In this document: positions 1 through 64,000 of the stretch, one piece after another | Layout: the number at the start of each line of letters is the position of its first letter | How positions within the stretch are numbered: position 1 is the first letter of the stretch | Virus record (IMG/VR): IMGVR_UViG_3300027759_004177 | Span: 1-64,000 of that record | Direction: 5' to 3' (one strand) | DNA: 64,000 nucleotides | The notes under the pieces: generated by a model | What the model was told of the DNA's origin: nothing | The model's input: the letters and a program-made list of their open reading frames with translations, nothing else | Database searches by the model: none | Made by a program: the position numbers and the translations under genes

Positions 1-545
1 TTGTTGGCAGCAATGATACCAATATAAGCCACCCCAGATACAGGCTGGTGATGATGACTGCACATACTACGCAATTCACTTCTAACAACCAACATTCCTT
101 CATATCGATCCTCACTATCGTTGGGAAAAGCTGTGGCATCGGGTCTTGGTTCATATCTACCTGCCATGATTTCGTTGAAATACATCTTGGCCAATCTACG
201 TGCTGTGCCATGGCTGTTGGGATCTGTCGCACGATCAATCAACAGGGTGTCTAAAACTCGTTCAAAAGCTTCTGTAGCTTCATCGATTAGTCGTTCTTTG
301 TCGCCTTCGTGCAAGTAATCGCTGATGTTGTCACCGGCCCAGAAACGTTTCTTGTCACGCTTCATGTTGAATCGAATAGCATCGGCTAGATACTTGCCTT
401 CTTCGTAACCTTTATCGCTCATATGCATTACAGCATCTTCGTATCCGGGATGATACGGTGCTTCATTTACGTATTGTGTAGCTTTGATTGCATCAAATAG
501 TAGATCTTTATCTTTATTTTTATCTTTATTTTTATTTTTGGACAT
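1..545 (-). CDS. folE: GTP cyclohydrolase I (5' part; runs off the window edge)
   Basis: Manual translation (absent from ORF track): MSKNKNKDK...DPNSHGTARRLAKMYFNEIMAGRY...SMCSHHHQPVSGVAYIGI; CxHH zinc motif and TxxRxAKMY are FolE hallmarks; GGAG RBS upstream. Confidence 0.93.
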   Translation of the reverse strand, partial: MSKNKNKDKNKDKDLLFDAIKATQYVNEAPYHPGYEDAVMHMSDKGYEEGKYLADAIRFNMKRDKKRFWAGDNISDYLHEGDKERLIDEATEAFERVLDTLLIDRATDPNSHGTARRLAKMYFNEIMAGRYEPRPDATAFPNDSEDRYEGMLVVRSELRSMCSHHHQPVSGVAYIGIIAAN

Positions 546-582
546 GTATTCTCCGAGTTAGTGTCGTGGATGACTTTGTATT

Positions 583-611
583 ATTGTATGATATTTAGAT
601 TGCAAAGTCAA
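583..611 (-). promoter_or_regulatory. sigma70-like promoter with embedded TAAATA, upstream of folE
   Basis: Minus strand TTGACT-17 nt-TACAAT with TAAATA in the spacer. Confidence 0.65.
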
Positions 612-1176
612 TGGTTCTCAAGTCTGAATATTGGATATATTTAGGTTTTTCGTCCACTAATGGTAATTTTTGTGATCCCAGTTCGCATACTTCTAACGTG
701 GGACAATAGTGATATCCTTGTTCAAATACTTTTTGTTCGGTCCAGGGCAATATGGATAAATCTCTACCATCACTACGCATACGACTCAGTGTTTGGTAAT
801 CTTGTTTGTTGTCTAACAAGATAGCACCTGCTCTACCTAACTGTAAGGGTTTGCCGTTACCGAAACTTAAACATTGTTTATGGCCTGCACGGTACATTGC
901 TCGTTCAAGTCTGCGAGCACTATCCCAGATATTGGTATGCCCAAATTGATATTCGCCTTGCCACGCCTGGTCTTTTAATTCGTAATGTATACCCAATTGA
1001 CGAATCATTTGCGGAACACTAAGATAGGTATATGCTGTAAACTCTGTGTAAGTGACTCGGTCTAACCTAAAACACAATTCCATTGCGTGTGTGCAACTGT
1101 CGGTGACAACCACATAAGGGGCACCGGTATACTCTGCCAGTGCGTGTTCAAAGTCAAACAGTCTTTTAAAACTCAT
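595..1176 (-). CDS. DegT/DnrJ/EryC1/StrS-like PLP-dependent aminotransferase (short form)
   Basis: FEHALAEYTGAPYVVVTDSCTHA, DSAR, CLSFGNGKPL (PLP Lys), GRAGAIL. Confidence 0.75.
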   Translation of the reverse strand: MSFKRLFDFEHALAEYTGAPYVVVTDSCTHAMELCFRLDRVTYTEFTAYTYLSVPQMIRQLGIHYELKDQAWQGEYQFGHTNIWDSARRLERAMYRAGHKQCLSFGNGKPLQLGRAGAILLDNKQDYQTLSRMRSDGRDLSILPWTEQKVFEQGYHYCPTLEVCELGSQKLPLVDEKPKYIQYSDLRTIDFAI

Positions 1177-1248
1177 ATATTCAAATTGCCTTTAGTGGAA
1201 CACTATTATAATATAAATACCATATCAAATCAAATTTAATTTAATCAA

Positions 1249-2334
1249 ATGAAACGTGCTGTTATCTGTGTTGCCAATCCTTGGGAATATATACCGCTAT
1301 ACGATAAAAATTATAGCATTATGGTATTGAATCCTGCAGCGCCTGCTGATCGAAATCAATACTTGTTGAACAATTCAGACTGGAGCCTATTGGTCACGGC
1401 CGACAACATACAAGAAAGAGACGGTGCCGATTATCCTGGAGAAAAAGTTTACTGGTATACATCGGGCACCACCGGCGACAGTAAATTTTACAGTTTTACC
1501 GAACAACAAGTCGATTATGTGTGTCGTCAAATAATCAAATCCTACGATCTTACTGCCAATGATCGATATGTTGGTGTAATGAGTCTATGGCATGCACACG
1601 GACAAATGATGTATTGGATGAGCCGCATGACTGGCATGGAAACAACATTTTTGCCCATTGGACGATTACAAGAAGTTTCCAAACACAGTCCCACATTCAT
1701 CACCGGCATTCCAGACATATTAAAAGCCTTGATGAAGCAACAGTTTGATAGTTTACGATTTGTTCGTAGTGCCAGTTCTGCTTTGCCTCCACAACTGTAT
1801 TCTGCCATGAAAGAACGTTTTGCTGTACCTATCGTGGAAAGTTTTGGTATGACAGAATCGTGTAGTCACTGTCTGACTAATCCCTTGGAAGGTGAACAAC
1901 GCATAGGCACAGTGGGTTTACCGGATGGAGTAGAAGCACGTATTGAGCAAAATAAACTACTGATTAGAGGGCCGGCTGTGGCCGATTCGGATTGGCTCGA
2001 CACCGGCGATTTGGCCGAGCAAGATGAAGCAGGGTACTTTCGAATTCTAGGACGTAGTGTGGATCGTATCAATGTGCGTGGTTACAAATTGGATCCCTTG
2101 AGCCTGGAAAACAAACTATATGCGGCCTTTCCTGACCTTAAAGATCTAGCAATATTTGGTACCGACTCTGTAAAATGCATATACAATGGACCGTACGATA
2201 AAACGCAAATCAAGGCAGTATTGGTATCTATGGGACAATCGTGTTATCCAACCATACTTGAAGAAGTTGATTCAGTACCTAAAAATGCCGCGGGCAAGGT
2301 GTCAAGGACCATGCTCAATGACCTATTCGCTTAG
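1249..2334 (+). CDS. ANL-superfamily adenylate-forming enzyme (acyl-CoA synthetase-like, compact)
   Basis: YTSGTTGDSK, FGMTE, TGD, GRxxDxINVRG, PKNAAGKV core motifs. Confidence 0.85.
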   Translation: MKRAVICVANPWEYIPLYDKNYSIMVLNPAAPADRNQYLLNNSDWSLLVTADNIQERDGADYPGEKVYWYTSGTTGDSKFYSFTEQQVDYVCRQIIKSYDLTANDRYVGVMSLWHAHGQMMYWMSRMTGMETTFLPIGRLQEVSKHSPTFITGIPDILKALMKQQFDSLRFVRSASSALPPQLYSAMKERFAVPIVESFGMTESCSHCLTNPLEGEQRIGTVGLPDGVEARIEQNKLLIRGPAVADSDWLDTGDLAEQDEAGYFRILGRSVDRINVRGYKLDPLSLENKLYAAFPDLKDLAIFGTDSVKCIYNGPYDKTQIKAVLVSMGQSCYPTILEEVDSVPKNAAGKVSRTMLNDLFA

Positions 2335-2685
2335 GTGATCTTTTTTAATCTCACGTACTGCACACTCTAGTCGTTCAGCAATAGCGTTTTTAATGGCAAT
2401 ACGTTTGTTGTTGTGATCTCTAATGGCAATGGCACGTCGACCAATTTCTTCTAGCCCTAGTTCTTGTTCACGCCCAGTTTTAAGCAAGGACTCTAGTTCC
2501 CATATCTCGTTGTGTATGCCCACAAGATTCATATATAAATCTTCAATTTTTTCTATGTCGTGTGCTATCGCTTGATTCATGTACCAAGTGAGTTCTTCAG
2601 CATTGGCTCCTCCGGTGCGTTTAAACTTAACGTCGGCGATGGCCAGGCGATCAAATAATTCAATAACAGGAAATGTAGGAGTCAT
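2323..2685 (-). CDS. hypothetical helical protein
   Basis: 120 aa ORF, ATGA-coupled to upstream radical SAM gene. Confidence 0.7.
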   Translation of the reverse strand: MTPTFPVIELFDRLAIADVKFKRTGGANAEELTWYMNQAIAHDIEKIEDLYMNLVGIHNEIWELESLLKTGREQELGLEEIGRRAIAIRDHNNKRIAIKNAIAERLECAVREIKKDHLSE

Positions 2686-3710
2686 AGGTATAAGGTCTCT
2701 ATTTTTTTGGGGTTATCTAAAATGTTTTGTATCTGTATATTGCTTATGTTAGGACGACATGGAGCACAAAACTCCACACGAGTTCGATTGTATATTTCGT
2801 AATGACGAGCATTCAACCAACTATCACGGAAGTCTCCTGAGTCCCAATTGGCCAATTCAAACTGTGGATTACCCTTGCCTTCACAACAGATGTATATTTT
2901 ACCATCGGCACAGAATACAGGAAAGTGGAACATCTGGTGACACTTCTTGTAGTTACGTGGCAGAGTTTTGTTTTGATTGGCCCAGTATGGTAACCTGTAC
3001 AACTGACTGTACTTTTCTAGTCTAGCAATGGTCTCTGGGGTAATTGGGTATGCTTGATTGTCAATGATAACAGGACGGAAGTAAATCATACGACCACCCA
3101 ACTTGGCTACCAAGCGAAACAGATCATTCATTGCTTCTTCGGTGTCGTTCAATGGGTTTATCAATGCTTTAAAGTCAACATTGACCCCGGCTTGGATCAG
3201 GCCACGAGCATTGTCACATACCTTGGTAAACAAACTACGAGCAGTTAGGCTACGACGTATTTCTTCATACAAACTTTCTGTGCCGGCATCAATGTCAATA
3301 CCAATCCAGGCCATCTTGCGTAGTTTATCCACGTGAACAGTATCCAGCAGGGTGTCCAGGTTACTGCCGTTTGTGGTCAAACTGGTCAGGAATCCAAGGT
3401 CCAGGGTATGTTCAATGACCTTCTCGTAACTGACCAATACAGTGGGTTCTCCACCGCCGGGATAGGTAATAGTATGAGTTGTGCCGTAACTGCGGGGAGT
3501 GTGTGCTCGCCATCCTGCTAACTTGTCTAGTAATGCAATGTATTCTGTGTATTTCTTTTGTACAGGCTTTTCTGCACGGAAGTCGGCAGAATTGCAGTAG
3601 TAACAGTCTTGATTACACACATTGGTCAGATCTATGTCTACCTGAGCAGGCAAGATCTTCATGGTGTCTTGATTTCTCATCCAATGGACAAGTTCTGCGT
3701 ATTGATACAT
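2682..3710 (-). CDS. radical SAM protein with C-terminal SPASM/twitch-like Cys region
   Basis: CNQDCYYC, GGGEP, TTNG; C-terminal CHQ..ADGKIYICC..CAPC. Confidence 0.88.
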   Translation of the reverse strand: MYQYAELVHWMRNQDTMKILPAQVDIDLTNVCNQDCYYCNSADFRAEKPVQKKYTEYIALLDKLAGWRAHTPRSYGTTHTITYPGGGEPTVLVSYEKVIEHTLDLGFLTSLTTNGSNLDTLLDTVHVDKLRKMAWIGIDIDAGTESLYEEIRRSLTARSLFTKVCDNARGLIQAGVNVDFKALINPLNDTEEAMNDLFRLVAKLGGRMIYFRPVIIDNQAYPITPETIARLEKYSQLYRLPYWANQNKTLPRNYKKCHQMFHFPVFCADGKIYICCEGKGNPQFELANWDSGDFRDSWLNARHYEIYNRTRVEFCAPCRPNISNIQIQNILDNPKKIETLYL

Positions 3711-3736
3711 TATGGGCCCGGGGAATTAGATCCAAG

Positions 3737-4732
3737 TTACGGATAGGTAAGCGATCGTAGATACCACTTATAAGCTGAGTCTATAATAGTACTTATGTCG
3801 CTGTATTCGGCAGTCCAATTTAACCATTCGTGTGCTCGGTCTACCTGTGCCACCAACTCTGCTGGATCTCCTAGTCTAGGAGCAGATACAACAGTACGGA
3901 AATCGGTGTCGTAGTGTTGTTTGACATAGTTGACAATTTCTTGATTGCTGATACCACCACCTGTGCCAAGATTGATCTGCTGTGCACCAACCCATCCATG
4001 AGCTTCGCCGGCGCGATCAGCGGCCATCACATGTGCCTGTGCTAGATCCCATACGTGTATGTAGTCTCTGACGCAAGTACCATCACGTGTTTTATAATCT
4101 GTGCCGTTTAATCCAAATTCTTCTTTACGCAACATAGATTCTAACACTCGTGCCACAATATGTGTGGCATTGGGCTCTTGGCCAAGGTCGTAGTTGAAAG
4201 GTTCAGCACCAGCCGCATTGAAAAATCTAAAACATACGCTTGGGATAGCATGAGCCAAGTAATAGTCTTTTAATATGCGTTCACAAGTGGCTTTGGTATT
4301 GCCATACGGACTGATTGGATCGACACGATGACCTTCAGGAATAGGCAAACGTTCAGGCTCGCCGTACACACTGGCACTTGAACTAAACAAGATCAACGGA
4401 CGTTTGGGCAAAGTTTTTACCACGTCCAAGAACTTTACAAATTTTACCACATTGTTGTCCCAGTACTCGCCGGGATTTGTCATGCTAGGGCCAACAAGAC
4501 TGGTACCAGCACAATGTACAACAACGTCAGGGTTGGCATGTATTAACACACTCAACGCACCATCGCTGACAAAGTCTCCGATAAAATACCCGTCAATGTC
4601 TCGGAGTGTGTGTTCACGTCGGACTTGATCCACTATAGTAACGTGGTAGCCGTGTTGTTTGAATGCCCGTGCCACGTGACTACCAATGTAGCCACACCCA
4701 CCGGTTACAACAACTCGTTTCGTGCTAGTCAT
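3737..4732 (-). CDS. galE: UDP-glucose 4-epimerase (extended SDR)
   Basis: TGGCGYIGSH, FSSSASVYG, YGNTK, RFFNAAGA, DGTCVRDYIHVWDLA. Confidence 0.9.
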   Translation of the reverse strand: MTSTKRVVVTGGCGYIGSHVARAFKQHGYHVTIVDQVRREHTLRDIDGYFIGDFVSDGALSVLIHANPDVVVHCAGTSLVGPSMTNPGEYWDNNVVKFVKFLDVVKTLPKRPLILFSSSASVYGEPERLPIPEGHRVDPISPYGNTKATCERILKDYYLAHAIPSVCFRFFNAAGAEPFNYDLGQEPNATHIVARVLESMLRKEEFGLNGTDYKTRDGTCVRDYIHVWDLAQAHVMAADRAGEAHGWVGAQQINLGTGGGISNQEIVNYVKQHYDTDFRTVVSAPRLGDPAELVAQVDRAHEWLNWTAEYSDISTIIDSAYKWYLRSLTYP

Positions 4733-4905
4733 TCAGCCCGTCCGGTAGTACAACTATCACTCCAAAGTTCTTGTGCTTGTTGGCGGTATTGATCCAGTTC
4801 ATATTCGTCTAGTTTAACACGATATGCTTCTTCTGTCAAGGCATGCCAGCCACAACATTTACCTGTTGGGCTACGTCCACACCCGCATTTGGCTTGTTCG
4901 GTCAT
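4729..4905 (-). CDS. small CDGSH-like iron-sulfur protein
   Basis: Manual translation MTEQAKCGCGRSPTGKCCGWHALTEEAY... (58 aa); resembles CxCxxSxxxxCDGSH; ATGA overlaps at both ends. Confidence 0.6.
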   Translation of the reverse strand: MTEQAKCGCGRSPTGKCCGWHALTEEAYRVKLDEYELDQYRQQAQELWSDSCTTGRAE

Positions 4906-5105
4906 TCTGGAATCCTAACTTTTAATCCACGCCATTGGTCGATTTGTATCTCGCCCCACCCTTTTTCTTTAGTCCAGTCTGCACGATGCGTCCAGGGCCA
5001 TGCTGTACTCATCACTTCATATTCGCCTTCGTGTACAGGATCTAAATCAAATGGAAACCATTCGGTTTTTAGACTTTCAATGTCATCAGTGGTAAAGGTT
5101 GTCAT
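4902..5105 (-). CDS. hypothetical protein
   Basis: 67 aa ORF, translationally coupled. Confidence 0.65.
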   Translation of the reverse strand: MTTFTTDDIESLKTEWFPFDLDPVHEGEYEVMSTAWPWTHRADWTKEKGWGEIQIDQWRGLKVRIPE

Positions 5106-5245
5106 TCTTTTCTTGCCTTGTGTTTAGCTAAAGCATCTGCACTACGCTGTTGGAAATCTACCATTGAGTGATACCCCATTTGATAGCAAGGACAATGGTT
5201 GCCTAAAATCTTACGGGCCAACCAGATTCTAAATTTTTTGGTCAT
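5102..5245 (-). CDS. hypothetical protein (47 aa)
   Basis: Manual translation MTKKFRIWLARKILGNHCPCYQMG...; GGAG RBS, stop overlaps next ATG. Confidence 0.55.
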   Translation of the reverse strand: MTKKFRIWLARKILGNHCPCYQMGYHSMVDFQQRSADALAKHKARKE

Positions 5246-5405
5246 GGATAAGATCTCCTGTTACGGCATTGACCTTCATACCGGATTCGTTAATATAATA
5301 AGGTTGGCACATTTTAGTGCCATCCCATCGTTGTCCGCACCAGCACTCACCTTCTGCATTAATGATGCAATTGCCTGAACCGCAACAGCGTGGATCAGTC
5401 ATCAT
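5229..5405 (-). CDS. small Cys-rich hypothetical protein
   Basis: RCCGSGNCII...CWCGQRWDG..MC. Confidence 0.5.
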   Translation of the reverse strand: MMTDPRCCGSGNCIINAEGECWCGQRWDGTKMCQPYYINESGMKVNAVTGDLIHDQKI

Positions 5406-6072
5406 TACGCCCTCCAAACAACTGCAACAGGCTGATAAAAATATTGATAAAGTTTAGGTATAGGCTAAGTGCTCCTAACACTTCTTCGCGACCAGTATCA
5501 CTATCATGTGACACTATTTGGCGAATATTTTGTGTGTCGTATGCAGTTAGTCCCAAAAACACAACAATAGCAATAGCACTGATGACCATTTGCAACACTG
5601 AGCTGCCAACAAAGATATTGACAATGCTGGCAATCACAATGGCAATCAAGCCCACAAACATGAATGATCCTACACTGGTCAAATCTTTTTTGGTAAAGTA
5701 ACCATAAATGCTCATGGTGCCAAACAGCACAGCGCCACCCATAAAGGCTGTAAAGATACTGCCCATGGAATAGATCACAAAGATTGTGGCAAAGCTCAGG
5801 CCCATAAGAGCACTGAACGCATACAAGAATAATTGTAGTCCAGTCTTGCTAAATCTTTCAGACGCAAATGTCATTGCTAGAATACACACCAACGGAGCAA
5901 AGATTACGATCCATTTTGTTAGTCCTGTAAAAAAGACTCGCACTAGCTCTGGACTGGATCCTACAAAATAGCTCACAAACATACTGATAACCACAGCAAG
6001 ACTCATGTGACCATACACACGACCCATTGCTTCATTAATTCCTGCGGCACTACGGTATACTGCTGTATTCAT
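5395..6072 (-). CDS. Bax inhibitor-1/YccA family membrane protein
   Basis: Seven hydrophobic segments; AYDTQ and GALSLYLNFINIF motifs. Confidence 0.9.
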   Translation of the reverse strand: MNTAVYRSAAGINEAMGRVYGHMSLAVVISMFVSYFVGSSPELVRVFFTGLTKWIVIFAPLVCILAMTFASERFSKTGLQLFLYAFSALMGLSFATIFVIYSMGSIFTAFMGGAVLFGTMSIYGYFTKKDLTSVGSFMFVGLIAIVIASIVNIFVGSSVLQMVISAIAIVVFLGLTAYDTQNIRQIVSHDSDTGREEVLGALSLYLNFINIFISLLQLFGGRNDD

Positions 6073-6087
6073 ACGTTTCTCCTTAAA

Positions 6088-7296
6088 TTAAAATGGCCAT
6101 TTGGCTTTTGTTGCAACGTCCTCGGGCACAGATGCTACAATACGATCCATTGCAATTGCCGGATCCCATTCCCGGCAGAACTTTGCACGATTGGCACGGC
6201 CTTCCTTGGTGTCGGGATCATAATCAATCCAACTAAAGTCTGTGCCATTGCAGTCGGGGCAATGATCGTTGTATTCTTCATCTTCTACACGGTCTTCACT
6301 CTTACCTATCCATCCACACTCTTTGTTATCGCAAATGACATTGGGTGGCTCGGGTGGTTGATTGACCCATGAGCTTGTGTCCCAGTTGTAACCTGACCAT
6401 GACACAACGCCATCCTGTCTAACTGGATTAAATTTTCCGTATTCCCAGTCACCAAACTCCTTGCCATCCCAATACAGGCTACCATAGGTGCTGCCTCCAC
6501 CATAGTTGCAACTATAGTATCCTGGAATTGTGGGTTTTTGTTTCTTGAACTTGAATGTCTCTGAACGTTCCCACTCACTTGGACTGGTTCCGAATTCGGG
6601 ATGACCCCAATCTTTTTCTTCGGGTTCATAGCGTTCCCAGTTGCCTTCATCGTCGGTGATCCGTGCCATGGTAAAGTCTGAACTCTTACCATCGGTGCTG
6701 CCACCAAAGTTATCAATGTCTTCACCGTTATATGTTAGACCAGTAACAATATCTTCGCCATCGAACTCTTCGTAGTGCAGTTCCAGTTTGGTGATATCAA
6801 ACGGTTCAGTAAGTTCGATCTCGCCTTCAAAGAAGGTGCCTTTTTCATTGCTAGTTCCAACAAATACGATCTCGCCCTTCTTGCGGCTTCCAATCCAAAC
6901 TTCGTCGTCGCAACACCACTCTGGGCTGTCTTCGGATGCACCATCACAGTCATCAAATGACTTTTGAAACACAGTTTCGCCCGTTTCATCTTCAATCTGA
7001 ATTGTACCAGCATCGCGACTTACACCATTGGTGTGTCCCATATCATCGCACTCGTACCAGGATCCTGGTGGGAATGGCAACAGGTCTTCGTCTAGATCCA
7101 TGTCTTCACAGGCATCATAGTTCCAGGCGATGTCACTGAGATCAACTTGCTTATTGTTACAATAATCCCAGACTTCCTGGGTGGTTGTGCCCATAACACG
7201 TTCGCCACCGTAGCCCCACATGCTAACCTTATAGGTGCGTGGTGTAAACTTAAGAACAGCTACTAGTTCTTCTGCTGTAATATCTTTGGTTGTCAT
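6088..7296 (-). CDS. acidic hypothetical protein with C-terminal zinc-ribbon-like motif
   Basis: Long Asp/Glu-rich ORF; CDNKEC...CPDC. Confidence 0.7.
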   Translation of the reverse strand: MTTKDITAEELVAVLKFTPRTYKVSMWGYGGERVMGTTTQEVWDYCNNKQVDLSDIAWNYDACEDMDLDEDLLPFPPGSWYECDDMGHTNGVSRDAGTIQIEDETGETVFQKSFDDCDGASEDSPEWCCDDEVWIGSRKKGEIVFVGTSNEKGTFFEGEIELTEPFDITKLELHYEEFDGEDIVTGLTYNGEDIDNFGGSTDGKSSDFTMARITDDEGNWERYEPEEKDWGHPEFGTSPSEWERSETFKFKKQKPTIPGYYSCNYGGGSTYGSLYWDGKEFGDWEYGKFNPVRQDGVVSWSGYNWDTSSWVNQPPEPPNVICDNKECGWIGKSEDRVEDEEYNDHCPDCNGTDFSWIDYDPDTKEGRANRAKFCREWDPAIAMDRIVASVPEDVATKAKWPF

Positions 7297-7297
7297 T

Positions 7298-8476
7298 TTA
7301 GTATTTGCTTTCATGAGTGTGTTTACGATAATCAGTGCTCATACGGCGCCACTGCTCTCCTTTACCTTCTAAAATATCTACAATGCGATCAATACAACCG
7401 TCGGTCCAATCACTAATACGTCCTTGGTTAGGATGGGGATCAGCCAACAAATTGACCAGTTTGGTTTCGGCATCATCTAACGACCAAGGAATGTAAAGTC
7501 GTTCAGGATCGTTAGCAAAAGTTTCAGGGAAACTACGATAAGCAGGATAAAGCACGTTGGCTCCCAGAGTGTCTGCTTCTGAAACGGTGTTTGATACCCA
7601 GTCTTGCAGAGCACAATTAAACAACACACGAGTATCGTTAAGTAGATGATAGTAATCATTTTTTTCCAAATCCTCATATACTGTTAGCCAACCGCGAGCC
7701 TGTAGGTCTCTAGTACGAGCCATGTAGCTGTCATTGTTTGACTTTAGTTTAGCACCACTGAAAATAGCAAACTCCACTGGAAAGTTGTTGTGATTACGAT
7801 GCCATTGTTCAATTAAATCCATAAAGAAGTCTGGTTGCTTTTCCTGATCCCAACGTGCTGCAAATCCCACGCGATATGCACGATCCTGGAATGGTTTTAG
7901 TTCGCCCTCGATGCGACCACGCACTTCCGATTTGCCAAATGCCAAGCCCGAAATGTTATAGATGTTGCCTTCCCAACCGGCCACCTTCATGTGCATGACC
8001 ATTTCTTCATTTGATGCTAGAATAATGTCCGCAAAACTATCCACCATTTTTTCATAAAGCCCCATCCACTTCTGCATACCCCACACATGAACGAAATCAT
8101 CAGGGTCAATACTTTGTGCAAGGCAACGAACGGCAATGCGAGGACGATGAGCAGGATCGATTTGATCCATAATATAAGGTAAGCTCTCGATACCGGGTTG
8201 AAACATGTCTTCAAAATAGATAACATCTTCATTTGTAACTTCTCCCTGTTTCATCTTGCGTACAAGATTCATTAGTTGGCTCATACCAAAGTAAGTACGG
8301 CCATGTGCATCTAGCACTTGTCCTGTGACAATGGCTTGATCATTGCTGAGTGTTTCACCTGTAACAAGTTCGTACGTGATGCCACGACGTTTAAACACAG
8401 ATTCATTCCAGTCTTGTAACTGTAATGTGTATCTTGCTTTGTAGGGCTCTAGGCCCATGTACCATAGTTTACGCAT
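7298..8476 (-). CDS. GT-B fold glycosyltransferase
   Basis: FAARWDQEKQP, DWVSNTVSEA, LYPAYRSFPE resemble the GT4-like C-terminal domain; start MRKLWYMG follows RBS. Confidence 0.7.
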   Translation of the reverse strand: MRKLWYMGLEPYKARYTLQLQDWNESVFKRRGITYELVTGETLSNDQAIVTGQVLDAHGRTYFGMSQLMNLVRKMKQGEVTNEDVIYFEDMFQPGIESLPYIMDQIDPAHRPRIAVRCLAQSIDPDDFVHVWGMQKWMGLYEKMVDSFADIILASNEEMVMHMKVAGWEGNIYNISGLAFGKSEVRGRIEGELKPFQDRAYRVGFAARWDQEKQPDFFMDLIEQWHRNHNNFPVEFAIFSGAKLKSNNDSYMARTRDLQARGWLTVYEDLEKNDYYHLLNDTRVLFNCALQDWVSNTVSEADTLGANVLYPAYRSFPETFANDPERLYIPWSLDDAETKLVNLLADPHPNQGRISDWTDGCIDRIVDILEGKGEQWRRMSTDYRKHTHESKY

Positions 8477-8490
8477 CTTATAAAGCCTCA

Positions 8491-8751
8491 TTAGTCTCTG
8501 GGTTTCCAATTCGTATCACGTGGTTTAAACGTGGTACGATCACGCTTGGGAGTACGCCACTGGTCCCATGGTTCACGCCCACGTACCATTTTCATGTATT
8601 CACCGTAGGGTGTGCGTTCGTTGTAAAGATTTTTCTCATCAAACGGATAACCATAGTCTCGACAAAAACGCTCATAGCGTTCTAGGTCTTCAAAGATAGC
8701 GACCACTTCGGGTTTGAAACGAAGATACTTCTTTAGCCATTCTTGGGCCAT
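8491..8751 (-). CDS. hypothetical protein
   Basis: 86 aa ORF with AGGAG RBS. Confidence 0.7.
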   Translation of the reverse strand: MAQEWLKKYLRFKPEVVAIFEDLERYERFCRDYGYPFDEKNLYNERTPYGEYMKMVRGREPWDQWRTPKRDRTTFKPRDTNWKPRD

Positions 8752-8762
8752 GTTACTACTCC

Positions 8763-9212
8763 TTAAATTACAATTGATTGGGAAGGGCGAGTGAGGTTAT
8801 AATGAATCAAGCAACCGTTCTCGCCATCTTCGGCCACTTGAATTGAAATATTACGATTGGGATATCGATCTGCAATCTGTATGTAAAGATCGTCAGCGAT
8901 CATTTCACACGATTTGAAATCCAGTTCTAAAACGGTATTCTGACCGTTATACAGCGACTCGAGCCATCGTTTGAACTGGATGAACTCGATGTCCCGGTCA
9001 TTGTGGAACACATCGATTGACACCCGGAAATGAAATATATGGCGATGAGGATTAGCAAGGAACGCGACATCATACTCTCCTGCTGTATTTAGCCGGGGAT
9101 CAGTGGCCGCCGCTGGGTAGCAATGGATACCTTCTTTGCGGAAGGTGACCCAGATTCTGCGCCGGGCAGCTGTTTTAACTCTTTCAATTACTGCTCTTTG
9201 TTCTTGATTCAT
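8763..9212 (-). CDS. QueD-like T-fold protein, DpdL-type (candidate 7-carboxy-7-deazaguanine decarboxylase)
   Basis: LANPHRHIF matches the LxxxHRHxF signature I recall for DpdL; IEFIQFK, SCEMIA and EDGENG echo the QueD fold; near DpdA-like gene and folE. Confidence 0.7.
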   Translation of the reverse strand: MNQEQRAVIERVKTAARRRIWVTFRKEGIHCYPAAATDPRLNTAGEYDVAFLANPHRHIFHFRVSIDVFHNDRDIEFIQFKRWLESLYNGQNTVLELDFKSCEMIADDLYIQIADRYPNRNISIQVAEDGENGCLIHYNLTRPSQSIVI

Positions 9213-9213
9213 T

Positions 9214-10314
9214 TTATGCCTTGAGCATGTTAATAAGATTAGGGAAAGTTTTTGTAAAATCTAAATTTCTGCGTTTATCTATTGTGTTTAACGAGTATAC
9301 AACATTGTCTATATTTTTGTCAAATGGTTTGGTAAGAAATTCTGCACAATTATGTAAACTGTTGCCAAATGTTGTGTTTGGATTATATCTATTTAGATCG
9401 CTGATTAAATCACCTAAAATTTTATCACCAAAATTTCTAGCGTCCAAATATTTTGGTTGTGTCAAGTAATGTACTGCTGTGCGATCAATATCTACGCCCA
9501 AATCAATAAGATATTCCCCAGTTTCAACAATGTTGGTAGAGAGCAAGAAATAATTCATTGTTACACCAATTTTCTCCTGGGGCCATTGTTGAATCAATTG
9601 TCGAAGGTTCGTTTCAAACTCCGACCATACTCCTGGATGCCTGATATACTCAAATTGAGCACCTGTGGCTTCAACACTGATTTCCCATTGCACATTGTTA
9701 AACTGTTTTATTTTAGAATAAATTCCAGTTTTTAAATTTGAAAGATTAGTGGTGATGCGTACCAAGCAATCAGGATTGGCCGCATATAATCGATCCAACA
9801 GTTCGCCATTTTCTTTAATCATCAACGGTTCGCCGCCGGCCAAGTATACTTCTTGAAGTCCCGCCAGTTTATCGTGTGTGTAATCTTTCAATTGATCAAA
9901 TGTGGAACAATCGGCATTGACAGTTTGTCCCATTTCAGCCGCCCACAAACTGCTAAAGTATGGACCACAATAAACACAGGCATAGTTACAGACGTTTGAC
10001 CAGCGTAGATCCAGTTGTGTCAGTTTATGCGTACCATCGTAATCAATGTCAACGTCCTTGTGTAATTTGAGCTGGTATGCTCGATTACTAAACTCAGGAT
10101 CTACAGTTTCTCTTTGCTCGCATAGCTGACAGCTTTTGGGCCAGTGACCTGATTTTAAACTGTTTCTTATTTGTTGATTTTGTGTGTTGTCTAATATTAC
10201 AGCAATTGGTGAAGATTTTAAGTTGCCCAGGGTTTCTTGGCTCATGGCACAATTTCTAACAGAACCATCGGGATTAACAGCGACGCCAGTCCACGGAAGC
10301 GGACAAGCGATCAT
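9214..10314 (-). CDS. radical SAM protein with N-terminal twitch/SPASM-like domain
   Basis: CPLPW..PDGSVRNC, CQLC, then CNYACVYC, GGEP, TTN. Confidence 0.85.
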   Translation of the reverse strand: MIACPLPWTGVAVNPDGSVRNCAMSQETLGNLKSSPIAVILDNTQNQQIRNSLKSGHWPKSCQLCEQRETVDPEFSNRAYQLKLHKDVDIDYDGTHKLTQLDLRWSNVCNYACVYCGPYFSSLWAAEMGQTVNADCSTFDQLKDYTHDKLAGLQEVYLAGGEPLMIKENGELLDRLYAANPDCLVRITTNLSNLKTGIYSKIKQFNNVQWEISVEATGAQFEYIRHPGVWSEFETNLRQLIQQWPQEKIGVTMNYFLLSTNIVETGEYLIDLGVDIDRTAVHYLTQPKYLDARNFGDKILGDLISDLNRYNPNTTFGNSLHNCAEFLTKPFDKNIDNVVYSLNTIDKRRNLDFTKTFPNLINMLKA

Positions 10315-10826
10315 TTTATAACTTCGTCTTGTGTGTATTTGGACCAATCCGTAAACTTAGTACGATCCTTTAAGTCATGTAACTGGTGACACCATACTCC
10401 GGGATTGGTTGCTGCAAAGTCTTTGTCATCCAGCTTTATTGTGGCGTTGTATCCCAAAAGTTGCAGATATGGTAGTTTAACACTGATCATTGGGATGAAA
10501 TTGTTGTACTCGATCAAACAGCCCTGGGCTAGACCTTCTGCACTAGACACATCCAAGTCCAAAGTACACAATAGACCTCGTTGTAAACATGAGGTGATCA
10601 TGCCTTCCCATTCACGCCAAGTATCGCCATCGTCGACGTCAGGATTGGGAAAACTTTGGTTGGCACCAAAATAAACATGGTTGCAATTATTGTCCATGAC
10701 CATATTGATAATAACGCCGGCGTCTTGTACACCAACCACAAATAAAGTTTTATGTCCAAATGCCGGGCTATGCTCTACTTCCCGGCCAACAAAGAAATTT
10801 ACTTGTTCGTGTCCTGCTCTGTTCAT
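10311..10826 (-). CDS. hypothetical protein coupled to the DpdA-like gene
   Basis: 171 aa ORF whose ATG overlaps the stop of the TGT-fold gene. Confidence 0.75.
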   Translation of the reverse strand: MNRAGHEQVNFFVGREVEHSPAFGHKTLFVVGVQDAGVIINMVMDNNCNHVYFGANQSFPNPDVDDGDTWREWEGMITSCLQRGLLCTLDLDVSSAEGLAQGCLIEYNNFIPMISVKLPYLQLLGYNATIKLDDKDFAATNPGVWCHQLHDLKDRTKFTDWSKYTQDEVIK

Positions 10827-12385
10827 TCTGCCTCCAGTGCGTCTAGTTTAGTTTGATCAAATTCTTGTTCTGTTGTTTCTTCTACAATTTCTACATCATC
10901 TTCAAAATAAAACAATTTACTAAAATTGGCACTACCGTTAACAGCTTTCTTGCCTTTGAATCCTCTAGTACCAACAATTTCACACCAATACCCGGTATCT
11001 CCTTTATACATATCAATGATCTCCATCGATGTTGCTTTATCTGGGGCAGCAAAGATTGCTTCTACGATGTCTTCAAAATATTCACCACCCGGGCCTGAGC
11101 TACGCATCATGGCAGGATGAGCACCGGCATCAAATCTACGATTGGCTTCTTGTACCGCTGTCAAATGCATCCATACATTATGACCCATTAACAATGCGTA
11201 ACTAAAACTATCCCATGACGTTTTGCCTTCTTTGCCATTCTTGTTTACATCGCCTGGTTTGTAGTAGCAAATGTCTTTCATTTTAAACAAGTTACTAAGT
11301 GGACTGTCTTCCCAACGTGGATACTTGCCATCCGCTACCACTCCGTCACTCCACTTGCGTGTGTCTGTTGCGTACTTTTTGTCATCTGCACTAGGAGCCA
11401 TCCTGTATGACCACTTGCCGTTGTCGGGAAACACATTTTCAAAGTATACCTGTCCGTTGGCAGTTGCCAAGAATGGACTAGCACAATCAAAGCTGATAGT
11501 GAAACTAGGATTTACATATTTTCTAACGTTTCGTTGTATTACAGTTAACAGTACTGCCCACTCTAGTTTGCTTGTGCCCAAGAAGTGCATCCAATCGTGA
11601 ACACCTTCTTGTAACAAGTTATCATGACGTAGAGTAACTAAACGTCTGAGAATCAACTCTACGTCACACATGTTTTGTCCACCCATGGCCCATCCGTTAA
11701 AGTGTGTGTCTGGATGTTGCACAGGATCACAATAGTGTTTCATGGTTTCGTACCAATCGTCGGCCTCAATGTGGTTGGCACCTTGTAATACATTTAAGAT
11801 CTTAACACCACCGTTCTTGATACCTTTACGATTGGTCATAAAGTAATCATTGTTGTATTTGGTAGCATCAACAGCTTCCTGGTGCGTACTGATACCACAT
11901 TTCTTACCTGCTTCTTTATCTAGTGCAACCCAGGTTGGAATATCAAGGGTCATACCGTAGTCAGCAATGCCATCAAGCCAAGCCAAAACCTGTTCTCGTT
12001 TTTTCTGTGCTTTGGGACATCCTGAATTGGCCTTCCAATCGCCTTCCCATAATCCTTTGGCAATCTGGAATCCACCAGAGTCGCCTAAGATCAGTGTGTT
12101 GGGATCACGATTGCGTACCATATCCTCTGACCAGTCCTGTTTGGCAAGGTCGAGGTTTGCGTGGCCACCGGAGTAAAGAGACCACTTGTAAGGAAACAAC
12201 GCTTTTTGATCATTCAACCAGTTGAGTTGTTCCATGTCTGTTATGCCTTGCGGAAAACGTGTAGGATCCACATAAGGTCCGGCAGGATCACGTTGCTTGC
12301 CTATGAACGTGGCATAGAAACCACTGATGGCTGGAAGGAACACAGCATAGTCTGATTGTTTGGCAGTTAAGTTATCTTGGCTCAT
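10823..12385 (-). CDS. TGT-fold transglycosylase, DpdA-like (inserts 7-deazaguanine derivative into DNA)
   Basis: GDSGGFQ, MTLD, VLQG, GWAMGG, HFLG, SFDCAS align with TGT substrate-binding/catalytic motifs; no CxCxxC zinc site. Confidence 0.75.
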   Translation of the reverse strand: MSQDNLTAKQSDYAVFLPAISGFYATFIGKQRDPAGPYVDPTRFPQGITDMEQLNWLNDQKALFPYKWSLYSGGHANLDLAKQDWSEDMVRNRDPNTLILGDSGGFQIAKGLWEGDWKANSGCPKAQKKREQVLAWLDGIADYGMTLDIPTWVALDKEAGKKCGISTHQEAVDATKYNNDYFMTNRKGIKNGGVKILNVLQGANHIEADDWYETMKHYCDPVQHPDTHFNGWAMGGQNMCDVELILRRLVTLRHDNLLQEGVHDWMHFLGTSKLEWAVLLTVIQRNVRKYVNPSFTISFDCASPFLATANGQVYFENVFPDNGKWSYRMAPSADDKKYATDTRKWSDGVVADGKYPRWEDSPLSNLFKMKDICYYKPGDVNKNGKEGKTSWDSFSYALLMGHNVWMHLTAVQEANRRFDAGAHPAMMRSSGPGGEYFEDIVEAIFAAPDKATSMEIIDMYKGDTGYWCEIVGTRGFKGKKAVNGSANFSKLFYFEDDVEIVEETTEQEFDQTKLDALEAE

Positions 12386-13010
12386 AGTAAAATTGTGTTT
12401 GATTGATAAAATTGTAGTCCTCTTGGAATCTAGCAACTACTTTGGCTTTTAATGTAAAATCGTCCAGTATCCTATTTTTTATAAATTTAGTTACGACTTG
12501 TTGATCGTAATGATCTTCGGAAACATTTGACTCAACCGGGGCTACGGTGAAAGGTTGTGAGATGCAAGCACCCATATTGTCAATCACACACCGATCTAGT
12601 TTAAAATATGTAACAGGTACGCCTGGCAATAGTTGGTCGAGTTGTTTGATAAATCTAATCTGCGGTGTGGTATGATCATCAACGATCAAGGTTTCAAACA
12701 ACAGCCGTTCAGATAAATTATTATAGTGTTCAATAAAGTGATCACTTCCATACCCCGGTCCCAATATCCAACTGCTAATATATGTACCAACTCCACTGAC
12801 CCAACGATCAACAGGGTCTTTTAGCACAACCATTGCGTGTTCAATTCGATCACTGTCGTCACCTAATGTATGATAGTGCCATCCATTGGCCAGTAGTGTG
12901 TTAGACAGATACGTACTGGCGTTTTTAGGAATATTTAGATAAAAGTTTTTTTTATCTGGACTACGCAATCCGCCACCTGCTAAGTATCCGCGTCTAACTG
13001 CTTCTTTCAT
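12372..13010 (-). CDS. sulfotransferase-like protein
   Basis: YLNIPKNASTYL (PAPS 5' loop-like) and KDPVDRWVSG. Confidence 0.6.
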   Translation of the reverse strand: MKEAVRRGYLAGGGLRSPDKKNFYLNIPKNASTYLSNTLLANGWHYHTLGDDSDRIEHAMVVLKDPVDRWVSGVGTYISSWILGPGYGSDHFIEHYNNLSERLLFETLIVDDHTTPQIRFIKQLDQLLPGVPVTYFKLDRCVIDNMGACISQPFTVAPVESNVSEDHYDQQVVTKFIKNRILDDFTLKAKVVARFQEDYNFINQTQFYYEPR

Positions 13011-13744
13011 TACTTGGTTTGTGCTGGCAACATGTATTTGTAAACAGCCAAACCTGAATCCACAGTGATTTCAGCAACACCTTCATCACTGATCTTGAAT
13101 GTTTTATCTCCGGGCAAGCTCAAAATACTATTGACAACTGCCACAGGCCAATTCAATTGTTTACTTAAACTGCCCGGTGTTGCGGCAAATGTAAATGATC
13201 CTGCATGGCTGCTGGCTTCGCCAAAGAAAAACTTTAGTTCGCCATTTTCTGTTTTGCTGGAGAATGTGGTAGCATCTGAGTGTGCCATTGCTTGAAACTT
13301 CAACTTCTGAATGCTCAGTGCTGTGGGAACAACTTCAACACCCCACTTGACTGGTTTCATCTTAACGTTCTTGAGTTGATCATTAATGACAGCAGTGGTC
13401 ATAAATCGATATGAATTTTTAAAGTCTCCGCCTTTGTTTTCAAAGTTGATGCTGGCAGGAACATCTGTGCCGTCCGAATCTTTCTGTGTTGCTACAGCAA
13501 GTTTGGCACCTTCCTTGTATTCAGGAATGTTAAGGATGGTGTTTAAACGATCCAAGTTTGGCATACCAAACACGCCTTGGAATTCGGCAATGGGTGCTTT
13601 GAATTCGGCATTCAGAACTACTGTTTTGGTAGCTTGGTCAAAAGCATTAATGGCTGTGCCGTTGGCATCGCCTGTGACCTTGATCATGCTAATAACGCCC
13701 AAGCCATAAGTGTGTTGTACAATATCTTTTAAGTGATCAAACAT
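13010..13744 (-). CDS. putative DNA polymerase sliding clamp
   Basis: ~245 aa beta-rich two-domain pattern ending YKYMLPA; near polB; clamp loader present in window; start MFDHLK after GGAG. Confidence 0.55.
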   Translation of the reverse strand: MFDHLKDIVQHTYGLGVISMIKVTGDANGTAINAFDQATKTVVLNAEFKAPIAEFQGVFGMPNLDRLNTILNIPEYKEGAKLAVATQKDSDGTDVPASINFENKGGDFKNSYRFMTTAVINDQLKNVKMKPVKWGVEVVPTALSIQKLKFQAMAHSDATTFSSKTENGELKFFFGEASSHAGSFTFAATPGSLSKQLNWPVAVVNSILSLPGDKTFKISDEGVAEITVDSGLAVYKYMLPAQTK

Positions 13745-13769
13745 TTTTTTATTCTCCGTAAGTGTAGTA

Positions 13770-13798
13770 ATTGTATAATAGTATTTAGAAAAAGTCAA
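13770..13798 (-). promoter_or_regulatory. sigma70-like promoter with embedded TAAATA
   Basis: TTGACT-17-TACAAT with TAAATA in spacer; same architecture as folE promoter. Confidence 0.65.
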
Positions 13799-14745
13799 TG
13801 GTCTCGTCTTTTTATTTCGCCTAATACCTGATGTGCTTTGACCGTTTCCAGTGTGCCAGGCCGTTTGAGTTCGATCCAACTGACTGTGGTTCCTTGACCA
13901 TGTACGTCTTTGATGTAATATACCTCAAAACCCAAACTCTCACACATGGGTATCAACATGCTTTTTGGCATATAACTCATCCAAAAACTTTCTGCATAGT
14001 TGGCACCGTCGACTAAGTCGCCGTTGTTATAACTAAACATAAAAATGCCACCCGGACGTAACAGTCCCTTGACCGATTTTAAATATTCTTTTATAGTATC
14101 GAGACTGCGATAGTTTAGGAAATTCCAACAAAATACAAATCCAAATTGTCCCTGAGGCAATGCATCAAAATTGGTATCTTTGACAAGATATAGTCTTAGT
14201 CTGCGTTGATACTCATCTGGAAACTGACTGACTGTAGATTGTAAAAAATCTCTGTAGTGATCAGTGACATATAACGGATCAGCAGCCACAATGTGTTTGG
14301 TCCACTCACCATCCCGGCATCCAATTTCTAGTGCTGGATATTTCCAATTGGTATTTAATTGTATGCGATTATGAATTTCTGTTTGTAAAGATTCAGATAA
14401 CTCCATCACCCGTAATTTTCGTATGTTGCTCACTGCCTCTTCTTCGACACGCAATTCTAATTCGTAGTTATTGGTAAACAAGTGAGCCGCTTCCACGTGT
14501 ATCTGTTGATTTATTTTGTCGATGATGAGATCGAATCGAGACTGACTAAATTGTAAATCCTGGTGTAGTCTAGCAAAATCTCCAGTCAATTGATGGATTT
14601 CTGTTTGTACATCTGCCAATGGCGTTTCGTTGGCAATAGCACCAATGCGATTTTCTAAACTGTTAATACCCAAGGTAATGTCGTGAGTCGTGTACTCTGA
14701 TTTTAACAGCTCTCGGATTCGAACAAGTTCAGTTAATTTTTTCAT
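13795..14745 (-). CDS. class I SAM-dependent methyltransferase with N-terminal coiled coil
   Basis: ALEIGCRDG motif I; FGFVF; LLRPGGIFMF. Confidence 0.75.
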   Translation of the reverse strand: MKKLTELVRIRELLKSEYTTHDITLGINSLENRIGAIANETPLADVQTEIHQLTGDFARLHQDLQFSQSRFDLIIDKINQQIHVEAAHLFTNNYELELRVEEEAVSNIRKLRVMELSESLQTEIHNRIQLNTNWKYPALEIGCRDGEWTKHIVAADPLYVTDHYRDFLQSTVSQFPDEYQRRLRLYLVKDTNFDALPQGQFGFVFCWNFLNYRSLDTIKEYLKSVKGLLRPGGIFMFSYNNGDLVDGANYAESFWMSYMPKSMLIPMCESLGFEVYYIKDVHGQGTTVSWIELKRPGTLETVKAHQVLGEIKRRDH

Positions 14746-17405
14746 TATTCAAAACTAAACAAATCATCAAAGGTTGTTTTAATATCTGTTGATTCAGCAA
14801 TACGCCACTCTAGCACACCCAACAAGTTCTCTACCTTTTGATCCACAATGGTTGATTCCATTGTGCTATCATCGAATGGCAAGTCTTTGAACCACTGCGG
14901 TATATGAGTTTCGTCTGTGGGATAGCCCACAGACGTATATCCCACTGGATTGTCTTTGAGTTTACACACGATGGTTTTCATACCGTCTACGATGGTTGTT
15001 GAATAGTTGTCGCCATGCATACGCTTTAGGTTGTTCCAGTTCATTGCGGCTCTAACGTGTCCGGGCATGTTGGCTTTGCCCAGACGTGCTTCTTCTGCTG
15101 CATACTTGGTCAAGTTGTTCACACGCTTGGGCGTGCCTTTTTCCCAGGCTGGTCTGGTAGCAAACAATAACTTGAATTCTTTGACTTTTTCAATAACAGC
15201 TTCTCGGCCGGCACCTGTTAACACATCCATGAGTAGCTCACTCAAGAAGTCTTGTACTACCTTGGGTGTATCTGATCGCTTGAGATCCAAGCCCATGGCC
15301 TTCATCTTGCCTGGCTTGCCGTGTGTGTCTAGTCGCACACCTTCCATGTCAAAGATCAACACGCCATAACGTTTCTTTTTGATAAACAAGCCCTTACTTG
15401 CAATAAGTTCACGACCGGCTGCAATAATGGCACCCATCTCTCTAGGACAATGACAAGCACGTTCCATGAATGTTGGGAAACTGGCATTTACTGAGTCGGC
15501 AATGGTATCATATAACTGCACACAGATTTCTCTGTTCCATTCCATGCGACCTGCGGCTACTTCCTCTTTGATTTGCGGCCAGGCTGAGAAATAGACCGAG
15601 TCCGTGTCGCCGTAGATGATACTTGCGCCAACGTGGTCATACTGGCCGGTAATAGCTTCATTGACGTGTGCGTCCATGTGCTTTGCAATGATCCGGCCCG
15701 TAAGCGTCGTAGATTGGCCAATCCTTTGATCAAAGAAGCGGCAACCCGGGTTAAGGATCGCCCCGTAAAGTGAGTTAAGGTTAATTTTTTTAACGAGTTG
15801 CCGCTTGTCCCAGAACGCTTGATCTTCCTTAGATGTTGCGGTTTTCTTCTTATCTTGCATTTCCTTACGTTCAGCATACCATCTCTCCAATAGGCCAGGG
15901 ATAATACCCTTGACATCATATTTAAATATTGTGCCATTGGCACTCAAAGTCCATGGCTGACGACTGTCAAATATCAAGCGCCATACATCTGCGGCACTCA
16001 TTACATCCGAACCACCCTGTTCCCAGTCTACAGTAATCTCAGTGCCTGGTTCCATGTTCATCACTGCTTGATACTCTAGGGTACCAAACATGTTTTCCCA
16101 GGCATCAGCAAAGCTCGATCCACTCGCCAGCTTTTCTTGGATGTAGTGGTCGGTCATTACAGTTCTTAACTGACCAACGACCGTTTCTGGTCCCATGTTA
16201 AGAGCACGGATCGCTGACGGGTAGAGACTGTTAAGGTCGATCGCTCCGATGTATTCGTGCATACCTTTTTTGGGGTAAGCAACGTAGGCACCTGCCGCTT
16301 GTGTGTCACCTTGATCATCTCTGCTTCTCCTGTTAGGTACTACTAGCCCACGGCTGTGAGCCTCATTGATAATGGCTTGTTCGGTAACTGCCACAGCACC
16401 CATGGTGGTTTGCAGTAGCACAGTATTGTCATGTGCTAGTTCATTAGCCAAGTCTAAGAAGCGTAGTTTCTTATCTAACTTGGCAAGAATCATTGTGTCT
16501 TGGCGATTGTAGTCAATGAACTTGGGAAAGTCTTTGTTGTACAGTTGATCCAAGGTGCCTTCGTACTGTGTCTTGCGGTCACCCAGTTCGTATTCGGCAA
16601 TGGCATCCAGGCTATAACTGTGACGTTCTTCATAAGTGTATTTGCGATACAGTTGCATGTAGTCTAAGTGAACACGACCCAGCAAGTCAAAGGTCAAGTT
16701 CTCTGCACCAAAGCGTTCAAACACACGTTGCTTGGGCAGTTGCCCCCACAAGCATAGTCTACGTGTGTCGTCCTTGCTGAGAACTCTAGTGATACGCATT
16801 GTGGTATAAGGAATATCGAAGCCCTCACTGTTCCATCCCGACAAGATATCTGCATCTTCAATCAGGTCAAGGAATGTGTTGAGCATGTCCTCTTCTCGTT
16901 CAAACAAAAAACAGTTGTCATATTGAGCACAAATTTCTTCAGCAGTTTGCCAACTGTAACTCTTGGGCGGAACCACCAGCGTGACCATTTTGTCCATCCA
17001 GTCCATGTAGACTGAGACAGCAGTGATAGCGTTAAAGGGATCTTCAGGTTTTGAATAGCCTCTAAGTGGATCAAAGTCCACCTCAATGTCAAAAAAGGCT
17101 GTTTGTAGTTTTGGCGAGTCTACGCCTAGATAATTTTCTTCAAGACAACGGAAGATGGGATTGATATCTGACTCCCATAGTCGCTTGTTACCGTTGATGC
17201 GTTGCTCTTTGTGGAACTCTTTGCCGTTTTTTGTGGCAAAGCGTGTGACAGGCGTGTCAAAGATTGTGCGGAATTTTCCTCTGGGGTCATCGTAGTAGAA
17301 CACATAGTTGGCCGGATACTCAGTATAAATTCGTTCTCCGTTCACACGTTCTACCACGTGTATGCGATCTTTGTCGCGATCAAACAATGCATCTATATAA
17401 CTCAT
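14745..17405 (-). CDS. DNA polymerase family B
   Basis: Exonuclease FDIE, WNSEGFDIPY, YNRQD; polymerase DLNSLYPS, KINLNSLYG, YGDTDS. Confidence 0.97.
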   Translation of the reverse strand: MSYIDALFDRDKDRIHVVERVNGERIYTEYPANYVFYYDDPRGKFRTIFDTPVTRFATKNGKEFHKEQRINGNKRLWESDINPIFRCLEENYLGVDSPKLQTAFFDIEVDFDPLRGYSKPEDPFNAITAVSVYMDWMDKMVTLVVPPKSYSWQTAEEICAQYDNCFLFEREEDMLNTFLDLIEDADILSGWNSEGFDIPYTTMRITRVLSKDDTRRLCLWGQLPKQRVFERFGAENLTFDLLGRVHLDYMQLYRKYTYEERHSYSLDAIAEYELGDRKTQYEGTLDQLYNKDFPKFIDYNRQDTMILAKLDKKLRFLDLANELAHDNTVLLQTTMGAVAVTEQAIINEAHSRGLVVPNRRSRDDQGDTQAAGAYVAYPKKGMHEYIGAIDLNSLYPSAIRALNMGPETVVGQLRTVMTDHYIQEKLASGSSFADAWENMFGTLEYQAVMNMEPGTEITVDWEQGGSDVMSAADVWRLIFDSRQPWTLSANGTIFKYDVKGIIPGLLERWYAERKEMQDKKKTATSKEDQAFWDKRQLVKKINLNSLYGAILNPGCRFFDQRIGQSTTLTGRIIAKHMDAHVNEAITGQYDHVGASIIYGDTDSVYFSAWPQIKEEVAAGRMEWNREICVQLYDTIADSVNASFPTFMERACHCPREMGAIIAAGRELIASKGLFIKKKRYGVLIFDMEGVRLDTHGKPGKMKAMGLDLKRSDTPKVVQDFLSELLMDVLTGAGREAVIEKVKEFKLLFATRPAWEKGTPKRVNNLTKYAAEEARLGKANMPGHVRAAMNWNNLKRMHGDNYSTTIVDGMKTIVCKLKDNPVGYTSVGYPTDETHIPQWFKDLPFDDSTMESTIVDQKVENLLGVLEWRIAESTDIKTTFDDLFSFE

Positions 17406-17474
17406 AACTCTCCAATGTGTGCCGCTTTGAGCCGACACTTGCTCTACATGCTGATTAAGTCAGCGACTCTGTAT

Positions 17475-17503
17475 ATTATACTATCTTACTTAGCGTTTAG
17501 CAA
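17475..17503 (-). promoter_or_regulatory. sigma70-like promoter for DNA polymerase
   Basis: TTGCTA-17-TATAAT. Confidence 0.6.
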
Positions 17504-18011
17504 GAGCAATATCAAAAGAAATTGCCCGTCGTGTGCCAACAAATTCACATTTTGGAACCGAATGTCTAATATGACTGGGCCATATTAAAAGCATGCCTGC
17601 TGTGGGATTTATGATATGTATTTTGGTATCATTGTGAAACTGTATAGGTCCAGATCCTGTGGGAATTTCTACATAGTAAGTACCGCTGAAATGGCATTCA
17701 TCGTGCTGATGTGGAGCATGACACAACTCAGCAGTCATAGCAAACGGCCAGATGCCAATCAGCACTGACCGTTGGGAAAAATTATTGTATTGTTGTTGTA
17801 AAAATATATTAACGTGGGTGTTGATAAAATTTACAAATGGATTATTTTGATACAGTTGATCAATTTGATCAATGTTGTTGGCATTTCTTAGACCACGTAG
17901 TTCGTTAGTCCAATTTAAATCTGCTGTGCCATTGAACCAAGACTGTGCATAGTTTACAAAATCTTGATCCTGACATTCGTACAACCAGTCATCAAACACC
18001 TGATGCAACAT
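17490..18011 (-). CDS. putative 2OG-Fe(II) oxygenase
   Basis: HQH..FSGTYYV, GMLLIWPSHIRHSV, RRAISFD. Confidence 0.75.
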   Translation of the reverse strand: MLHQVFDDWLYECQDQDFVNYAQSWFNGTADLNWTNELRGLRNANNIDQIDQLYQNNPFVNFINTHVNIFLQQQYNNFSQRSVLIGIWPFAMTAELCHAPHQHDECHFSGTYYVEIPTGSGPIQFHNDTKIHIINPTAGMLLIWPSHIRHSVPKCEFVGTRRAISFDIALAKR

Positions 18012-18316
18012 TAGGTGGTTTTAATAATAAATCTAATCAGTCCAATGGCATCTATAAAAATAAGAAATGCATAATTGGCCAATAGACCAAAACTGCCTCG
18101 TGTCCAGCAGGTCCAAGCTGCCGCTGCACAACCAGCAATAAAAATACTGTATAAGGGAATGACAGGAATTTCTGGAACACTTACAGCAAAGATAATGGCA
18201 CTGACTACACTACAGGCCCAACTAAAAACTTCAGCACAAAAACGCAAAGGCCACTCGTGGTAGTCTTTTTTTATGTAGTCCCAGGTAGCGTAGATCCAGT
18301 CGCCGAACGGAAACAT
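18011..18316 (-). CDS. small membrane protein
   Basis: Three hydrophobic segments. Confidence 0.7.
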   Translation of the reverse strand: MFPFGDWIYATWDYIKKDYHEWPLRFCAEVFSWACSVVSAIIFAVSVPEIPVIPLYSIFIAGCAAAAWTCWTRGSFGLLANYAFLIFIDAIGLIRFIIKTT

Positions 18317-18576
18317 TAAAGTGTTTTACCTACAGTTTCAAGAATTGTGTTTAATTCTTCGTGATCGTTGTTGGTTTCACCTAGTTTGGATTTTTGGGCA
18401 ATCTTGATAGCCTTCTTCAAGATAGCTGGTTTGATTTCCATTTCTTCAGCAATAGCTTTTACTGTGTCTGATAGACCGGCATTGAGGTCCTCAATTTCTT
18501 GTAGCACAGCCATACCTTCGTTGATGATTTGGGTTAATTTGGCTTTTTGCTCATTGCTAAACATACGTGTTGACAT
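18316..18576 (-). CDS. putative dsDNA-binding protein (T4 DsbA/GapR-like)
   Basis: Helical EIEDL..GLSDTVKAIAEEMEIKPAILKKAIKIA pattern. Confidence 0.55.
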   Translation of the reverse strand: MSTRMFSNEQKAKLTQIINEGMAVLQEIEDLNAGLSDTVKAIAEEMEIKPAILKKAIKIAQKSKLGETNNDHEELNTILETVGKTL

Positions 18577-18600
18577 TTGAATCTCCTAGTTGAAAAACAT

Positions 18601-18629
18601 ATTATATACTACTTATTTTGATAAAGCAA
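18601..18629 (-). promoter_or_regulatory. sigma70-like promoter
   Basis: TTGCTT-17-TATAAT. Confidence 0.6.
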
Positions 18630-18647
18630 GAGTGTTTTGGAAAAGTT

Positions 18648-18746
18648 GCTCACTTTAAACATACATTCCGGGGCACGACTCCCAAATATGTTAGCCCAGC
18701 AGCCGGGCATACACTAGTAACGCATAACGTCCTAAGGTAGTGTATT
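18648..18746 (-). ncRNA. candidate structured RNA with three adjacent hairpins
   Basis: Stems AUACACUA/UAGUGUAU, GCCCGG/CUGGGC, AACAUA..GGG/CCC..UAUGUU; not terminator-like. Confidence 0.5.
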
Positions 18747-19388
18747 CGGTTTAATTTCTGATTTTTCGTACATGACTGTGTCAGTGTCACCCAGGGCCCA
18801 TTTGGCGTCTGTTTCCACACTCCATCTACGAGTGGCCACACGAAAGTCTGGCTGTTTGAGTTCTCGAGGATTGCTACTGGGTTCTAATATGATTAGTCTG
18901 TTGTTGGGTTGTGCGGCAAACTGTCCGTTATCACAGCGTATGAAATTGTAGCTCTTGTGATCTTCCACATCCTCTGAGAAGCCAGTATCAAGTGTGTTAA
19001 AGTCTGGATGTGCTGAGTCCACAGTAAACATGTATTCGCCTGACATCCAGGCTCCATTCTTGAGTTTGAACTTGCAACGCATACTTTGTAGTTGTGCTTT
19101 TTTGATCACAGTGATATCGTAACTGAGACAGTCCCATAACTGTAGGTAATCCAACGGTAGTGGTTCGCCCTCTATGGGTTTCCAGCAGTAAGCATGTAAC
19201 GGTAACTTGTCATACAAAGCACCATACTGATTGAGATAGCTTTCAATACGGAATGCTTGACCTCTTAAACTTTTAATGCTAACCCACCACACAGGTTCTA
19301 ATTCACCGTGACCTTGCTCAAAATCATACAAAAACTCTCTACGAACAAAACATTTTACAGCGGGTAAGTTAGCTACTATGTGACTCAT
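18732..19388 (-). CDS. hypothetical protein
   Basis: 218 aa ORF, ATGA-coupled. Confidence 0.75.
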   Translation of the reverse strand: MSHIVANLPAVKCFVRREFLYDFEQGHGELEPVWWVSIKSLRGQAFRIESYLNQYGALYDKLPLHAYCWKPIEGEPLPLDYLQLWDCLSYDITVIKKAQLQSMRCKFKLKNGAWMSGEYMFTVDSAHPDFNTLDTGFSEDVEDHKSYNFIRCDNGQFAAQPNNRLIILEPSSNPRELKQPDFRVATRRWSVETDAKWALGDTDTVMYEKSEIKPNTLP

Positions 19389-20161
19389 TCACAGTTCCAA
19401 CGACGTCGTGCCTTGCAAATAGCTTTGTCTGGAGTTTTAGCACACGAAATGTTGTGCATGTTCATTTGACCCTTGCTACGTGAGCAATAGCTCTTACGAC
19501 GTTTTGAGGCTTTGCCGCCCTTCTTTAACTTACTAGGCTTGGTAGTCACAGCAGTCTTTAACTTTGAGCCTGGATTCTCTCTACGATAGGCTTTGACAGC
19601 TTTGCGACTCATACCGTCGGTCTTGTCTTTCTTGTTGGCTTTTTGCCAATCTTCCATTACAGGAGTTGTAGTTGCAAATACGTATAGTTCATCATCAGTT
19701 AAACTTTCTAGGTCTTCCCAGATCACTTCTGCATCTACTGAATTGCGTTCAGCAAGATCGTCGATGATTGATTCAATAAGATCAAATTCTTCATTTACTG
19801 TATCGACTATACCGTTTTCATGTTGACTAATCATATAGTCCATAACATTAACAATCATTCCTTTGGCTTGTGCTATTTTAGCTTGGCACCACTCTGGCAA
19901 ATTTTCATTATCTTGTATGGCTTTTTCTAAATGGGTACTAACTCTTTGAATAGTTTGTAGATCATTTTTAAACATGCCAGCTTCGTCGTTGTATTCTCTA
20001 TCAAAGTTTTCGGCCACACTTTCGGCTGGCACACAGTTGTTGACTCTAACTCCGCCCTTGACCTTGGTCTTGGGGTTGCCAATTTTTTTACCTGTCCAAC
20101 ACTTGGGATCCAAGCGTGTTTTAGTAGCTTTAGCTTCTGTTATAAATTCATTAGATTTCAT
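19385..20161 (-). CDS. modular putative capsid-internal protein
   Basis: N-terminus MKSNEFITE resembles T4 capsid-targeting sequence MKTYQEFIAE; modules CW..NCVP, LPEWCQAKI, basic RRKSYC..KARRRWNC separated by VAE/VNE/VME. Confidence 0.65.
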   Translation of the reverse strand: MKSNEFITEAKATKTRLDPKCWTGKKIGNPKTKVKGGVRVNNCVPAESVAENFDREYNDEAGMFKNDLQTIQRVSTHLEKAIQDNENLPEWCQAKIAQAKGMIVNVMDYMISQHENGIVDTVNEEFDLIESIIDDLAERNSVDAEVIWEDLESLTDDELYVFATTTPVMEDWQKANKKDKTDGMSRKAVKAYRRENPGSKLKTAVTTKPSKLKKGGKASKRRKSYCSRSKGQMNMHNISCAKTPDKAICKARRRWNCE

Positions 20162-21408
20162 TTTTTCTTTCCTGATTTCATGTTGGCACACCAGTGATAC
20201 ATTCGAGCACGTTCACCTGATGCATTCTTTGCTTTTTTACGTAAACTAGTCACACTTCCTGAACAACTGGCACCCGAACGTTTAACACGACCTGGACGAC
20301 TTTTGCCTTTGACCTTACCGTCGGCAAAGTTTTCCGCTATATCTTGCTTGGCTTTGTTTGCTTGAAATATTTTCTGTTCTTCTGGAGTGGGTTTTCTTAA
20401 CAAGTGCAGGTATTGATCTACCGGCAACGGTTTGACTTCTGTAGGAGTGATCTCTTTTACACCTGGGCGAGAATACCATTCAGCATCTGCTGCCCCACGA
20501 ACAAATAATGGTCGTCCTTGTTCATCTTTAGTTGGTAGTATGTGTAGATAGACATTTTCACCGTGTCTGATCTTGCCACCAAAAAATATTAGATGAGGAT
20601 CTTTCTTCCATCCAAAAGTACCAGTATTGGAACCACGCTCGGCCAAACTGTAAGCTATAGCAAAGTTAGGATCATCTGTGGCATAGATAGCATTTTTATT
20701 ACTTTTTTTAGCACCACCTATGTCATGGGCTTGCCTTGGAGTCAGCGGACCATTGATTTCTTGTGTGGAACCATGATACAAAACTTCTGGATATGATTCT
20801 GAACCTTCTGCTATACCCGACTTGGACTCACCGCCGTCACCACCTTCACCGGAACCGCTCCCACCGCCGTAGTAGCCATATCCTGGAAAAAAGTATCCAC
20901 CACCACCACCGCGAGACTTGCGTTTCTTTTTACGGGATTCGGACAGAAATGTGTCAGCAAAGCGTTTGCAAAGTTCTAGTATCTTGGCATTTTTTGTTTC
21001 TATGCTGGTATCAGGATCTTCTTCGGGGTTTTTATAGCCACAGTACACATGTTCAATACCAAAATCATCCAATAGTTGTTGACAATCTTCACCGTAGCGT
21101 TCACGATGGTCTGGAACACGAGCCGTGTTGCAAGGACTCAAGGTAGTCACAACAATACACTCTGGTCCTGGGTTGGGAGTTCTGTCCAAGGCCGCACGCT
21201 CTGCATGTACACGTAGACCATTTTTGGTTGCATGATTGATGCCAAATGTTCTGGTGCCGTCGGGACAGATCACACAAGCCGCTACCATGCCAAAATATTC
21301 AGAATCTTTTTGTTGGCCTGCAAGAACCATCTCGCACAGTTCTGCAAGTATGGCATCTAGTTCTGACTCGGGGTCAAACTGGGCTGTAAGGATTTCTTGG
21401 ATAATCAC
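20158..21408 (-). CDS. modular protein: Zn deaminase + ADP-ribosyltransferase-like domain + basic C-terminal module
   Basis: HAERAAL...TTLSPC...C; YHGS...IYAT...AIAYS...AEWY; GIAE/DIAE linkers. Confidence 0.7.
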   Translation of the reverse strand: MIIQEILTAQFDPESELDAILAELCEMVLAGQQKDSEYFGMVAACVICPDGTRTFGINHATKNGLRVHAERAALDRTPNPGPECIVVTTLSPCNTARVPDHRERYGEDCQQLLDDFGIEHVYCGYKNPEEDPDTSIETKNAKILELCKRFADTFLSESRKKKRKSRGGGGGYFFPGYGYYGGGSGSGEGGDGGESKSGIAEGSESYPEVLYHGSTQEINGPLTPRQAHDIGGAKKSNKNAIYATDDPNFAIAYSLAERGSNTGTFGWKKDPHLIFFGGKIRHGENVYLHILPTKDEQGRPLFVRGAADAEWYSRPGVKEITPTEVKPLPVDQYLHLLRKPTPEEQKIFQANKAKQDIAENFADGKVKGKSRPGRVKRSGASCSGSVTSLRKKAKNASGERARMYHWCANMKSGKKK

Positions 21409-21450
21409 TATCGTCGCCTTCGTTCTGTTCTGGATATACTGGATATTCGT

Positions 21451-22500
21451 TCATTTTGGTTTGTATGTTTGTGCGTCAGGGTCTGGTTTAGAATTTCTAA
21501 TGTCAATCTTGACAGCCGGTGTTGGGTTGATTTTTTTTGTACTGGGAGTTTTGGGTGGAGTATAAGTTTGTTGAACAGCAAGCTCAGCTGGCTTGTTGAC
21601 CTGAATAGCTTCTTCCATTCCAAAATATTCTGGATTGTCACTGGCAAAATCACGCATGATGATACCAGCATTGGCATTGGCTTCATTTTCTTCATCAGTG
21701 CCAGTGTTGCCTGAATTGTCGTCTAATATACCAGCTAAGTTTTGTTTATGATGAGTAAGTTCGTGTGCTAAGGTACGCAACACATCAACAGGATGACGTC
21801 CAGCAGTGACCAAATACAAGCATTTGTTGTCGGCATCGTACGTGCCAAAACTGGTGTTCATTGGCCGGTCCAGTAGTTCTATCTTGGGCAGTTGTTTAAT
21901 ATCTAATTCTTTTTGTAGCCAAGGCAAGAACTTTTTTACAAATTTATTTGTCACGCTTTCGTTGATGCTTTCTCTGTAGACCGATCTGGCACGTTTGATA
22001 TAATTGCCTAACATTTGTACCTTGCGTTGTAAGAACACAAGATATTCGTCCATTTCTTGTTCTGTGGTGGGTGTAGGATAATCTAATTCTATGTCTGCTG
22101 CCAAACCGGGTGGTATGCCCATTCGTGTGCGTTCGGCTCGGTTGACCAATGTTGGTATGGTGTTCTGAACCAGTTCTATGATTTGATCCAATTTGGCACG
22201 TTCACGTTGTAGAGTCTTTAGATCTTTTTGTGTTTTGGGTTGGGCAACAGATGCGGGTTCAGTCATGGATGCCACGGGCGGTGTAGTCTGTGGTTGATTC
22301 AATTGACGTTTGATATCATACAACTGCGACAAGTTTTTGGCGGGTAACCCAAACTTGTGAGTGTCAATGGTTTCATTTTTTTTACGACCAGCACAATGAG
22401 CCCGTTGACTAAATCCTTTTGGATTAGCACAGTTGATAGAGCTTTTGTATTTCCGGCTCCACTTTTCATCTAGGGGCGAAAAAACTTCGTTAATTTTCAT
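21451..22500 (-). CDS. modular protein with zincin metallopeptidase domain
   Basis: RTLAHELTHHKQ and ENEANA; N-terminal MKINEV and KWSRKYK..C..C module. Confidence 0.7.
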   Translation of the reverse strand: MKINEVFSPLDEKWSRKYKSSINCANPKGFSQRAHCAGRKKNETIDTHKFGLPAKNLSQLYDIKRQLNQPQTTPPVASMTEPASVAQPKTQKDLKTLQRERAKLDQIIELVQNTIPTLVNRAERTRMGIPPGLAADIELDYPTPTTEQEMDEYLVFLQRKVQMLGNYIKRARSVYRESINESVTNKFVKKFLPWLQKELDIKQLPKIELLDRPMNTSFGTYDADNKCLYLVTAGRHPVDVLRTLAHELTHHKQNLAGILDDNSGNTGTDEENEANANAGIIMRDFASDNPEYFGMEEAIQVNKPAELAVQQTYTPPKTPSTKKINPTPAVKIDIRNSKPDPDAQTYKPK

Positions 22501-22934
22501 TTTGCTGTGGCACGTAGCATCCAACTATGTTTTCTATGAGCATCCATGCGTTCAGCAAGGAAATTACTGAAACCATGCTCGCCCGCTTGTTCAGCAACAT
22601 CATAAACTCGTTTCAGTAGTTTGACCATGTTGTCGCTATCTTGTAGTAATTCTTGTACCATGGCTTCGGCTGGAAGTATGCTGGTTTCATCTTCTATGCG
22701 GCTCAGCATGTTGAATCTGCTGCTGGAACCTGGTGCATAGGCACCCATAGCACGAATACGTTCAGCGAAGCCGTCTATGTTGCCGTAGACTTCTTCGTAG
22801 ATTTTTCCAAATAGATCATGCAGTTGGCCGAAGTCTGGACCTTCCACGTTCCAATGAAAGTAGTGTGCTTTTAGATAAAAAGTGTATTCGCTGGCAAAGC
22901 CAATCTTGGCCGCTTTGATTAATTGTTCGTTCAT
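22497..22934 (-). CDS. dps: Dps/ferritin-like protein
   Basis: HYFHWNVEGPDFGQLHDLF, DGFAERIR, KHSWML. Confidence 0.92.
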   Translation of the reverse strand: MNEQLIKAAKIGFASEYTFYLKAHYFHWNVEGPDFGQLHDLFGKIYEEVYGNIDGFAERIRAMGAYAPGSSSRFNMLSRIEDETSILPAEAMVQELLQDSDNMVKLLKRVYDVAEQAGEHGFSNFLAERMDAHRKHSWMLRATAK

Positions 22935-25183
22935 TTGATATCCTTGACGCTTTCTGTTAATTCACTGACCAGGCTGGCAATTTTTGTATTGCGTTCGTTC
23001 TGTAGTCGAGTCCAGTAGTTGGTAGTTTCGCCAAACTGCTCCAAGTCACGTTTCTCTTTGGCACGTTTTTTGGCGTAGTCAGTCTGTGGATTGCGTGGCA
23101 AGGGTTTGACAGGCTGACCAGCATTGACCTTACGCTCACGTTCACGACGCTTGAAAAAATCTGTTTGTGCTTCTTTAATATCTAGTCCGTATTTGTTTTT
23201 GTATAGATCCATCAGTTGTGGAATATACGCACGGGTAACACCGTAGTCGCTTTTCATTTTCATCTTACCCAATTCCATGGCATAAGCATCGTATGCGGCA
23301 TTGAGTACTTGGTCGTGTGTTGCTAACCCATCGGGCATACGTTCTAGTGCTCGTATTAGAATAGGATCTACACGATCGCCAGCTTCTGCTACACCTTCAC
23401 CTGCGTGTTTGAAGTATTGTACTTCACGTTCGTGTTTTTCTGCACCAGCTCGAGTTGGGAATGTGCCCAAGTTCTTGCCCTTACCACTGTACAAACGATA
23501 TTGACTACCAAGTTTACGAATGGTCTCATCTACAGCATTTTCATTCCAATAGTCATCTTTTGGATCTGTTTTGGCAGTTTCCTCGTCATACTCGATGTCA
23601 GCTAAATTCATACTATGCATACCATGGTTATATAAGTCTACAATAACAAAACGACCGCTTGGACTAAACTCAGACAGCCTGCCTGGTTTACCTTTAAATT
23701 CATTGGATCCTGTAACCTTAATAGGATCACCTACCTGTAAATCCGTATCGACTACCTTGGTGGTCACAGAGTATTGTTGTTCTACACTTTCTTTGGCCCA
23801 TTGGTCGTGTTCACTTGACCAACTATTTTGACCGTTGTGCCAACTATCTTCTTCCAGACCTTTGAAGTCAGGAGTGGGCAACTTATATTTTTTACTGAGT
23901 TGTTTGTCCAACAAGTAATAACTACGATCAGGGGCAGGGGCCTGGCTGATTTGAAAACGCTGTTGGTATTTGTGTGCAAAATCCTGACGCATGGTTGTTA
24001 TCATGGGATCGTTGGGGTTGGCATACACACGTTCTAAGAATATCAGAGCATCTGCATAGGCCTGATTGGTTGTTTTGTTGTCGGTCATTGGTACAACGTC
24101 ACCTTCACTGAACTGTAATGGCATTTGACTCAAATGTTGTGCTTTAAATTCTTTAAAATAATTGTGATCGGTAAACAACTGTTGCCATACTTGTGGACGT
24201 GTTTGTTCTGTATAGTCTGTGGCAATAGCACTAACAATTTGTTCAACTTCTTGGAATGTTAAATCTTCCCATTGTCCGTCGCCAAAGTATAATTTTGTAG
24301 ATTGGCTATGTGCCCATGCTTGTGAAAACGCTTGGTTATTATGTTGTGCAATGTTCTGCAAGTCAGCGGGACTAATTGCTTCTCTCATATTAACTCGTTG
24401 TTGATATGTGCCGGTATTAGCAGCATCCACTGGAAAACCAAGGCTGGATAATTGGTGCGAACGTTGTTGAGCTTCTGGATTACTAGGCATCTGCACAACA
24501 TTGGTGCCTGGTAATTCTTGTTGTGCAGGCGGGGCAGTTAATTGTTGCGCCATTTGTCCTATTGCATTGGATTGATTTTTTCCCTTGATTACTCTACCAG
24601 GCGGAGTAACTGCAGGTGCTAGTGTTGCTTGCGGAGCCGCAGGTTGTGTCTTGGCTGTTGCGGCACCTTGATCTTTGGCCTGTTGATAATTGGCCAATTG
24701 AGATACGCTGGCACCTGGACTAGGAGCAGCTACAGTCTTGGCGGGTTGGGTCGCTGTTTGTTTTGCAACTACATTTGAAATATCGGCAGGTTGATCTTTG
24801 TTTGTATCGTGTGAGGATTCAATGTCTTGCGCCATCTTGGCCGCTTGCTGTGGTGTCACGTTGGGCATGTTGGCTATTTGAGCATTTAGATCACGAAAGT
24901 CTTTTTCTTTACGACGCATGTCGTTCACTAGGTCATTGATCTGTTTGGTCTGTTGTTGATTTGTTTTGGTCTGTTGATCTAGTGCTTGATCTTGTTTTTG
25001 ATTCAAACTGTTTTGTATGTCAATGTACCCAAGTGCAGCTTCTTCAGGGCTTTTTGCAGCAGGCACAGCACGATACGCATTGTCAAGAGCATTTTTGACT
25101 CGTGCGTCTTGGCTGGTCCCGCCTACAAATCTGCCAGCGGCAGCATCTTGTTTTTTCTTTTCAAATAAATCAAATACAAACAT
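22931..25183 (-). CDS. large modular putative virion protein
   Basis: MFVFDLFE start, coiled coil, Q/A/P linker, KOW-like VGDPIKVTG, KGKNLGTFPTRAGAEKHE module; GVAE/IKE linkers. Confidence 0.65.
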   Translation of the reverse strand: MFVFDLFEKKKQDAAAGRFVGGTSQDARVKNALDNAYRAVPAAKSPEEAALGYIDIQNSLNQKQDQALDQQTKTNQQQTKQINDLVNDMRRKEKDFRDLNAQIANMPNVTPQQAAKMAQDIESSHDTNKDQPADISNVVAKQTATQPAKTVAAPSPGASVSQLANYQQAKDQGAATAKTQPAAPQATLAPAVTPPGRVIKGKNQSNAIGQMAQQLTAPPAQQELPGTNVVQMPSNPEAQQRSHQLSSLGFPVDAANTGTYQQRVNMREAISPADLQNIAQHNNQAFSQAWAHSQSTKLYFGDGQWEDLTFQEVEQIVSAIATDYTEQTRPQVWQQLFTDHNYFKEFKAQHLSQMPLQFSEGDVVPMTDNKTTNQAYADALIFLERVYANPNDPMITTMRQDFAHKYQQRFQISQAPAPDRSYYLLDKQLSKKYKLPTPDFKGLEEDSWHNGQNSWSSEHDQWAKESVEQQYSVTTKVVDTDLQVGDPIKVTGSNEFKGKPGRLSEFSPSGRFVIVDLYNHGMHSMNLADIEYDEETAKTDPKDDYWNENAVDETIRKLGSQYRLYSGKGKNLGTFPTRAGAEKHEREVQYFKHAGEGVAEAGDRVDPILIRALERMPDGLATHDQVLNAAYDAYAMELGKMKMKSDYGVTRAYIPQLMDLYKNKYGLDIKEAQTDFFKRRERERKVNAGQPVKPLPRNPQTDYAKKRAKEKRDLEQFGETTNYWTRLQNERNTKIASLVSELTESVKDIK

Positions 25184-25185
25184 TC

Positions 25186-26280
25186 TTATACTCCGCCCTG
25201 TTGTTTAGCTAATTGTGCCGCTGCTTGATCTTTTTGCATGCCTTTACTGATCAGTTGTTGTAACTGTTGACCCAATTGGGGATCTTTGATCAAATTTGCC
25301 ACAGGATCTGCCAGAGCACTGGCTGCATCTTTATCTTGTGATGATAATGGATCACTGTCGTCGGCCTTGCTTAAGGCCGCAGTTGCTTTTTGTATATTAA
25401 GATCCGGAACTTTTGATTTTAAATTTTGTAAATTTTTTGTGATGGTGTCAATTTCTTGACCAGCTTGTGTGTTCGTATTTGTGTTGCCACCTGTGGCTGT
25501 GCCACCCGAAGTCATTCCATAGGTACCAACTAATTCGTTCATGTAGGCTTCGTATTCTTCATCTACGGGCACACAGTTAGGAACCATGCGGTTGCCTTTT
25601 TTCTTCATACCAACTTGCTTGTGAGTATCCCAACATTTTTCATCTAGTTTGGATTCATCGGTGCCAACCAGGCGTCCTGTAAAAGGATGTTCACCGGATT
25701 TTTTCTTGGTGGCCTTTTCTGTGCCACGCACCTGATCACCGGGACGTTGCTTGGGATTGGCAAAACTGAATTTGCCACCTTCTTTGATTAGTCCGGCACG
25801 ACGTGCCGCAAATTCAAGATCAAGACGACGTTGTTTATATTCTGGATAAAACTGAGCCATCTTTGGATTTTGTAACGCCTGATCAATTGCATCTAGTTTG
25901 GCATAGTAGTCGGACAGAGTATTCAACTTGTTGTGGCCACCACGATTGACCGAAGCATGTGCCTTGGGATCATCTACGTAACTACCATCATCGTCGGTGC
26001 TTTCATCAAATTCAACGTTGTAATCTTTCTGCAATTGATCAACAACACGATCAAAGATTGGTTCAAAATCGTCTTTGGCATGTAGTCCAGTGTCAATTAC
26101 TACTTCATCATAATAATTGTGAATAATTTCACTTACGTATTTTTCAACTTCATCTTTTGGATGTGCATACACATCGTAAATGTCGACTCGACCGTTAACA
26201 ATATCTTGAATCAATAAGTCAGCCTCGGACATCGATTCTTCAACTCGTTTGAGAGATTCTAAAATTTGGTAGATATCCAT
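25186..26280 (-). CDS. modular putative virion protein
   Basis: MDIYQILE start; KCWDTHKQVGMKKKGNRMVPNCVP module shared with 19385..20161. Confidence 0.65.
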   Translation of the reverse strand: MDIYQILESLKRVEESMSEADLLIQDIVNGRVDIYDVYAHPKDEVEKYVSEIIHNYYDEVVIDTGLHAKDDFEPIFDRVVDQLQKDYNVEFDESTDDDGSYVDDPKAHASVNRGGHNKLNTLSDYYAKLDAIDQALQNPKMAQFYPEYKQRRLDLEFAARRAGLIKEGGKFSFANPKQRPGDQVRGTEKATKKKSGEHPFTGRLVGTDESKLDEKCWDTHKQVGMKKKGNRMVPNCVPVDEEYEAYMNELVGTYGMTSGGTATGGNTNTNTQAGQEIDTITKNLQNLKSKVPDLNIQKATAALSKADDSDPLSSQDKDAASALADPVANLIKDPQLGQQLQQLISKGMQKDQAAAQLAKQQGGV

Positions 26281-26465
26281 TACTTGACCTTTTTAACCTT
26301 GACTGTGCCGCCTGGAGTTTTTTGATTGCTGTAGGACTTTTGACGCTTAATAAGATCTGTAGTAGCCCCGCCTAGCCCTGTAGAGACAGTGGCCACGCTA
26401 GACGAGCCTGTAGCGCCACCAGATGCATTTTCTTTTAGAGTTTTAATAAATTCAGAGCTTTTCAT
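26280..26465 (-). CDS. small putative capsid-internal peptide
   Basis: MKSSEFIKTLKE-NASGG; CTS-like N-terminus. Confidence 0.6.
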   Translation of the reverse strand: MKSSEFIKTLKENASGGATGSSSVATVSTGLGGATTDLIKRQKSYSNQKTPGGTVKVKKVK

Positions 26466-26491
26466 TGTATTTTTTTCCGTGTTAAGTATAT

Positions 26492-26764
26492 TTATTCTGT
26501 TGTAGTGAACTCGGGCTTAGAAGCTACCCCGTCCACTGTTATATCTTTAATCTGTATCTTGCCGTTGTTACCTATTTGTTCTATACGCAGTTGATGAACT
26601 CCGGGTTTGAGATCAACCACGATGTTTTCTCTAATAAAAACTTCATGCCCGGGCCATCCAAAGTCGCGTTCGGTCAGCAAATCACCGTCTACATACACCC
26701 TGTAGCTCGGGCTAACCTCACCCCAGTGGGCATACACATCGGCGGTTATTAGGTGTTGTTTCAT
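26492..26764 (-). CDS. hypothetical beta-rich protein
   Basis: 90 aa ORF, ATGA-coupled. Confidence 0.65.
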   Translation of the reverse strand: MKQHLITADVYAHWGEVSPSYRVYVDGDLLTERDFGWPGHEVFIRENIVVDLKPGVHQLRIEQIGNNGKIQIKDITVDGVASKPEFTTTE

Positions 26765-27963
26765 TTGGGATCAAACATCAATTTGGCACGTTCTGCTTCA
26801 AGATCGGCAATTTTTTGCTTTAGTTTAGCCACATAATCAGCGGGTAGCTTTTCTGTAGCAATACGCTCTTTGATGGAATCAATATCTTGATTGATATACT
26901 TGATATGTGTCAAAATTAAATTGTCAACTTCGCTTTCGCTTAATCTATTTCTTGCCCAAGCAATATCTTCTTCGGCCAAGTTAAAAGCACGTAGATTTTT
27001 GCCTGGTGTGCCAGGACCAACATCCACTGTCATGCTGGTGCTGTAACGTGGATCACGGGCTTGCTTTTTATTTTTAGCTACTACACCTACTCCAGCAGCT
27101 TCTTCTTTGACAGTTTTTAATCTGTTTACAAAATCATGTAGTTCTTGTTTTTCTTTGGCGCTCAATGAACCGGGATTTTTTTTGTAACGATATGCCAATA
27201 GTTTATAGTAACCATGTTCGCTGTTGGGCTTGCTGGGCACAAAATGACTGACTGCTTCTGCAACAGGTTCTTCTTTGGGTACTGTGACTTTTTGTAGTTT
27301 GGTTTTGTTGGGCAATGGTGCAGGAGCCACATCAACAGCCGGTAAAAGATTATTGTTCATAATCTTTTCTGCTTCGTGTGTGTACTTGCCGTATAAATCT
27401 TTGATTATTTGCTGGCGTTGTGCATTATTGGCTTTGCTGTATAAATCTCTAATGCTGGTAGCACCTGTAATGGATTGCCCCAGTATTTCAAATGGCTCTA
27501 CATTGACCACTTGAATATATGCGTGTTTGTCTGCACTTTCAACTCGACTCAGATCATCGGGTAATGGTTGCAGTTTTGCTGGTGAACCGTCTTTGTTAGT
27601 GCCTTTGGCAAACAAGCTGGGTTTTTCGTCTACATCTTTTTGGCTAACAGGGAAGATCATGACAGTATTGCCGAGATCTTGTATGCCCAAGGCTTGAGCA
27701 GCTACCGCAGGGTTGTAATTGTTTGACAGTTGTAGTATGCGGTCAGATGGAATTCCCATCAAATTCATAAAATAAATTCGATCGGAAAGTTTAAAAGGGC
27801 TTTTTGGGGGGTCTACTTTGCCGCTAGTACCAATATAAACGTTGTTACGTCCATATGTACTGACTAGATTATTATAGACTATTGCGTGGCCACGATGGAA
27901 AGGCTGGAATCTTCCACAAAAAATAACAACAACACGGCGTTCTGCTAGTTCATTAAGAAACAT
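26761..27963 (-). CDS. HxGH nucleotidyltransferase (cytidylyltransferase-like) with modular C-terminus
   Basis: GRFQPFHRGH, SPF...DR, GATSIRD. Confidence 0.75.
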   Translation of the reverse strand: MFLNELAERRVVVIFCGRFQPFHRGHAIVYNNLVSTYGRNNVYIGTSGKVDPPKSPFKLSDRIYFMNLMGIPSDRILQLSNNYNPAVAAQALGIQDLGNTVMIFPVSQKDVDEKPSLFAKGTNKDGSPAKLQPLPDDLSRVESADKHAYIQVVNVEPFEILGQSITGATSIRDLYSKANNAQRQQIIKDLYGKYTHEAEKIMNNNLLPAVDVAPAPLPNKTKLQKVTVPKEEPVAEAVSHFVPSKPNSEHGYYKLLAYRYKKNPGSLSAKEKQELHDFVNRLKTVKEEAAGVGVVAKNKKQARDPRYSTSMTVDVGPGTPGKNLRAFNLAEEDIAWARNRLSESEVDNLILTHIKYINQDIDSIKERIATEKLPADYVAKLKQKIADLEAERAKLMFDPK

Positions 27964-27993
27964 AGTAATAGTCTTTCTATTACTATATTTATC

Positions 27994-28434
27994 TTAGATG
28001 TTTTCAAGCAACCAAAAGTAGAAAGGGCTTTCAAATGCCAGGATCCAAGCACCGTTCCAGCCTAGGTCTTGACATTTATCCAACACAGGACGCTCAGGGT
28101 CGTCACCAACAAATTGAGTTTTTGTATAGATCAAATTGCCCAAGTTGATCTCATCAATTTCAACGCTACGAATATTCAACAGCATGTCTTTGAGGATAGC
28201 TGTTTTGTCTTCGTTTTGTACAGTATCGGCCCAGTCCTTGTTTTCTAATCTGATCTTTAGAGTGCAAGGACCTTCTTCTACTTCAGCATCAAACTCTACA
28301 TAAAATGTTTCTTCACTAGCTACAGCAATGGTGCCCGCATTGTATACAATATCATTGATTAAAATACTGTACTCGGGTTGTTTTGCCCAGTATGTGCCAG
28401 CAAGACCAATTTTAAAATGTAGAGTTTCTGTCAT
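27994..28434 (-). CDS. hypothetical beta-rich protein
   Basis: 146 aa ORF; PxYxIxI pattern like 26492..26764. Confidence 0.65.
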   Translation of the reverse strand: MTETLHFKIGLAGTYWAKQPEYSILINDIVYNAGTIAVASEETFYVEFDAEVEEGPCTLKIRLENKDWADTVQNEDKTAILKDMLLNIRSVEIDEINLGNLIYTKTQFVGDDPERPVLDKCQDLGWNGAWILAFESPFYFWLLENI

Positions 28435-28437
28435 TGA

Positions 28438-29316
28438 TCAAGCGCCTGGGGCTGTTTCCATGGGTTTGATTTCTGGTTTGGCACCTTGTTGTGCCAGTGT
28501 ATCTTCGATGATGCCCATGCTACCACGCTTGCCAATGGCAATCTTGTCAAGGTCTCCGGCATACTCATAGTGTCCCACGTGGTTAAGCAACACTTTGCTG
28601 TGTGCCCAAATTTCGCCACCCAGCTTTTGCCAGCGTCGGCAGAACAGCCAATCTTCACTTAGATAGTGGCCACGCTCGTCAATTTCGCAATCAAAGATCG
28701 AATACATCATGGGCTCGTACTGCTTGCCAAGGCCCACATCATCCACGTATTTGCACTCGGGGTGTGCAGCAATTAGTTTTTTGTATACATCACGTTTGAA
28801 CAACAAGAAACCTGTGCCCATTGTGTCCACGGTGAAGATATCACCTTGGATCTTGGTTTCATTTTTCAAGTTGATAACATAACTCACAGGTAGGGCCTTT
28901 TTAGGATACAAGCCGCCAATGACTTCTTTGTCATACGCAATCATGCTCAGGATTGATTCTGGTTGGAAACGAATGTCTGCATCAATAAACATAAAATGAG
29001 TGGCTTCTGGATTGGTCATCATTTTGGCCATCAAGTTGTTTCTAGCACGAGTTACCAGACTTTCGTTAACCATTGTGTCCAGGCTCCAATTCAATCCAGC
29101 CTGCCCAGCCAGCAAGGTAAAACGCAAGAAACTGGTCATAGTTGGCTCACTTACCATACCACCGTAACAAGGGATTCCAATATGTAGGTGTACCTTTTTA
29201 AAATCAAATGGTGTGCCGGCCTGTTGCTGTGGCTCCGCTTGTTGTTGCTTTTGTTTGGCTGCTGCGGCTTTGATTAAGGCCACAGCATCATCTTGACTGA
29301 TTTTCTTGTCGCTCAT
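28438..29316 (-). CDS. GT-A-like glycosyltransferase
   Basis: IPCYGG, RARN, FIDADI (DxD), GTGFLL, SEDWLFC. Confidence 0.7.
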   Translation of the reverse strand: MSDKKISQDDAVALIKAAAAKQKQQQAEPQQQAGTPFDFKKVHLHIGIPCYGGMVSEPTMTSFLRFTLLAGQAGLNWSLDTMVNESLVTRARNNLMAKMMTNPEATHFMFIDADIRFQPESILSMIAYDKEVIGGLYPKKALPVSYVINLKNETKIQGDIFTVDTMGTGFLLFKRDVYKKLIAAHPECKYVDDVGLGKQYEPMMYSIFDCEIDERGHYLSEDWLFCRRWQKLGGEIWAHSKVLLNHVGHYEYAGDLDKIAIGKRGSMGIIEDTLAQQGAKPEIKPMETAPGA

Positions 29317-29342
29317 TGATATACTCTCTTTAGGTTAATTGA

Positions 29343-29507
29343 TTAGGCTTTTTGGATTTCAACAAGTGCACCTGCACCCGCCAATTCTGTTACCACTGCT
29401 TCTAAACTTGCAGTCACATCGTCGGTTAAAACAGTGGACTCTACATCTGTATCTTTTAGTAATTTGGTCACTGTAATCACTACAGTTTCGGTTTGCATCT
29501 TTGCCAT
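29343..29507 (-). CDS. hypothetical protein (54 aa)
   Basis: Manual translation MAKMQTETVVITVTKLLKD...; AAGGAG RBS. Confidence 0.65.
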   Translation of the reverse strand: MAKMQTETVVITVTKLLKDTDVESTVLTDDVTASLEAVVTELAGAGALVEIQKA

Positions 29508-29531
29508 CACGGGCTCCTTGATAATATGCTA

Positions 29532-30263
29532 TTATTTATTAGACAATACTACCAGCTCATGATAATTTGAAACTATGCCCGGGCTTATCAAGTTAAGGAA
29601 TGTGATCATGTTGACATCGTTGGAGTAAAAATACAAGTTCCAGATAAATCCTGTGCTTTTGAACAGCATGTCTCTGGCACTTCGTGGTATTTGAACCTGT
29701 TCCGTACCCTGGTTTTCTAAATAGTTTAGTAAATTTTGTTTGATTTCGGGAGTATATCTACCATCTTTTAAGATTATCTTGTACCGGTACCCGTTGTTTT
29801 CTTTGCGTATGATAGCTCCAGCATTTAATACCGATTCGGCTGCCTGGTCGGCAGGTCCGGAGATTGATCGTACGTACTGTTTTTGGTTGGCAGCAAAATG
29901 AGTATTGACAAAGGTTTGCAATGCTGAATCGGAATCGGCGTAAACTTGAATCATGGGTTCTTCTATCCGCAATTTTATTCCCAGACCACGGTCGTGCCTG
30001 ACTTCTCTCAACATGGTCAAAAACTCAACATCGGCATTTTCTAAATCTCTATGATTTCTATTTCCCCACCAACCGCCATAATTGACGTTCTTTGCCATGA
30101 CTCGGCGATGTTCAAGTGCCGCATCCATTGGTCCTTTGGCATCGATCAAGCGACCTGCAGGACAGTATACAACTAACTTGTATAAGAATTTACCATAAAA
30201 CTTTTTGACGGTATGGTCTACAGTAATTTTAGGATTGCACTGAATCCAGAACGATATATCCAT
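29532..30263 (-). CDS. hypothetical protein
   Basis: 243 aa ORF. Confidence 0.7.
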   Translation of the reverse strand: MDISFWIQCNPKITVDHTVKKFYGKFLYKLVVYCPAGRLIDAKGPMDAALEHRRVMAKNVNYGGWWGNRNHRDLENADVEFLTMLREVRHDRGLGIKLRIEEPMIQVYADSDSALQTFVNTHFAANQKQYVRSISGPADQAAESVLNAGAIIRKENNGYRYKIILKDGRYTPEIKQNLLNYLENQGTEQVQIPRSARDMLFKSTGFIWNLYFYSNDVNMITFLNLISPGIVSNYHELVVLSNK

Positions 30264-32523
30264 TAGAGTCTATTATAGGTGCTGTTGGGGTAAATTGTCC
30301 CAATACATTAAATTCAAACTTGTCTTCAATCCAGTCTACTTCAATCACAGTATTGGCTGGAATGTTTTCAAACAAGATCTTTTTACTCAGGGGCACTTTG
30401 ATCAAGTCGCTAATCTTACGTCCCAAGGGTCTAGCACCCATCTTGCTGTCGTAGCCAACTTCAACCAGGTGCTCCACTGCTGTTTCTGTAAGGCGTATTT
30501 TGATACTTTTCTCACTCAACAACTCATTGACTTCGTTGATAAACTTGGCCACAATCTTCTTGATGCTTACTGTGTCTAGTTTATTAAACTTGCAAATACC
30601 ATCCAAACGATTGCGGAACTCGGGCTTAAAGAAGTCTTTGACTGCTCGGTCATCTTCGGTTGATTTAGCAAGCTCACGTCCAAATCCAATGTTGTTCTTT
30701 TCATTGTCTGCGGCACCCAAGTTACTGGTAAGGATAACAATAGCGTTGCGAGCATCTGCTTTCTTACCATTGCTTGAAGTGATAGTGCCTTCGTCCATCA
30801 ACTGCAACAAAATATTAGTCACATCTGGGTGTGCCTTTTCTACTTCGTCAAACAGTATAATACAGTTGGGATTTTTTTCAATGTCGCTGATCAACATGCC
30901 GCCACCTAGGTTTGAGTCGTCGTAGCCCACATAACCCGGGGGAGCACCAATCAACTTGGCCAGTGCATGTTTCTCTTGATACTCACTCATGTCGTAGCGT
31001 AGCAGTTTCATTCCCATACCTTCAGCCAACAGTTTGGCAAGTTCTGTCTTACCTGTACCTGTGGGTCCTAAAAATAAGAAGTTGCCGATAGGCTTATTCA
31101 TTGCTTTGAGTCCAGCACGGGCAACATAGATCTTTTCTAGCACAGTTTCAACCACTTGATCCTGTCCGTACAGTTTGCCTTTAACTGTTTGTTCTAGGTC
31201 CACCAGAGTCTTGGTGCTTTCGCTACCAATTTGTTCTGCTGGAATTTTTGTAAACTTGCTGATAATATCTACGATGTGGTTTTTACGCACAGTCCAGGCC
31301 AGGGCATTGATTTTTAAACGTGCGGCAGCTGTGTCTATTAGATCGATGGCTTTGTCTGGTAGCTTTTTGTCTGGTTGGTAGCGTACACTGAGTTCTACTG
31401 CGGCATCAATGGCTTCGTCGCTGATACTGCCACCGTGGAACTTTTCAAAGTATTCACGCAGGCCACGCAGGATTTCTTTGGCCACAGGGATAGTGGGCTC
31501 TTCAATGGTCATCCTGCAGAAGCGACGCATCAAGGCACGATCTTTTTCAAAGCTCTGTGTGTATTCTTCCCAGGTTGTACTAGCAATAACCTTTAGTTGC
31601 CCTTTGCTTAATGCAGGTTTGATCATGTTGGCAAAGTCCACTGAGCTGTTACTGCCAGAACCGGCGCCACGCATTTGATGTGCTTCGTCAATGAACAGGA
31701 TACATTTGCCCTTGGCCTGCAATGCACCAATCACATCTTTGAACTTTTCTTCAAACTCGCCACGGTACTTGGATCCTGCTAGCAAACTGGCAATGTCAAG
31801 GTTGTAAACAACATAATCTTTAAGGTATTCGGGCACACGTCCATCATTGATGTTACGTGCTAGTCCTTCAGCAATGGCAGTTTTACCTACACCTGCATCA
31901 CCCACCATCAACACATTACTCTTGTTGCGTTTGGCAAGCACCTGTGCAATTTCTTCTAGCTCAAACTCACGTCCTACCACAGGATCAATCTTGCCTTCCT
32001 TGGCAGCCACGTTTAAGTTTTCACAATATTCTTTGAGAATTTCATCTGATCGCACATTGGGACTTACACGACGTCCTTTGGTTTCCACATAGTTTTCGTT
32101 GTAGAAGTCTACTATATGGCCTCGTTCTAACCCATACTTGATAAAGAAGTAACTGGCATGACTGTTTGATTCGGATGCAATGCTTAAGAAGATGTCAATG
32201 ACCTGTACATGGTTACGACCACTGAACAGGACCTGTGTGAATGCACGATTAAACACACGCTCTAAAGCATGTGTTTTTTTAGGATCTTTGGCAGATTCTA
32301 AATCACCACTGGCGATGTATGTTTGTTTGCCGAGATATTCTTCAAGGTCGGCCAACAAAGAATCAACATCGGCACCATAAGCAACCAGTAGATCATTGAA
32401 TGGTTTAAAACTGACCAAACCATGTGCCAAGTGCTCTAATGTTACGTATTCGTGATTGTATCTTTTTGCGGTATCAGTTGCGTTGGCAATAACGATTTCA
32501 ATTTCGGGATTGTGTTGTATCAT
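30229..32523 (-). CDS. clpA: ClpA-type AAA+ unfoldase
   Basis: Clp N domain, Walker A GDAGVGKT and GPTGTGKT, no middle domain, IGF loop (NNIGFG). Confidence 0.9.
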   Translation of the reverse strand: MIQHNPEIEIVIANATDTAKRYNHEYVTLEHLAHGLVSFKPFNDLLVAYGADVDSLLADLEEYLGKQTYIASGDLESAKDPKKTHALERVFNRAFTQVLFSGRNHVQVIDIFLSIASESNSHASYFFIKYGLERGHIVDFYNENYVETKGRRVSPNVRSDEILKEYCENLNVAAKEGKIDPVVGREFELEEIAQVLAKRNKSNVLMVGDAGVGKTAIAEGLARNINDGRVPEYLKDYVVYNLDIASLLAGSKYRGEFEEKFKDVIGALQAKGKCILFIDEAHQMRGAGSGSNSSVDFANMIKPALSKGQLKVIASTTWEEYTQSFEKDRALMRRFCRMTIEEPTIPVAKEILRGLREYFEKFHGGSISDEAIDAAVELSVRYQPDKKLPDKAIDLIDTAAARLKINALAWTVRKNHIVDIISKFTKIPAEQIGSESTKTLVDLEQTVKGKLYGQDQVVETVLEKIYVARAGLKAMNKPIGNFLFLGPTGTGKTELAKLLAEGMGMKLLRYDMSEYQEKHALAKLIGAPPGYVGYDDSNLGGGMLISDIEKNPNCIILFDEVEKAHPDVTNILLQLMDEGTITSSNGKKADARNAIVILTSNLGAADNEKNNIGFGRELAKSTEDDRAVKDFFKPEFRNRLDGICKFNKLDTVSIKKIVAKFINEVNELLSEKSIKIRLTETAVEHLVEVGYDSKMGARPLGRKISDLIKVPLSKKILFENIPANTVIEVDWIEDKFEFNVLGQFTPTAPIIDSNGYIVLDSVQS

Positions 32524-32531
32524 AAAAATAT

Positions 32532-33374
32532 TTATTGAGGGTTGAGTAAATTGCGTACAATTTCTAGTTGTGGTTCAGATAAATCTTGTGGTACAGTTAT
32601 TACAACTTCAGCATAAAGATGTCCACGTGCTTCAGTATTCATTTGATATAAGCCTTGATTGTGTATTCTAAATCTTGTGTTTGGTTGTGTACCAGGCGGC
32701 ACAGTTAACTCAAATTCTCGACCATCTAATCCAGAGACTCGTACCAGGCCACCTGTTATTGCTAACAAACAGTTTACACTAACCGGGGTATATAAGTCAA
32801 TATTATTGACAATAAAATTTTCGGCTGGGTGTACATTAAATTGGACATATAGGTCTCCACGTGGAATGGTGTTAAATAGGTTATCTCCTAGTCCAGTGTA
32901 CTTGATATTGGTACCATTGGTTACACCTCTTGGTATGGTTACTTCTACTGTGCTTCGTTCTCCATTGGATGTGGCAACACTGATGGTCTTTGTCTGCTGT
33001 TCCAACGTGGTAACCAAAGGCACAGGTATTTCTATACGCAGATCTCGATTGCGACGTTGCTGTTGTCTAACTCCGCCAAACGGATCTCCAAAACCAAATT
33101 GTTTGAATATGGCGTCAATATCAGGGTGATTCATACCGGCAGAGGAAAAGTGCCATTGGTTAACACCGTTGCCACCAAATCCATTGCGTTGCATATCATA
33201 CTGTTGACGCCGATTATTATCGCTTAAGGTATCGTAGGCACTTTGTATTTCTTGAAATTTGGTTTTATCGCCACCTTTGTCGGGATGGTGTTGACTTGCA
33301 AGTTTACGATAAGCACGTTTAATCTCTTCCGCAGTGGCTTTTTCGGTAACTCCTAAAATATCGTAATAAGTCAT
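32532..33374 (-). CDS. DnaJ/CbpA-like co-chaperone (no zinc finger)
   Basis: J domain with HPD, G/F region, C-terminal DnaJ domain. Confidence 0.9.
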   Translation of the reverse strand: MTYYDILGVTEKATAEEIKRAYRKLASQHHPDKGGDKTKFQEIQSAYDTLSDNNRRQQYDMQRNGFGGNGVNQWHFSSAGMNHPDIDAIFKQFGFGDPFGGVRQQQRRNRDLRIEIPVPLVTTLEQQTKTISVATSNGERSTVEVTIPRGVTNGTNIKYTGLGDNLFNTIPRGDLYVQFNVHPAENFIVNNIDLYTPVSVNCLLAITGGLVRVSGLDGREFELTVPPGTQPNTRFRIHNQGLYQMNTEARGHLYAEVVITVPQDLSEPQLEIVRNLLNPQ

Positions 33375-33380
33375 TGTAGT

Positions 33381-33421
33381 ATTATAAATGAAAAAGCCGG
33401 CAGAGTCAACTTACCGGCCTT
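33381..33421 (-). terminator. hairpin terminator overlapping the dnaJ promoter
   Basis: GCCGG...CCGGC stem plus T run; TTGACT-17-TATAAT overlapping. Confidence 0.55.
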
Positions 33422-33437
33422 CGAAATAATAAAAAAA

Positions 33438-33641
33438 TTATTTCTTTTTCTTGTCGTCTTTTTTGGCAGGTGCCTTGGGTGCATCTGGAACTTTGGTTCC
33501 TTCAGCCTTTTTGTGCTTCTTGACTTTCTTTTCGGCCACTGGTTTTTTGTTGGCTGGCTTGTCGGCGGCCTGTGCTGGTACTGCCACAACCGCTACAAAC
33601 ACAGCAATCACTGTCCATACTGCAAAATTAATAATTTTCAT
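33438..33641 (-). CDS. small exported Lys/Ala/Pro-rich protein
   Basis: Signal peptide ending AQA, then K/A/P low-complexity tail. Confidence 0.7.
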   Translation of the reverse strand: MKIINFAVWTVIAVFVAVVAVPAQAADKPANKKPVAEKKVKKHKKAEGTKVPDAPKAPAKKDDKKKK

Positions 33642-33651
33642 TTTCTTTTCC

Positions 33652-34101
33652 TTATAGTGGCGGTTGATCATCTTGTGGTACTACCTTACCAAACTTACTT
33701 GCAGCAGGGGCTGGTGTGTTGTTAAATCCGCCACCGAAGCTTGATTGTACAGGAGCAGGTGCGGATGTTGCAACCGGTGTGCTACCAAAACTAGGAGCCG
33801 GTGTTGGCAATGTTGCACCAGCTTTGTCGTTCAACTTTTCTTGTGTGCGACCATATGCAGCAATACCAAGTATAGCACCCATGGCCATGTGGAACAGGCC
33901 GGCACCTTGTAGTGTGATTGGACTCCATTGCGTACGAACCTCGCCACCGCCTACCACTTGTACCAAGCTCCATAGTACTGGAAATAGCACAAAGTCAGTG
34001 GTACACACCAACATGTACATCCAACCCATGGCTGGACGCCATTTGGAATTCATCCAATCTTCGTTTTTCTTTGCACTTTCGCTTTTGATTTCTTCTGACA
34101 T
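33652..34101 (-). CDS. putative holin (3TM, GTA-holin-like)
   Basis: WRPAMGW, GAILGIAAYGRTQEK; in lysis cassette. Confidence 0.7.
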   Translation of the reverse strand: MSEEIKSESAKKNEDWMNSKWRPAMGWMYMLVCTTDFVLFPVLWSLVQVVGGGEVRTQWSPITLQGAGLFHMAMGAILGIAAYGRTQEKLNDKAGATLPTPAPSFGSTPVATSAPAPVQSSFGGGFNNTPAPAASKFGKVVPQDDQPPL

Positions 34102-34143
34102 GCTAGCTCCTTGTTGAACATTTTGTTCTTGTTATTTTTATAT

Positions 34144-34401
34144 TTATACTGCTGAGGCTATAGTAATTAAGCCAGTTATTAGCACATTGAGTTTTTCTTT
34201 GAATGCAAGATCGCTCATGTCCTGTAATATTGCCAGCTGACTTTGTGCATCACGCATGATTTCAGCTACTTCAGCGTTGCTCATCTGGCCTGCTTTGGCC
34301 TGTTCAACCACTTGATTGATCTGTTGTGCAAATATAGCAAATGTTTCGTCGCCTGAATTGGCAATTTCTGCCAGTTGTGATTGTATGTTATCTAAGTTCA
34401 T
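34144..34401 (-). CDS. hypothetical protein
   Basis: 85 aa ORF. Confidence 0.65.
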   Translation of the reverse strand: MNLDNIQSQLAEIANSGDETFAIFAQQINQVVEQAKAGQMSNAEVAEIMRDAQSQLAILQDMSDLAFKEKLNVLITGLITIASAV

Positions 34402-34799
34402 CTTGGTCTTTTCCCCACTACGTGTTGTATAGTTTGAGCCGAGTGCTCAACGCTTTCAAACTTCAACTTACAAAATACAGGGCTTACAGATCCTTTGGTG
34501 TAGGCGACCCGAAGTCCTTGTGCTATTTTGTTTAACTCTTTACTGGCATTGATACCGTTTTTATTACGTGGAATTTGTTCTTCGTAAAATTCAAACAGTT
34601 GTGTTTTGTCTGCAATTATGATAGCATTGGCCTCCGACATGTCTTTGTTGGAACAATGTTGCTTTGCATTGTAAGCATCTGTGCGAATTTCTGTAATGAT
34701 GCGATACTCGTTGGGATCGTATCCGGTCATCATATAAGCATCGTACAACGCACAACCGTTTAGTGCTACTATTGATAACGCAATTAAAAGACGCTTCAT
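34398..34799 (-). CDS. putative lipoprotein
   Basis: Lipobox LNGC. Confidence 0.7.
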   Translation of the reverse strand: MKRLLIALSIVALNGCALYDAYMMTGYDPNEYRIITEIRTDAYNAKQHCSNKDMSEANAIIIADKTQLFEFYEEQIPRNKNGINASKELNKIAQGLRVAYTKGSVSPVFCKLKFESVEHSAQTIQHVVGKRPR

Positions 34800-34865
34800 A
34801 ATTTCTCCTTATCTTACCTGACTAGAATTGGTCCGCTTCTGTGTCTGATGTATAGTTACGCTTCT

Positions 34866-35132
34866 TCATTTTACCTCCTCGAAAATAGATCTTTGAGTTT
34901 TGTACCACTCAATCCAAGCATCTATTTTGACTCGGCATTCATGATACTGCGTGTAGTTGTCAGTAACTACTCTTACAACTTCGCTTAACTTTGTAGTGTT
35001 GGGATCAACTTGTTCTAAGCTAGGACAAGCTATCTTTAATTCTTCCGGCACTTCGGGAAAGTGACGAGCAACAGGAGTGTTCAAACAACCTGTTAATAGC
35101 AAGGCCGAGACAAGGATTAATAATCTTTTCAT
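34866..35132 (-). CDS. putative o-spanin lipoprotein
   Basis: Lipobox LTGC, Pro-rich segment, Cys pair; follows i-spanin. Confidence 0.7.
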   Translation of the reverse strand: MKRLLILVSALLLTGCLNTPVARHFPEVPEELKIACPSLEQVDPNTTKLSEVVRVVTDNYTQYHECRVKIDAWIEWYKTQRSIFEEVK

Positions 35133-35593
35133 TTCTTAACCTTTTTGATGTCTCGTGCCGATTCGTTTAGGATTTCAACTGCTGCGGGATCTAATCGACA
35201 CTCTGCATCGATCTTGACCGCATCTTGTTTTAATCGAGACTGTACAACAACCTTGCTTTCTTGTATGGCCTGATTCTTTTCTTTAACTGCTGTAGATAAC
35301 TTGGCATTGGCGTCTTTGCTTTTGGCTTCAGACACAGCAATTTTTGCTTCTAGGTCAGCAATTCGATCACGCCATGCATCGTTGGTGGCTTCACCACCTT
35401 TGAAATACACACCGACAAGTAATAACACAATTCCAATGGGTTTCAATAATCTAGCATAGGCATCGAAGAACGGAATCCAACGTCCAACCCAACCAGCGGC
35501 CAGACCAATGACACCTGCCAACAGCATTGCATTAACGATCCAATGAGTCAATCCTGCTGGCAACATTGCCCACATTGTAGCAAATTGCCACAT
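35129..35593 (-). CDS. putative i-spanin
   Basis: N-terminal TM segments then coiled coil; follows endolysin. Confidence 0.65.
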   Translation of the reverse strand: MWQFATMWAMLPAGLTHWIVNAMLLAGVIGLAAGWVGRWIPFFDAYARLLKPIGIVLLLVGVYFKGGEATNDAWRDRIADLEAKIAVSEAKSKDANAKLSTAVKEKNQAIQESKVVVQSRLKQDAVKIDAECRLDPAAVEILNESARDIKKVKK

Positions 35594-35596
35594 GCG

Positions 35597-36232
35597 TTAG
35601 GCTCCAAATACGTGTAGTGCGTGTTCGTAATGTTTCTTACGATCTTCCAACCCAATTGTTCCGCCGTTGATGCGTTTGGTCATTGTTAGAATATCACCCG
35701 AGTCAGCGTATTGATTGAGATTGTTTGATTCCCAGAACCATGCAGCACTTTGTATAGCACCTTCAAATGTTGACAGGAACTCGCTGGCTTCTTCTACAGG
35801 AATGTCTAAACTTTCAGCAAACTTGGTGTAGTTTTGTTTACCAGTGAGTTGTATCAAGCCACGACCGCAGTAACGGAACCCATCGCCTGATGCTTCATCT
35901 CCGTTGCCCATGCGGTTGGCATACACACGATTGGCAATGGCTTCTTGCTTGTTAGGTAGTCCGGCATATTGATTGGCAATATCATCAGTTGGAAAGTATT
36001 TGGGAAATATCTTGCGTAGAGTTTCTGCACGATAGTTTAGATTTTCTTTTAATGCACGGAAGCCGCCTGACTCGTGAGCACACTGAGCCAGGAAAGCGGC
36101 CACACGTTGTGGTGTGTTGATTTCATAGTCAGGCAGGATTTGGCATAAGGCTTCGTACCAATGATCCAGGTATGGATTGCCTGGTAGTAGTTGTGCTAGT
36201 TGTTCTTGTGTAAAATCAAAATTGAAAGACAT
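35597..36232 (-). CDS. glycoside hydrolase family 19 endolysin
   Basis: AFLAQCAHESGG, ENLNY, GRGLIQLTG, TKRINGG. Confidence 0.92.
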   Translation of the reverse strand: MSFNFDFTQEQLAQLLPGNPYLDHWYEALCQILPDYEINTPQRVAAFLAQCAHESGGFRALKENLNYRAETLRKIFPKYFPTDDIANQYAGLPNKQEAIANRVYANRMGNGDEASGDGFRYCGRGLIQLTGKQNYTKFAESLDIPVEEASEFLSTFEGAIQSAAWFWESNNLNQYADSGDILTMTKRINGGTIGLEDRKKHYEHALHVFGA

Positions 36233-36245
36233 AGTTTATAACCTT

Positions 36246-36362
36246 TTATTTTTTGCTAAACATTCCTAACATTTTAGCTTGAATTGCTTTGGCCCAAAAT
36301 GGCTGTGGGAAATTCCAACCTACAAATGCTCCTACTGCTACCCATAATAATGTATCTAACAT
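36246..36362 (-). CDS. small membrane peptide (38 aa)
   Basis: Manual translation MLDTLLWVAVGAFVGWNFPQPFWAK...; AAGGAG RBS. Confidence 0.6.
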   Translation of the reverse strand: MLDTLLWVAVGAFVGWNFPQPFWAKAIQAKMLGMFSKK

Positions 36363-36384
36363 GTTTGTTCTCCTTGTTATAATG

Positions 36385-36945
36385 TTATCTAATAATGCCG
36401 GCTAGGTTTCTCAGACTTTCGGTGAAATCATTCTTTGGCGCCCGGGTATCAACATCAAGCCCGGCGGCTGTTTTCAATTGATCAATCGCTTCTTGTCCGT
36501 ACATGGATTCGTATTTTTCGGGTGTATTGGGAATTAGATTTTGTAATGCTTCTAAACTTAGTTGTGTTTCTTTGTGACTCTTGTAATAGCGTACACGCCA
36601 TTCATCTGTGGCTTGGTCAGTCAAGTTCATTAGGTCGTCCATTAAGGCCATAACATTGTCGGCCAGCTGTTCATTGCGGTCCATTTCAACAAACACGATG
36701 TAACTGCCGTCGTCCATTTCGCCTGAACTGACATCGGCATCAACTACCCAGTTGTATCCCTTTTCAATAAAGGCCACTAGATCGTTGGCAGGTTCTTTGC
36801 TGTCTACTTTAAAACTTAGCACAACAATATCAGCGTCGTCGCCCAGTTTGCTTTTGAATTCATCAATATGTAGTTCAGGGTGGATCAATCGGGCTAGATC
36901 TCCGGCTTCCAAACCTTCAAAGAGATTATTGTTGTGGTTGATCAT
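36385..36945 (-). CDS. hypothetical protein
   Basis: 186 aa acidic ORF. Confidence 0.7.
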   Translation of the reverse strand: MINHNNNLFEGLEAGDLARLIHPELHIDEFKSKLGDDADIVVLSFKVDSKEPANDLVAFIEKGYNWVVDADVSSGEMDDGSYIVFVEMDRNEQLADNVMALMDDLMNLTDQATDEWRVRYYKSHKETQLSLEALQNLIPNTPEKYESMYGQEAIDQLKTAAGLDVDTRAPKNDFTESLRNLAGIIR

Positions 36946-37456
36946 TGATTTTATCCTGTTGATCTACGGTGTCATTGTCAGCACCAGTTTCGTATGCTGC
37001 ATCAATGTCTTCCATGTCAATTGTGCCTGATTCTAGTTCCAAAGCACCTTGTTGTATATCGCTCATGAGCTTTTTAGGCATGACAATTTCAACCAGCCAT
37101 ATGGGGCTCTGTTTCATTTTAGGTACTCGGGTACCGGGTTTAAAATCGTTGGGAGTTTTGACCGTGTCTGGATGCTCAAAGAAATCTTGCTTGTATTGTA
37201 CATCACATTCGTATTCGGCCAAACGTGCAGCACCCTTAGGGTCCGGCATTTTTTTGTATGGCCACATGAATGTGCAAGTTACAAAGTATTTTTGATATGT
37301 GGGGCCTTCTACCAATTCGCCCTGTTTCCAGTTGGCAAACGCATACAGATCCAACTCATCAAGTACTCGTTCAAAGTCAAGCAGAGTGTTAACAGCGGAA
37401 TCTGTTACAAAAATTTCTTTGGTGTTGTCTAGTAGTTCTCTAATATTTGCTGGCAT
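36926..37456 (-). CDS. hypothetical protein
   Basis: Start MPANIRE just downstream of TAAATA. Confidence 0.7.
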   Translation of the reverse strand: MPANIRELLDNTKEIFVTDSAVNTLLDFERVLDELDLYAFANWKQGELVEGPTYQKYFVTCTFMWPYKKMPDPKGAARLAEYECDVQYKQDFFEHPDTVKTPNDFKPGTRVPKMKQSPIWLVEIVMPKKLMSDIQQGALELESGTIDMEDIDAAYETGADNDTVDQQDKINDQPQQ

Positions 37457-37645
37457 AGTACAGTTATTTATCTGAATTTGTACTGATACCGGGTTGAATT
37501 TAATTATGTGGGTATTTATTGTTATGTTGGGTCGTCTAATACTTATGCGTTTTTTAAAGTCAAAAACACACAGTTTAAACTTTTGCCCGTGGACACCTAA
37601 ATATCTTAGTAGACAGCACGACACTACCACTTCAAGGAGGCAACT

Positions 37646-38407
37646 TTGTCCAAAAGGCAACAACGCAGAGCAGAGGCTCTAGTAGTAAATGATCACAACC
37701 CCAACAGTTTCAAAGGCAACAACACCGTAAGAATGGACCTGTACCAGAAGCAACAACATCGTCCTATTACGTTAATCCCAAAGAGTTTAACACAAGAAAA
37801 ATACATTGATTTATTAACCGATCCTGAGCGGCTCATAGTATTTGCTACAGGACCAGCTGGTACAGGTAAAACCATGCTGGCTGTACTGGCTGCTCTGAAA
37901 GCATTCAGATCCGGGGAAATCGATCGTATTGTAGTGACCAGACCCGCAGTCGGGGTCGACGATGAAGAACATGGATTTTTACCTGGGGATCTAAATGAAA
38001 AAATGGCTCCTTGGACCAGGCCCATATTCGACATCATTGGTGATTATTATCGCCAAAGTGAAATTGCACGTATGCTAGATGACAACCAAATAGAGATCTC
38101 TCCCCTGGCATACATGAGAGGTAGAACATTTAAAAATTCGTGGATCATTGCAGACGAAATGCAAAACGCGACACCAAGTCAGATGAAAATGTTACTCACG
38201 CGATTAGGAGAAGGTAGTAAAATGGTAGTAACTGGTGACACTCGACAAGCGGATCGCCGGGAAGACGACAACGGTCTTCTCAATTTCCAACGGTTAGTAG
38301 ATGACTACCGCAGTTGTAAATACGTTTCCGGTATAGAATTTGATCACCGAGACATACAACGCCACCCGGCTGTGCTTGAAATACTTAAAATTTACAAGGA
38401 GGTCTGA
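37646..38407 (+). CDS. phoH: PhoH-like ATPase
   Basis: GPAGTGKT, GFLPG, YMRGRT, DEMQN, TRLG, GDTRQ; AAGGAGG RBS before TTG. Confidence 0.95.
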   Translation: MSKRQQRRAEALVVNDHNPNSFKGNNTVRMDLYQKQQHRPITLIPKSLTQEKYIDLLTDPERLIVFATGPAGTGKTMLAVLAALKAFRSGEIDRIVVTRPAVGVDDEEHGFLPGDLNEKMAPWTRPIFDIIGDYYRQSEIARMLDDNQIEISPLAYMRGRTFKNSWIIADEMQNATPSQMKMLLTRLGEGSKMVVTGDTRQADRREDDNGLLNFQRLVDDYRSCKYVSGIEFDHRDIQRHPAVLEILKIYKEV

Positions 38408-38985
38408 GTTACGATACGGTAAACTTCTTCCCAGTTTTTAACTGTACGAACATGGTCGTGATAGTGATGCATATTATGACCATGTTCCATTAACAAACTG
38501 TTGAGACCTAACTTGGCACCTAGTTCGGCATTGGCGATTTTGTCTTCAATCCACCAGCATCCTGTATCTCTGTACGGATATAGTGCCGCATCTTTGTCTG
38601 CCCCAGTATCCAAACACACAATCTTTTGAAATACAGTTTCTCCAAACAATTTACGCAGATTCATTTCACGCAATTTAACAGCATTGGGATCTACACTCAC
38701 ACTGGTGATGCAATGGAATACATATCCGTGTTCTTTGTGTAGTTTTTCCACATAGTACATGGCGTCTCGCAGGGGCGGAAGGAATCCAATACTGGCACTT
38801 TCGTTAAACAACTTGATCAATCTAACTGTCTGTTCTCTACTGATGCCATAACGCTTGCCAATGTCGTAGTCTAAGTTACCGCCGGGTATTTGTTCAAAAC
38901 CATGCTGTTCCATCCAGATTTCAAACGCATATTCCCAGTTAAGGAGTACACCATCGGCATCAACTAATATTACACTTTCTTTCAT
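38392..38985 (-). CDS. HAD-superfamily 5'(3')-nucleotidase-like protein
   Basis: DADGVL, ITS, IEDK. Confidence 0.75.
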   Translation of the reverse strand: MKESVILVDADGVLLNWEYAFEIWMEQHGFEQIPGGNLDYDIGKRYGISREQTVRLIKLFNESASIGFLPPLRDAMYYVEKLHKEHGYVFHCITSVSVDPNAVKLREMNLRKLFGETVFQKIVCLDTGADKDAALYPYRDTGCWWIEDKIANAELGAKLGLNSLLMEHGHNMHHYHDHVRTVKNWEEVYRIVTQTSL

Positions 38986-39647
38986 ACGACCTTTACATAA
39001 TTTAATGTTGTGACACAGGCATCGCCACGATATCCATCTCGTTTGTGCGTTTTAACACGCCCTTGTATTTGTCCTGCCTGCACTATTTTCTTTTGTTCTC
39101 TAGCCCAATAAAATATTAAATTGCCTTCGGCATCATGTCCGTACACAGCATAACAGTCCATACTCTTGATATATCTACTGTCGATCAGGGTAAACTCTGT
39201 GATAATTTTATCGCCCATTTGCCCAATATAACGACTGGCATATTCGAATCGAGCACTGAGTTCACGAACATGATCTTTCTTTTGATAGTCACTGGCCAAT
39301 TTTGGTGCCCAGGCCATTAAACCAAAATCTTTGGCAGTTACAGATGGCTGTGACAGCAGATTGTTTATTTGCCCCAAAAACTTATCGTCACGACTGGACA
39401 GGGTCTGCATGATTCCGGTTTGTTGTAGATATTGCACAATGCCTTCAGCATGCTTTCGATCATGATCTGATACTGTCGGTAAGTTGGCACGGTTGCCTTC
39501 AAGATACTCACGTATCAGTTGACGATTGGGGGCAATAGTACGACCGTCGTCTGTAGTGATTGCATCACGTTCAACACGATCCTGGTTGTGTGCAAATGCG
39601 GCTATGGCTGTGGCCAACGCTTCTAAAGTGGGGAATTTTTGCTTCAT
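38982..39647 (-). CDS. hypothetical protein
   Basis: 221 aa ORF downstream of consensus promoter. Confidence 0.7.
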   Translation of the reverse strand: MKQKFPTLEALATAIAAFAHNQDRVERDAITTDDGRTIAPNRQLIREYLEGNRANLPTVSDHDRKHAEGIVQYLQQTGIMQTLSSRDDKFLGQINNLLSQPSVTAKDFGLMAWAPKLASDYQKKDHVRELSARFEYASRYIGQMGDKIITEFTLIDSRYIKSMDCYAVYGHDAEGNLIFYWAREQKKIVQAGQIQGRVKTHKRDGYRGDACVTTLNYVKVV

Positions 39648-39679
39648 TTGGGTCGCTTATTATCCATTTTCATACTGTA

Positions 39680-39708
39680 ATTATAGCATAAATGGATTTA
39701 TTTGTCAA
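39680..39708 (-). promoter_or_regulatory. consensus sigma70 promoter
   Basis: TTGACA-17-TATAAT. Confidence 0.8.
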
Positions 39709-39734
39709 CTAACAAATTTACTGTAAATAACTGC

Positions 39735-40631
39735 ATGATTCGACTATATTTAAACGGTGGACACGCCATGGGTGATACACTTATGGCCATGTGTTTGTTT
39801 AACAGCCTGAATCAGCCGGTTCATATAACTACAGGCATAGATTCTTGGTACACCACTTGGAAACGTATTTTTAACATTGGCAATCAAATTAACCTTGATC
39901 CTGTTATAAATTCTGTTGTCTGGATCGATCCGCCACATCCGACTCATTTAGAAAGTTTTAAAATATTCAGTAGGTACGATCAATTTGATCATGTGAACGT
40001 GTTTGGGCAATCTTTACCCGTTGGACGCCGTGGAAAAAAATTAGCGGCAGTACTAATCAACGATGGTAACTATGTAAAAGATTTTGAATTTTTTTCCAAT
40101 ATCAAAGACCATAGTGATCCTTATCCATTTATAAAATTTCATACCAAAAAAACATACAACGCAATCTTAGATTTAATACAAGCAGCCGGCTATGATCCTG
40201 TGATCATTGACAGCCGCAATATATCAATTGAACATAAAGTGTTTGTACTCAATGAACTGTGTGATTTTGTTATAGGGTATGAAGGCGGTATATGCCATTT
40301 GGCACACTCATTAAAAATACCTGCTGTTATATTACCCTGGCGTGTTGTCCCAGGAGAAACGCATCAAACTGATTTTTTACACCTTGATCGAAGAACATAT
40401 TTTGTTCGAGATGTGGATGAAATTTTGTCCTGGTCTGTGGGACATTTTAAAACGTTAATTGATGGATTACATTGCGAAACAGGATACAATAATCAGTGGA
40501 TGACAGAATCCACATTTCCCAATCCTACTAAATTTGTTGATTATTTTAAAGCAGGTTCTACCGATAGCTTTAATGTGCAGATAGATTGGGCACTACAGTA
40601 TATAGATAATCCAACTCTAGGCGGATATTAA
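39735..40631 (+). CDS. GT9 (heptosyltransferase)-like glycosyltransferase
   Basis: AMGDTL, FVIGYEGGICHLAHSLKIP. Confidence 0.6.
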   Translation: MIRLYLNGGHAMGDTLMAMCLFNSLNQPVHITTGIDSWYTTWKRIFNIGNQINLDPVINSVVWIDPPHPTHLESFKIFSRYDQFDHVNVFGQSLPVGRRGKKLAAVLINDGNYVKDFEFFSNIKDHSDPYPFIKFHTKKTYNAILDLIQAAGYDPVIIDSRNISIEHKVFVLNELCDFVIGYEGGICHLAHSLKIPAVILPWRVVPGETHQTDFLHLDRRTYFVRDVDEILSWSVGHFKTLIDGLHCETGYNNQWMTESTFPNPTKFVDYFKAGSTDSFNVQIDWALQYIDNPTLGGY

Positions 40632-40870
40632 CCTTTTTTAAATCTAGCTACGTATTGGTGTAGGCTATTGAGATAAGCAGTTTGGTTGGTCAATTTGGAT
40701 TCTAAACGGTCTAATCGACCTTTTAACTCATGATTCTGTTGCTGTAATTGTTCCACTGTGACAGTGGCTTCTTTGAGACGTTTTTCGTGGTTAAGCAAAT
40801 TGGGACGTGGCGGAGCATTGGGATCCACAGCCCGTTTCTTTTTGACCTTGTACATATCAAGTAAGCTCAT
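40628..40870 (-). CDS. coiled-coil hypothetical protein
   Basis: 80 aa ORF. Confidence 0.65.
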   Translation of the reverse strand: MSLLDMYKVKKKRAVDPNAPPRPNLLNHEKRLKEATVTVEQLQQQNHELKGRLDRLESKLTNQTAYLNSLHQYVARFKKG

Positions 40871-41190
40871 ATGTAATATTTATCTGCGGGTAAGGAAGGT
40901 AATTTTATCGCTACAACTTCAGTATCTTCAAGATAGTGTGCGTGGTAATGTTCGCCTGGTTCACTGACATAGATATCCCCAGGTCCAAATTCTTCTCCGT
41001 TGATTATCATGCGACCTTTTGTGATCAATTGTAATTCTGTGATTACTTTGTGATAGTGCGGGATATCTACTGCACCGGCCGGATTGCCTTGCCAACATAC
41101 TTCAAATTCTTTTGTGCGTATTACGGCCTTGGGGAAATCTCCTACAAACCAGCCACGGTCACCGCTGTCACTGAGCCGGTACTTCTTCAT
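40867..41190 (-). CDS. cupin domain protein
   Basis: HYH...E...G...PGEHYH. Confidence 0.75.
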   Translation of the reverse strand: MKKYRLSDSGDRGWFVGDFPKAVIRTKEFEVCWQGNPAGAVDIPHYHKVITELQLITKGRMIINGEEFGPGDIYVSEPGEHYHAHYLEDTEVVAIKLPSLPADKYYI

Positions 41191-41533
41191 CTTTGGTTTC
41201 TTCTTTGGGAATAAACTGTTCCAAGTAGGGCATGTCCAACTGTGCCATCACATTGATCACATACTTGGGATAGGCTTCTAAGAAATACTTGAACAGGCCA
41301 TCAAAATCTCGTTGTTCACTATTGTATCTGTTTTGTACCACAGTTTTTTCACTGAGGTTTAATACTATGCCTGCATACTGACTATCTTTGCTGGTCAGTC
41401 CTTTGGTAAATTCAATACGTTCGTCGTACTGATAGTTGTCGGGGTTTTTATTCCATCCGGCAATCTGTGTTTGCACACCGGGGCGAGGTTTTTGTACATA
41501 AAATGCCACTAGGTGTAGGTCTTTGATTTTCAT
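41168..41533 (-). CDS. hypothetical protein
   Basis: 121 aa ORF. Confidence 0.7.
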   Translation of the reverse strand: MKIKDLHLVAFYVQKPRPGVQTQIAGWNKNPDNYQYDERIEFTKGLTSKDSQYAGIVLNLSEKTVVQNRYNSEQRDFDGLFKYFLEAYPKYVINVMAQLDMPYLEQFIPKEETKDEEVPAQ

Positions 41534-42447
41534 AGTTGTGTAAGTTCAATAAGTGTTGCGGATAAGTTAATCTCTGGATCAGAACACATGGTATGATTGA
41601 CTAGTCCTTTGCGTATGGCCAAAATTGCTTCGTCTTGTTTGGCTGGATCCTTTGACCATAACTCTAAGTTGTCGTACATCCAACGAAAAATTTCATCCAT
41701 GTCTTCACCAGCAGCTTGACTGCAAATACTTTTACGTGCTTCTGTAATCTTACCTGCTTTGAACAAAGTAACAGCATCCAGTTTCCAATCTTTGATACCG
41801 CGATCGTTTTCACCTGGTGTAGTCAATGTGCCTGTGGTTGAGTTTGCTTGTAACAAGTTCAGGCACTTGCGTAAGTCTGGGTATGTGGCCTTGACATAGC
41901 TGTCTAGGGTATCTAGATCAAACTCTACTGCTTCAGTAACCAATACTGTGGCAGTACGAGCAGTAAACTCTGTTACATCACTTTTATCAATATGAAAACC
42001 CTGGCAACGACTGTGCAAGGCTGGGATAATCTTGTGTGGCAAGTTGCAAGTAAGGATAAAGCGAGCTGACTCCTGATAGGTTTCCATGAGTCCACGCATG
42101 ATGGCCTGTGCATTGTGCGTCAAGTAGTCGGCTTCGTCCAAGAGTACCACTTTGAACGGACCAAATGGCATTGTACTAACAAAGCCTTCCACTCGGGTTT
42201 TAATAAAGTCGACTCCATTATCTCTTGAAGCGTTGATGTGTAGGGTGTCGTAGTCTTCGATTCCGAGTTCATTGATTAGTACCTTGGCTAGTGTGGTTTT
42301 ACCTGTGCCTGGACTACCACTTAACAGTATATGCGGAATGGCACCTTCCCGGATCCACGAATCAACCTGTGTACGTTGATTGGCATCAGTGAACACATAG
42401 TCACCAACTGTTTTGGGTCTGTATTTTTCTGTCCAGAGTTCTTTCAT
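41530..42447 (-). CDS. clamp loader AAA+ subunit (RFC/gp44-like)
   Basis: WTEKYRP, GSPGTGKT, NAS, LDEAD, SRC. Confidence 0.93.
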   Translation of the reverse strand: MKELWTEKYRPKTVGDYVFTDANQRTQVDSWIREGAIPHILLSGSPGTGKTTLAKVLINELGIEDYDTLHINASRDNGVDFIKTRVEGFVSTMPFGPFKVVLLDEADYLTHNAQAIMRGLMETYQESARFILTCNLPHKIIPALHSRCQGFHIDKSDVTEFTARTATVLVTEAVEFDLDTLDSYVKATYPDLRKCLNLLQANSTTGTLTTPGENDRGIKDWKLDAVTLFKAGKITEARKSICSQAAGEDMDEIFRWMYDNLELWSKDPAKQDEAILAIRKGLVNHTMCSDPEINLSATLIELTQL

Positions 42448-42635
42448 TTTTTTACCTGATTGATTATTGATTTTGCTATTGTGTTGGCACGGTCGTCTTG
42501 AATTGAGTAGACATGTAATTGGTCCGCCATGTTGCGAATACGTTGGCTTAGTGCGCCATTGCCAATTTCTGATTCAACTAAATGAGCAATATTGTGTAAT
42601 TGAATAACAGCATCAACTAGCTTGATATTTCTCAT
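42444..42635 (-). CDS. hypothetical protein
   Basis: 63 aa ORF, coupled. Confidence 0.6.
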   Translation of the reverse strand: MRNIKLVDAVIQLHNIAHLVESEIGNGALSQRIRNMADQLHVYSIQDDRANTIAKSIINQVKK

Positions 42636-42772
42636 ACTAGTTCTTCGGCAATGCCCAGTAATTCTGCTGTTATTAACAAACCAGCAGCAATTTGTAAATC
42701 ATAATATGCTAAAAAATAGCAGGCGGCGATACGCAATGCACTCTTGACGAGGCTGATATTTCTGTGATTCAT
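42632..42772 (-). CDS. small membrane protein (46 aa)
   Basis: Manual translation MNHRNISLVKSALRIAACY...AELLGIAEELV. Confidence 0.6.
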   Translation of the reverse strand: MNHRNISLVKSALRIAACYFLAYYDLQIAAGLLITAELLGIAEELV

Positions 42773-42978
42773 TTTTTACCTTTGAAAAATTTAATTAAAT
42801 TATAAAAACGTGTTTTGTATGGACTAGCCAAAATCTGGTTAACTATACTTGGATGATGCGGACAACGCCCTTGCATGTAATCGCAGGCAGGAGTGTACTG
42901 TTGTTTACATAAACTACAACGTGGTGGTTTGCTGCTTACTTGTTTTTGAGTATGTCTACTACTCGTTCCTGTTCCCAT
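42769..42978 (-). CDS. small Cys/His hypothetical protein
   Basis: CSLC...CDYMQGRCPHH. Confidence 0.5.
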   Translation of the reverse strand: MGTGTSSRHTQKQVSSKPPRCSLCKQQYTPACDYMQGRCPHHPSIVNQILASPYKTRFYNLIKFFKGKK

Positions 42979-43160
42979 AGTTCTTCCCCGACAAATTTTG
43001 GTAACCGATTATATTCTTCTTCTAGCCAACATTTTAACATATACAGTTCGTGTTTGCAAGAACTACTTGTCCATCCGTCATTGTAAGGACTGTGTATTTC
43101 GCCCAAACTGGTACGTATAGCAGAGTATGCTGATTCTATATCAGGTTTGCGGAATCCCAT
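42936..43160 (-). CDS. hypothetical protein
   Basis: 74 aa ORF. Confidence 0.6.
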   Translation of the reverse strand: MGFRKPDIESAYSAIRTSLGEIHSPYNDGWTSSSCKHELYMLKCWLEEEYNRLPKFVGEELWEQERVVDILKNK

Positions 43161-43309
43161 TAACTTGGAATAATATGTGGAATGTAAGGAACGTTTCTAG
43201 GGCCGTGGCGTTGTTCCAACAACATTCTGGCCTCTGCTAAATCTCGAGCCCACACACGATCCTTTTTCTCGCCTTCGGGTGTGCGTACAGTGGTTTCGTA
43301 CATGGGCAT
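43160..43309 (-). CDS. hypothetical protein (49 aa)
   Basis: Manual translation MPMYETTVRTPEGEKKDRVWA...; fills gap between genes exactly. Confidence 0.55.
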   Translation of the reverse strand: MPMYETTVRTPEGEKKDRVWARDLAEARMLLEQRHGPRNVPYIPHIIPS

Positions 43310-43310
43310 A

Positions 43311-43685
43311 TTACCAACGATCCACTTTGTCTTTTAATACAGCATCGCTTAGGCTATCGTCCCCGGTAGGTTCAGAATCTGAAACCAGTAAAATGTCGTT
43401 TGGGTCAACTCGGCGAATAGTTACTTCTCCTGCGGTGTCTTCGATGGTGACACCACGAGTCCAACGACCATGACTTACCAGGATCCATTGTCCAATTCGG
43501 ATATCTTGTTGATCTGGACCAGTGGCATATACCCTGGCCCAGCGTGGTCTGATACCAGCGGTACGGGCATCATCGTTTAGCAAATAGATGCCACTGCTTA
43601 ATTGACGTTCTTTGAAATTCATGTCAGCTACCAGCACATGATCATTTAATGCCTTGATTGATGTTACTTTGATAGGTTTAAACAT
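43311..43685 (-). CDS. GroES-like co-chaperonin
   Basis: KALNDHVLV, SSGIYL, VYATGP, IGQWILV. Confidence 0.75.
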   Translation of the reverse strand: MFKPIKVTSIKALNDHVLVADMNFKERQLSSGIYLLNDDARTAGIRPRWARVYATGPDQQDIRIGQWILVSHGRWTRGVTIEDTAGEVTIRRVDPNDILLVSDSEPTGDDSLSDAVLKDKVDRW

Positions 43686-43687
43686 AA

Positions 43688-44143
43688 TTAGATTCTTGTG
43701 GGCCCGTTTGATGTCTTGGAATTTGGCATAGGTTCTTGTTTGACCACCGTGGTTTTTGCCACACTACCAGCCAACGTACCACGTGCCGGTGGAGCGACAG
43801 GTTCTGTAGATTCTACAGGTTCGATTGAAGTCGGTTGTACTAGATTGGTCGCCAAATCATGCAATTCCTTGGCTCGGTTACTTTCAATCAATGATTGTTG
43901 TTGAGCATACACCTCTGGATCGTTAGGGCTATATCCGCCTGTGCGTTTAGTAGGTGCAGGATTTACAGCATAGACCTGATCCATCACTTGATTGCGTCCA
44001 GCAATAACTTTGCCGCCAACACCAAGTCGGTCTCCGCGAGCATTAACTTTCATGTTGCCCACGGCATTGACTGTTTCGTTGGCCAGTTTGACCTTGTCCA
44101 TGTCAATGGTTTTACCGCGAGCTGTTTTGTATACTTTTGTCAT
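43688..44143 (-). CDS. hypothetical protein
   Basis: 151 aa ORF with RBS and TAAATA upstream. Confidence 0.7.
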   Translation of the reverse strand: MTKVYKTARGKTIDMDKVKLANETVNAVGNMKVNARGDRLGVGGKVIAGRNQVMDQVYAVNPAPTKRTGGYSPNDPEVYAQQQSLIESNRAKELHDLATNLVQPTSIEPVESTEPVAPPARGTLAGSVAKTTVVKQEPMPNSKTSNGPTRI

Positions 44144-44182
44144 TGTGCTTCTCCTATATGCATTATTTATAAACTGGGTAGT

Positions 44183-44707
44183 TTATTTTAAAAATTCTTC
44201 GATCGGAAGATCATAATACAAACTGTTAATTTTGTGTACACCCAACAGATATAAAATGTAACTTGCTGTGCTAGATCCACGTCCCAATCCCCACACTACA
44301 CCATTCTTACGCATGGTATCAACAAAATATTTTAAATAACGCAACAGGTTAAACAAGTCACGTTCTTGATACAGCAATAGTTCTTGACCCACTCGTTGCA
44401 GTTCTTCCTGCGTAGTACACAAACTTAAAACGTGCTGGGCTATATCTAATTCCAAATACTCTAGGGGCATGTGCCATGTGGATTGCTGAATGTGATCAAA
44501 TAGTTCTTGCGGAACCGGCTCTTTGTAATCCAGCGGCAAGTATCTTTTTAATAAAGGAAAGTCTAAATGTAATTTCTGTACCGAATGATTATAGGACTCA
44601 GGATCTGTGATACTAAAATTTTCAATCCGGAGATCAGGATTGCGATACAACTCATCCACCAACTCACTGCTTGAGATAACCAATTGTCCGTAGGGATCAA
44701 ACTTCAT
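44183..44707 (-). CDS. DNA polymerase III alpha (DnaE)-like fragment
   Basis: RVGQEL, GLGRGSSTASYILYLLGVHKINSLYYDLPIEEFL; ends before the catalytic PDxD motif. Confidence 0.8.
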   Translation of the reverse strand: MKFDPYGQLVISSSELVDELYRNPDLRIENFSITDPESYNHSVQKLHLDFPLLKRYLPLDYKEPVPQELFDHIQQSTWHMPLEYLELDIAQHVLSLCTTQEELQRVGQELLLYQERDLFNLLRYLKYFVDTMRKNGVVWGLGRGSSTASYILYLLGVHKINSLYYDLPIEEFLK

Positions 44708-44940
44708 TGAATGTCTATAATGTTTTTAAATTGTTTGGATTGTTTTTCCATGTCCTGTAGCGCCTTGGCATTACGAACTTGTATTTCTGCCTGGTAGTCT
44801 TGCATCAGCATCTGTAATTGCTGAACCATGGCTGGTTGTCCAATTTGATAAGCATAGGTAATACGTTTGAGCAAATCCCCGTATTTGTTATTAAGCTCAT
44901 CTAAGGTTAATTTAGATAGGTCTGGTAATAATGGATGCAT
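44704..44940 (-). CDS. hypothetical protein
   Basis: 78 aa ORF. Confidence 0.7.
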   Translation of the reverse strand: MHPLLPDLSKLTLDELNNKYGDLLKRITYAYQIGQPAMVQQLQMLMQDYQAEIQVRNAKALQDMEKQSKQFKNIIDIQ

Positions 44941-44947
44941 AATAAAC

Positions 44948-44989
44948 GACTCCTTGTATAATTATATAGCAATTATCGCAAGGAGTCAA
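44948..44989 (-). promoter_or_regulatory. sigma70-like promoter inside an inverted repeat that includes the RBS
   Basis: TTGACT-17-TATAAT; GACTCCTTG...CAAGGAGTC arms. Confidence 0.6.
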
Positions 44990-45007
44990 CGGATATTTTT
45001 GGATGTA

Positions 45008-46243
45008 TTACCAAGCTGCTAAGTTAGCTCGTTTCCAATTGTTGGCGCCCAAGCAGATATAAACATAACTGGTATCGTAACTGATTTGGCCAGTTGCACC
45101 AATGCTGTTTGCAAAACTTGGCACATAGGTGTTGCTCACAAATAAATTGGCATTGGCCACAATACCTGCGGTATTGATAGTAAGTTTTTTGACTGCTGTG
45201 GTTGTTTTAGTATTGGTAGTATAGAATTCTAGTCGGCTACCAATGTTGGCCACTGTTTGATTTTCATCGGCCAGCATGTCAATACGGGTGGTAGTGATAG
45301 TGGGCCAACCACTGTTGACTGCGGTGTTGGCATGATAAGGAGTTGCACCAAAACGTGCTACGATATCTCCACTGTTAACAGCACTAGGAACACCTACATT
45401 ACCATTGAAACGACGACCCACAAAGGCCGCATAGTGACTATGCCCGGCAGCAGATGAATTTCCTTGTGCGTCTAGGTAAAAACGACCAGGGTAATTTTCT
45501 TGCCCAGTAATATGCAGCATAACACCACTGTTCTGTGGCAATAAAATAGCACCAGCGGCATTGCCAGTGATCGTAACACTACTACGAGAACTAACAGTAC
45601 TATCAATAACAGTTAAATTTCCGGTAACTTGTGTGTTACCACGAAGCGTACTACGGTTACGCATGGAGTCAGCGATAAAATATGTTGATCCGCCGTCAAT
45701 ACTGCTAAAATCAAAAATGTAGTTGCCATTGGCATCAAATGTGATAGCACTAGTAGCACTAGAGTATCCACTGATATCACTTACACCAATACTGACTGAC
45801 GCGGGCAATGTCAGTGTTTGTGTGGTATAGTCGGATATCACAATCCACACACGCACAGCACCGTAACCGCCGGCTGTGCCTACAGAAGGCCAGCCACTCA
45901 AGGCCAGGGTTACTGCACCACTGGCAGTGATCTTTTGAAAATTGCCCACTGTGAAATTTACAGTGGCAGTACCACTGATACTGCCCAGGTCTACCAGAGC
46001 CTGTGTCCATGCTTTGAGCTGTGGACGAATAAGTTGTGTGCCGGCCATGTCATTGTTGAGTGTAGACCCATCCAATGCCGCGGTTAAAATAGCTTTGCTC
46101 TGCAGATCAGTAATCTCATTGCGAGCAAATGTAAAGTTGTTTTTGGTGTTGGTAAAGTTGTCGCGAAATCCCTGACTGGAGTTGTCCTGTCCGGCTACGG
46201 GAAATGTACCGTCGATGTTGGTTGGAACGATTCTTGATGCCAT
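45008..46243 (-). CDS. tail/baseplate-associated fibre protein
   Basis: N-terminal NIDGTFPVAGQDNSSQGFRDNF shared with next gene; G/S/T/N beta-rich body; C-terminal YVYIC...WKRA. Confidence 0.65.
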   Translation of the reverse strand: MASRIVPTNIDGTFPVAGQDNSSQGFRDNFTNTKNNFTFARNEITDLQSKAILTAALDGSTLNNDMAGTQLIRPQLKAWTQALVDLGSISGTATVNFTVGNFQKITASGAVTLALSGWPSVGTAGGYGAVRVWIVISDYTTQTLTLPASVSIGVSDISGYSSATSAITFDANGNYIFDFSSIDGGSTYFIADSMRNRSTLRGNTQVTGNLTVIDSTVSSRSSVTITGNAAGAILLPQNSGVMLHITGQENYPGRFYLDAQGNSSAAGHSHYAAFVGRRFNGNVGVPSAVNSGDIVARFGATPYHANTAVNSGWPTITTTRIDMLADENQTVANIGSRLEFYTTNTKTTTAVKKLTINTAGIVANANLFVSNTYVPSFANSIGATGQISYDTSYVYICLGANNWKRANLAAW

Positions 46244-46280
46244 TTATCTTATCCTAATTATTGTATATTTATGAAGCCGT

Positions 46281-46601
46281 TTACCAGGTGCTTACATTTG
46301 CTCGGACCCAGGAATTGGTCGCAATACACACATACAAATGCTGACTGGTCCAGGCTATTTGTCCCACTGTACCGGAACTGCTGGCACTGGCGGGATAGCT
46401 GACGTTGCCCACGTTACCGGTAATGTAAGTAACTTTTGGTGTTAGTGCTACGTCGTCTTGCAAATCCGTAATTTCAAGTCTTGCGGTGTTTAGATTATTT
46501 TTAATATTTCTAAAATTATCTCTAAAACCCTGTGTGTCATTGTCTTGCCCGGCTATTGGGTAAGTAATGTCAATGTTGTTTGAGTTTATAGTTGATGCCA
46601 T
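46281..46601 (-). CDS. short paralog of the adjacent fibre protein
   Basis: Same N-terminal (YPIAGQDNDTQGFRDNF) and C-terminal (LYVC...WVRA) motifs. Confidence 0.65.
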   Translation of the reverse strand: MASTINSNNIDITYPIAGQDNDTQGFRDNFRNIKNNLNTARLEITDLQDDVALTPKVTYITGNVGNVSYPASASSSGTVGQIAWTSQHLYVCIATNSWVRANVSTW

Positions 46602-49600
46602 TTAAGTAAACACTCCATATTGTGGGAATTTAACATATTTATCCTCACTTCCGGGCTCGTAGTACTGATCTCTGAAAGTGAAGAATTTGGTAGTATCGTT
46701 GTTAAATGTTGTTCGGATTCTCAGTGCTGGGTTGCTTATAAACACTTTGTAAAATGGTACTGTTTGTCCTGGTGCCAAATCCAGGCTATAGGTCAATATG
46801 GCGCTTGATAAGGTTTTACCAAACAGTATTCGTACACGTTCGTACACAGTGATTTCTTGCACAAATGTCAAATTGACTATGCCATTGGTAATATCGATTC
46901 TCCATATTCCGCCACGACGATTAACAGTTGATGTGCCCTGGCTTTTTTCTAAAAATCCAGGTACAACTGTGTAGGTATCATATGATCCTGAGTCGTAACC
47001 TTCTACTACTGTGGTTTCAGTGTTGTCACCGATGTACGAAGCTGAATAATCTACCCATCCGTCGTAGGGCCCAGCATCTTCAAATTGTTCTTGTTTAGAA
47101 AATATTATAGTTTCGCCGTCGGCAAAATTGTCAATGCCGTCAATGCCGCCAATGGCTCGAACATATTCAACTGGTCGACCATTGATTTGGCTGTATGGCA
47201 CACTAACTGCATAAGTCACCGAAGCCACAATGGTACCAACGTTGACATTTTGATCGCTGTCAAAAGTGGTTTCTCTGTCTTTAATATATGCTCCTGTGCT
47301 GATATCGTAATTAGAACTATAATAATTATCAACCTGATAACGATCTACGGTAAACTCAATTTGATTGAAATCAAAATTTGATTTACGAATCTTGTAAGCA
47401 ATTTTTTCTCCCTCGCCGGGCTCGGCGTGGGCAATCACAACAGCTTTGGTATAGCCTAATGGAATAGTAAATCCTGTGGCAGTGGTAGCATCGGGTTGAT
47501 TACTGGTCATCCAGGGTGGCAAACTACTTTGATCCTGGTAACCAATGATTTGTTCCATTCTACGTGTCATATTATCCGAGCTGTTGGGATAGATAATGTT
47601 ATATGCGATTCCGTCTTGGCTGATGTAGGGGTTATCAATCACTGTGCTTAAATCTGTGGATTGAGCAGGACCAATGCCTTGATCATTTTCGCCCGGATCT
47701 ATTACCTCTACATAAACAACTTCATATTTAATTCCGTATGTGGCGTCTAGCACGTAAGCTACCTTTACATCACCAAACGTGTATGTTTTGGTAAAATGAT
47801 TTTCCGCCATGGCAGTTTGATATTCGGTCAACTCGCTAGGACTCAACCCCGGCAAAAACAACATTGTTAAATCTTTTTGTACACCAAAATTTGGATCATT
47901 GAGTCTATAGATTGAACTTTCATTGAATATATTAGAATCAGAAATCAATGCGTTATACATTTGTCTTTTGCTCACCGGGGGCATGGCTTTTAAATAAAGA
48001 TTTTCGTATGGTTCAGTGTCTATAAGATTTAATTTTAATGTAAATGTTCTAGTACTTGATGCACTTCCATCAACTGTTTCGGCTCGGACTCTAAATGTAA
48101 CGGTTCTGTCAATGACCAATAATTCATTATCAAATGTGGTAGTATAGTCATCGACGCTGAAAGATTCAAACGTGGCTCGTCCAGCAATTTCTCCAGTTGG
48201 CAACAACGTTAGTCCTTGTGGCAATCTGCAAGATACTCCTCGTTCATCAACTAAACTATATGTAATTTTGGCACCAATAGCACTTACAGCCTCAACACGT
48301 AATTCGCTGATAGTACCATTGTCAATGGTGCCCAGGTCCAGCGGACTTGTCCAAGTAATAATACTGTTGGGATCTCCAACCACCGGCAAAGTAAAATATG
48401 TAGGCCTACTACAGTATTCTACCTGATAAAAACTAGAATTTGTTACTGTTGCACTTAGCGACGATGAGTTACTGACCCAGAGACTGTTGTCCAATAAGGT
48501 CACATTTCCTGAGACCGGGGTCACATAAATTGTTGAGGATGTGACATTGGCCAACACAGACAAATTAGCTGCTGCAACGCTGTTGGCAAATCTTTGTGTG
48601 ACGAACTGAGTGGTGTTTACTGTAATGTTAGCATTGATTGATAATCTAATGTTACTGGTGGTTCCATATCCTACAGTTTTACATACTTCGATACCAAAAT
48701 CAAATTCTTCATAGGCCGATGTTTGAGGATTAATTTTTCCAAAAATCCACCCCGAGTCGCTGTCTAATAACACCCCGGGCAAGTTTGATACTGTGGTACT
48801 GACAAAGTCAAAACTACCTGGTAAACCGTTGTTGAGATCGTCTCGATTGAGTGGATCAAACGGACTACCATCATAGGTACCTGCGGTGTTGACAATTCGA
48901 TATGTTAAATTTTCAGTGCCTACATCAAAATCGTAGCCGTCAATTTTAGCAGCATAATATGCATCTTGTCTGCCCGCAGGCAGTATGGTGGAAGTATTGC
49001 GTATCACAGGAATATACACATTTCCCGAGTCAACTGTTAGATACACATCATCTATACTTAAACTACTATCAGCAGTATAGTTAGGCCGACTGACCACATT
49101 GATCACATAGGTTTGCAAGTCATAGTTTGCGCCATCGAATGCTTGTACAGTAAAAGTATATGCTACGTTTTGACTCAGTTGGTTAAATTGATATGGGCCG
49201 GTATCGTATTCTTGTTGCGACACAGAAATACCATTAACAGTTTCTTCACCATCGTACCCACTTGGACCGTATTGTCCAACTAACTCCACAGGCTCTAGAT
49301 ATCCAGTGATTGCTCCGGTGCTGTTTAAGGTCAGACCAGGTGGTAGTCGACCACTGGTCACAGCCCAGTTGATTTCAACTGCAGGATTCAATTGTATTAC
49401 TTCTAGCTGTTGATCGAAGAAGTCACCATCAAAATAACTACCAAGGAACGTGGTTTCTGGCTCAATGATCGGACCATAAATGTTGGTCACATTTAAACTA
49501 AAAGCACGATCGGTAATGCGATTTAAACTGTTGGTAGCACGAACAGTAAATCTATAACTTCGTGATTCATTGACTTTGATAGGATCAAGTATAGTCGGTA

Positions 49601-50312
49601 CACCTTGTAACAGTCCTGGACTGTAAAAATCTATAGTATCTCCTGTTGTGACAGCACTGGTAGTGGCAACGGTCAATGTAACGATATTGGTCGCGGTGTT
49701 GATGTCAGCCACACGAGTGTTGGCAGCAATTTTTGACCCAAACACATAGTCATTGACACTTATTGTTTGAGTGTTTGATACTTTTACAGTGGTGCTGGTA
49801 GAAAATTGTGTAGCTGTTATGGTCTTGGTCACACGGTGACTAATAAGTTGCATGCCCGGGGGCAACTCTCCTGACACTAAACTGTAGATAATACCTAAAC
49901 CAGCAGAACTTTGGGCTTGTATAGTCAGAGAATAAAAATTACCATTGGGTACTGTTCCAAGAATGCCCTCGGGTGTTGTCCATTGAAAATCTTGATTGAC
50001 AGTATTGGTAATGATTATGATAAATTTACCGTCTAATACTTGGCCGTCGCTGCTGATCACTCTAACTATGAACTCATAGTCTAAAGAAATAAAATAATTG
50101 TTTGATGAAGTAACATACTGCGGAGTTCCAGAAATAATTCCTGTGGTGCTTAAAGTTAGTCCAGGTGGCAAATCTCCGCTGATTTTAGAATAAGTTAATG
50201 TGGCTCCAGTGTTGCTGGTATCGGCTACCACTAACTTGGTAGTAGATGGACTGCCGATTGGAAAATTAGCAATGGATCCTGGTGGTGTTACCCAAGTTAA
50301 ACTATCTGCCAT
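46602..50312 (-). CDS. large structural protein with Ig-like repeats (baseplate wedge-like)
   Basis: Repeated W.TP.G.L and G.LPPGL.L..G.I.G units. Confidence 0.7.
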   Translation of the reverse strand: MADSLTWVTPPGSIANFPIGSPSTTKLVVADTSNTGATLTYSKISGDLPPGLTLSTTGIISGTPQYVTSSNNYFISLDYEFIVRVISSDGQVLDGKFIIIITNTVNQDFQWTTPEGILGTVPNGNFYSLTIQAQSSAGLGIIYSLVSGELPPGMQLISHRVTKTITATQFSTSTTVKVSNTQTISVNDYVFGSKIAANTRVADINTATNIVTLTVATTSAVTTGDTIDFYSPGLLQGVPTILDPIKVNESRSYRFTVRATNSLNRITDRAFSLNVTNIYGPIIEPETTFLGSYFDGDFFDQQLEVIQLNPAVEINWAVTSGRLPPGLTLNSTGAITGYLEPVELVGQYGPSGYDGEETVNGISVSQQEYDTGPYQFNQLSQNVAYTFTVQAFDGANYDLQTYVINVVSRPNYTADSSLSIDDVYLTVDSGNVYIPVIRNTSTILPAGRQDAYYAAKIDGYDFDVGTENLTYRIVNTAGTYDGSPFDPLNRDDLNNGLPGSFDFVSTTVSNLPGVLLDSDSGWIFGKINPQTSAYEEFDFGIEVCKTVGYGTTSNIRLSINANITVNTTQFVTQRFANSVAAANLSVLANVTSSTIYVTPVSGNVTLLDNSLWVSNSSSLSATVTNSSFYQVEYCSRPTYFTLPVVGDPNSIITWTSPLDLGTIDNGTISELRVEAVSAIGAKITYSLVDERGVSCRLPQGLTLLPTGEIAGRATFESFSVDDYTTTFDNELLVIDRTVTFRVRAETVDGSASSTRTFTLKLNLIDTEPYENLYLKAMPPVSKRQMYNALISDSNIFNESSIYRLNDPNFGVQKDLTMLFLPGLSPSELTEYQTAMAENHFTKTYTFGDVKVAYVLDATYGIKYEVVYVEVIDPGENDQGIGPAQSTDLSTVIDNPYISQDGIAYNIIYPNSSDNMTRRMEQIIGYQDQSSLPPWMTSNQPDATTATGFTIPLGYTKAVVIAHAEPGEGEKIAYKIRKSNFDFNQIEFTVDRYQVDNYYSSNYDISTGAYIKDRETTFDSDQNVNVGTIVASVTYAVSVPYSQINGRPVEYVRAIGGIDGIDNFADGETIIFSKQEQFEDAGPYDGWVDYSASYIGDNTETTVVEGYDSGSYDTYTVVPGFLEKSQGTSTVNRRGGIWRIDITNGIVNLTFVQEITVYERVRILFGKTLSSAILTYSLDLAPGQTVPFYKVFISNPALRIRTTFNNDTTKFFTFRDQYYEPGSEDKYVKFPQYGVFT

Positions 50313-50313
50313 A

Positions 50314-53300
50314 TTAGAGAATTACCGCTGTAATTATTTTTACACCCGGCTCTTGATTATCTTCTAAACTCTTAGCAAATACTGCCAAGGGGTGATCTTT
50401 ACTCTTTCCTACGCTGACAGCGTGTCCAGGATTAGCACCAGCAGTAACTAATAAATCTCCTTTGGAAACAGGACCAATGACTTTGAGAGGAATACGTCCA
50501 CGGAGGGCCACTGGCAAACCTTCTTCCATTGCATTCATTAAATAAGCAGGTTCTGTGGAAATAGCGCCAGCAACACTGACGTCAGCAAACGTATTGGTTG
50601 TTGTAATTTCGTGTGTGCCACCAAAGACAACAACAGTACCCGGTTCATACTGTGCATCACTTGTATATCGTTCTGCCAAGTCAGCATACTTGGCTTGTGT
50701 ACTTACACCAAAGAATGTGTTAAACCATGTTGTAGTACTACCAATGTTGCTGGTGAGATTGCCGCCTGGTATAATATTACCGCCAACATATATTGTGCCA
50801 CCAACACCCACACCGCCTACGACCTGCAAGGCGCCTGTGGTAGTACTGGTACTGGCAGTTGAGTTGGCAACCATGGCACTACCAACCATCAAATTACCAT
50901 TGCTTGCTTGTGACCAATCCACAGTGGTTGTTGGTATACTAGTTACACCGTCAAACAATCTCCAACCGCCTGTAGTGGCCTGACGAACAAGTCCGGTAAA
51001 CACGTTGGCTGCTCTTCTGTATCGGCCAACTGTGCCAATGTCAAAAGTATTGGCATTGTTGGCATTGGCCAAGAATATGATTGGATTTTCAACAGTCAAT
51101 GTTGATGTGCTTACACTGGTTCCGTTACCACCAAATGTCAAATTACCAATGATGCTGACGTTACCGGCAACGTTTAAGTTACCTTGTATACCCACTCCAC
51201 CTTGTACACGCAACGCACCTGTTGTGGTACTGACACTAGTTGTTGGTATATAAATTTCTACACCGGCAGGATCTCCTGGGCGATCCTGACCGATAATACG
51301 CATACGTTCGTTGCCAGAGGAGAATCCATTGGTACTGAACACAATGTCGTTTTTGGTGCCATTGCCACTGGTGCTGAGGTACATGCTACCATTACCAGTT
51401 GTTCCAACAGGAGCACTCATAAAGACATAACCATCATGTGGACCAGTTACACCATAGGTAGCATCAGCAAAAGACTCGCTGGTAATACCCATATCAATCC
51501 AGCCCGAATCATTGTCGCCGTTTGAGCTGTAGGCAATCAAATCTGTTGATGCACTAGAACCTGCACTATGATTACGCATGGCCAATTGTACAAATGAGTT
51601 TGTATTACCTACAAAAATACCTGAGGCATTGGTTAGTCCAGCATATCCGGGGAAGAAGTAGTTGTCTATTTCGAGTGTTTTGGCACCTTCGCCTTGATAA
51701 ATGGTTCCTGTGGTTGCAACCAAGTTACCAGTCAAGTACAGACCATCGCCAGTTTTAAAGCGACCTTGTTCTGTGCCTGACACAAATCCGTTGGCGGCAA
51801 ACACAATGTCGCCACGTGAGCCATCGGCTGTGGCAAGAACTAGATTACCACCTGTGCCGGCAGGAGCACTTACAAAAATGTATCCGTCGCCGGCTTTGGT
51901 AATACCAAATGCAGGATCATTGAACCCTGAACTGGTAATACCCATGTCAATGTAACCTTGATTATTGTTACCGTTGTTGGCATAGGCAATATAGTCGGTT
52001 GATGCACTGGTGCCTGAACTGCGATTGGTCAACGCACTTTGAACAAATGAATTGGCCGACTTGCTGGCCGTTAATAAACTGTTTGTCAATCCGCCTGACG
52101 TAACAAAAGCTACCGCTGTGGCGTCAGTGCTGACAGTCAGGTTACCGCCAGTGATGTGTATGTTTCCTGCAGAATTTAATTTTGCAACCACGGCTGTGGT
52201 TGTAATTGAAATATTAGGGAATGCGACATTACCAACTACAGATAAGTTACCAGTAACAGTTAAGTTAGTAAGGTTACCAACTGTGGTAATGTTGGGCTGT
52301 GCGGCAGTACCAATGGTACCTACAATGTTGGCACCAGTGTTACCAATGGTGCCGGCATTGACTGTGGCCGCTGTCAATAACAACGTGGTGGTTTGTGTCT
52401 GGAATATGCCAGTGGTTGCGAGTAATCCAGTGATCGAACCCGATTCGGCTTGTAAACTGTTAGCGTTTATAGTGCCTAACACAATCAGATTTCCTAGACT
52501 ACCAACTGTGGTTATGTATGGTTGTACAGGATTTACAATATTACCGTAGTAATTACCGACATAGCCGCCGGCAGTGATGTTACCAGCCACACCTACACCA
52601 CCAAGTACTACTATAGCACCGGTATTGGTTGATACGGAAGGAGTAGTGGTTGCAAATATAGTATTACCAGCAAACAAACTACTAGTTCCGTTGTAGATAG
52701 GATATCCTGCTTCTGCCACATCGGCAGTATTTAATACACGATAGCCACGTTGATAGATATTACCTGCGGCCCAGATATCGTTGCTGGTACCAATACCACC
52801 AGTGGCAATTAATGCACCGGTGATATTGCTAGTTGCTGGAGTAGCATTACTTAAATATAACGCACCAAATTGAACATTACCATAAACACCATCATAAATT
52901 ACACTATTACCTACAGTGGCAGCATTATTAGGAGTAATCTTGTAAACAAAATTATTACTGGTTGCCTGATAACCAAAGAACGCATACATGTTACTGCTGA
53001 AGTGGTTGCTGACGTTACCAATGATACCAACGTCTTTGACATCGCTAGGTGTGGTATTGGCGTGAACAATTAACAGACCTGAGTCACTGGATGTGGTAAT
53101 CTGTGTGGTTGATATAGTTGCCACAACGTAAAGATTTGCAAACGGTCTGTCCGGACTACCAAGATTGTATGTACCATATGCAGTTGGCACAATATTACCA
53201 GCCACATTGATATTTCCATATATGTTGGTACCATTGACTGCGGCATTGGTGTATGGACCGTTGATATTGGTTATTACTACGTTACCTACATTACCCTGGG

Positions 53301-53502
53301 AGATATTGGCAGTGGTAATTGCAAGTGTGCTAAATGCTGGTCCAGTGGCATAGTCTCCGCCACCATTGAAAAAACTGGTTATGTTGCTGAAATTTTCATC
53401 AACTTTGAAAAATGCGTTGCGAATACTATCGCCGGTACCGTCATTAGCGGTGGTACCTTCGTTGATATCTTTAATAGAAGTGGGTTGCCAGGTCAATGCC
53501 AT
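50314..53502 (-). CDS. tail fibre protein
   Basis: N-terminal ANDGTGDSIRNAFFKV (gp9/gp10-like), G/N/T repeats, C-terminal YADLAERY...PVALRGR chaperone-like domain. Confidence 0.75.
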   Translation of the reverse strand: MALTWQPTSIKDINEGTTANDGTGDSIRNAFFKVDENFSNITSFFNGGGDYATGPAFSTLAITTANISQGNVGNVVITNINGPYTNAAVNGTNIYGNINVAGNIVPTAYGTYNLGSPDRPFANLYVVATISTTQITTSSDSGLLIVHANTTPSDVKDVGIIGNVSNHFSSNMYAFFGYQATSNNFVYKITPNNAATVGNSVIYDGVYGNVQFGALYLSNATPATSNITGALIATGGIGTSNDIWAAGNIYQRGYRVLNTADVAEAGYPIYNGTSSLFAGNTIFATTTPSVSTNTGAIVVLGGVGVAGNITAGGYVGNYYGNIVNPVQPYITTVGSLGNLIVLGTINANSLQAESGSITGLLATTGIFQTQTTTLLLTAATVNAGTIGNTGANIVGTIGTAAQPNITTVGNLTNLTVTGNLSVVGNVAFPNISITTTAVVAKLNSAGNIHITGGNLTVSTDATAVAFVTSGGLTNSLLTASKSANSFVQSALTNRSSGTSASTDYIAYANNGNNNQGYIDMGITSSGFNDPAFGITKAGDGYIFVSAPAGTGGNLVLATADGSRGDIVFAANGFVSGTEQGRFKTGDGLYLTGNLVATTGTIYQGEGAKTLEIDNYFFPGYAGLTNASGIFVGNTNSFVQLAMRNHSAGSSASTDLIAYSSNGDNDSGWIDMGITSESFADATYGVTGPHDGYVFMSAPVGTTGNGSMYLSTSGNGTKNDIVFSTNGFSSGNERMRIIGQDRPGDPAGVEIYIPTTSVSTTTGALRVQGGVGIQGNLNVAGNVSIIGNLTFGGNGTSVSTSTLTVENPIIFLANANNANTFDIGTVGRYRRAANVFTGLVRQATTGGWRLFDGVTSIPTTTVDWSQASNGNLMVGSAMVANSTASTSTTTGALQVVGGVGVGGTIYVGGNIIPGGNLTSNIGSTTTWFNTFFGVSTQAKYADLAERYTSDAQYEPGTVVVFGGTHEITTTNTFADVSVAGAISTEPAYLMNAMEEGLPVALRGRIPLKVIGPVSKGDLLVTAGANPGHAVSVGKSKDHPLAVFAKSLEDNQEPGVKIITAVIL

Positions 53503-53569
53503 ATATTAAATCCTTATATAGCATTATTTATCGGATTTGGCTCGAGCTGGGCCGTTGGCTAGTTGTGTG

Positions 53570-53896
53570 TTATGTTGGGCTAAAACTGCTTCCGCAACCG
53601 CAAGTAGTAACTGCGTTGGGGTTTTTGATGGCAAACGTACTGCCGTATTGATCTTCTCGGTAGTCTATTTCTGCACCTTGCAAATATCCACCGCTCATGC
53701 TGTCTACTAGAACCTGTACACCGCTGATGTCTAACTCCCAATCATCTTCTGCTTGAGTATCATCTAGGGTGAAACCGTAGCTCATGCCGCTACAGCCACC
53801 GCCTTGTACAAAAACTCTGAGTTTTAAACTGGGGTTATTTTCCTCGGCCAAAATTTCTTGTAATTTTGCCACTGCTGATTCAGTTATTGTGATCAT
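53570..53896 (-). CDS. erpA: A-type Fe-S carrier (ErpA/IscA)
   Basis: [20 protein letters not shown]. Confidence 0.88.
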
Positions 53897-54435
53897 AATC
53901 TGCGATTGATGGCGTCCCAATCCATGATACGCCATAAGTTGTCTAGGTATTTTTCTTTGTTGGTTCCATAATCTATGGTCCATGCATGTTCCCACCAATC
54001 CACTAGCAGAGCTATGTCTGTGCGTTTTTGATGATTATGTATAGTTTTAATGGTTCCTGATTTGCTAAGATAAATCCAATTGGATCCTTGCAGTTTCATG
54101 GCTTCTTCTTTGAAACGTTTTTTAAAATCCACAAAATTTTTATGATTGCGTTCGATAATACTCAGTATCACGCCATGTGGTTTGCGAGTACCGGGGCGAG
54201 CAAATTGACTGAACCAGATACTGTGCAAGTAAGCACCGGCTTCGTTAAATGTACGATCTCCCTCTTTCTTATTGAAACGGTCAACATAGCCTTTGTACAA
54301 TTTACCGTAATGATTGTCTATGGTGGCCGCACTGGTCACAGGTGCCAGGGCAGTACGAGCATAGGGCAGTTTGATCTGCTCTAGGTCAACTTGGCTTTTT
54401 GCTTCTAGGAGGTCTAAGGTTTCGCGGAGGTCCAT
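53893..54435 (-). CDS. Fe/Mn superoxide dismutase
   Basis: LPY..L.P, H(YGK), H(SIW), DWWEHA metal ligands. Confidence 0.85.
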
Positions 54436-54439
54436 GCTA

Positions 54440-54664
54440 CTATTTAGCACGATACACCACACGTCCTCGCGTTAAGTCGTATGGGCTCATTTCTACGTCT
54501 ACACGATCGCCTAATAGTACTCGGATATTGTTTTGTCTAAGCCTGCCGCCGATTGTGGCAGTGATTTTTGATTGTTGCTCGTTGTCTAATATGATTCTAA
54601 ACATGGCATTGGGCAATACTTCGTCCACTACTCCGGACATTTTAATGATATCTTCTTTACTCAC
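54440..54664 (-). CDS. infA: translation initiation factor IF-1
   Basis: KED.I...[31 protein letters not shown]. Confidence 0.93.
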
Positions 54665-54698
54665 GTTGGGCCGATTCTCCTTTATATGCTAGTATTAT

Positions 54699-55088
54699 TT
54701 ACCTACGCATCTTGGAGATGTCCACAGCTTCTTCGTCACTGAAAATAGGTACTGCGTTGCTCTTGTGCATGGTGCCAATGCCTTTGACCTTGGTACCGGT
54801 GTACTCTTGATTGGCGGGAGTGGTGCAAGCCACCCAACCGGTGTCGCGGCTGGCGATATAGGGTGTTTCACGTCCCGGAGGTATTGTTACTTTGAGAGTG
54901 AGTGAATCTGTAGACAAAGTACGTCGCTTACGTTTGGTTTCTTGTTCTATGCCCAATTCCTTGAGCTTGGCTTTCCACATGGTGTCTAGCTGTTCGGCCT
55001 TGCGTTTGGCTTCGGCACTGGCCCATTTTTTGGGTCCACGTTTTTTACCGGTAGTAGTTAGCCACGGTCCTTCGAGGTGCATTGTCAT
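54699..55088 (-). CDS. basic hypothetical protein
   Basis: 129 aa ORF ending GIGTMHKSNAVPIF...MRR. Confidence 0.7.
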   Translation of the reverse strand: MTMHLEGPWLTTTGKKRGPKKWASAEAKRKAEQLDTMWKAKLKELGIEQETKRKRRTLSTDSLTLKVTIPPGRETPYIASRDTGWVACTTPANQEYTGTKVKGIGTMHKSNAVPIFSDEEAVDISKMRR

Positions 55089-55094
55089 AGTAGT

Positions 55095-55123
55095 ATTATA
55101 CTATTTTAGGATTTATCGGACAA
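55095..55123 (-). promoter_or_regulatory. sigma70-like promoter
   Basis: TTGTCC-17-TATAAT. Confidence 0.6.
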
Positions 55124-55465
55124 CCGTGCAGGAACAGGTTCCCAGTTGTGTTTTGCACTGATCAGGTGATTTGATTCTTCGAAATAGAATATATGTTCCG
55201 GGAATCGATTTTTAATAACATCAATGATTTCTTCTGTGGTTTGACCCTGTGCTAAAAACTTGCGATTATCTCGATCATACCAATAATAAACATCGCCTTG
55301 TTGTTCGACTTCAACACGATGCACAATTTCATCTATTCGTTTTCGTATCTTGTCTGTTAGTTCAGTGTCCACTTCTCGAAAAGCATCCATGATACCTAGA
55401 ATAATGTTGGCTATAAACCAAGTGGTGGCCAACCAAAGTAAACCTATTGTGATATCTTCGAACAT
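55106..55465 (-). CDS. membrane-anchored hypothetical protein
   Basis: N-terminal TM segment. Confidence 0.65.
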   Translation of the reverse strand: MFEDITIGLLWLATTWFIANIILGIMDAFREVDTELTDKIRKRIDEIVHRVEVEQQGDVYYWYDRDNRKFLAQGQTTEEIIDVIKNRFPEHIFYFEESNHLISAKHNWEPVPARLSDKS

Positions 55466-55468
55466 ATA

Positions 55469-56146
55469 TTAGTCCCAAAGTGCTTCAAAATATTTACCGA
55501 ATAACCGCAAACCGTTGGCTTTGCGGAACTGCCAGGCACGATGTCCGGCTTCATCATACTTGGTTTTGCTGACTGAGTTGTTGATGTCATCTATCCATGC
55601 CCGTCTTTGATCACGATCTGTAATGTCGTATGCGGAATGATCAAAGAACTGGCCTTCAGCATCATCTGCGACCTTTTGTTCAAAAGCCCAGATCATTTCT
55701 GCCAGGATCCAATCCCAACGCTGGAAGTGCAAGCTGTCAGTGTCCCACTCGTTTTCCTTGGGTTCCGCTACTGTGCTACGCAAGTGTTCGGGGACATCTT
55801 CGTCATCTACAAAAGGTGCACCATGTTTGGTGGCCTGCAACTGTTTCAGCATGGGCAAGATAATATCGCTTAAGGTATGATCCATGCTCCAGGTATCATA
55901 CGGATCAATGCGGATGATGTTGACCTGTGGGTGAACTAGATCCAGCACCCACTTGATGGCCCGACACGCAGGCTCGATATACTTTGTGGCCTGTTCTACC
56001 CAGGCCGGATGGTCAACATAATCTCGATCTTCGATAATGCCACGGTTTCGACCACACTTTGACCATGCAGTCCAGAAGAACACATACTCTAACACAGTAT
56101 ATGGACTGATCCAATGATCTCTGTAGTTGCTTTTGTAAATTTTCAT
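55469..56146 (-). CDS. hypothetical protein
   Basis: 225 aa ORF, coupled. Confidence 0.7.
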   Translation of the reverse strand: MKIYKSNYRDHWISPYTVLEYVFFWTAWSKCGRNRGIIEDRDYVDHPAWVEQATKYIEPACRAIKWVLDLVHPQVNIIRIDPYDTWSMDHTLSDIILPMLKQLQATKHGAPFVDDEDVPEHLRSTVAEPKENEWDTDSLHFQRWDWILAEMIWAFEQKVADDAEGQFFDHSAYDITDRDQRRAWIDDINNSVSKTKYDEAGHRAWQFRKANGLRLFGKYFEALWD

Positions 56147-56382
56147 TTATTGAATTTTTTCAAATCTTCGCTGAGATTTTTGACATGCTCTTCGTACTCC
56201 AAACGGTCCAACAAAAGTTTATACATGGAATAAAATAATGCTACCATACATAAACCAGCAAAGGTGTACAAGGTGTACTGATCGCCCACCAAACGATTGT
56301 AAAAAGCAAATGCCAAACCCACGCTCACTGCCATGGTTGTCATTGCAACAATTTGTAAAACTGCTTTGATTTTTAAGTTCAT
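56143..56382 (-). CDS. small 2-TM protein
   Basis: Two hydrophobic segments. Confidence 0.6.
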   Translation of the reverse strand: MNLKIKAVLQIVAMTTMAVSVGLAFAFYNRLVGDQYTLYTFAGLCMVALFYSMYKLLLDRLEYEEHVKNLSEDLKKFNK

Positions 56383-56431
56383 AATACTCTCACTTTCCGA
56401 AGTTATTGATTAAATTTATCACTACACTTAC

Positions 56432-56460
56432 ATTATACATTAAAAGGATTTATTGGTCAA
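56432..56460 (-). promoter_or_regulatory. sigma70-like promoter
   Basis: TTGACC-17-TATAAT. Confidence 0.7.
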
Positions 56461-56677
56461 GCTGATCTTGCGGTAGATTTTTAACGGTTTCTATGGCTTT
56501 ACGAGCATATTTTTTGATATGTTCTTCGCAACTCATGCGTTCTATATCCTCTAGTGCTGTCATCATAATTTCTGCTTCTTCAGCCATTTTATACACACGG
56601 TTGCGTAGATTACTGGAATCTATCCATGACCCAACAGCACTGACAAGACGAGCAATTAACCAACTCCAATTGATCAT
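56450..56677 (-). CDS. hypothetical protein
   Basis: 75 aa ORF, coupled. Confidence 0.55.
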   Translation of the reverse strand: MINWSWLIARLVSAVGSWIDSSNLRNRVYKMAEEAEIMMTALEDIERMSCEEHIKKYARKAIETVKNLPQDQLDQ

Positions 56678-56901
56678 AGCCAGCGAGCCGCAAACACAGT
56701 GGCATCCTCGGCCCGTTCAAATCTAAATGCAAATCCTTCTGTGCTTTGCCAACCGTGCAAGTGATAGCGACCACCGGGCTGTTGTTCAACCCAGCTCAGT
56801 ATGTTTAACGGTTTTCTAAATGTTCTTGGTACCAGCATTTCATCCCAAGGTATGACGACTTCAGTCCATTCTGGCGGCGGCCAACTTTTATCTTGTATCA
56901 T
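56674..56901 (-). CDS. small paralog-family protein
   Basis: C-terminal FRFERAEDATVFAARW. Confidence 0.65.
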   Translation of the reverse strand: MIQDKSWPPPEWTEVVIPWDEMLVPRTFRKPLNILSWVEQQPGGRYHLHGWQSTEGFAFRFERAEDATVFAARWL

Positions 56902-57143
56902 TTAAACTTTAAACTAAACAAGGTAGCATCTCGTGCTTCTGTAAAGTAAAAGGCAGCAACTTCGTCAAACATAGCACTGACATCTGAAGTTTCCACCAAC
57001 TCTGTCCAAAGCAAACTTAGGTTCTGTTCTTTGCACCAACGTTTCATTTTCCACATCACAAATGCAGGATCTCCAATTAACACTCGATGACATTGATCAA
57101 GTACCGCTTGCGGCGGAGTAAGGTCGGCCTTGTTTATATACAT
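56898..57143 (-). CDS. small paralog-family protein
   Basis: WC...FYFTEARDATLFSLKF. Confidence 0.65.
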   Translation of the reverse strand: MYINKADLTPPQAVLDQCHRVLIGDPAFVMWKMKRWCKEQNLSLLWTELVETSDVSAMFDEVAAFYFTEARDATLFSLKFK

Positions 57144-58720
57144 TATCGGTTGATGTGTTTGATCAATTCCCAGTGTGTTGGTACTAGGTCTAGCACACCA
57201 CGGGCCATTTCATCACGGTGTTTATAGAACAACCGAGCACGTGGTAACAGGGCTTCCGTGATTGGACGTGTTGGACAATCCGCAAATGCCCTCATGGTGG
57301 TGATAGTCTGTGCCCAGTCGTACTTGTTATAACGTGTATGGTCGAAGTCTTTCTCACGTCTGTAGATATCGCTAAAATGACGACCAAACCAGCCGTGTAC
57401 CATATCAACAGCTTCCTCACGTTTGGCGGCTTGCTCACGCCAAAACTCTGTGTCTGAGCGTTCTGTCAAGGCATAGTGTGCCCACAGGAAGTCTCCAGTA
57501 ATTTTAACTTCTCTGCTCATTAAACGACTTAGTACACGATCCTCGCCGTCGTTCCAATGGCCATCGTGCTTCTTAAGTACTGCCACTACTAGTTCATTGA
57601 TAAGTGTAGTAAAGCTAATGCTAGTAGCTTCCAAAGGTTCTAGGAAGTTTGAGCTCAATCCACAGGCGATCACGTTGCGATGAGCACTACGATCCAAGAT
57701 ACCATTATCAAACTTTAATGTAACTTTGTGATCCCAAGTCATTCCTAGATTCTGCCAGTAAGCACCTAGCTCTTCTACAGCTTGTTCTGTGGTAGTGTAA
57801 CGTGTATCATAAACGTAACCCGAACCCATGTCGTCACGCAAGGGAACTCGCCACGACCAGCCATGCTTGAATGCTGTGGCGTGTAGGTTGGGTACGCAGA
57901 ATTCTTCTTGTTTGCCTTGATAGTTTACACGTCCGCCAACGGCGTTTTTACAAGGTAGTCGATCTTCGTAACTGACCCATTTGGCCACGGGTCCAATTAG
58001 TAAACGCTTAAAACCTGTGCAGTCAATGTACAAGTCTGCGGTGTGAGTTTCTCCGCTATCGTCAACAATGCCAGTGACTTCTTCACGTTCGTTACGATCA
58101 ACTCGTACAATATGACGCTCTAAGGTACGAACACCGTTGGGAACGGCCACTTTGTCTCGAATAGTCTGTCCAACTTTGAATGCGTTGATGTTGTAAGCAT
58201 AGCCCGGCACACGACTTGAATACTGATGTCCCGCTAGATCTCTATGAGCACGACGATTTTGTACTAAATGATATGTGTCTGACGCATACTGATAGTAATC
58301 CGCTTCTGTAATGATGCCACGTTTAAGCATTTCAATCCAGTAGTCAGCTATGAGTACAGAGTCATCCTTGGCACAACTAACACGCTTGCCAAATTCATCT
58401 ATACTGTGGTTAATACCCTTTTCTGTAACAAAGTCGCCAAACCCGTGCCAGCGAGTGTCTGAACCTGTGCGCCACCCATCAAAGGTGACTCCGTATTTGA
58501 ATGTACTGCCCGATTCACGCATCCACACATCTTCTGATAATCCCATTTTTTCTAAATGATTACGGAACTGTGGTACTGTGGTTTCGCCTACACCAATGAT
58601 GGGAACTTCTTTACTGTGTATTACAGTAACTTCTATTCCAGGCAGTTGACTACTTAAAAAGCCAGCACTAAGCCAGCCCGCGGTTCCGCCGCCTACGACT
58701 ATGATTTTTTTAACTTGCAT
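57143..58720 (-). CDS. flavin-dependent tryptophan halogenase-like protein
   Basis: GGGTAGW, IGVGE, TFK, DCTGF, GWSWRVP, FLEPLEATSI. Confidence 0.88.
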   Translation of the reverse strand: MQVKKIIVVGGGTAGWLSAGFLSSQLPGIEVTVIHSKEVPIIGVGETTVPQFRNHLEKMGLSEDVWMRESGSTFKYGVTFDGWRTGSDTRWHGFGDFVTEKGINHSIDEFGKRVSCAKDDSVLIADYWIEMLKRGIITEADYYQYASDTYHLVQNRRAHRDLAGHQYSSRVPGYAYNINAFKVGQTIRDKVAVPNGVRTLERHIVRVDRNEREEVTGIVDDSGETHTADLYIDCTGFKRLLIGPVAKWVSYEDRLPCKNAVGGRVNYQGKQEEFCVPNLHATAFKHGWSWRVPLRDDMGSGYVYDTRYTTTEQAVEELGAYWQNLGMTWDHKVTLKFDNGILDRSAHRNVIACGLSSNFLEPLEATSISFTTLINELVVAVLKKHDGHWNDGEDRVLSRLMSREVKITGDFLWAHYALTERSDTEFWREQAAKREEAVDMVHGWFGRHFSDIYRREKDFDHTRYNKYDWAQTITTMRAFADCPTRPITEALLPRARLFYKHRDEMARGVLDLVPTHWELIKHINR

Positions 58721-58750
58721 TTGGGATCTCTTTAGTTGAACAAGTATTTA

Positions 58751-59062
58751 TCATGACCATTTAAGCGTAAACCAAATACGTTGTTCTTCATTATCGAAAT
58801 GTATGACCATGCCAGCACAATGATCTTCTCCACGTGGCAAGTTTTTTTGCATCCATTCTGTGACATCATAATGATTAACATGCCACCAGGCATAGTCCTC
58901 AATGATCAACAGGTAATCACCATCTATAGGACCGCGGGCAGGTATAAATCTGTTTTTACTATCCATTTGTATAGTCCCGTTAAGGAACTTTAGTGTTTCG
59001 CCATTGTGCTTGACTTCTATTAAGTTCAATTGCTCGGTGATTTTGGTCACATGTTTTGTCAC
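58751..59062 (-). CDS. small paralog-family protein
   Basis: C-terminal IHFDNEEQRIWFTLKW. Confidence 0.6.
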   Translation of the reverse strand: MTKHVTKITEQLNLIEVKHNGETLKFLNGTIQMDSKNRFIPARGPIDGDYLLIIEDYAWWHVNHYDVTEWMQKNLPRGEDHCAGMVIHFDNEEQRIWFTLKWS

Positions 59063-59346
59063 AGAGATGCAATGTCTTTACAAATAAGTTTGAGCCATAC
59101 CAGCTCTCGATCGCCAACACGGCCCCAACTGGTATCATTGACAGGTGCTTTGACCAAGGTAACACCATTGGCATTTTCCAACCATACTCGACTGCTGTTC
59201 TTTACAGCTTCGTCGTGGAAGTGCCTCCACCCACCCAACGGAGATGATTGGATTTGGCCAGGCTTGACGTCAAAGTGTGCTAGATATTTTTCTCTATATC
59301 CAAACACAGTAACATCATCTTGTATTTCGTAATAATAGTTGATCAT
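59059..59346 (-). CDS. hypothetical protein
   Basis: Start MINYY overlaps upstream stop. Confidence 0.55.
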   Translation of the reverse strand: MINYYYEIQDDVTVFGYREKYLAHFDVKPGQIQSSPLGGWRHFHDEAVKNSSRVWLENANGVTLVKAPVNDTSWGRVGDRELVWLKLICKDIASL

Positions 59347-59573
59347 TTCTCTACCCATGATTCGCATCGTGCTCGTGCTGTAGGTTCCCATTCTTCGTAG
59401 AATAAATGTGCTGCACCTTGGCTACCATGGTCACCACTACGTTCCATGATGTCACGTATGTCAGGAAAATAGTTTAAGAACGCTTGGCCAAACCTGTAGT
59501 CTGGCGCTTTAAGTCTGGTCCATGCCAAGTGTTTAAGGAACTCATCATATTCAGCGGCGGTGATTTTCTGCAC
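59343..59573 (-). CDS. hypothetical protein
   Basis: YRFGQAFLNYF, 76 aa. Confidence 0.6.
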   Translation of the reverse strand: MQKITAAEYDEFLKHLAWTRLKAPDYRFGQAFLNYFPDIRDIMERSGDHGSQGAAHLFYEEWEPTARARCESWVEK

Positions 59574-59817
59574 AGTTGCCCCATTTTAATTTAAAAAAAG
59601 TATAGTCCTTTTCTTCTAGTTCGCCTGTGATTGACACTTTATATCCCAGCTGACCGGGATCAGGATCACACCAAAACACAGGTTCTCCCACAGCATGTTC
59701 CATGACCCACCGACCATGCTCGGTCTTTTGCCATTCGCTTATGGGAAATCCTGCATATAAGTAAGGATCTTCTACATCGCCCATGCGAAAAGTATGAAAG
59801 ATTGCCTTAACCACCAT
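59551..59817 (-). CDS. small paralog-family protein
   Basis: GDVEDP; C-terminal LEEKDYTFFKLKWG. Confidence 0.6.
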   Translation of the reverse strand: MVVKAIFHTFRMGDVEDPYLYAGFPISEWQKTEHGRWVMEHAVGEPVFWCDPDPGQLGYKVSITGELEEKDYTFFKLKWGNCAENHRR

Positions 59818-60058
59818 TCACATATACTCCCGCTGCTTGTTCTTGTTGATCCCGGCGTTGGCCAGCTGTTTTGAGTTGGAACATCATGGCATCCGTTTCT
59901 GTGTAAAAATGAAAGTCCATCCAGTCGGCATTGGGATGATAACGCCAGGTTGAATCTCCAGGCAAGCCGTAGGTTTCGCAGGTCCATGCCAGTAGCTCGT
60001 TCCACATAAAATCCTTATTGTAAGGATCTTGCCAAGGAACACGTATTGTTATTGCCAT
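59807..60058 (-). CDS. small paralog-family protein
   Basis: W..ETYGLPG; FHFYTETDAMMFQLK. Confidence 0.65.
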   Translation of the reverse strand: MAITIRVPWQDPYNKDFMWNELLAWTCETYGLPGDSTWRYHPNADWMDFHFYTETDAMMFQLKTAGQRRDQQEQAAGVYVNGG

Positions 60059-60225
60059 CTTAACCTAAAATGAGTTGCCTGCTCGTCGGTTTCAAATGTA
60101 AACGTGTATCTATAACTGGGAAATTGGCTGGCCCAATTCCAACAATCCATTCCAAAATGTGAATCGCACCAGTCGATGATGTTGAACACGTTTTTGTCTT
60201 TACAATCTAAGGTTACAGTAGTCAT
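60049..60225 (-). CDS. small paralog-family protein (58 aa)
   Basis: Manual translation MTTVTLDCKD...DWCDSHFG...FTFETDEQATHFRLRWQ. Confidence 0.65.
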   Translation of the reverse strand: MTTVTLDCKDKNVFNIIDWCDSHFGMDCWNWASQFPSYRYTFTFETDEQATHFRLRWQ

Positions 60226-60230
60226 ACCTT

Positions 60231-60259
60231 ATTATACATTAAAAAGATTTACTGGTCAG
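60231..60259 (-). promoter_or_regulatory. sigma70-like promoter
   Basis: CTGACC-17-TATAAT; spacer nearly identical to 56432..56460. Confidence 0.6.
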
Positions 60260-60674
60260 TTTTTTTGAGTGTTTCCCACATCTTCTTTTGTTCCAAAAAC
60301 TTTTGTTCGAGTTTGTGATAGTGTTTGGCTGCTGCCTTGAGTTCTGCAAACTCTTGTTCAAGTTCGATATTTCGGTTGATGCGTGTGGGAATCATCAGTT
60401 CGTTCTTGACGGCCAGCATGGTTTCCTTGAGACTTAGGCCATCGATCACCAGGTCCTGTTCGGTAATCTCAACTTTGGGTCGTTTTGTATAATATGAATC
60501 TACTACCCAGGTAGGGTTAGTGGTAGCAGCAGTGGTGTAGGTAATTCCGGCACTACCACCTGTAATAGTTATATTAGAGTAATTGCTACCCGAATAAGCG
60601 GTTGAATAGGTGGGACTTAAAGTATACCCGCCGGTTGATATTTTTACTGAATTTTGTTTTTTTGTTTTTGCCAT
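60249..60674 (-). CDS. hypothetical protein
   Basis: S/T-rich N-terminus, coiled-coil C-terminus. Confidence 0.65.
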   Translation of the reverse strand: MAKTKKQNSVKISTGGYTLSPTYSTAYSGSNYSNITITGGSAGITYTTAATTNPTWVVDSYYTKRPKVEITEQDLVIDGLSLKETMLAVKNELMIPTRINRNIELEQEFAELKAAAKHYHKLEQKFLEQKKMWETLKKTDQ

Positions 60675-60675
60675 A

Positions 60676-60721
60676 AAAAAGCCCTATACCGTAGTATAAG
60701 GCCTTTTAGTTACAATGTCAA
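60676..60721 (-). terminator. porin terminator overlapping a sigma70-like promoter
   Basis: Hairpin GCC..TATAC/GTATA..GGC with T tail; TTGACA-17-TATACT. Confidence 0.5.
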
Positions 60722-60725
60722 ACTA

Positions 60726-61877
60726 TTAGAATGAATGTTTCATTCCAACTGACAATGACTTATTATCTACTCCTGAAGTCATTGCAGCTGCGGATCCGTA
60801 AACAGCAGTCATTTTGGATACACCGCTGTTATCGGTCGTGGCCAACATGCTGTACAAACTGGTACGCTTGCTTAGATCATAGTTGACAGCCAAACCGGTT
60901 GTGCTACTCTTGTTGGCAGTGGTATACTTGTCTTGTGCGACTGTATACTCAACACCAACCCACATAGGAGCAGTCACTTGATATTTGACGCCAGCTGTGG
61001 TAATGTCAAGATCGTTTCCTACTCGAGTAGTGAACAGGTTGTTATCAAATCTACTCATGGTTTTGGCAGCACTGATTTTGAATTTGTCAAATTGGTAACT
61101 GGCACCAAACACAGAATTACGTAGTGCTGTGGCACCAGTAGTGTTGGCCACAGTACCATATCCAGCAGATGCTGTAAATCCACCTTGAACGTATCTTAGT
61201 GTGGCTTCCCGCATGATTCCAGCATTGATTGTGGTGGCACTACCAGATCCTGGTGATGTAAACAAACTTGCTGTCAATCCTTTGAACGCAGGAGATGTGT
61301 AGCCGATACCGTTGCTGAAAATTTGTGGTGTTGTGCCGCTGGTACTGGCTCCGCCGATGTTGGTTCCTGCATCCTGACCTGTGATCACATTGGTACCATT
61401 CAAACGACTACCAAGTACCCAGTAGTTGATCAAGCCCATACCATTTACTCCCAATGCGTCGTTGCCGACTACTACAGCGTACAATGGATTGATTTGACGA
61501 CCAATTTTTATTTCACCCAATGAATTTTTTGCACTGATGTTGGCGGCACGGTTAAACACTTCGGCTGTGCCTGTGGTACTTTGTGCAGCTCCAGTGGTGC
61601 TTGATCCAACTGCGCCGGTGCCCAGTGACACCTGTGATTCCAAGTTGAAACCAATGGCCAAACCACCACCTGCATCTTCAGTTCCGCGAATACCAAACCT
61701 ACTGGTACTCCAACCATGAGAATTTAAACCTGATTGATTTGCTGTGGAACCGCTTGCTTGTTGTATTGCGTAATAACTTTGGTCTAGATTTCCATAGACA
61801 TTCACGCTGGATGCCTGTGCTTGAACTGTGGTACTAAACACGCCAGCCAGAAGAGCCGACAGTAGTAATTTTTTCAT
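60726..61877 (-). CDS. Gram-negative trimeric porin, Burkholderiales/Neisseriales type
   Basis: Signal peptide; SSVNVYG, SRFGIRGTED.GGGL, FNLE, GRQ, YDLSKRT, C-terminal GMKHSF. Confidence 0.9.
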   Translation of the reverse strand: MKKLLLSALLAGVFSTTVQAQASSVNVYGNLDQSYYAIQQASGSTANQSGLNSHGWSTSRFGIRGTEDAGGGLAIGFNLESQVSLGTGAVGSSTTGAAQSTTGTAEVFNRAANISAKNSLGEIKIGRQINPLYAVVVGNDALGVNGMGLINYWVLGSRLNGTNVITGQDAGTNIGGASTSGTTPQIFSNGIGYTSPAFKGLTASLFTSPGSGSATTINAGIMREATLRYVQGGFTASAGYGTVANTTGATALRNSVFGASYQFDKFKISAAKTMSRFDNNLFTTRVGNDLDITTAGVKYQVTAPMWVGVEYTVAQDKYTTANKSSTTGLAVNYDLSKRTSLYSMLATTDNSGVSKMTAVYGSAAAMTSGVDNKSLSVGMKHSF

Positions 61878-62015
61878 GTTTTTCCTTTTTGATTTTAAAT
61901 ATGAAGTTTTGTGAAACTTGCTAGTGTTATTTACTAGAAGTGAGTTGACCTGCAAAAATAATTATCCCAATCATGCTTGGGTATTATATGCTACTATTAT
62001 GATATTGTTGGCTAT

Positions 62016-62390
62016 TTAGTTTGGGAGATCAAAATAGCGACGAGTTGTCAACAACCATCCAATTTGGTTAAAGTCCGACTCTACTTCTTCTGTCACATAG
62101 CTTTCTTCAACAAAGCCGGTAAAGTCTGTGCCTTGAAATCCGGTGCCTGAGCAGTACCAATCTATGTAACTGTCGTCTTCTCGGATGTCAGCTACAATGC
62201 TGGCCGCATAACGCCAGGTGCAGTCCCAATGTATATTTTTAAGTATACCCCAGACATCTTCAGGAACATATTCATTGTTGCAAAGTGCGGCATATAAATT
62301 TTGGGCATAGATTTCTTGCTGTCGTACTTTGGATATGATCCAATCTGTACTACGGATATCACGCTCAAGATTAAAAACTCTGCGACCCAT
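62016..62390 (-). CDS. hypothetical protein
   Basis: 124 aa; YAQNLYAALCNN, YIDWYCSG. Confidence 0.7.
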   Translation of the reverse strand: MGRRVFNLERDIRSTDWIISKVRQQEIYAQNLYAALCNNEYVPEDVWGILKNIHWDCTWRYAASIVADIREDDSYIDWYCSGTGFQGTDFTGFVEESYVTEEVESDFNQIGWLLTTRRYFDLPN

Positions 62391-62410
62391 AAAGTATTTA
62401 ATTGGCTCAT

Positions 62411-62440
62411 AAAAAAAGCACCGCGAACGGTGCTTTTTTT
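62411..62440. terminator. intrinsic terminator (symmetric A/T tails)
   Basis: A7-GCACCG-CGAA-CGGTGC-T7. Confidence 0.85.
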
Positions 62441-62458
62441 GACAGTTTTGTTACAGTA

Positions 62459-62725
62459 TTACACTAAACCAGCTGCCAATGCTTTGTAACCAGCAGCAAC
62501 CAAACGACGGCTTGGTTTGCCATGACGATATTCAGTTACAGCAACACCGTTGCCTGCCACACGCTTGTTGCCATAGATAGCAAAACCAGCATGACGAATG
62601 TCGCTGATTGTAGCGGTTGGGTTCTTGATGGAGAAACGCTTGGCGATTTGGCTCGCTGTCAAAGTTTCACCCTTTAATACTAGTGCGTTAAACAACTTAC
62701 CTTGTTTTGTTGAAAGATCAAACAT
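62459..62725 (-). CDS. winged-helix DNA-binding protein
   Basis: GETLTASQIAKRFSIKNPTATISDIRHAG. Confidence 0.7.
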   Translation of the reverse strand: MFDLSTKQGKLFNALVLKGETLTASQIAKRFSIKNPTATISDIRHAGFAIYGNKRVAGNGVAVTEYRHGKPSRRLVAAGYKALAAGLV

Positions 62726-62936
62726 GTTAATTTCCTTTTAAGTTAAACGCTGTTAATCAACAGCATGAATGTATTATGCACTATTTTTTTGGATCTTGCA
62801 ACAACTAATTTTACCAAACTGTCAATTTTACCATTGTTTGGCGTATTTGTAAACCAAGTGTACCGGGCCAGCGTTAAATACATTATCCAGGGTCATAACC
62901 TTGGGTATTTCAATTAACCTTATGAGGAAATATAAA

Positions 62937-63077
62937 ATGAAATCATTAATCACTTTAATCGCAACCGCTTTTGCTGTAACCGCTTTTGCTCAGGCACCAG
63001 CCAAAAAAGAAGAGCCAAAGAAAGATGCCCCAAAAGCTGAAGCTAAGAAAGAAGAGAAAAAAGACGCTAAGAAGTAA
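62937..63077 (+). CDS. small exported Lys/Glu/Ala-rich peptide (46 aa)
   Basis: Manual translation MKSLITLIATAFAVTAFA-QAPAKKEEPKKDAPKAEAKKEEKKDAKK; GAGGA RBS; TAAATA upstream; terminator downstream. Confidence 0.75.
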   Translation: MKSLITLIATAFAVTAFAQAPAKKEEPKKDAPKAEAKKEEKKDAKK

Positions 63078-63090
63078 TTCTTGCTGTCTT

Positions 63091-63117
63091 AAAAAAACCG
63101 CCTTCGGGCGGTTTTTT
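63091..63117. terminator. bidirectional intrinsic terminator with UUCG loop
   Basis: A7-CCGCC-TTCG-GGCGG-T6 between convergent genes. Confidence 0.88.
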
Positions 63118-63129
63118 ATTGTCTGCTGT

Positions 63130-63930
63130 TTATTTGTAAAGTATTTCGTCTGGTACCGAATTAATAAAAGATACTTGAAAGTTGGTTCTGGTATCCGTCA
63201 TATGATCAATGCCATGAAGAATTCTAGTATTGACCAGGCACCAACAACGTTTGAGTTCTTCGTCTGTGCTACGGTAAGCATCAACCACAGTCAATTTGGA
63301 GTTATCAAAACGTCTAACTCCGCGGTCACGGATCAGCGGCTCTCCATGCTCTTGCCAGTAGTATAAAGTGGTATCGGGGCCACCTTTTCTAAAACAGTAA
63401 ATCAACACAAAATCTCTTGTTAGATCAGCATGTGCTCCAACTGTGGGCTGTTCCGGTGTTCCTTTGGCAAAAAACAAACCTGTGTTTAAAAAGTTATCGG
63501 TTAGATTTTCTTTGACCCAAACACTAAATTCATCCTCGGCTGGCAGATCTTCCTTGGCCATGCCAGGATTTACCAATTGGCTAAAACTCACTCGAGCTTG
63601 ATGTGCGGCTCTAAAAGTACGCCCGTCCCAACTTAGTTCGTCTGTGTCTTTGCCAATAACACGGCCATTTATACCGCTGAATAGCCCGCTCCATTCGGGA
63701 TTGGGTGCCGCCAATGCACGATCAATCATGTGTTGTGGGGGAATAGGCAAATGATCCAGCAGTTTGTAACCCCAAGTTGGTATTACAGCGTTGGGATCGG
63801 TAGTTGCACCATAAGCATACACGCCACGCTTGGTACTTTTTTTACTTTCTTCTACCTGGGTATCAAGGTACAGTATTTCCGTGTTTTTGTAGTCTTCTGC
63901 GGTGACAACTTCTGTGTCTTTGTATTCCAT
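63130..63930 (-). CDS. hypothetical protein, possible HxD...H oxygenase/cupin fold
   Basis: HAD...LVNTRILHGI...R. Confidence 0.55.
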   Translation of the reverse strand: MEYKDTEVVTAEDYKNTEILYLDTQVEESKKSTKRGVYAYGATTDPNAVIPTWGYKLLDHLPIPPQHMIDRALAAPNPEWSGLFSGINGRVIGKDTDELSWDGRTFRAAHQARVSFSQLVNPGMAKEDLPAEDEFSVWVKENLTDNFLNTGLFFAKGTPEQPTVGAHADLTRDFVLIYCFRKGGPDTTLYYWQEHGEPLIRDRGVRRFDNSKLTVVDAYRSTDEELKRCWCLVNTRILHGIDHMTDTRTNFQVSFINSVPDEILYK

Positions 63931-64000
63931 GTTTTACTCCTGAAAATATATAGAACTATATATATTTACTTATGCAATCTGAAGTAAAATGCAAATACAA

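Follow-up and report, generated by a model that had tools for sequence, protein, structure and literature searches.

The gene at positions 20158 to 21408 of the window, by which we mean the whole analysed stretch of 64,000 nucleotides, encodes a protein (P0001) in which a zinc deaminase, a domain of the ADP-ribosyltransferase (ART) fold and a very basic peptide follow a short leader resembling the capsid-targeting sequence (CTS) of phage T4. P0001 is a single ORF with a GTG start and an AAGG about 8 nt upstream, and its source is the 357-kb genome of an uncultured T4-like jumbo phage. With moderate confidence we regard it as a cargo polyprotein of this phage which is packaged, cleaved and ejected as proposed below; loading into the capsid, cutting into pieces and delivery to the host with the DNA is the most likely course. 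We class P0001 with kinds already known, the T4 internal proteins and Alt as well as the polyvalent effectors. The fold model of the full-length protein, whose alignment was built from natural end-anchored proteins, shows three folded modules with disordered linkers in between. The following features were assigned:

20158..21408, minus strand: ORF of P0001, 416 aa and stop; predicted capsid-targeted, protease-processed effector polyprotein
21379..21408, minus strand: CTS-like leader of 10 aa, M/V-I-I-Q-E-I-L-T-A-Q; disordered in the model, contains I-Q-E5
20938..21378, minus strand: Zn deaminase module of the CDA fold, residues 11-157 (Pfam, invariant residues, fold matches)
21199-21207, minus strand: deaminase key residues H68/E70
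21130-21135, minus strand: deaminase key residues P92-C93
21082-21084, minus strand: deaminase key residue C109, displaced
20806..20937, minus strand: linker, residues 158-201; KKKRK run, then Gly/Tyr-rich, then acidic and Gly-rich, ending with G-I-A-E201
20806-20808, minus strand: codon of E201 (GIAE), candidate scissile bond behind it (junction motif, disorder)
20332..20805, minus strand: ART-fold domain, residues 202-359 (AF2 model, fold searches, conserved triad)
20773-20775, minus strand: H212 (YHGS), triad position 1
20683-20685, minus strand: Y242 (IYAT), triad position 2
20479-20481, minus strand: E310 (AEW), triad position 3
20332-20334, minus strand: codon of E359 (DIAE), candidate scissile bond behind it (junction motif, disorder)
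20161..20331, minus strand: basic module of 57 aa, residues 360-416 (NFADGK...HWCANMKSGKKK); pI 11.2, conservation, AF2

The N-terminal module belongs to Pfam family PF00383: residues 39-124 of P0001 score 28.9 bits and the N-terminal piece alone 31.5 bits (gathering cut-off 25 bits), and the zinc-binding and catalytic residues are present. Within an alignment of 40 deaminase sequences H68-A-E70, P92-C93 and C109 (PC-x15-C) are invariant, and the spacing of the cysteines across the homologues is x11-15 instead of x2. The PC-x(n)-C pattern aligns with PC-x8-C of RibD (2b3z, E 3e-5), and dCMP, cytidine and cytosine deaminases were returned as fold matches. The original prediction of an N-terminal Zn deaminase with a displaced second Cys is borne out by the family match, the invariant residues and the RibD-like motif. 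The HAE...PC...C zinc chemistry is common to P0001, the RibD-type and the dCMP/cytosine deaminases, whereas P0001 differs from the RibD type in its spacer (11-15 residues versus x8) and in having no reductase domain. Orthology with RibD was rejected, as TIGR00326 yields 15.1 bits where 156 are required, the reductase domain is missing and only the deaminase core aligns. An identity as toxin-type nucleic-acid deaminase was rejected too, since none of these families in Pfam matches P0001. At its end the module carries F-L-S-E157, where cleavage might also occur. The adjoining linker, described before as a Lys/Arg stretch followed by a Gly/Tyr stretch, is present at residues 158-201 in this order and is predicted to be disordered (pLDDT about 30).

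For the middle domain an AF2 model with a pLDDT of 88.9 and a pTM of 0.83 was obtained, and three independent fold searches with it returned almost only ADP-ribosyltransferases. The top matches of Foldseek against the PDB all have the ART fold (TreTu/TreX, Tpt1/KptA, Arr, CT and PT), none of them at E <= 1e-3. In the VIA search, which is independent of Foldseek, the top 50 consist almost only of ARTs, with KptA as the best (Z 7.5), followed by PT-S1 (6.2), DT (5.9) and Arr (5.6); the individual PDB scores of the predicted fold are modest. Clusters of the AFDB matched by Foldseek include DUF3990 (3e-7), a family of the Pfam ART clan (PMC7955679), and matches in the Atlas were DUF6886 (TM 0.61), Arr, DarT/PARP, FRG and ART-PolyVal. 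The strands of the triad lie at E209-214, E242-244 and E311-313 in the model, in agreement with the H-Y-[EDQ] division of the ARTs, whose His closes strand 1, whose Tyr belongs to the following core strand and whose Glu, Gln or Asp opens a later one. Among 64 relatives H212 and Y242 are each invariant (64/64), and position 310 is occupied by E in 38, by Q in 25 and by S in one. All phage polyprotein members including P0001 have Glu at this position together with the invariant His and Tyr, and Q is found in a stand-alone branch; some members of the family may therefore not be transferases. The predicted fold and the H-Y-[EDQ] residues are consistent with a place in the ART superfamily. Structure prediction, which had been named as the check for a missing ART fold, returned this very fold, and the middle domain had rightly been read as an H-Y-E domain of another class than T4 Alt (R-S-E). 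Membership in the Alt family itself was rejected on the basis of the triad and of the lack of a match of P0001 to Alt-type families of Pfam or PHROG.

The sequence profiles recover this relationship only at a distance. None of the Pfam ART models matches P0001, and the HMM of DUF6886 (gathering score 27 bits) matches neither residues 195-365 at E <= 10 nor any protein of the phage's whole genome. Applied to the 64 relatives, the DUF6886 model gives weak matches in 28 (best 4.4e-5) and the ART-PolyVal model weak matches in two, with none for P0001. DUF6886 (PF21820) and DUF3990 (PF13151) of the ART clan are the nearest families in sequence and structure; however, the domain of P0001 itself matches neither HMM even at E <= 10, and the members of these families are mostly stand-alone bacterial proteins, whereas the domain of P0001 is a cassette of a polyprotein. 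In a phmmer search of P0001 against PDB sequences and in profile searches of the module alignments against the same sequences, nothing meaningful was found for the ART-like or the basic module. PHROGs, NCBIfam and PADLOC yielded only a weak dCMP deaminase/RibD signal for P0001, and tblastn against 50,697 GenBank phage records gave no match, neither for P0001 nor for two variants of the basic module.

The C-terminal module is predicted to form a helical hairpin (AF2; helices 386-395 and 398-411) and is 80-96 % conserved among proteins which differ in their other domains. At least 550 loci encoding it were found in IMG/VR. It stands behind many unrelated enzymes, with NT5C, NUDIX, GNAT, SOD and pterin dehydratase as partner cassettes, and also alone behind a CTS: eight proteins of 64-72 aa consist only of a CTS-like leader and the basic module. 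The module had been announced as a basic two-Cys module, of which the conserved basic unit stands and the role of the cysteines does not, since variants have T/K and L/Q in their place. They are hence no essential ligands, and the reading as Zn-ribbon was dropped. A Rho-N/SAP-like HEH motif was suspected as well, but is supported by no model; the AF2 hairpin is compatible with it and not diagnostic. Pfam gave only spurious OAR-motif matches for the module.

Comparison with hundreds of metagenomic homologues revealed that the modules recombine independently. As many as about 10 cassettes occur in one homologue, among them GNAT, ParB, NUDIX, DUF6934 and DUF6321, and the proteins reach a size of about 1600 aa. 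The ART cassette occurs in six of the about 90 deaminase-bearing homologues listed. The pairing of deaminase and ART is one rare product of cassette shuffling and not a conserved functional pair, so that no functional coupling of the two enzymes is to be assumed.

The borders of the modules are defined by a recurring motif. GIAE and DIAE bound the middle domain exactly and both lie in segments with a pLDDT below 50. In the homologues the ART cassette is flanked by [LIVMF]-x-E in 84 of 88 cases upstream and 93 of 96 downstream (expected 22 % and 45 %), mostly in the form QGVAE↓G. Before the basic module, 101 non-redundant junctions have E at P1 without exception, a hydrophobic residue at P3 in 98 and a variable P2; [LIVMF]-x-E is found in 98/101 versus 23 % expected. 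Going by its sequence, this motif is that of the T4 gp21 protease. The ART cassette is inserted exactly at the scissile bond of a shorter architecture, deaminase-linker-GIAE↓NFADG. The proposal that GIAE and DIAE delimit real modules is thereby upheld, by the match to the motif of T4-type prohead proteases and by the junction statistics. A gene for such a protease is located at C1:266441-267073 of the phage genome (Peptidase_S77, PF03420, 86 bits at C1:266576-267004), and the S77 protease is encoded in three of five long module-bearing contigs. Also encoded in the genome are a gp23-type MCP containing ...MLAE↓N and a scaffold in which such sites abound. Strict QGVAE-type motifs occur only in P0001 and a neighbour of 750 aa, with no enrichment elsewhere in the phage's own genome.

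A CTS-like leader was detected in 53 of 55 family proteins of an independent IMG/VR set, compared with 29 of 445 genes of the phage itself (6.5 %). The N-termini of the family read MRAxEF[IV]xE or MI[IV]QEIL, that of the T4-type protein of VR20 is MKTYQEFITE, and a sequence of the leader type is absent where the deaminase of homologues is internal. The leader of P0001, MIIQEILTA, fits M-x3-E-[FILV] and lacks an x-E at positions 8-10, with I-Q-E5 as its sole site; the full MRAxEFIxE is carried by members without N-terminal deaminase. The putative targeting role of the P0001 leader is therefore weaker than for the MRAxEFIxE proteins. In T4, fusions to the CTS are packaged and delivered (PMC9026906). 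The CTS-like N-termini, the S77 gene, the mini-proteins and the sites in disordered linkers lend strong comparative support to the assumption, made at the outset, that P0001 is a packaged and injected polyprotein.

Two neighbouring genes were annotated as well:

19385..20161, minus strand: downstream gene with DUF6321 C-terminus, in the same internal-protein-like cluster as P0001
21451..22500, minus strand: upstream gene with the leader MKINEVFSPLDE↓KW, a two-Cys module of basic character and a region weakly resembling HExxH metallopeptidases

The downstream gene, which probably starts with the ATG at 20161 in an ATGA overlap with the stop of P0001, begins with a T4-type CTS (MKSNEFITE↓A) and contains an internal SVAE↓NF site. 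The upstream gene probably starts with the ATG at 22500, overlapping in an ATGA with the stop of a Dps gene. A literature search yielded nothing pertinent on DUF6321 or on the motifs of the junctions and modules.

Taken together, we propose that P0001 is made late and would enter the assembling prohead by means of its short N-terminal leader, analogous to the T4 CTS. There the S77 prohead protease would cut after Glu in [L/I/V/M]-x-E sites within the disordered linkers; I-A-E201 and I-A-E359 are the candidates with certain placement, and I-Q-E5 and L-S-E157 are possible. Three products would result: a zinc deaminase of the nucleotide/base-deaminase type (about 17-21 kDa), an enzyme of the H-Y-E ADP-ribosyltransferase fold (17.6 kDa) and a strongly basic helical peptide (6.2 kDa), which probably rides on the packaged DNA. 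On ejection these pieces may accompany the DNA and become active at the very start of infection. The ART-fold enzyme would modify a host or defence target with host NAD+, and the deaminase would work on a nucleotide-like substrate. The data show the protease gene, the CTS-like leaders, the exchange of modules at junctions ending in E, the predicted fold with its conserved catalytic residues and the identities of the domains; the steps above, including catalysis, targets and substrates of the enzymes and their biological role, we infer.

An ordinary multidomain enzyme of the cytoplasm which is produced during infection and never packaged would require another explanation for the same features, with the junctions as flexible linkers or as joints favouring recombination and the N-terminal motif as a preference in translation initiation. 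The neighbours of P0001 are genes of replication and metabolism (DNA polymerase, 2OG oxygenase, Dps) and not head genes, the partner cassettes are of a housekeeping type, and the T4 late-promoter motif TATAAATA occurs three times in the window versus 3.3 expected and nowhere near P0001, so that late transcription gains no support. The position outside the head cluster is however shared with the T4 internal protein genes, those of VR20 lying among regB, denV, e and nudE. Conserved junction peptides could also persist as recombination joints, which counts against a processed cargo, but the invariant P1, hydrophobic P3 and free P2 fit a protease site and not a linker or a joint at the DNA level. 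The frequency of the leader far above background and the mini-proteins, in which there is no enzyme to link, speak against this explanation too, and we consider it unlikely. Still less probable is a packaged and processed cargo whose target is the capsid interior or the phage DNA itself instead of the host, the peptide condensing or neutralising the DNA and the enzymes serving DNA care or pool cleaning. The pI of the peptide resembles that of the abundant basic internal proteins of T4 (PMC9026906), the same peptide stands behind SOD, NUDIX and nucleotidase domains, and the Dps/ferritin gene is conserved within the cluster. However, the NAD+ required by an ART and the substrate pool required by a deaminase are not expected in a DNA-filled capsid, and the T4 precedents Alt and IPI work in the host after ejection.

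A further question concerns the activity of the middle domain, which could have the ART fold without being a protein ADP-ribosyltransferase. It might be an NAD+ glycohydrolase, a modifier of nucleic acids or small molecules like Arr, DarT or KptA, or a non-catalytic binder of NAD or ADPr. We regard this as possible but doubtful. The nearest families DUF6886, DUF3990 and FRG are uncharacterised or proposed NADases (PMC9503650). KptA/Tpt1 is the best structural match, Arr and DarT were matched as well, and Q takes the third triad position in a good part of the relatives (25/64). The tetrad of Tpt1 is Arg-His-Arg-Arg; in the family of P0001, by contrast, Y or W precedes the invariant His in place of its Arg. 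The phage polyprotein members moreover all retain the complete H-Y-E set, which counts against this alternative.

Extending the cargo reading beyond P0001, uncultured T4-like jumbo phages may run an undescribed "plug-and-play" system of CTS-led, beads-on-a-string polyproteins decoded by the prohead protease at conserved separators of the (Q)G-V-A-E↓G type, a generalisation for and against which we see the chances as evenly balanced. It would release free H-Y-E ARTs, RibD-like deaminases, GNATs, NUDIX proteins, nucleotidases, SOD and others, and each polyprotein would also yield the universal 57-aa basic peptide, which would exist as a stand-alone internal protein too. The phages would exchange cassettes exactly at the scissile bonds, and P0001 would represent an ART cassette dropped into a deaminase-peptide precursor. 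If this is true, the CTS/gp21 logic of T4, known from a few small internal proteins and Alt, extends to a widespread modular delivery in environmental jumbo phages. These would then harbour a rich, unexplored store of effectors for the first minutes of infection, among them an unusual deaminase and H-Y-E ART-fold enzymes that form a new branch in phages. Both enzymes would then be candidates for host takeover or for the neutralisation of NAD+- or nucleotide-based defences. The combination of leader and [LIVM]-x-E separators would provide a simple sequence rule for the prediction of virion-delivered cargo in metagenomic phages, and the polyproteins natural designs for loading several foreign proteins into T4-type capsids.

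The known systems include T4 Alt, a packaged ART that gp21 processes at its two ends (PMC9026906); packaging of ARTs into the head is common among myoviruses (PMC9503650). P0001 shares with Alt an ART-fold enzyme in a T4-type myovirus (PMC9026906; PMC9503650) and, as far as the sequence indicates, loading into the prohead, gp21-type trimming behind Glu at two or more sites, as well as co-ejection with DNA (PMC9026906). Alt, however, belongs to the R-S-E (Alt/VIP2) clade (PMC5512222), whereas P0001 has H-Y-E with DUF6886, DUF3990, Arr and KptA as nearest relatives and no sequence similarity to Alt; Alt is also a single enzyme and the ART of P0001 one cassette of a polyprotein. With the polyvalent proteins (Iyer et al. 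2017, PMC5512222) P0001 has in common several unrelated effector domains on one polypeptide, predicted to be virion-borne and injected; the definition asks for two or more such domains, and P0001 has a deaminase, an ART-fold domain and the basic peptide. ARTs are the commonest enzymatic module of polyvalent proteins, and HEH/SAP-type DNA-binding modules are rare (PMC5512222). In contrast to P0001, whose delivery signal would be a T4-type CTS, the classical polyvalent proteins are recognised by MuF/portal, DarB, N4 vRNAP and ArdC contexts, and neither P0001 nor eight long homologues scanned showed a linkage to MuF, portal, DarB, vRNAP or relaxase/ArdC. Embedded metallopeptidases were proposed to process the polyvalent proteins (PMC5512222), while the separators of P0001 fit the prohead protease, and the ART of P0001 is not of the ART-PolyVal family.

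In the giant phages phiKZ, 201phi2-1 and SPN3US, a protease related to gp21 cuts many head-internal proteins, the ejection and inner-body proteins, behind Glu in short x-X-E motifs and at multiple sites per protein (PMC5694885; PMC9026906), as is proposed for P0001. Their motifs are S/A/G-X-E with long propeptides, whereas P3 in the P0001 family is L/I/V/M as in T4, and their cargo is composed mostly of paralogous non-enzymatic proteins and the vRNAP instead of exchangeable enzyme cassettes. The T4 internal proteins (IPI-III, ip5/7/10) resemble the P0001 family in the short leader ending with I/L-x-E (MKTYQEFITE in VR20; MRAxEFIxE, MKSNEFITE and MIIQEIL here), in small basic cargo, in hypervariable gene clusters and in the S77 protease of the genome. 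They differ in that the cargo of the P0001 family is modular, with several enzymes, the universal basic peptide and further protease-type separators, and its mature parts have no homology to them. At the nucleotide level, the start of the gene downstream of P0001 is similar to ip7 of VR20.

As the best-supported model from the sequence, the 416-aa protein P0001 would be a capsid-targeted polyprotein which is cut by the prohead protease and whose products are delivered with the DNA. It is encoded by a single ORF (20158..21408, minus strand) with the start codon GTG and AAGG ahead of it, in an IMG/VR virus record of 356,865 bp, complete by CheckV, the first 64 kb of which are the window. Judged by its genes, the phage is a T4-type myovirus: its family-B DNA polymerase is nearest among isolates to those of Sinorhizobium phage Phosso (51 %), Agrobacterium phage Atu_ph07 (47 %) and the 350-kb phages of Yersinia/Serratia (42 %), its major capsid protein is of the gp23 type and a gp21-type prohead protease is encoded (Peptidase_S77, 86 bits). 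The locus is kept in related contigs of 50-350 kb. The conserved order runs from an NMNAT-like gene to large variable proteins, Dps/ferritin, a small variable gene, the deaminase-X-basic-peptide gene, a variable gene, two small genes, (2OG oxygenase) and DNA polymerase, and the middle cassette X is not the same among relatives.

The pattern at the module junctions is the main result going beyond the original prediction. BLAST mapping showed that the deaminase, the ART cassette and the basic module recombine independently. Among the ~90 deaminase-bearing homologs listed, deaminase and ART cassette are found together only in P0001 and its homologs P0002-P0005 and P0070, and a cooperation of the two should not be assumed. 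Shorter homologs read ...ESKSGIAE/NFADGK (the slash marks the candidate scissile bond), and the 158-aa ART cassette of P0001 is inserted precisely at that bond. In 84 of 88 non-redundant upstream flanks (22 % expected as background), the 15 aa ahead of the ART cassette contain an [LIVMF]-x-E site, usually as (Q)GVAE followed by G, and so do the 32 aa after the cassette in 93 of 96 downstream flanks (45 % expected). Ahead of the basic module, P1 is Glu in all 101 non-redundant junctions and P3 is L/I/V/M/F in 98 of them (23 % expected); P2 is freely variable, and this combination of two fixed positions with a free one argues for a protease site. The conservation could partly come from recombination joints. 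The pattern agrees with the preference of T4 gp21 for Leu/Ile-x-Glu. Prohead proteases of the T4 family and of giant phages cleave C-terminal to Glu in short x-X-E motifs (PMC9026906, PMC5694885). I-A-E201 and I-A-E359 fall in the two segments of P0001 with pLDDT <50 (residues 162-203 and 357-371). The deaminase module terminates in F-L-x-E (L-S-E157 in P0001), which forms the junction when the basic module directly succeeds the deaminase. Long relatives carry one G[VILM]xE site per 70-200 residues, and their cassettes include GNAT, DUF6934, DUF5872 and DUF6321. Many members also have a low-complexity spacer ahead of cleavage-type sites (residues 158-201 in P0001, window 20806-20937), in the order basic run, aromatic/Gly-rich (YYGGG, YPWWG) and acidic Gly-rich (GEGGDGGGE).

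For the first module, PF00383 matches residues 39-124 with 28.9 bits, and the N-terminal piece alone reaches 31.5 bits (cut-off 25). H68, E70, P92, C93 and C109 are invariant in an alignment of 40 sequences, in all of which the second Cys is displaced by an insertion of 11-15 residues, as originally predicted. In a search with a profile of the P0001 deaminase family, RibD deaminase domains ranked first (2b3z, 3e-5), followed by yeast cytosine deaminase and T4 dCMP deaminase, and the spaced PC-x8-C of RibD aligns with the motif of the P0001 family. An identity as RibD was rejected, as TIGR00326 reaches 15 bits where the cut-off is 156, and a reductase domain is absent. Fold matches of the full-length model comprised dCMP, cytidine, cytosine, tRNA-adenosine and blasticidin deaminases, and none of the toxin-type nucleic-acid deaminase families in Pfam matched P0001. 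Based on these matches, the rejection of RibD and the lack of a toxin-type match, we infer a nucleotide- or base-like substrate as the better guess.

The middle domain has no match of its own in Pfam, PHROG, NCBIfam or PDB sequences. HMMER, run exhaustively over 1.84 billion cluster representatives, yielded 156 relatives, many of them within multidomain proteins as long as 1622 aa and others stand-alone with 140-170 aa. With a 64-sequence alignment as input, AlphaFold2 gave a model with pLDDT 88.9 and pTM 0.83. TreTu/TreX, Tpt1/KptA, Arr, cholera toxin, pertussis toxin and MbcT head its Foldseek list against the PDB, none at E <= 1e-3. In the VIA-align search (48,161 chains), which is independent of Foldseek, proteins with the ART fold fill nearly all of the top 50 (KptA Z 7.5, pertussis S1 6.2, TreX 5.9, diphtheria toxin 5.9, Arr 5.6), with PARPs, DarT, RES and ParT lower among them. 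AFDB clusters matched at best with 8e-10 and DUF3990 proteins with 3e-7; DUF3990 is included in Pfam's ART clan (PMC7955679). Matches in the ESM Atlas were DUF6886, Arr, DarT/PARP, DUF3990, FRG and ART-PolyVal; weak DUF6886 matches occur in 28 of 64 relatives, and no named Pfam ART family is reached at threshold. H212 and Y242 are invariant in the 64-sequence alignment. Every phage polyprotein member has Glu at position 310, the stand-alone branch has Gln there, and all three residues lie on core strands of the predicted model. The uniform match lists and the conserved triad support the assignment to the ART fold, single PDB fold scores being modest, and the H-Y-E ART-like domain of the original prediction is thereby backed. 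T4 Alt belongs to the R-S-E clade instead (PMC5512222). One pre-ejectosome chain of cyanophage A4 (PDB 9k3a_B, residues 1418-1645) scored Z 4.5 against the model, which hints at a possible ART-like region in an ejection protein of another phage.

The basic peptide (residues 360-416, pI 11.2) is 80-96 % identical among otherwise unrelated proteins. Its two Cys are substituted in divergent variants and are therefore not obligatory ligands. A helical hairpin is confident in the full-length model (helices 386-395 and 398-411, pLDDT 72-92). The module has no match in Pfam, PDB or GenBank phages; a pattern scan found at least 550 loci in IMG/VR, and in the ESM Atlas it is C-terminal in viral protein clusters with NT5C nucleotidase, GNAT, pterin-4a dehydratase, NUDIX, ART-PolyVal or Cu/Zn-SOD.

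N-termini of the family read MRAxEF[IV]xE, or MI[IV][QN]EILTA where the deaminase is the first module. In homologs with an internal deaminase the match excludes the first ~15 residues, and the N-terminal residues of P0001 are disordered in the predicted model. T4-type internal proteins of phage VR20 start with MKTYQEFITE. In an independent IMG/VR sample, restricted to basic-module proteins with complete 5' end, 53 of 55 start with M-x3-[EDQ]-[FILVM], compared to 29 of 445 genes of this phage. Eight of these proteins have only 64-72 aa, consisting of leader, Glu and basic module, which is how a small basic internal protein of T4 is built. For packaging and delivery of foreign proteins, the 10 N-terminal residues of IPIII are enough, and gp21 trims Alt at both ends (PMC9026906). 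An S77 protease is present in three of five long module-bearing IMG/VR contigs, including the sole one rated >=90 % complete. The capsid protein of the phage contains ...MLAE/N within its N-terminal region, and the scaffold has many [LIVM]-x-E sites. The neighboring genes, several of them with leaders or leader-like starts, are:

19385-20161, minus strand, first gene downstream of P0001, its start overlapping the P0001 stop as ATGA; leader MKSNEFITE/A, a T4-type capsid-targeting sequence (CTS)
21451-22500, minus strand, upstream gene; candidate internal ATG start at 22500, leader MKINEVFSPLDE/KW
22497-22934, minus strand, Dps/ferritin-like gene (PF00210, 84.6 bits) inside the internal-protein-like cluster
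22931-25183, minus strand, gene of a 750-aa protein; leader-like MFVFDLFE/K, GVAE and GLEE sites
25186-26280, minus strand, cluster gene; leader-like N-terminus MDIYQILE/S
26280-26465, minus strand, gene of a 61-aa protein; leader-like N-terminus MKSSEFIKTLKE/N
26761-27963, minus strand, cytidylyltransferase-like gene (PF01467, 24 bits); start MFLNELAE

The start of the downstream gene resembles ip7 of the coliphage VR20 at the nucleotide level, Shine-Dalgarno region included; a basic two-Cys stretch, SVAE/NF and a DUF6321 C-terminus common to cyanophage proteins follow. For the upstream gene, the internal ATG is the probable start; it overlaps the stop of the Dps gene as ATGA. The leader of this gene is followed by a basic two-Cys module, KWSRKYKSSINC...HCAGRKK, which in some homologs also comes after the ENFADG module, and the gene has a weak HExxH metallopeptidase-like region (DUF6782, phrog_87). 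The position of the Dps/ferritin-like gene is unchanged in three related contigs (L004, L005, L007). The cytidylyltransferase-like protein has a GRFQPFHRGH motif and is NMN-adenylyltransferase-like by eye; its gene is kept at the cluster edge in relatives, and its proximity to the ART-bearing gene may reflect a link to NAD+ supply. A T4 late-promoter signal was not found within the window. MR/MKxxE[FIL][IVL]xE-type leaders were also seen outside the window on the whole-genome contig (82011-82412, 83707-86541, 147766-148191, 221236-221954, 286484-289294), one of them in a gene of 936 aa that lies immediately upstream of an ORF of 4190 aa (289294-301866).

In the proposed system the prohead protease would cleave P0001 into the deaminase, the H-Y-E enzyme with ART fold and the basic peptide, with the 44-aa linker peptide as a possible further product, and all products would be delivered along with the phage DNA. 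Such a system varies themes that are already known, namely the internal proteins and Alt of T4, polyvalent effectors and the ARTs packaged in myovirus heads (PMC5512222, PMC9503650). The CTS-plus-separator grammar, the exchange of cassettes exactly at predicted scissile bonds, the universal basic peptide and the particular ART and deaminase families appear to be new; a literature search found no paper mentioning DUF6321 or the junction/module motifs.

The window further contains host-like genes:

30229-32523, ClpA/B-type AAA+ chaperone
32532-33374, DnaJ
53893-54462, Fe/Mn superoxide dismutase
54440-54664, translation initiation factor IF-1
57143-58720, tryptophan halogenase
60726-61955, Gram-negative porin (Porin_4)

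What the first reader, a model, noticed from the sequence alone, without database searches (positions are those of the whole stretch)
32521..62400. Many genes appear to be leaderless, in a phage that encodes IF-1
The ATG lies 4-8 nt after a promoter element with no room for an RBS. After TAAATA: clpA (5 nt), 37456 (8), GT9-like 39735 (5), 40870 (6), SOD (5), 62390 (4). After TATAAT of full sigma70-like promoters: dnaJ (6), 55088 (6), 60225 (5). Transcripts would start at or next to the AUG. With phage IF-1 this hints at biasing initiation toward phage mRNA (inference).
Basis: partly seen in the sequence, partly recalled or inferred. Interest (0 to 1): 0.6.

Follow-up and report, generated by a model that had tools for sequence, protein, structure and literature searches.

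The report
Promoter-adjacent start codons in huge phage
In this 357-kb phage and its uncultured relatives, about one gene in twelve has its ATG placed exactly where a promoter should start transcription, so these genes are probably expressed as leaderless mRNAs, but the idea that the phage's own IF-1 drives this is not supported by which genomes carry which feature.

Summary
All nine listed sites are as described. Genome-wide, TAAATA five bases before a long-ORF ATG is the commonest of all hexamer-by-distance combinations, ahead of the Shine-Dalgarno (SD) hexamers. TATAAT at six bases ranks fifth.

TAAATA matches the T4-type late promoter, and the genome encodes a gp55-like late sigma. The T4 box spans -13 to -6, so five spacer bases put the A of ATG at +1. 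TTGAC-N17-TATAAT-N6-ATG does the same for sigma-70-type promoters.

Distances are bimodal: 4-8 nt with no SD, or 17 nt and more with an SD. About 32 of 394 called ORFs fit the short class. All 32 use ATG and none has an SD-led alternative start. They include the genes for ClpA, DnaJ, SOD, a DnaB-like helicase, a primase-like protein and large terminase.

The pattern recurs in two diverged whole relatives and in orthologues across 80 related contigs. It is absent from T4, RaK2 and Phosso, and at most sporadic in PA5oct.

IF-1 does not track it: one relative without IF-1 has the pattern, and Phosso has IF-1 without it.

No RNA data could be obtained, so the transcription starts are inferred. The closest precedent is Thermus phage phiYS40.

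The parts
32521..32534 (-). Late-type box TAAATA (32529-32534), 5-nt T-rich spacer, then the ATG of clpA (gene 30229-32523). TAA of the box is the dnaJ stop codon.
   Evidence: Most of 80 relatives keep TAAATA-ttttt-ATG, even where the dnaJ stop lies further upstream. Some relatives have the same box followed by a 25-30 nt leader with an SD.
33372..33419 (-). Early sigma-70-type promoter of dnaJ: -35 TTGACT (33404-33409), 17 nt, -10 TATAAT (33381-33386), 6 nt, ATG 33374. The -35 sits in the loop of a hairpin followed by a T-run (33391-33419).
   Evidence: TTGAC-N17-TATAAT-N5-8-ATG is kept in most relatives while the spacer sequence varies. The hairpin is present in 29 of 47 distinct relatives, with 23 different stems.
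37454..37470 (-). Late-type box TAAATA (37465-37470), 8 nt, ATG 37456 of a virion structural protein (phrog_12928).
   Evidence: Orthologues always carry TAAATA upstream. The leader is either 5-8 nt without an SD or 18-22 nt with a GGA-type SD.
39724..39737 (+). Late-type box TAAATA (39724-39729), 5 nt, ATG 39735 of a 298-aa protein of unknown family. Its upstream neighbour is divergent, so no read-through transcript can supply it.
   Evidence: The one orthologue found (L003) keeps TAAATA-5-ATG. Pfam and PHROGs gave no hit.
39644..39708 (-). Consensus early promoter (TTGACA 39703-39708, TATAAT 39680-39685), 6 nt, then a 9-codon mini-ORF (39644-39673, MKMDNKRPK). The mini-ORF's TGA overlaps, as ATGA, the ATG of the SD-less 221-aa gene 38982-39647.
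   Evidence: Relative L008 has the same layout with a 9-codon mini-ORF of a different peptide sequence.
40868..40882 (-). Late-type box TAAATA (40877-40882), 6 nt, ATG 40870 of an 80-aa gene. The ATG overlaps the stop of upstream ORF 40867-41190 (ATGA).
   Evidence: The box is kept 4-9 nt before the ATG in relatives, whether it lies in codons (D-K-Y-Y) or over the stop TAA.
54433..54446 (-). Late-type box TAAATA (54441-54446), 5 nt, ATG 54435 of Fe/Mn SOD (53893-54435). The box overlaps the end of IF-1.
   Evidence: G002 keeps TAAATA-4-ATG. No other in-frame start lies before the conserved SOD N-terminus.
54440..54701 (-). IF-1 gene (54440-54664, GTG start). It has its own late-type box (54696-54701) and a 31-nt leader carrying AAGGAG, so it is not leaderless.
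55086..55123 (-). Early promoter TTGTCC (55118-55123), 17 nt, TATAAT (55095-55100), 6 nt, ATG 55088 of a 129-aa protein (phrog_27048). First gene of the g55088/IF-1/SOD module.
60223..60259 (-). Early promoter CTGACC (60254-60259), 17 nt, TATAAT (60231-60236), 5 nt, ATG 60225 of a 58-aa ORF. The spacer matches the phage's conserved early-promoter consensus.
62388..62440 (-). Intrinsic terminator hairpin (62411-62440), then late-type box TAAATA (62395-62400), 4 nt, ATG 62390 of a 124-aa ORF.
   Evidence: The G002 orthologue keeps terminator, TAAATA, ttttt, ATG.

Best explanation
The motifs are the phage's two promoter classes, placed so that transcription starts at, or within about 3 nt of, the A of the start codon. 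One class is recognised by host RNA polymerase with sigma-70 (TTGAC-N17-TATAAT, early genes). The other is recognised by polymerase carrying the phage's gp55-like late sigma (box g/c-A-TAAATA, late genes). The resulting mRNAs have no room for a Shine-Dalgarno sequence. They would have to be translated as leaderless mRNAs, most likely by 70S ribosomes binding a 5'-terminal AUG.

About 32 of 394 called ORFs in this genome are of this kind, roughly a third of the late promoters and a fifth of the strong early ones. The same promoters in front of other genes, or of the same gene in relatives, carry a 17-32 nt leader with an SD. Leader lengths between the two classes are avoided.

Shown here: motif identity, spacing, absence of an SD, exclusive use of ATG, conservation, and restriction to this clade. 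Inferred: the actual 5' ends and the mode of translation.

The phage IF-1 is a normal SD-led gene. Nothing in the genomes ties it to this feature.
For: 1. Unbiased count: TAAATA at 5 nt is the top hexamer-by-distance combination before long-ORF ATGs, and TATAAT at 6 nt is fifth.
2. Promoter identity: the genome encodes a gp55-family late sigma (phrog_12791 E 2e-80, phrog_234 E 2e-23). The T4 late box spans -13 to -6 (PMC2988020), so 5 spacer bases put ATG at +1. Early sites have full -35/-10 elements with 17-bp spacing.
3. Bimodality: distances are 4-8 nt without an SD, or 17 nt and more with AGGA/GGAG. In the leadered late class, A (70%) sits at the 5th base after the box, next to the position the ATG takes in the leaderless class. 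Both classes share the g/c-A context upstream of the box.
4. Start codons: 32 of 32 are ATG with no SD-led alternative in the first 40 codons. The two TTG calls do have such an alternative. SD-led genes use GTG or TTG in 48 of 211 cases (p 0.02). Pfam domains begin at residues 2-4 in several of these proteins.
5. Context: seven sites directly follow intrinsic terminators, four have divergent upstream neighbours, and 12 of 13 early sites lie in spacers of 17 nt or more. No upstream transcript can serve these.
6. Conservation: dnaJ, clpA, g37456, g40870 and g62390 keep the motif-to-ATG spacing across relatives, while the spacer sequence, the upstream stop position and the coding context all change.
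7. Orthologue state: 16 of 32 leaderless genes are still leaderless in G002 or G004, against 2 of 149 SD genes (p 2e-12).
8. Replication and controls: the histogram recurs in whole genomes G002 and G004. It is absent from T4, RaK2 and Phosso and at most sporadic in PA5oct, although their late-promoter peak at 20-32 nt is detected by the same method.
Against: - There is no transcript evidence.
- Ten of 17 late-type sites with a same-strand upstream gene lie within 12 nt of that gene's stop. Translational coupling on read-through transcripts could serve those genes.
- The T4-type clamp (gp45) was not found with the T4 protein or with PF09116. The late system is therefore only partly documented.
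- The host is unknown. A beta-proteobacterial tmRNA is the only clue. Whether its ribosomes translate leaderless mRNAs well is also unknown.
- My gene calls are home-made, and 149 ORFs had no recognised signal.
Confidence: 0.7

Rival explanations
1. Translational coupling is the working mechanism. The genes are read from polycistronic transcripts made further upstream, and ribosomes finishing the upstream gene re-initiate at the nearby SD-less ATG. The TAAATA boxes are internal late promoters or AT-rich gene ends, and their closeness to the ATG is secondary.
For: - Ten of 17 late-type sites with a same-strand neighbour lie within 12 nt of the upstream stop. clpA, SOD and 40870 are among them.
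- The phage clearly uses coupling elsewhere: the 148 ORFs with no signal have a median gap of -1 nt to the upstream gene.
- The mini-ORF at 39644-39673 suggests ATGA coupling is exploited.
Against: - It cannot explain sites after terminators, sites with divergent neighbours, or 12 of 13 early sites in spacers of 17 nt or more.
- It does not explain why the box keeps a 5 +/- 2 nt distance to the ATG while the upstream stop changes both type (TAA, TAG, TGA) and position.
- It does not explain the sharp peak at one distance or its absence from T4, RaK2 and Phosso, which also have tightly packed genes.
Confidence: 0.15
2. The phage IF-1 is the key to the system. Extra IF-1, perhaps with the phage's initiator-like tRNA-Met, shifts initiation toward the phage's leaderless mRNAs.
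For: - IF-1 is full length and canonical.
- It sits in an early module headed by a leaderless gene.
- A review reports that IF1, IF2 and above all fMet-tRNA stimulate leaderless translation in vitro, and that IF3 inhibits it.
- The genome carries a tRNA-Met with the C1:A72 mismatch and the CGCGGGG acceptor stem, and no IF-3.
Against: - G004 lacks IF-1 and the whole module, yet has the leaderless signal.
- Phosso has IF-1 and no signal.
- PA5oct has an initiator-like tRNA and no clear signal.
- The sample is small, and G004 is only 97% complete.
Confidence: 0.15
3. UAAAUA-N5-AUG acts at the RNA level rather than as a promoter. It could be an AU-rich ribosome or S1 loading site, or an endonuclease processing site that trims transcripts to the AUG.
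For: The spacer is AT-rich and is sometimes conserved, for example ttttt before clpA. AU-rich elements can replace an SD in some systems (my own knowledge).
Against: - The same box with the same upstream context stands 17-26 nt before other genes, with an SD in between, as a promoter would.
- It matches the T4 late box, and a gp55 homologue is present.
- The parallel TATAAT class has bona fide -35 elements.
Confidence: 0.05
4. The finding is chance, or an artefact of wrongly chosen start codons.
For: One look-alike, TATAAT 8 nt before 30263, is indeed chance. Gene calls are not curated.
Against: Top rank among 53,248 hexamer-by-distance combinations. Replication in two other genomes. Orthologue conservation. 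Domain alignments start at residues 2-4. No alternative SD-led starts.
Confidence: 0.02

Closest known systems
Thermus phage phiYS40 (Sevostyanova et al. 2007, as summarised in PMC3594737)
   Same: A large virulent myovirus whose host-polymerase promoters sit next to the start codon, so many mRNAs are leaderless. A link to initiation factors was proposed.
   Different: - In phiYS40 most middle and late mRNAs are leaderless, and its host phylum uses leaderless genes routinely (PMC12340547).
- Here the share is about 8% of genes, and SD-led genes are the majority.
- The likely host is a beta-proteobacterium.
- One of the two promoter classes here is gp55-type.
- phiYS40 changes the levels of host IF2 and IF3; this phage encodes IF-1.
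T4 late promoters (TATAAATA, gp55/gp33/gp45)
   Same: The box is nearly identical, there is no -35 element, the downstream segment is AT-rich, and a gp55-family sigma is encoded next to a gp47-like gene.
   Different: - T4's boxes stand about 26-29 nt before the ATG and none is adjacent.
- The first T of the box is not conserved here.
- gp45 was not detected.
Classic leaderless mRNAs of Proteobacteria and their phages (lambda cI from PRM, and others)
   Same: A 5'-terminal AUG, no SD, an AUG requirement, and a sigma-70 -10 hexamer about 6-7 nt upstream (and my own knowledge).
   Different: Those are single regulatory genes. Here dozens of genes are involved, including replication genes (DnaB-like helicase, primase-like protein), packaging (TerL), chaperones and virion proteins, driven from two promoter classes.
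Jumbo phages with mapped transcription starts (phiKZ, AR9) and the relative PA5oct
   Same: Large genomes. PA5oct is a relative: its late sigma is 43% identical, and it has TTGAC/TATAATA promoters.
   Different: The phiKZ dRNA-seq study found no leaderless transcript. AR9 5' UTRs are 26-491 nt long. PA5oct shows no clear peak of adjacent ATGs.

Membership tests
Leaderless mRNA genes | Primary 5' end at, or within a few nt of, the start codon | not testable with these tools
Only promoter geometry supports it.
Leaderless mRNA genes | No Shine-Dalgarno sequence and no room for one between promoter and start | tested here: met
   The spacer is 4-8 nt, and 32 of 34 genes have no SD-led alternative start in the first 40 codons.
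Leaderless mRNA genes | AUG as start codon | tested here: met
   All 32 are ATG. The two TTG calls have SD-led alternatives and were dropped.
Leaderless mRNA genes | -10 element about 5-8 nt upstream of the ATG, as in leaderless-rich bacteria | tested here: met
   The mode is 6 nt for TATAAT and 5 nt for TAAATA. The same layout is described for Deinococcus-Thermus.
T4-type late promoter system | TATAAATA-like box without a -35 element | tested here: met
   The box is g/c-A-TAAATA, with no conservation further upstream and an AT-rich downstream segment. The first T of the T4 box is not conserved here.
T4-type late promoter system | gp55-family late sigma encoded by the phage | tested here: met
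   G000 279093-280007 (-): phrog_12791 E 2e-80, phrog_234 E 2e-23, T4 gp55 E 1e-5.
T4-type late promoter system | Sliding clamp gp45 (and the co-activator gp33) | tested here: inconclusive
   The T4 gp45 protein and PF09116 found nothing. A divergent clamp is not excluded. gp33 was not searched.
Sigma-70-type promoter | TTGACA-like -35, 17 +/- 1 bp spacer, TATAAT-like -10 | tested here: met
   64 sites with at most 1 mismatch genome-wide, sharing a conserved spacer consensus. The window's sites are among the scan tool's best.
Bacterial IF-1 (infA) | Full-length S1-like IF-1 domain above the Pfam cut-off | tested here: met
   PF01176 scores 72.5-73.4 bits against a cut-off of 30.2. End-to-end match to solved IF-1 chains, E 1e-22.
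   G004: layout without IF-1. Phosso: IF-1 without layout. The sample is small.
phiYS40-like strategy | Most middle and late transcripts are leaderless | tested here: not met
   About 19-21 adjacent against about 36 leadered late boxes. SD-led genes dominate.

The most novel reading that the evidence does not exclude
This clade of huge phages runs two translation-initiation channels. A conserved subset of early and late genes (chaperones, helicase and primase, terminase, virion proteins) is expressed as leaderless mRNAs from both sigma-70-type and gp55-type promoters. Phage-supplied initiation components (IF-1 where present, and an initiator-like tRNA-Met) raise the cell's capacity for 5'-terminal-AUG initiation. 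These genes would then stay translated when SD-dependent initiation is saturated or shut down. Leaderless mini-ORFs joined by ATGA overlap would feed ribosomes to SD-less genes downstream.
Probability: 0.15. Interest if true: 0.75.

Novelty: new variant of a known kind. Interest (0 to 1): 0.5.

Why it matters
Leaderless genes are thought to be rare in Proteobacteria and in their virulent phages. The jumbo phages with mapped transcription starts show none. Here a widespread uncultured clade, at least 351 related contigs, appears to use them systematically, including from T4-type late promoters, where the T4 control here shows none and I know of no report.

Three consequences follow if this is confirmed:
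- Gene callers that expect a ribosome-binding site could place these starts wrongly.
- The many orthologue pairs that differ only in having a leaderless or an SD-led 5' end form a natural series for studying what makes a leaderless mRNA work.
- Promoter prediction alone would give transcription starts to single-base accuracy in such genomes.

The negative result on IF-1 is useful too. It cautions against reading phage-encoded translation factors as evidence for a particular initiation mode.

Tried and rejected
- Near-identical DNA in the phage collection: none.
- T4 gp45 protein and PF09116 against the genome: nothing, so the clamp part of the late system is undocumented. IF-3 (PF00707): none.
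- 'GT9-like' label for 39735: no Pfam or PHROGs support. Not pursued.
- TATAAT 8 nt before ATG 30263: rejected as chance, because in relatives the region is conserved as clpA coding sequence and the hexamer is not kept.
- TTG starts at 133279 and 167355: dropped from the leaderless set, since each has an SD-led start a few codons downstream.
- Idea that TAAATA is only the upstream stop codon plus AT-rich sequence: rejected, because the stop varies in type and position while the box-to-ATG distance holds.
- Literature searches: nothing links leaderless genes to huge phages, cyanophages or gp55 late promoters. The phiYS40 primary paper is not held, so it is cited through a review.
- Column-wise covariation count on the dnaJ hairpin: abandoned because the alignment is not in structural register. 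Each sequence was folded on its own instead.
- Big protein searches, structure prediction and complex prediction: not used, because nothing in the claim rests on them.


Full report
**Setting.** The window is the first 64 kb of a single 356,865-bp viral record (GC 42.7%, CheckV 100% complete) from IMG/VR. Most genes lie on the minus strand. No near-identical DNA exists in the phage collection. A gp55-family late sigma factor is encoded next to a gp47/SbcD-like gene. Its nearest cultured relatives are Sinorhizobium phage Phosso, Pseudomonas phage PA5oct and the RaK2-like phages, at 39-43% identity. The phage therefore belongs to the broad T4-related jumbo group. A ClpA search found 351 related viral contigs at 61-100% identity, several of 340-375 kb.

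**The observation.** Pfam confirms ClpA, DnaJ, Fe/Mn SOD and IF-1. The 'GT9-like' label for 39735 could not be confirmed.

To avoid circular reasoning I started from motifs, not from gene calls.
- For every ATG that opens at least 50 codons (3030 on both strands), I counted each hexamer at each distance from 0 to 40 nt.
- Among 4096 hexamers at 13 distances, TAAATA at 5 nt is the most frequent (14, mean elsewhere 2.1, Poisson p 5e-8).
- It stands ahead of the Shine-Dalgarno (SD) hexamers: AAAGGA at 7 nt gives 12, and AAGGAG at 5 and 6 nt gives 11 each.
- TATAAT at 6 nt is fifth (10 against 1.7, p 1e-5).

**What the motifs are.** TAAATA has a second, broad peak 17-26 nt before ATGs. Those sites have an AGGA- or GGAG-type SD in between. 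Both classes share the same upstream context (g/c, then A, then TAAATA) and show no conservation further upstream.
- This is the T4-type late promoter. In T4 the 8-bp box occupies -13 to -6 and is followed by an AT-rich segment, with no -35 element (PMC2988020).
- Five spacer bases therefore place the A of ATG at +1.
- In the leadered class an A (70%) sits at the 5th base after the box. This is adjacent to the position the ATG takes in the short class.

The TATAAT sites are full sigma-70-type promoters with a strikingly conserved consensus, gGTTGACCaataaatccttttaatgTATAAT. Among 64 such sites, the distance to the gene is either 5-7 nt or at least 17 nt with AAGGAG. Six spacer bases again put the A at +1. 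The avoided interval, roughly 9-16 nt, is what one expects if a leader must be either absent or long enough to hold an SD plus its spacing.

**How many genes, and which.** A crude classification of 394 ORFs gave four groups:

| Class | ORFs |
|---|---|
| SD-led | 211 |
| Late-promoter-adjacent | 21 |
| Early-promoter-adjacent | 13 |
| No recognised signal | 149 |

Ninety-eight of the 137 no-signal ORFs with a same-strand upstream neighbour overlap or abut it, so they are presumably translationally coupled.

Of the 34 adjacent starts, the two TTG ones have an SD-led start a few codons downstream and were dropped. The other 32 all use ATG and have no plausible SD-led alternative. SD-led genes use GTG or TTG in 48 of 211 cases (p 0.02).

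The set includes ClpA, DnaJ, SOD, a virion protein, a DnaB-like helicase, a Toprim primase-like protein, the large terminase, an exoribonuclease, a CHASE2-cyclase, a fatty-acid desaturase, a radical-SAM protein and a GT17 glycosyltransferase. In several of them the Pfam domain starts at residues 2-4, which supports the chosen start.

Seven sites follow an intrinsic terminator directly: 33374, 62390, 150391, 166149, 168261, 227652 and 264015. Four late sites have divergent upstream neighbours. Twelve of 13 early sites lie in spacers of 17 nt or more. For these genes no upstream transcript is available.

**Comparative evidence.**
- *dnaJ.* In 80 related loci, dnaJ keeps TTGAC-N17-TATAAT-like-N6 (range 5-8)-ATG while the spacer sequence changes freely.
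- *clpA.* It keeps TAAATA-ttttt-ATG in most relatives, including those where the dnaJ stop has moved 10-25 nt upstream. The box is therefore not just a stop codon. In other relatives the same box is followed by a 25-30 nt leader with an SD.
- *Virion-protein gene 37456.* It always has the box, and its leader is either 5-8 nt or 18-22 nt with a GGA-type SD.
- *Gene 40870.* It keeps the box 4-9 nt upstream, whether the box lies in the codons D-K-Y-Y or over a TAA stop.
- *Gene 62390.* Its orthologue in G002 keeps terminator, box, five T, ATG.
- *Negative control.* The TATAAT 8 nt before 30263 is not conserved.

I fetched two whole relatives, G002 (354,959 bp, ClpA 68% identical) and G004 (338,510 bp, 69%).
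- Both reproduce the bimodal histogram. G002 has 5 and 11 sites at 4 and 5 nt. G004 has 9 and 10, plus TATAAT at 6 nt with 11.
- Orthologues of leaderless genes are leaderless in 16 of 32 comparisons. Orthologues of SD genes are leaderless in 2 of 149 (p 2e-12).

The same method applied to T4, RaK2, Phosso and PA5oct finds their late-promoter peak at 20-32 nt but no peak at 4-6 nt. At most one or two plausible sporadic cases occur in each. The layout is thus a property of this clade, not of T4-related jumbo phages in general.

**IF-1.** The gene (54440-54664) is a full-length canonical IF-1. It starts with GTG behind AAGGAG and its own late box, so it is not leaderless itself.
- IF-1 is present in four of five large relatives. 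It is absent from G004 (97% complete), which lacks the whole g55088/IF-1/SOD module yet has the leaderless signal.
- Phosso has IF-1 but no signal. PA5oct, RaK2 and T4 have no IF-1 and no clear signal.
- With this small sample the two features do not travel together.

A review states that IF1 and IF2 stimulate leaderless translation in vitro, that excess fMet-tRNA stimulates it strongly, and that IF3 inhibits it (PMC9031893). The genome also carries an initiator-like tRNA-Met with C1:A72 and no IF-3. PA5oct carries such a tRNA too. A helper role for these factors is possible but not indicated.

**Rivals.**
- *Translational coupling.* This is a real alternative for the ten late-type genes that start within 12 nt of the upstream stop. 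It fails for the terminator-preceded, divergent and early sites. It also does not explain the fixed box-to-ATG distance.
- *An RNA-level role for UAAAUA.* This is unlikely, given that the box matches the promoter class and a late sigma is present.
- *Chance.* This is excluded by the counts, the replication and the conservation above.

**What is missing.** The clamp of the late system was not found. The host is unknown. The only clue is a full-length permuted tmRNA of the beta-proteobacterial family (RF01850, 144.5 bits).

**Known and new.** Leaderless mRNAs are well known, as is the '-10 next to the ORF' layout: lambda cI, Actinobacteria, Deinococcus-Thermus (PMC12340547). A phage precedent exists. 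Thermus phage phiYS40 makes most middle and late mRNAs leaderless and shifts host IF2 and IF3 levels. In contrast, the phiKZ dRNA-seq study found no leaderless transcript and AR9 5' UTRs are 26-491 nt long. Searches linking leaderless genes to huge phages, cyanophages or gp55 late promoters found nothing.

I rate this a new variant of a known kind, for three reasons:
- The use is systematic and evolutionarily conserved.
- Both sigma-70-type and gp55-type promoters are involved.
- The host is probably proteobacterial and the clade is uncultured but widespread.

I put the leaderless reading at 0.7. I rate the IF-1 link as not supported.

Noticed in passing
window 33391-33419 (-), and the matching place in L002-L081: The -35 hexamer of the dnaJ promoter lies in the loop of a strong hairpin (-11 to -19 kcal/mol) followed by a T-run. 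The T-run is at the same time the promoter spacer. 29 of 47 distinct relatives have the hairpin, with 23 different stem sequences. It looks like a compact terminator-promoter unit, or a structure that controls access to the -35.
   Followed up: partly
window 39644-39708 (-): A consensus early promoter is followed at 6 nt by a 9-codon mini-ORF. Its TGA overlaps (ATGA) the ATG of an SD-less 221-aa gene. Relative L008 has a mini-ORF of the same length but a different peptide. This suggests a leaderless upstream ORF that delivers ribosomes by coupling.
   Followed up: partly
G000 72012-72400 (-) (L213:513-901): A full-length permuted (two-piece) tmRNA of the beta-proteobacterial family RF01850 (144.5 bits), with tag ANDEQFALAA. 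It is a clue that the host is a beta-proteobacterium.
   Followed up: partly
G000 195541-195615 (-): A tRNA-Met with a C1:A72 mismatch and a CGCGGGG acceptor stem, so it is initiator-like. It has only two of the three G-C pairs in the anticodon stem and a short D stem. G002 and PA5oct have similar tRNAs, and G004 has an A1:A72 variant.
   Followed up: partly
Genome-wide, e.g. window 56432-56460, 60231-60259; G000 168268, 235231: Early promoters share a conserved spacer (TTGACC-aataaatccttttaatg-TATAAT), not only the two hexamers. This hints at an extra factor or a DNA-shape requirement.
   Followed up: no
window 53893-55088 (-), compared with G004: The three-gene module g55088 (phrog_27048), IF-1 and SOD is syntenic in G002 but absent as a whole from G004.
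   Followed up: partly
G000 104514-106565 (-); window 57143-58720 (-); window 46602-50312 (-): Unusual cargo: a CHASE2-sensor adenylate/guanylate cyclase (leaderless type), a tryptophan-halogenase-like protein, and a 1236-aa protein with an S8 protease domain similar to those of Atu_ph07 and Phosso.
   Followed up: no
window 62410-62441: The terminator before g62390 has an A-run on one side and a T-run on the other. It could terminate in both directions.
   Followed up: no
G002 and G004 (aragorn output): The relatives carry 30-40 tRNA genes against 11 here, including a predicted CUA-anticodon (amber suppressor-like) tRNA in G002, G004 and Phosso. The 'tmRNA' calls in G002 and G004 have implausible tags and may be false.
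   Followed up: no
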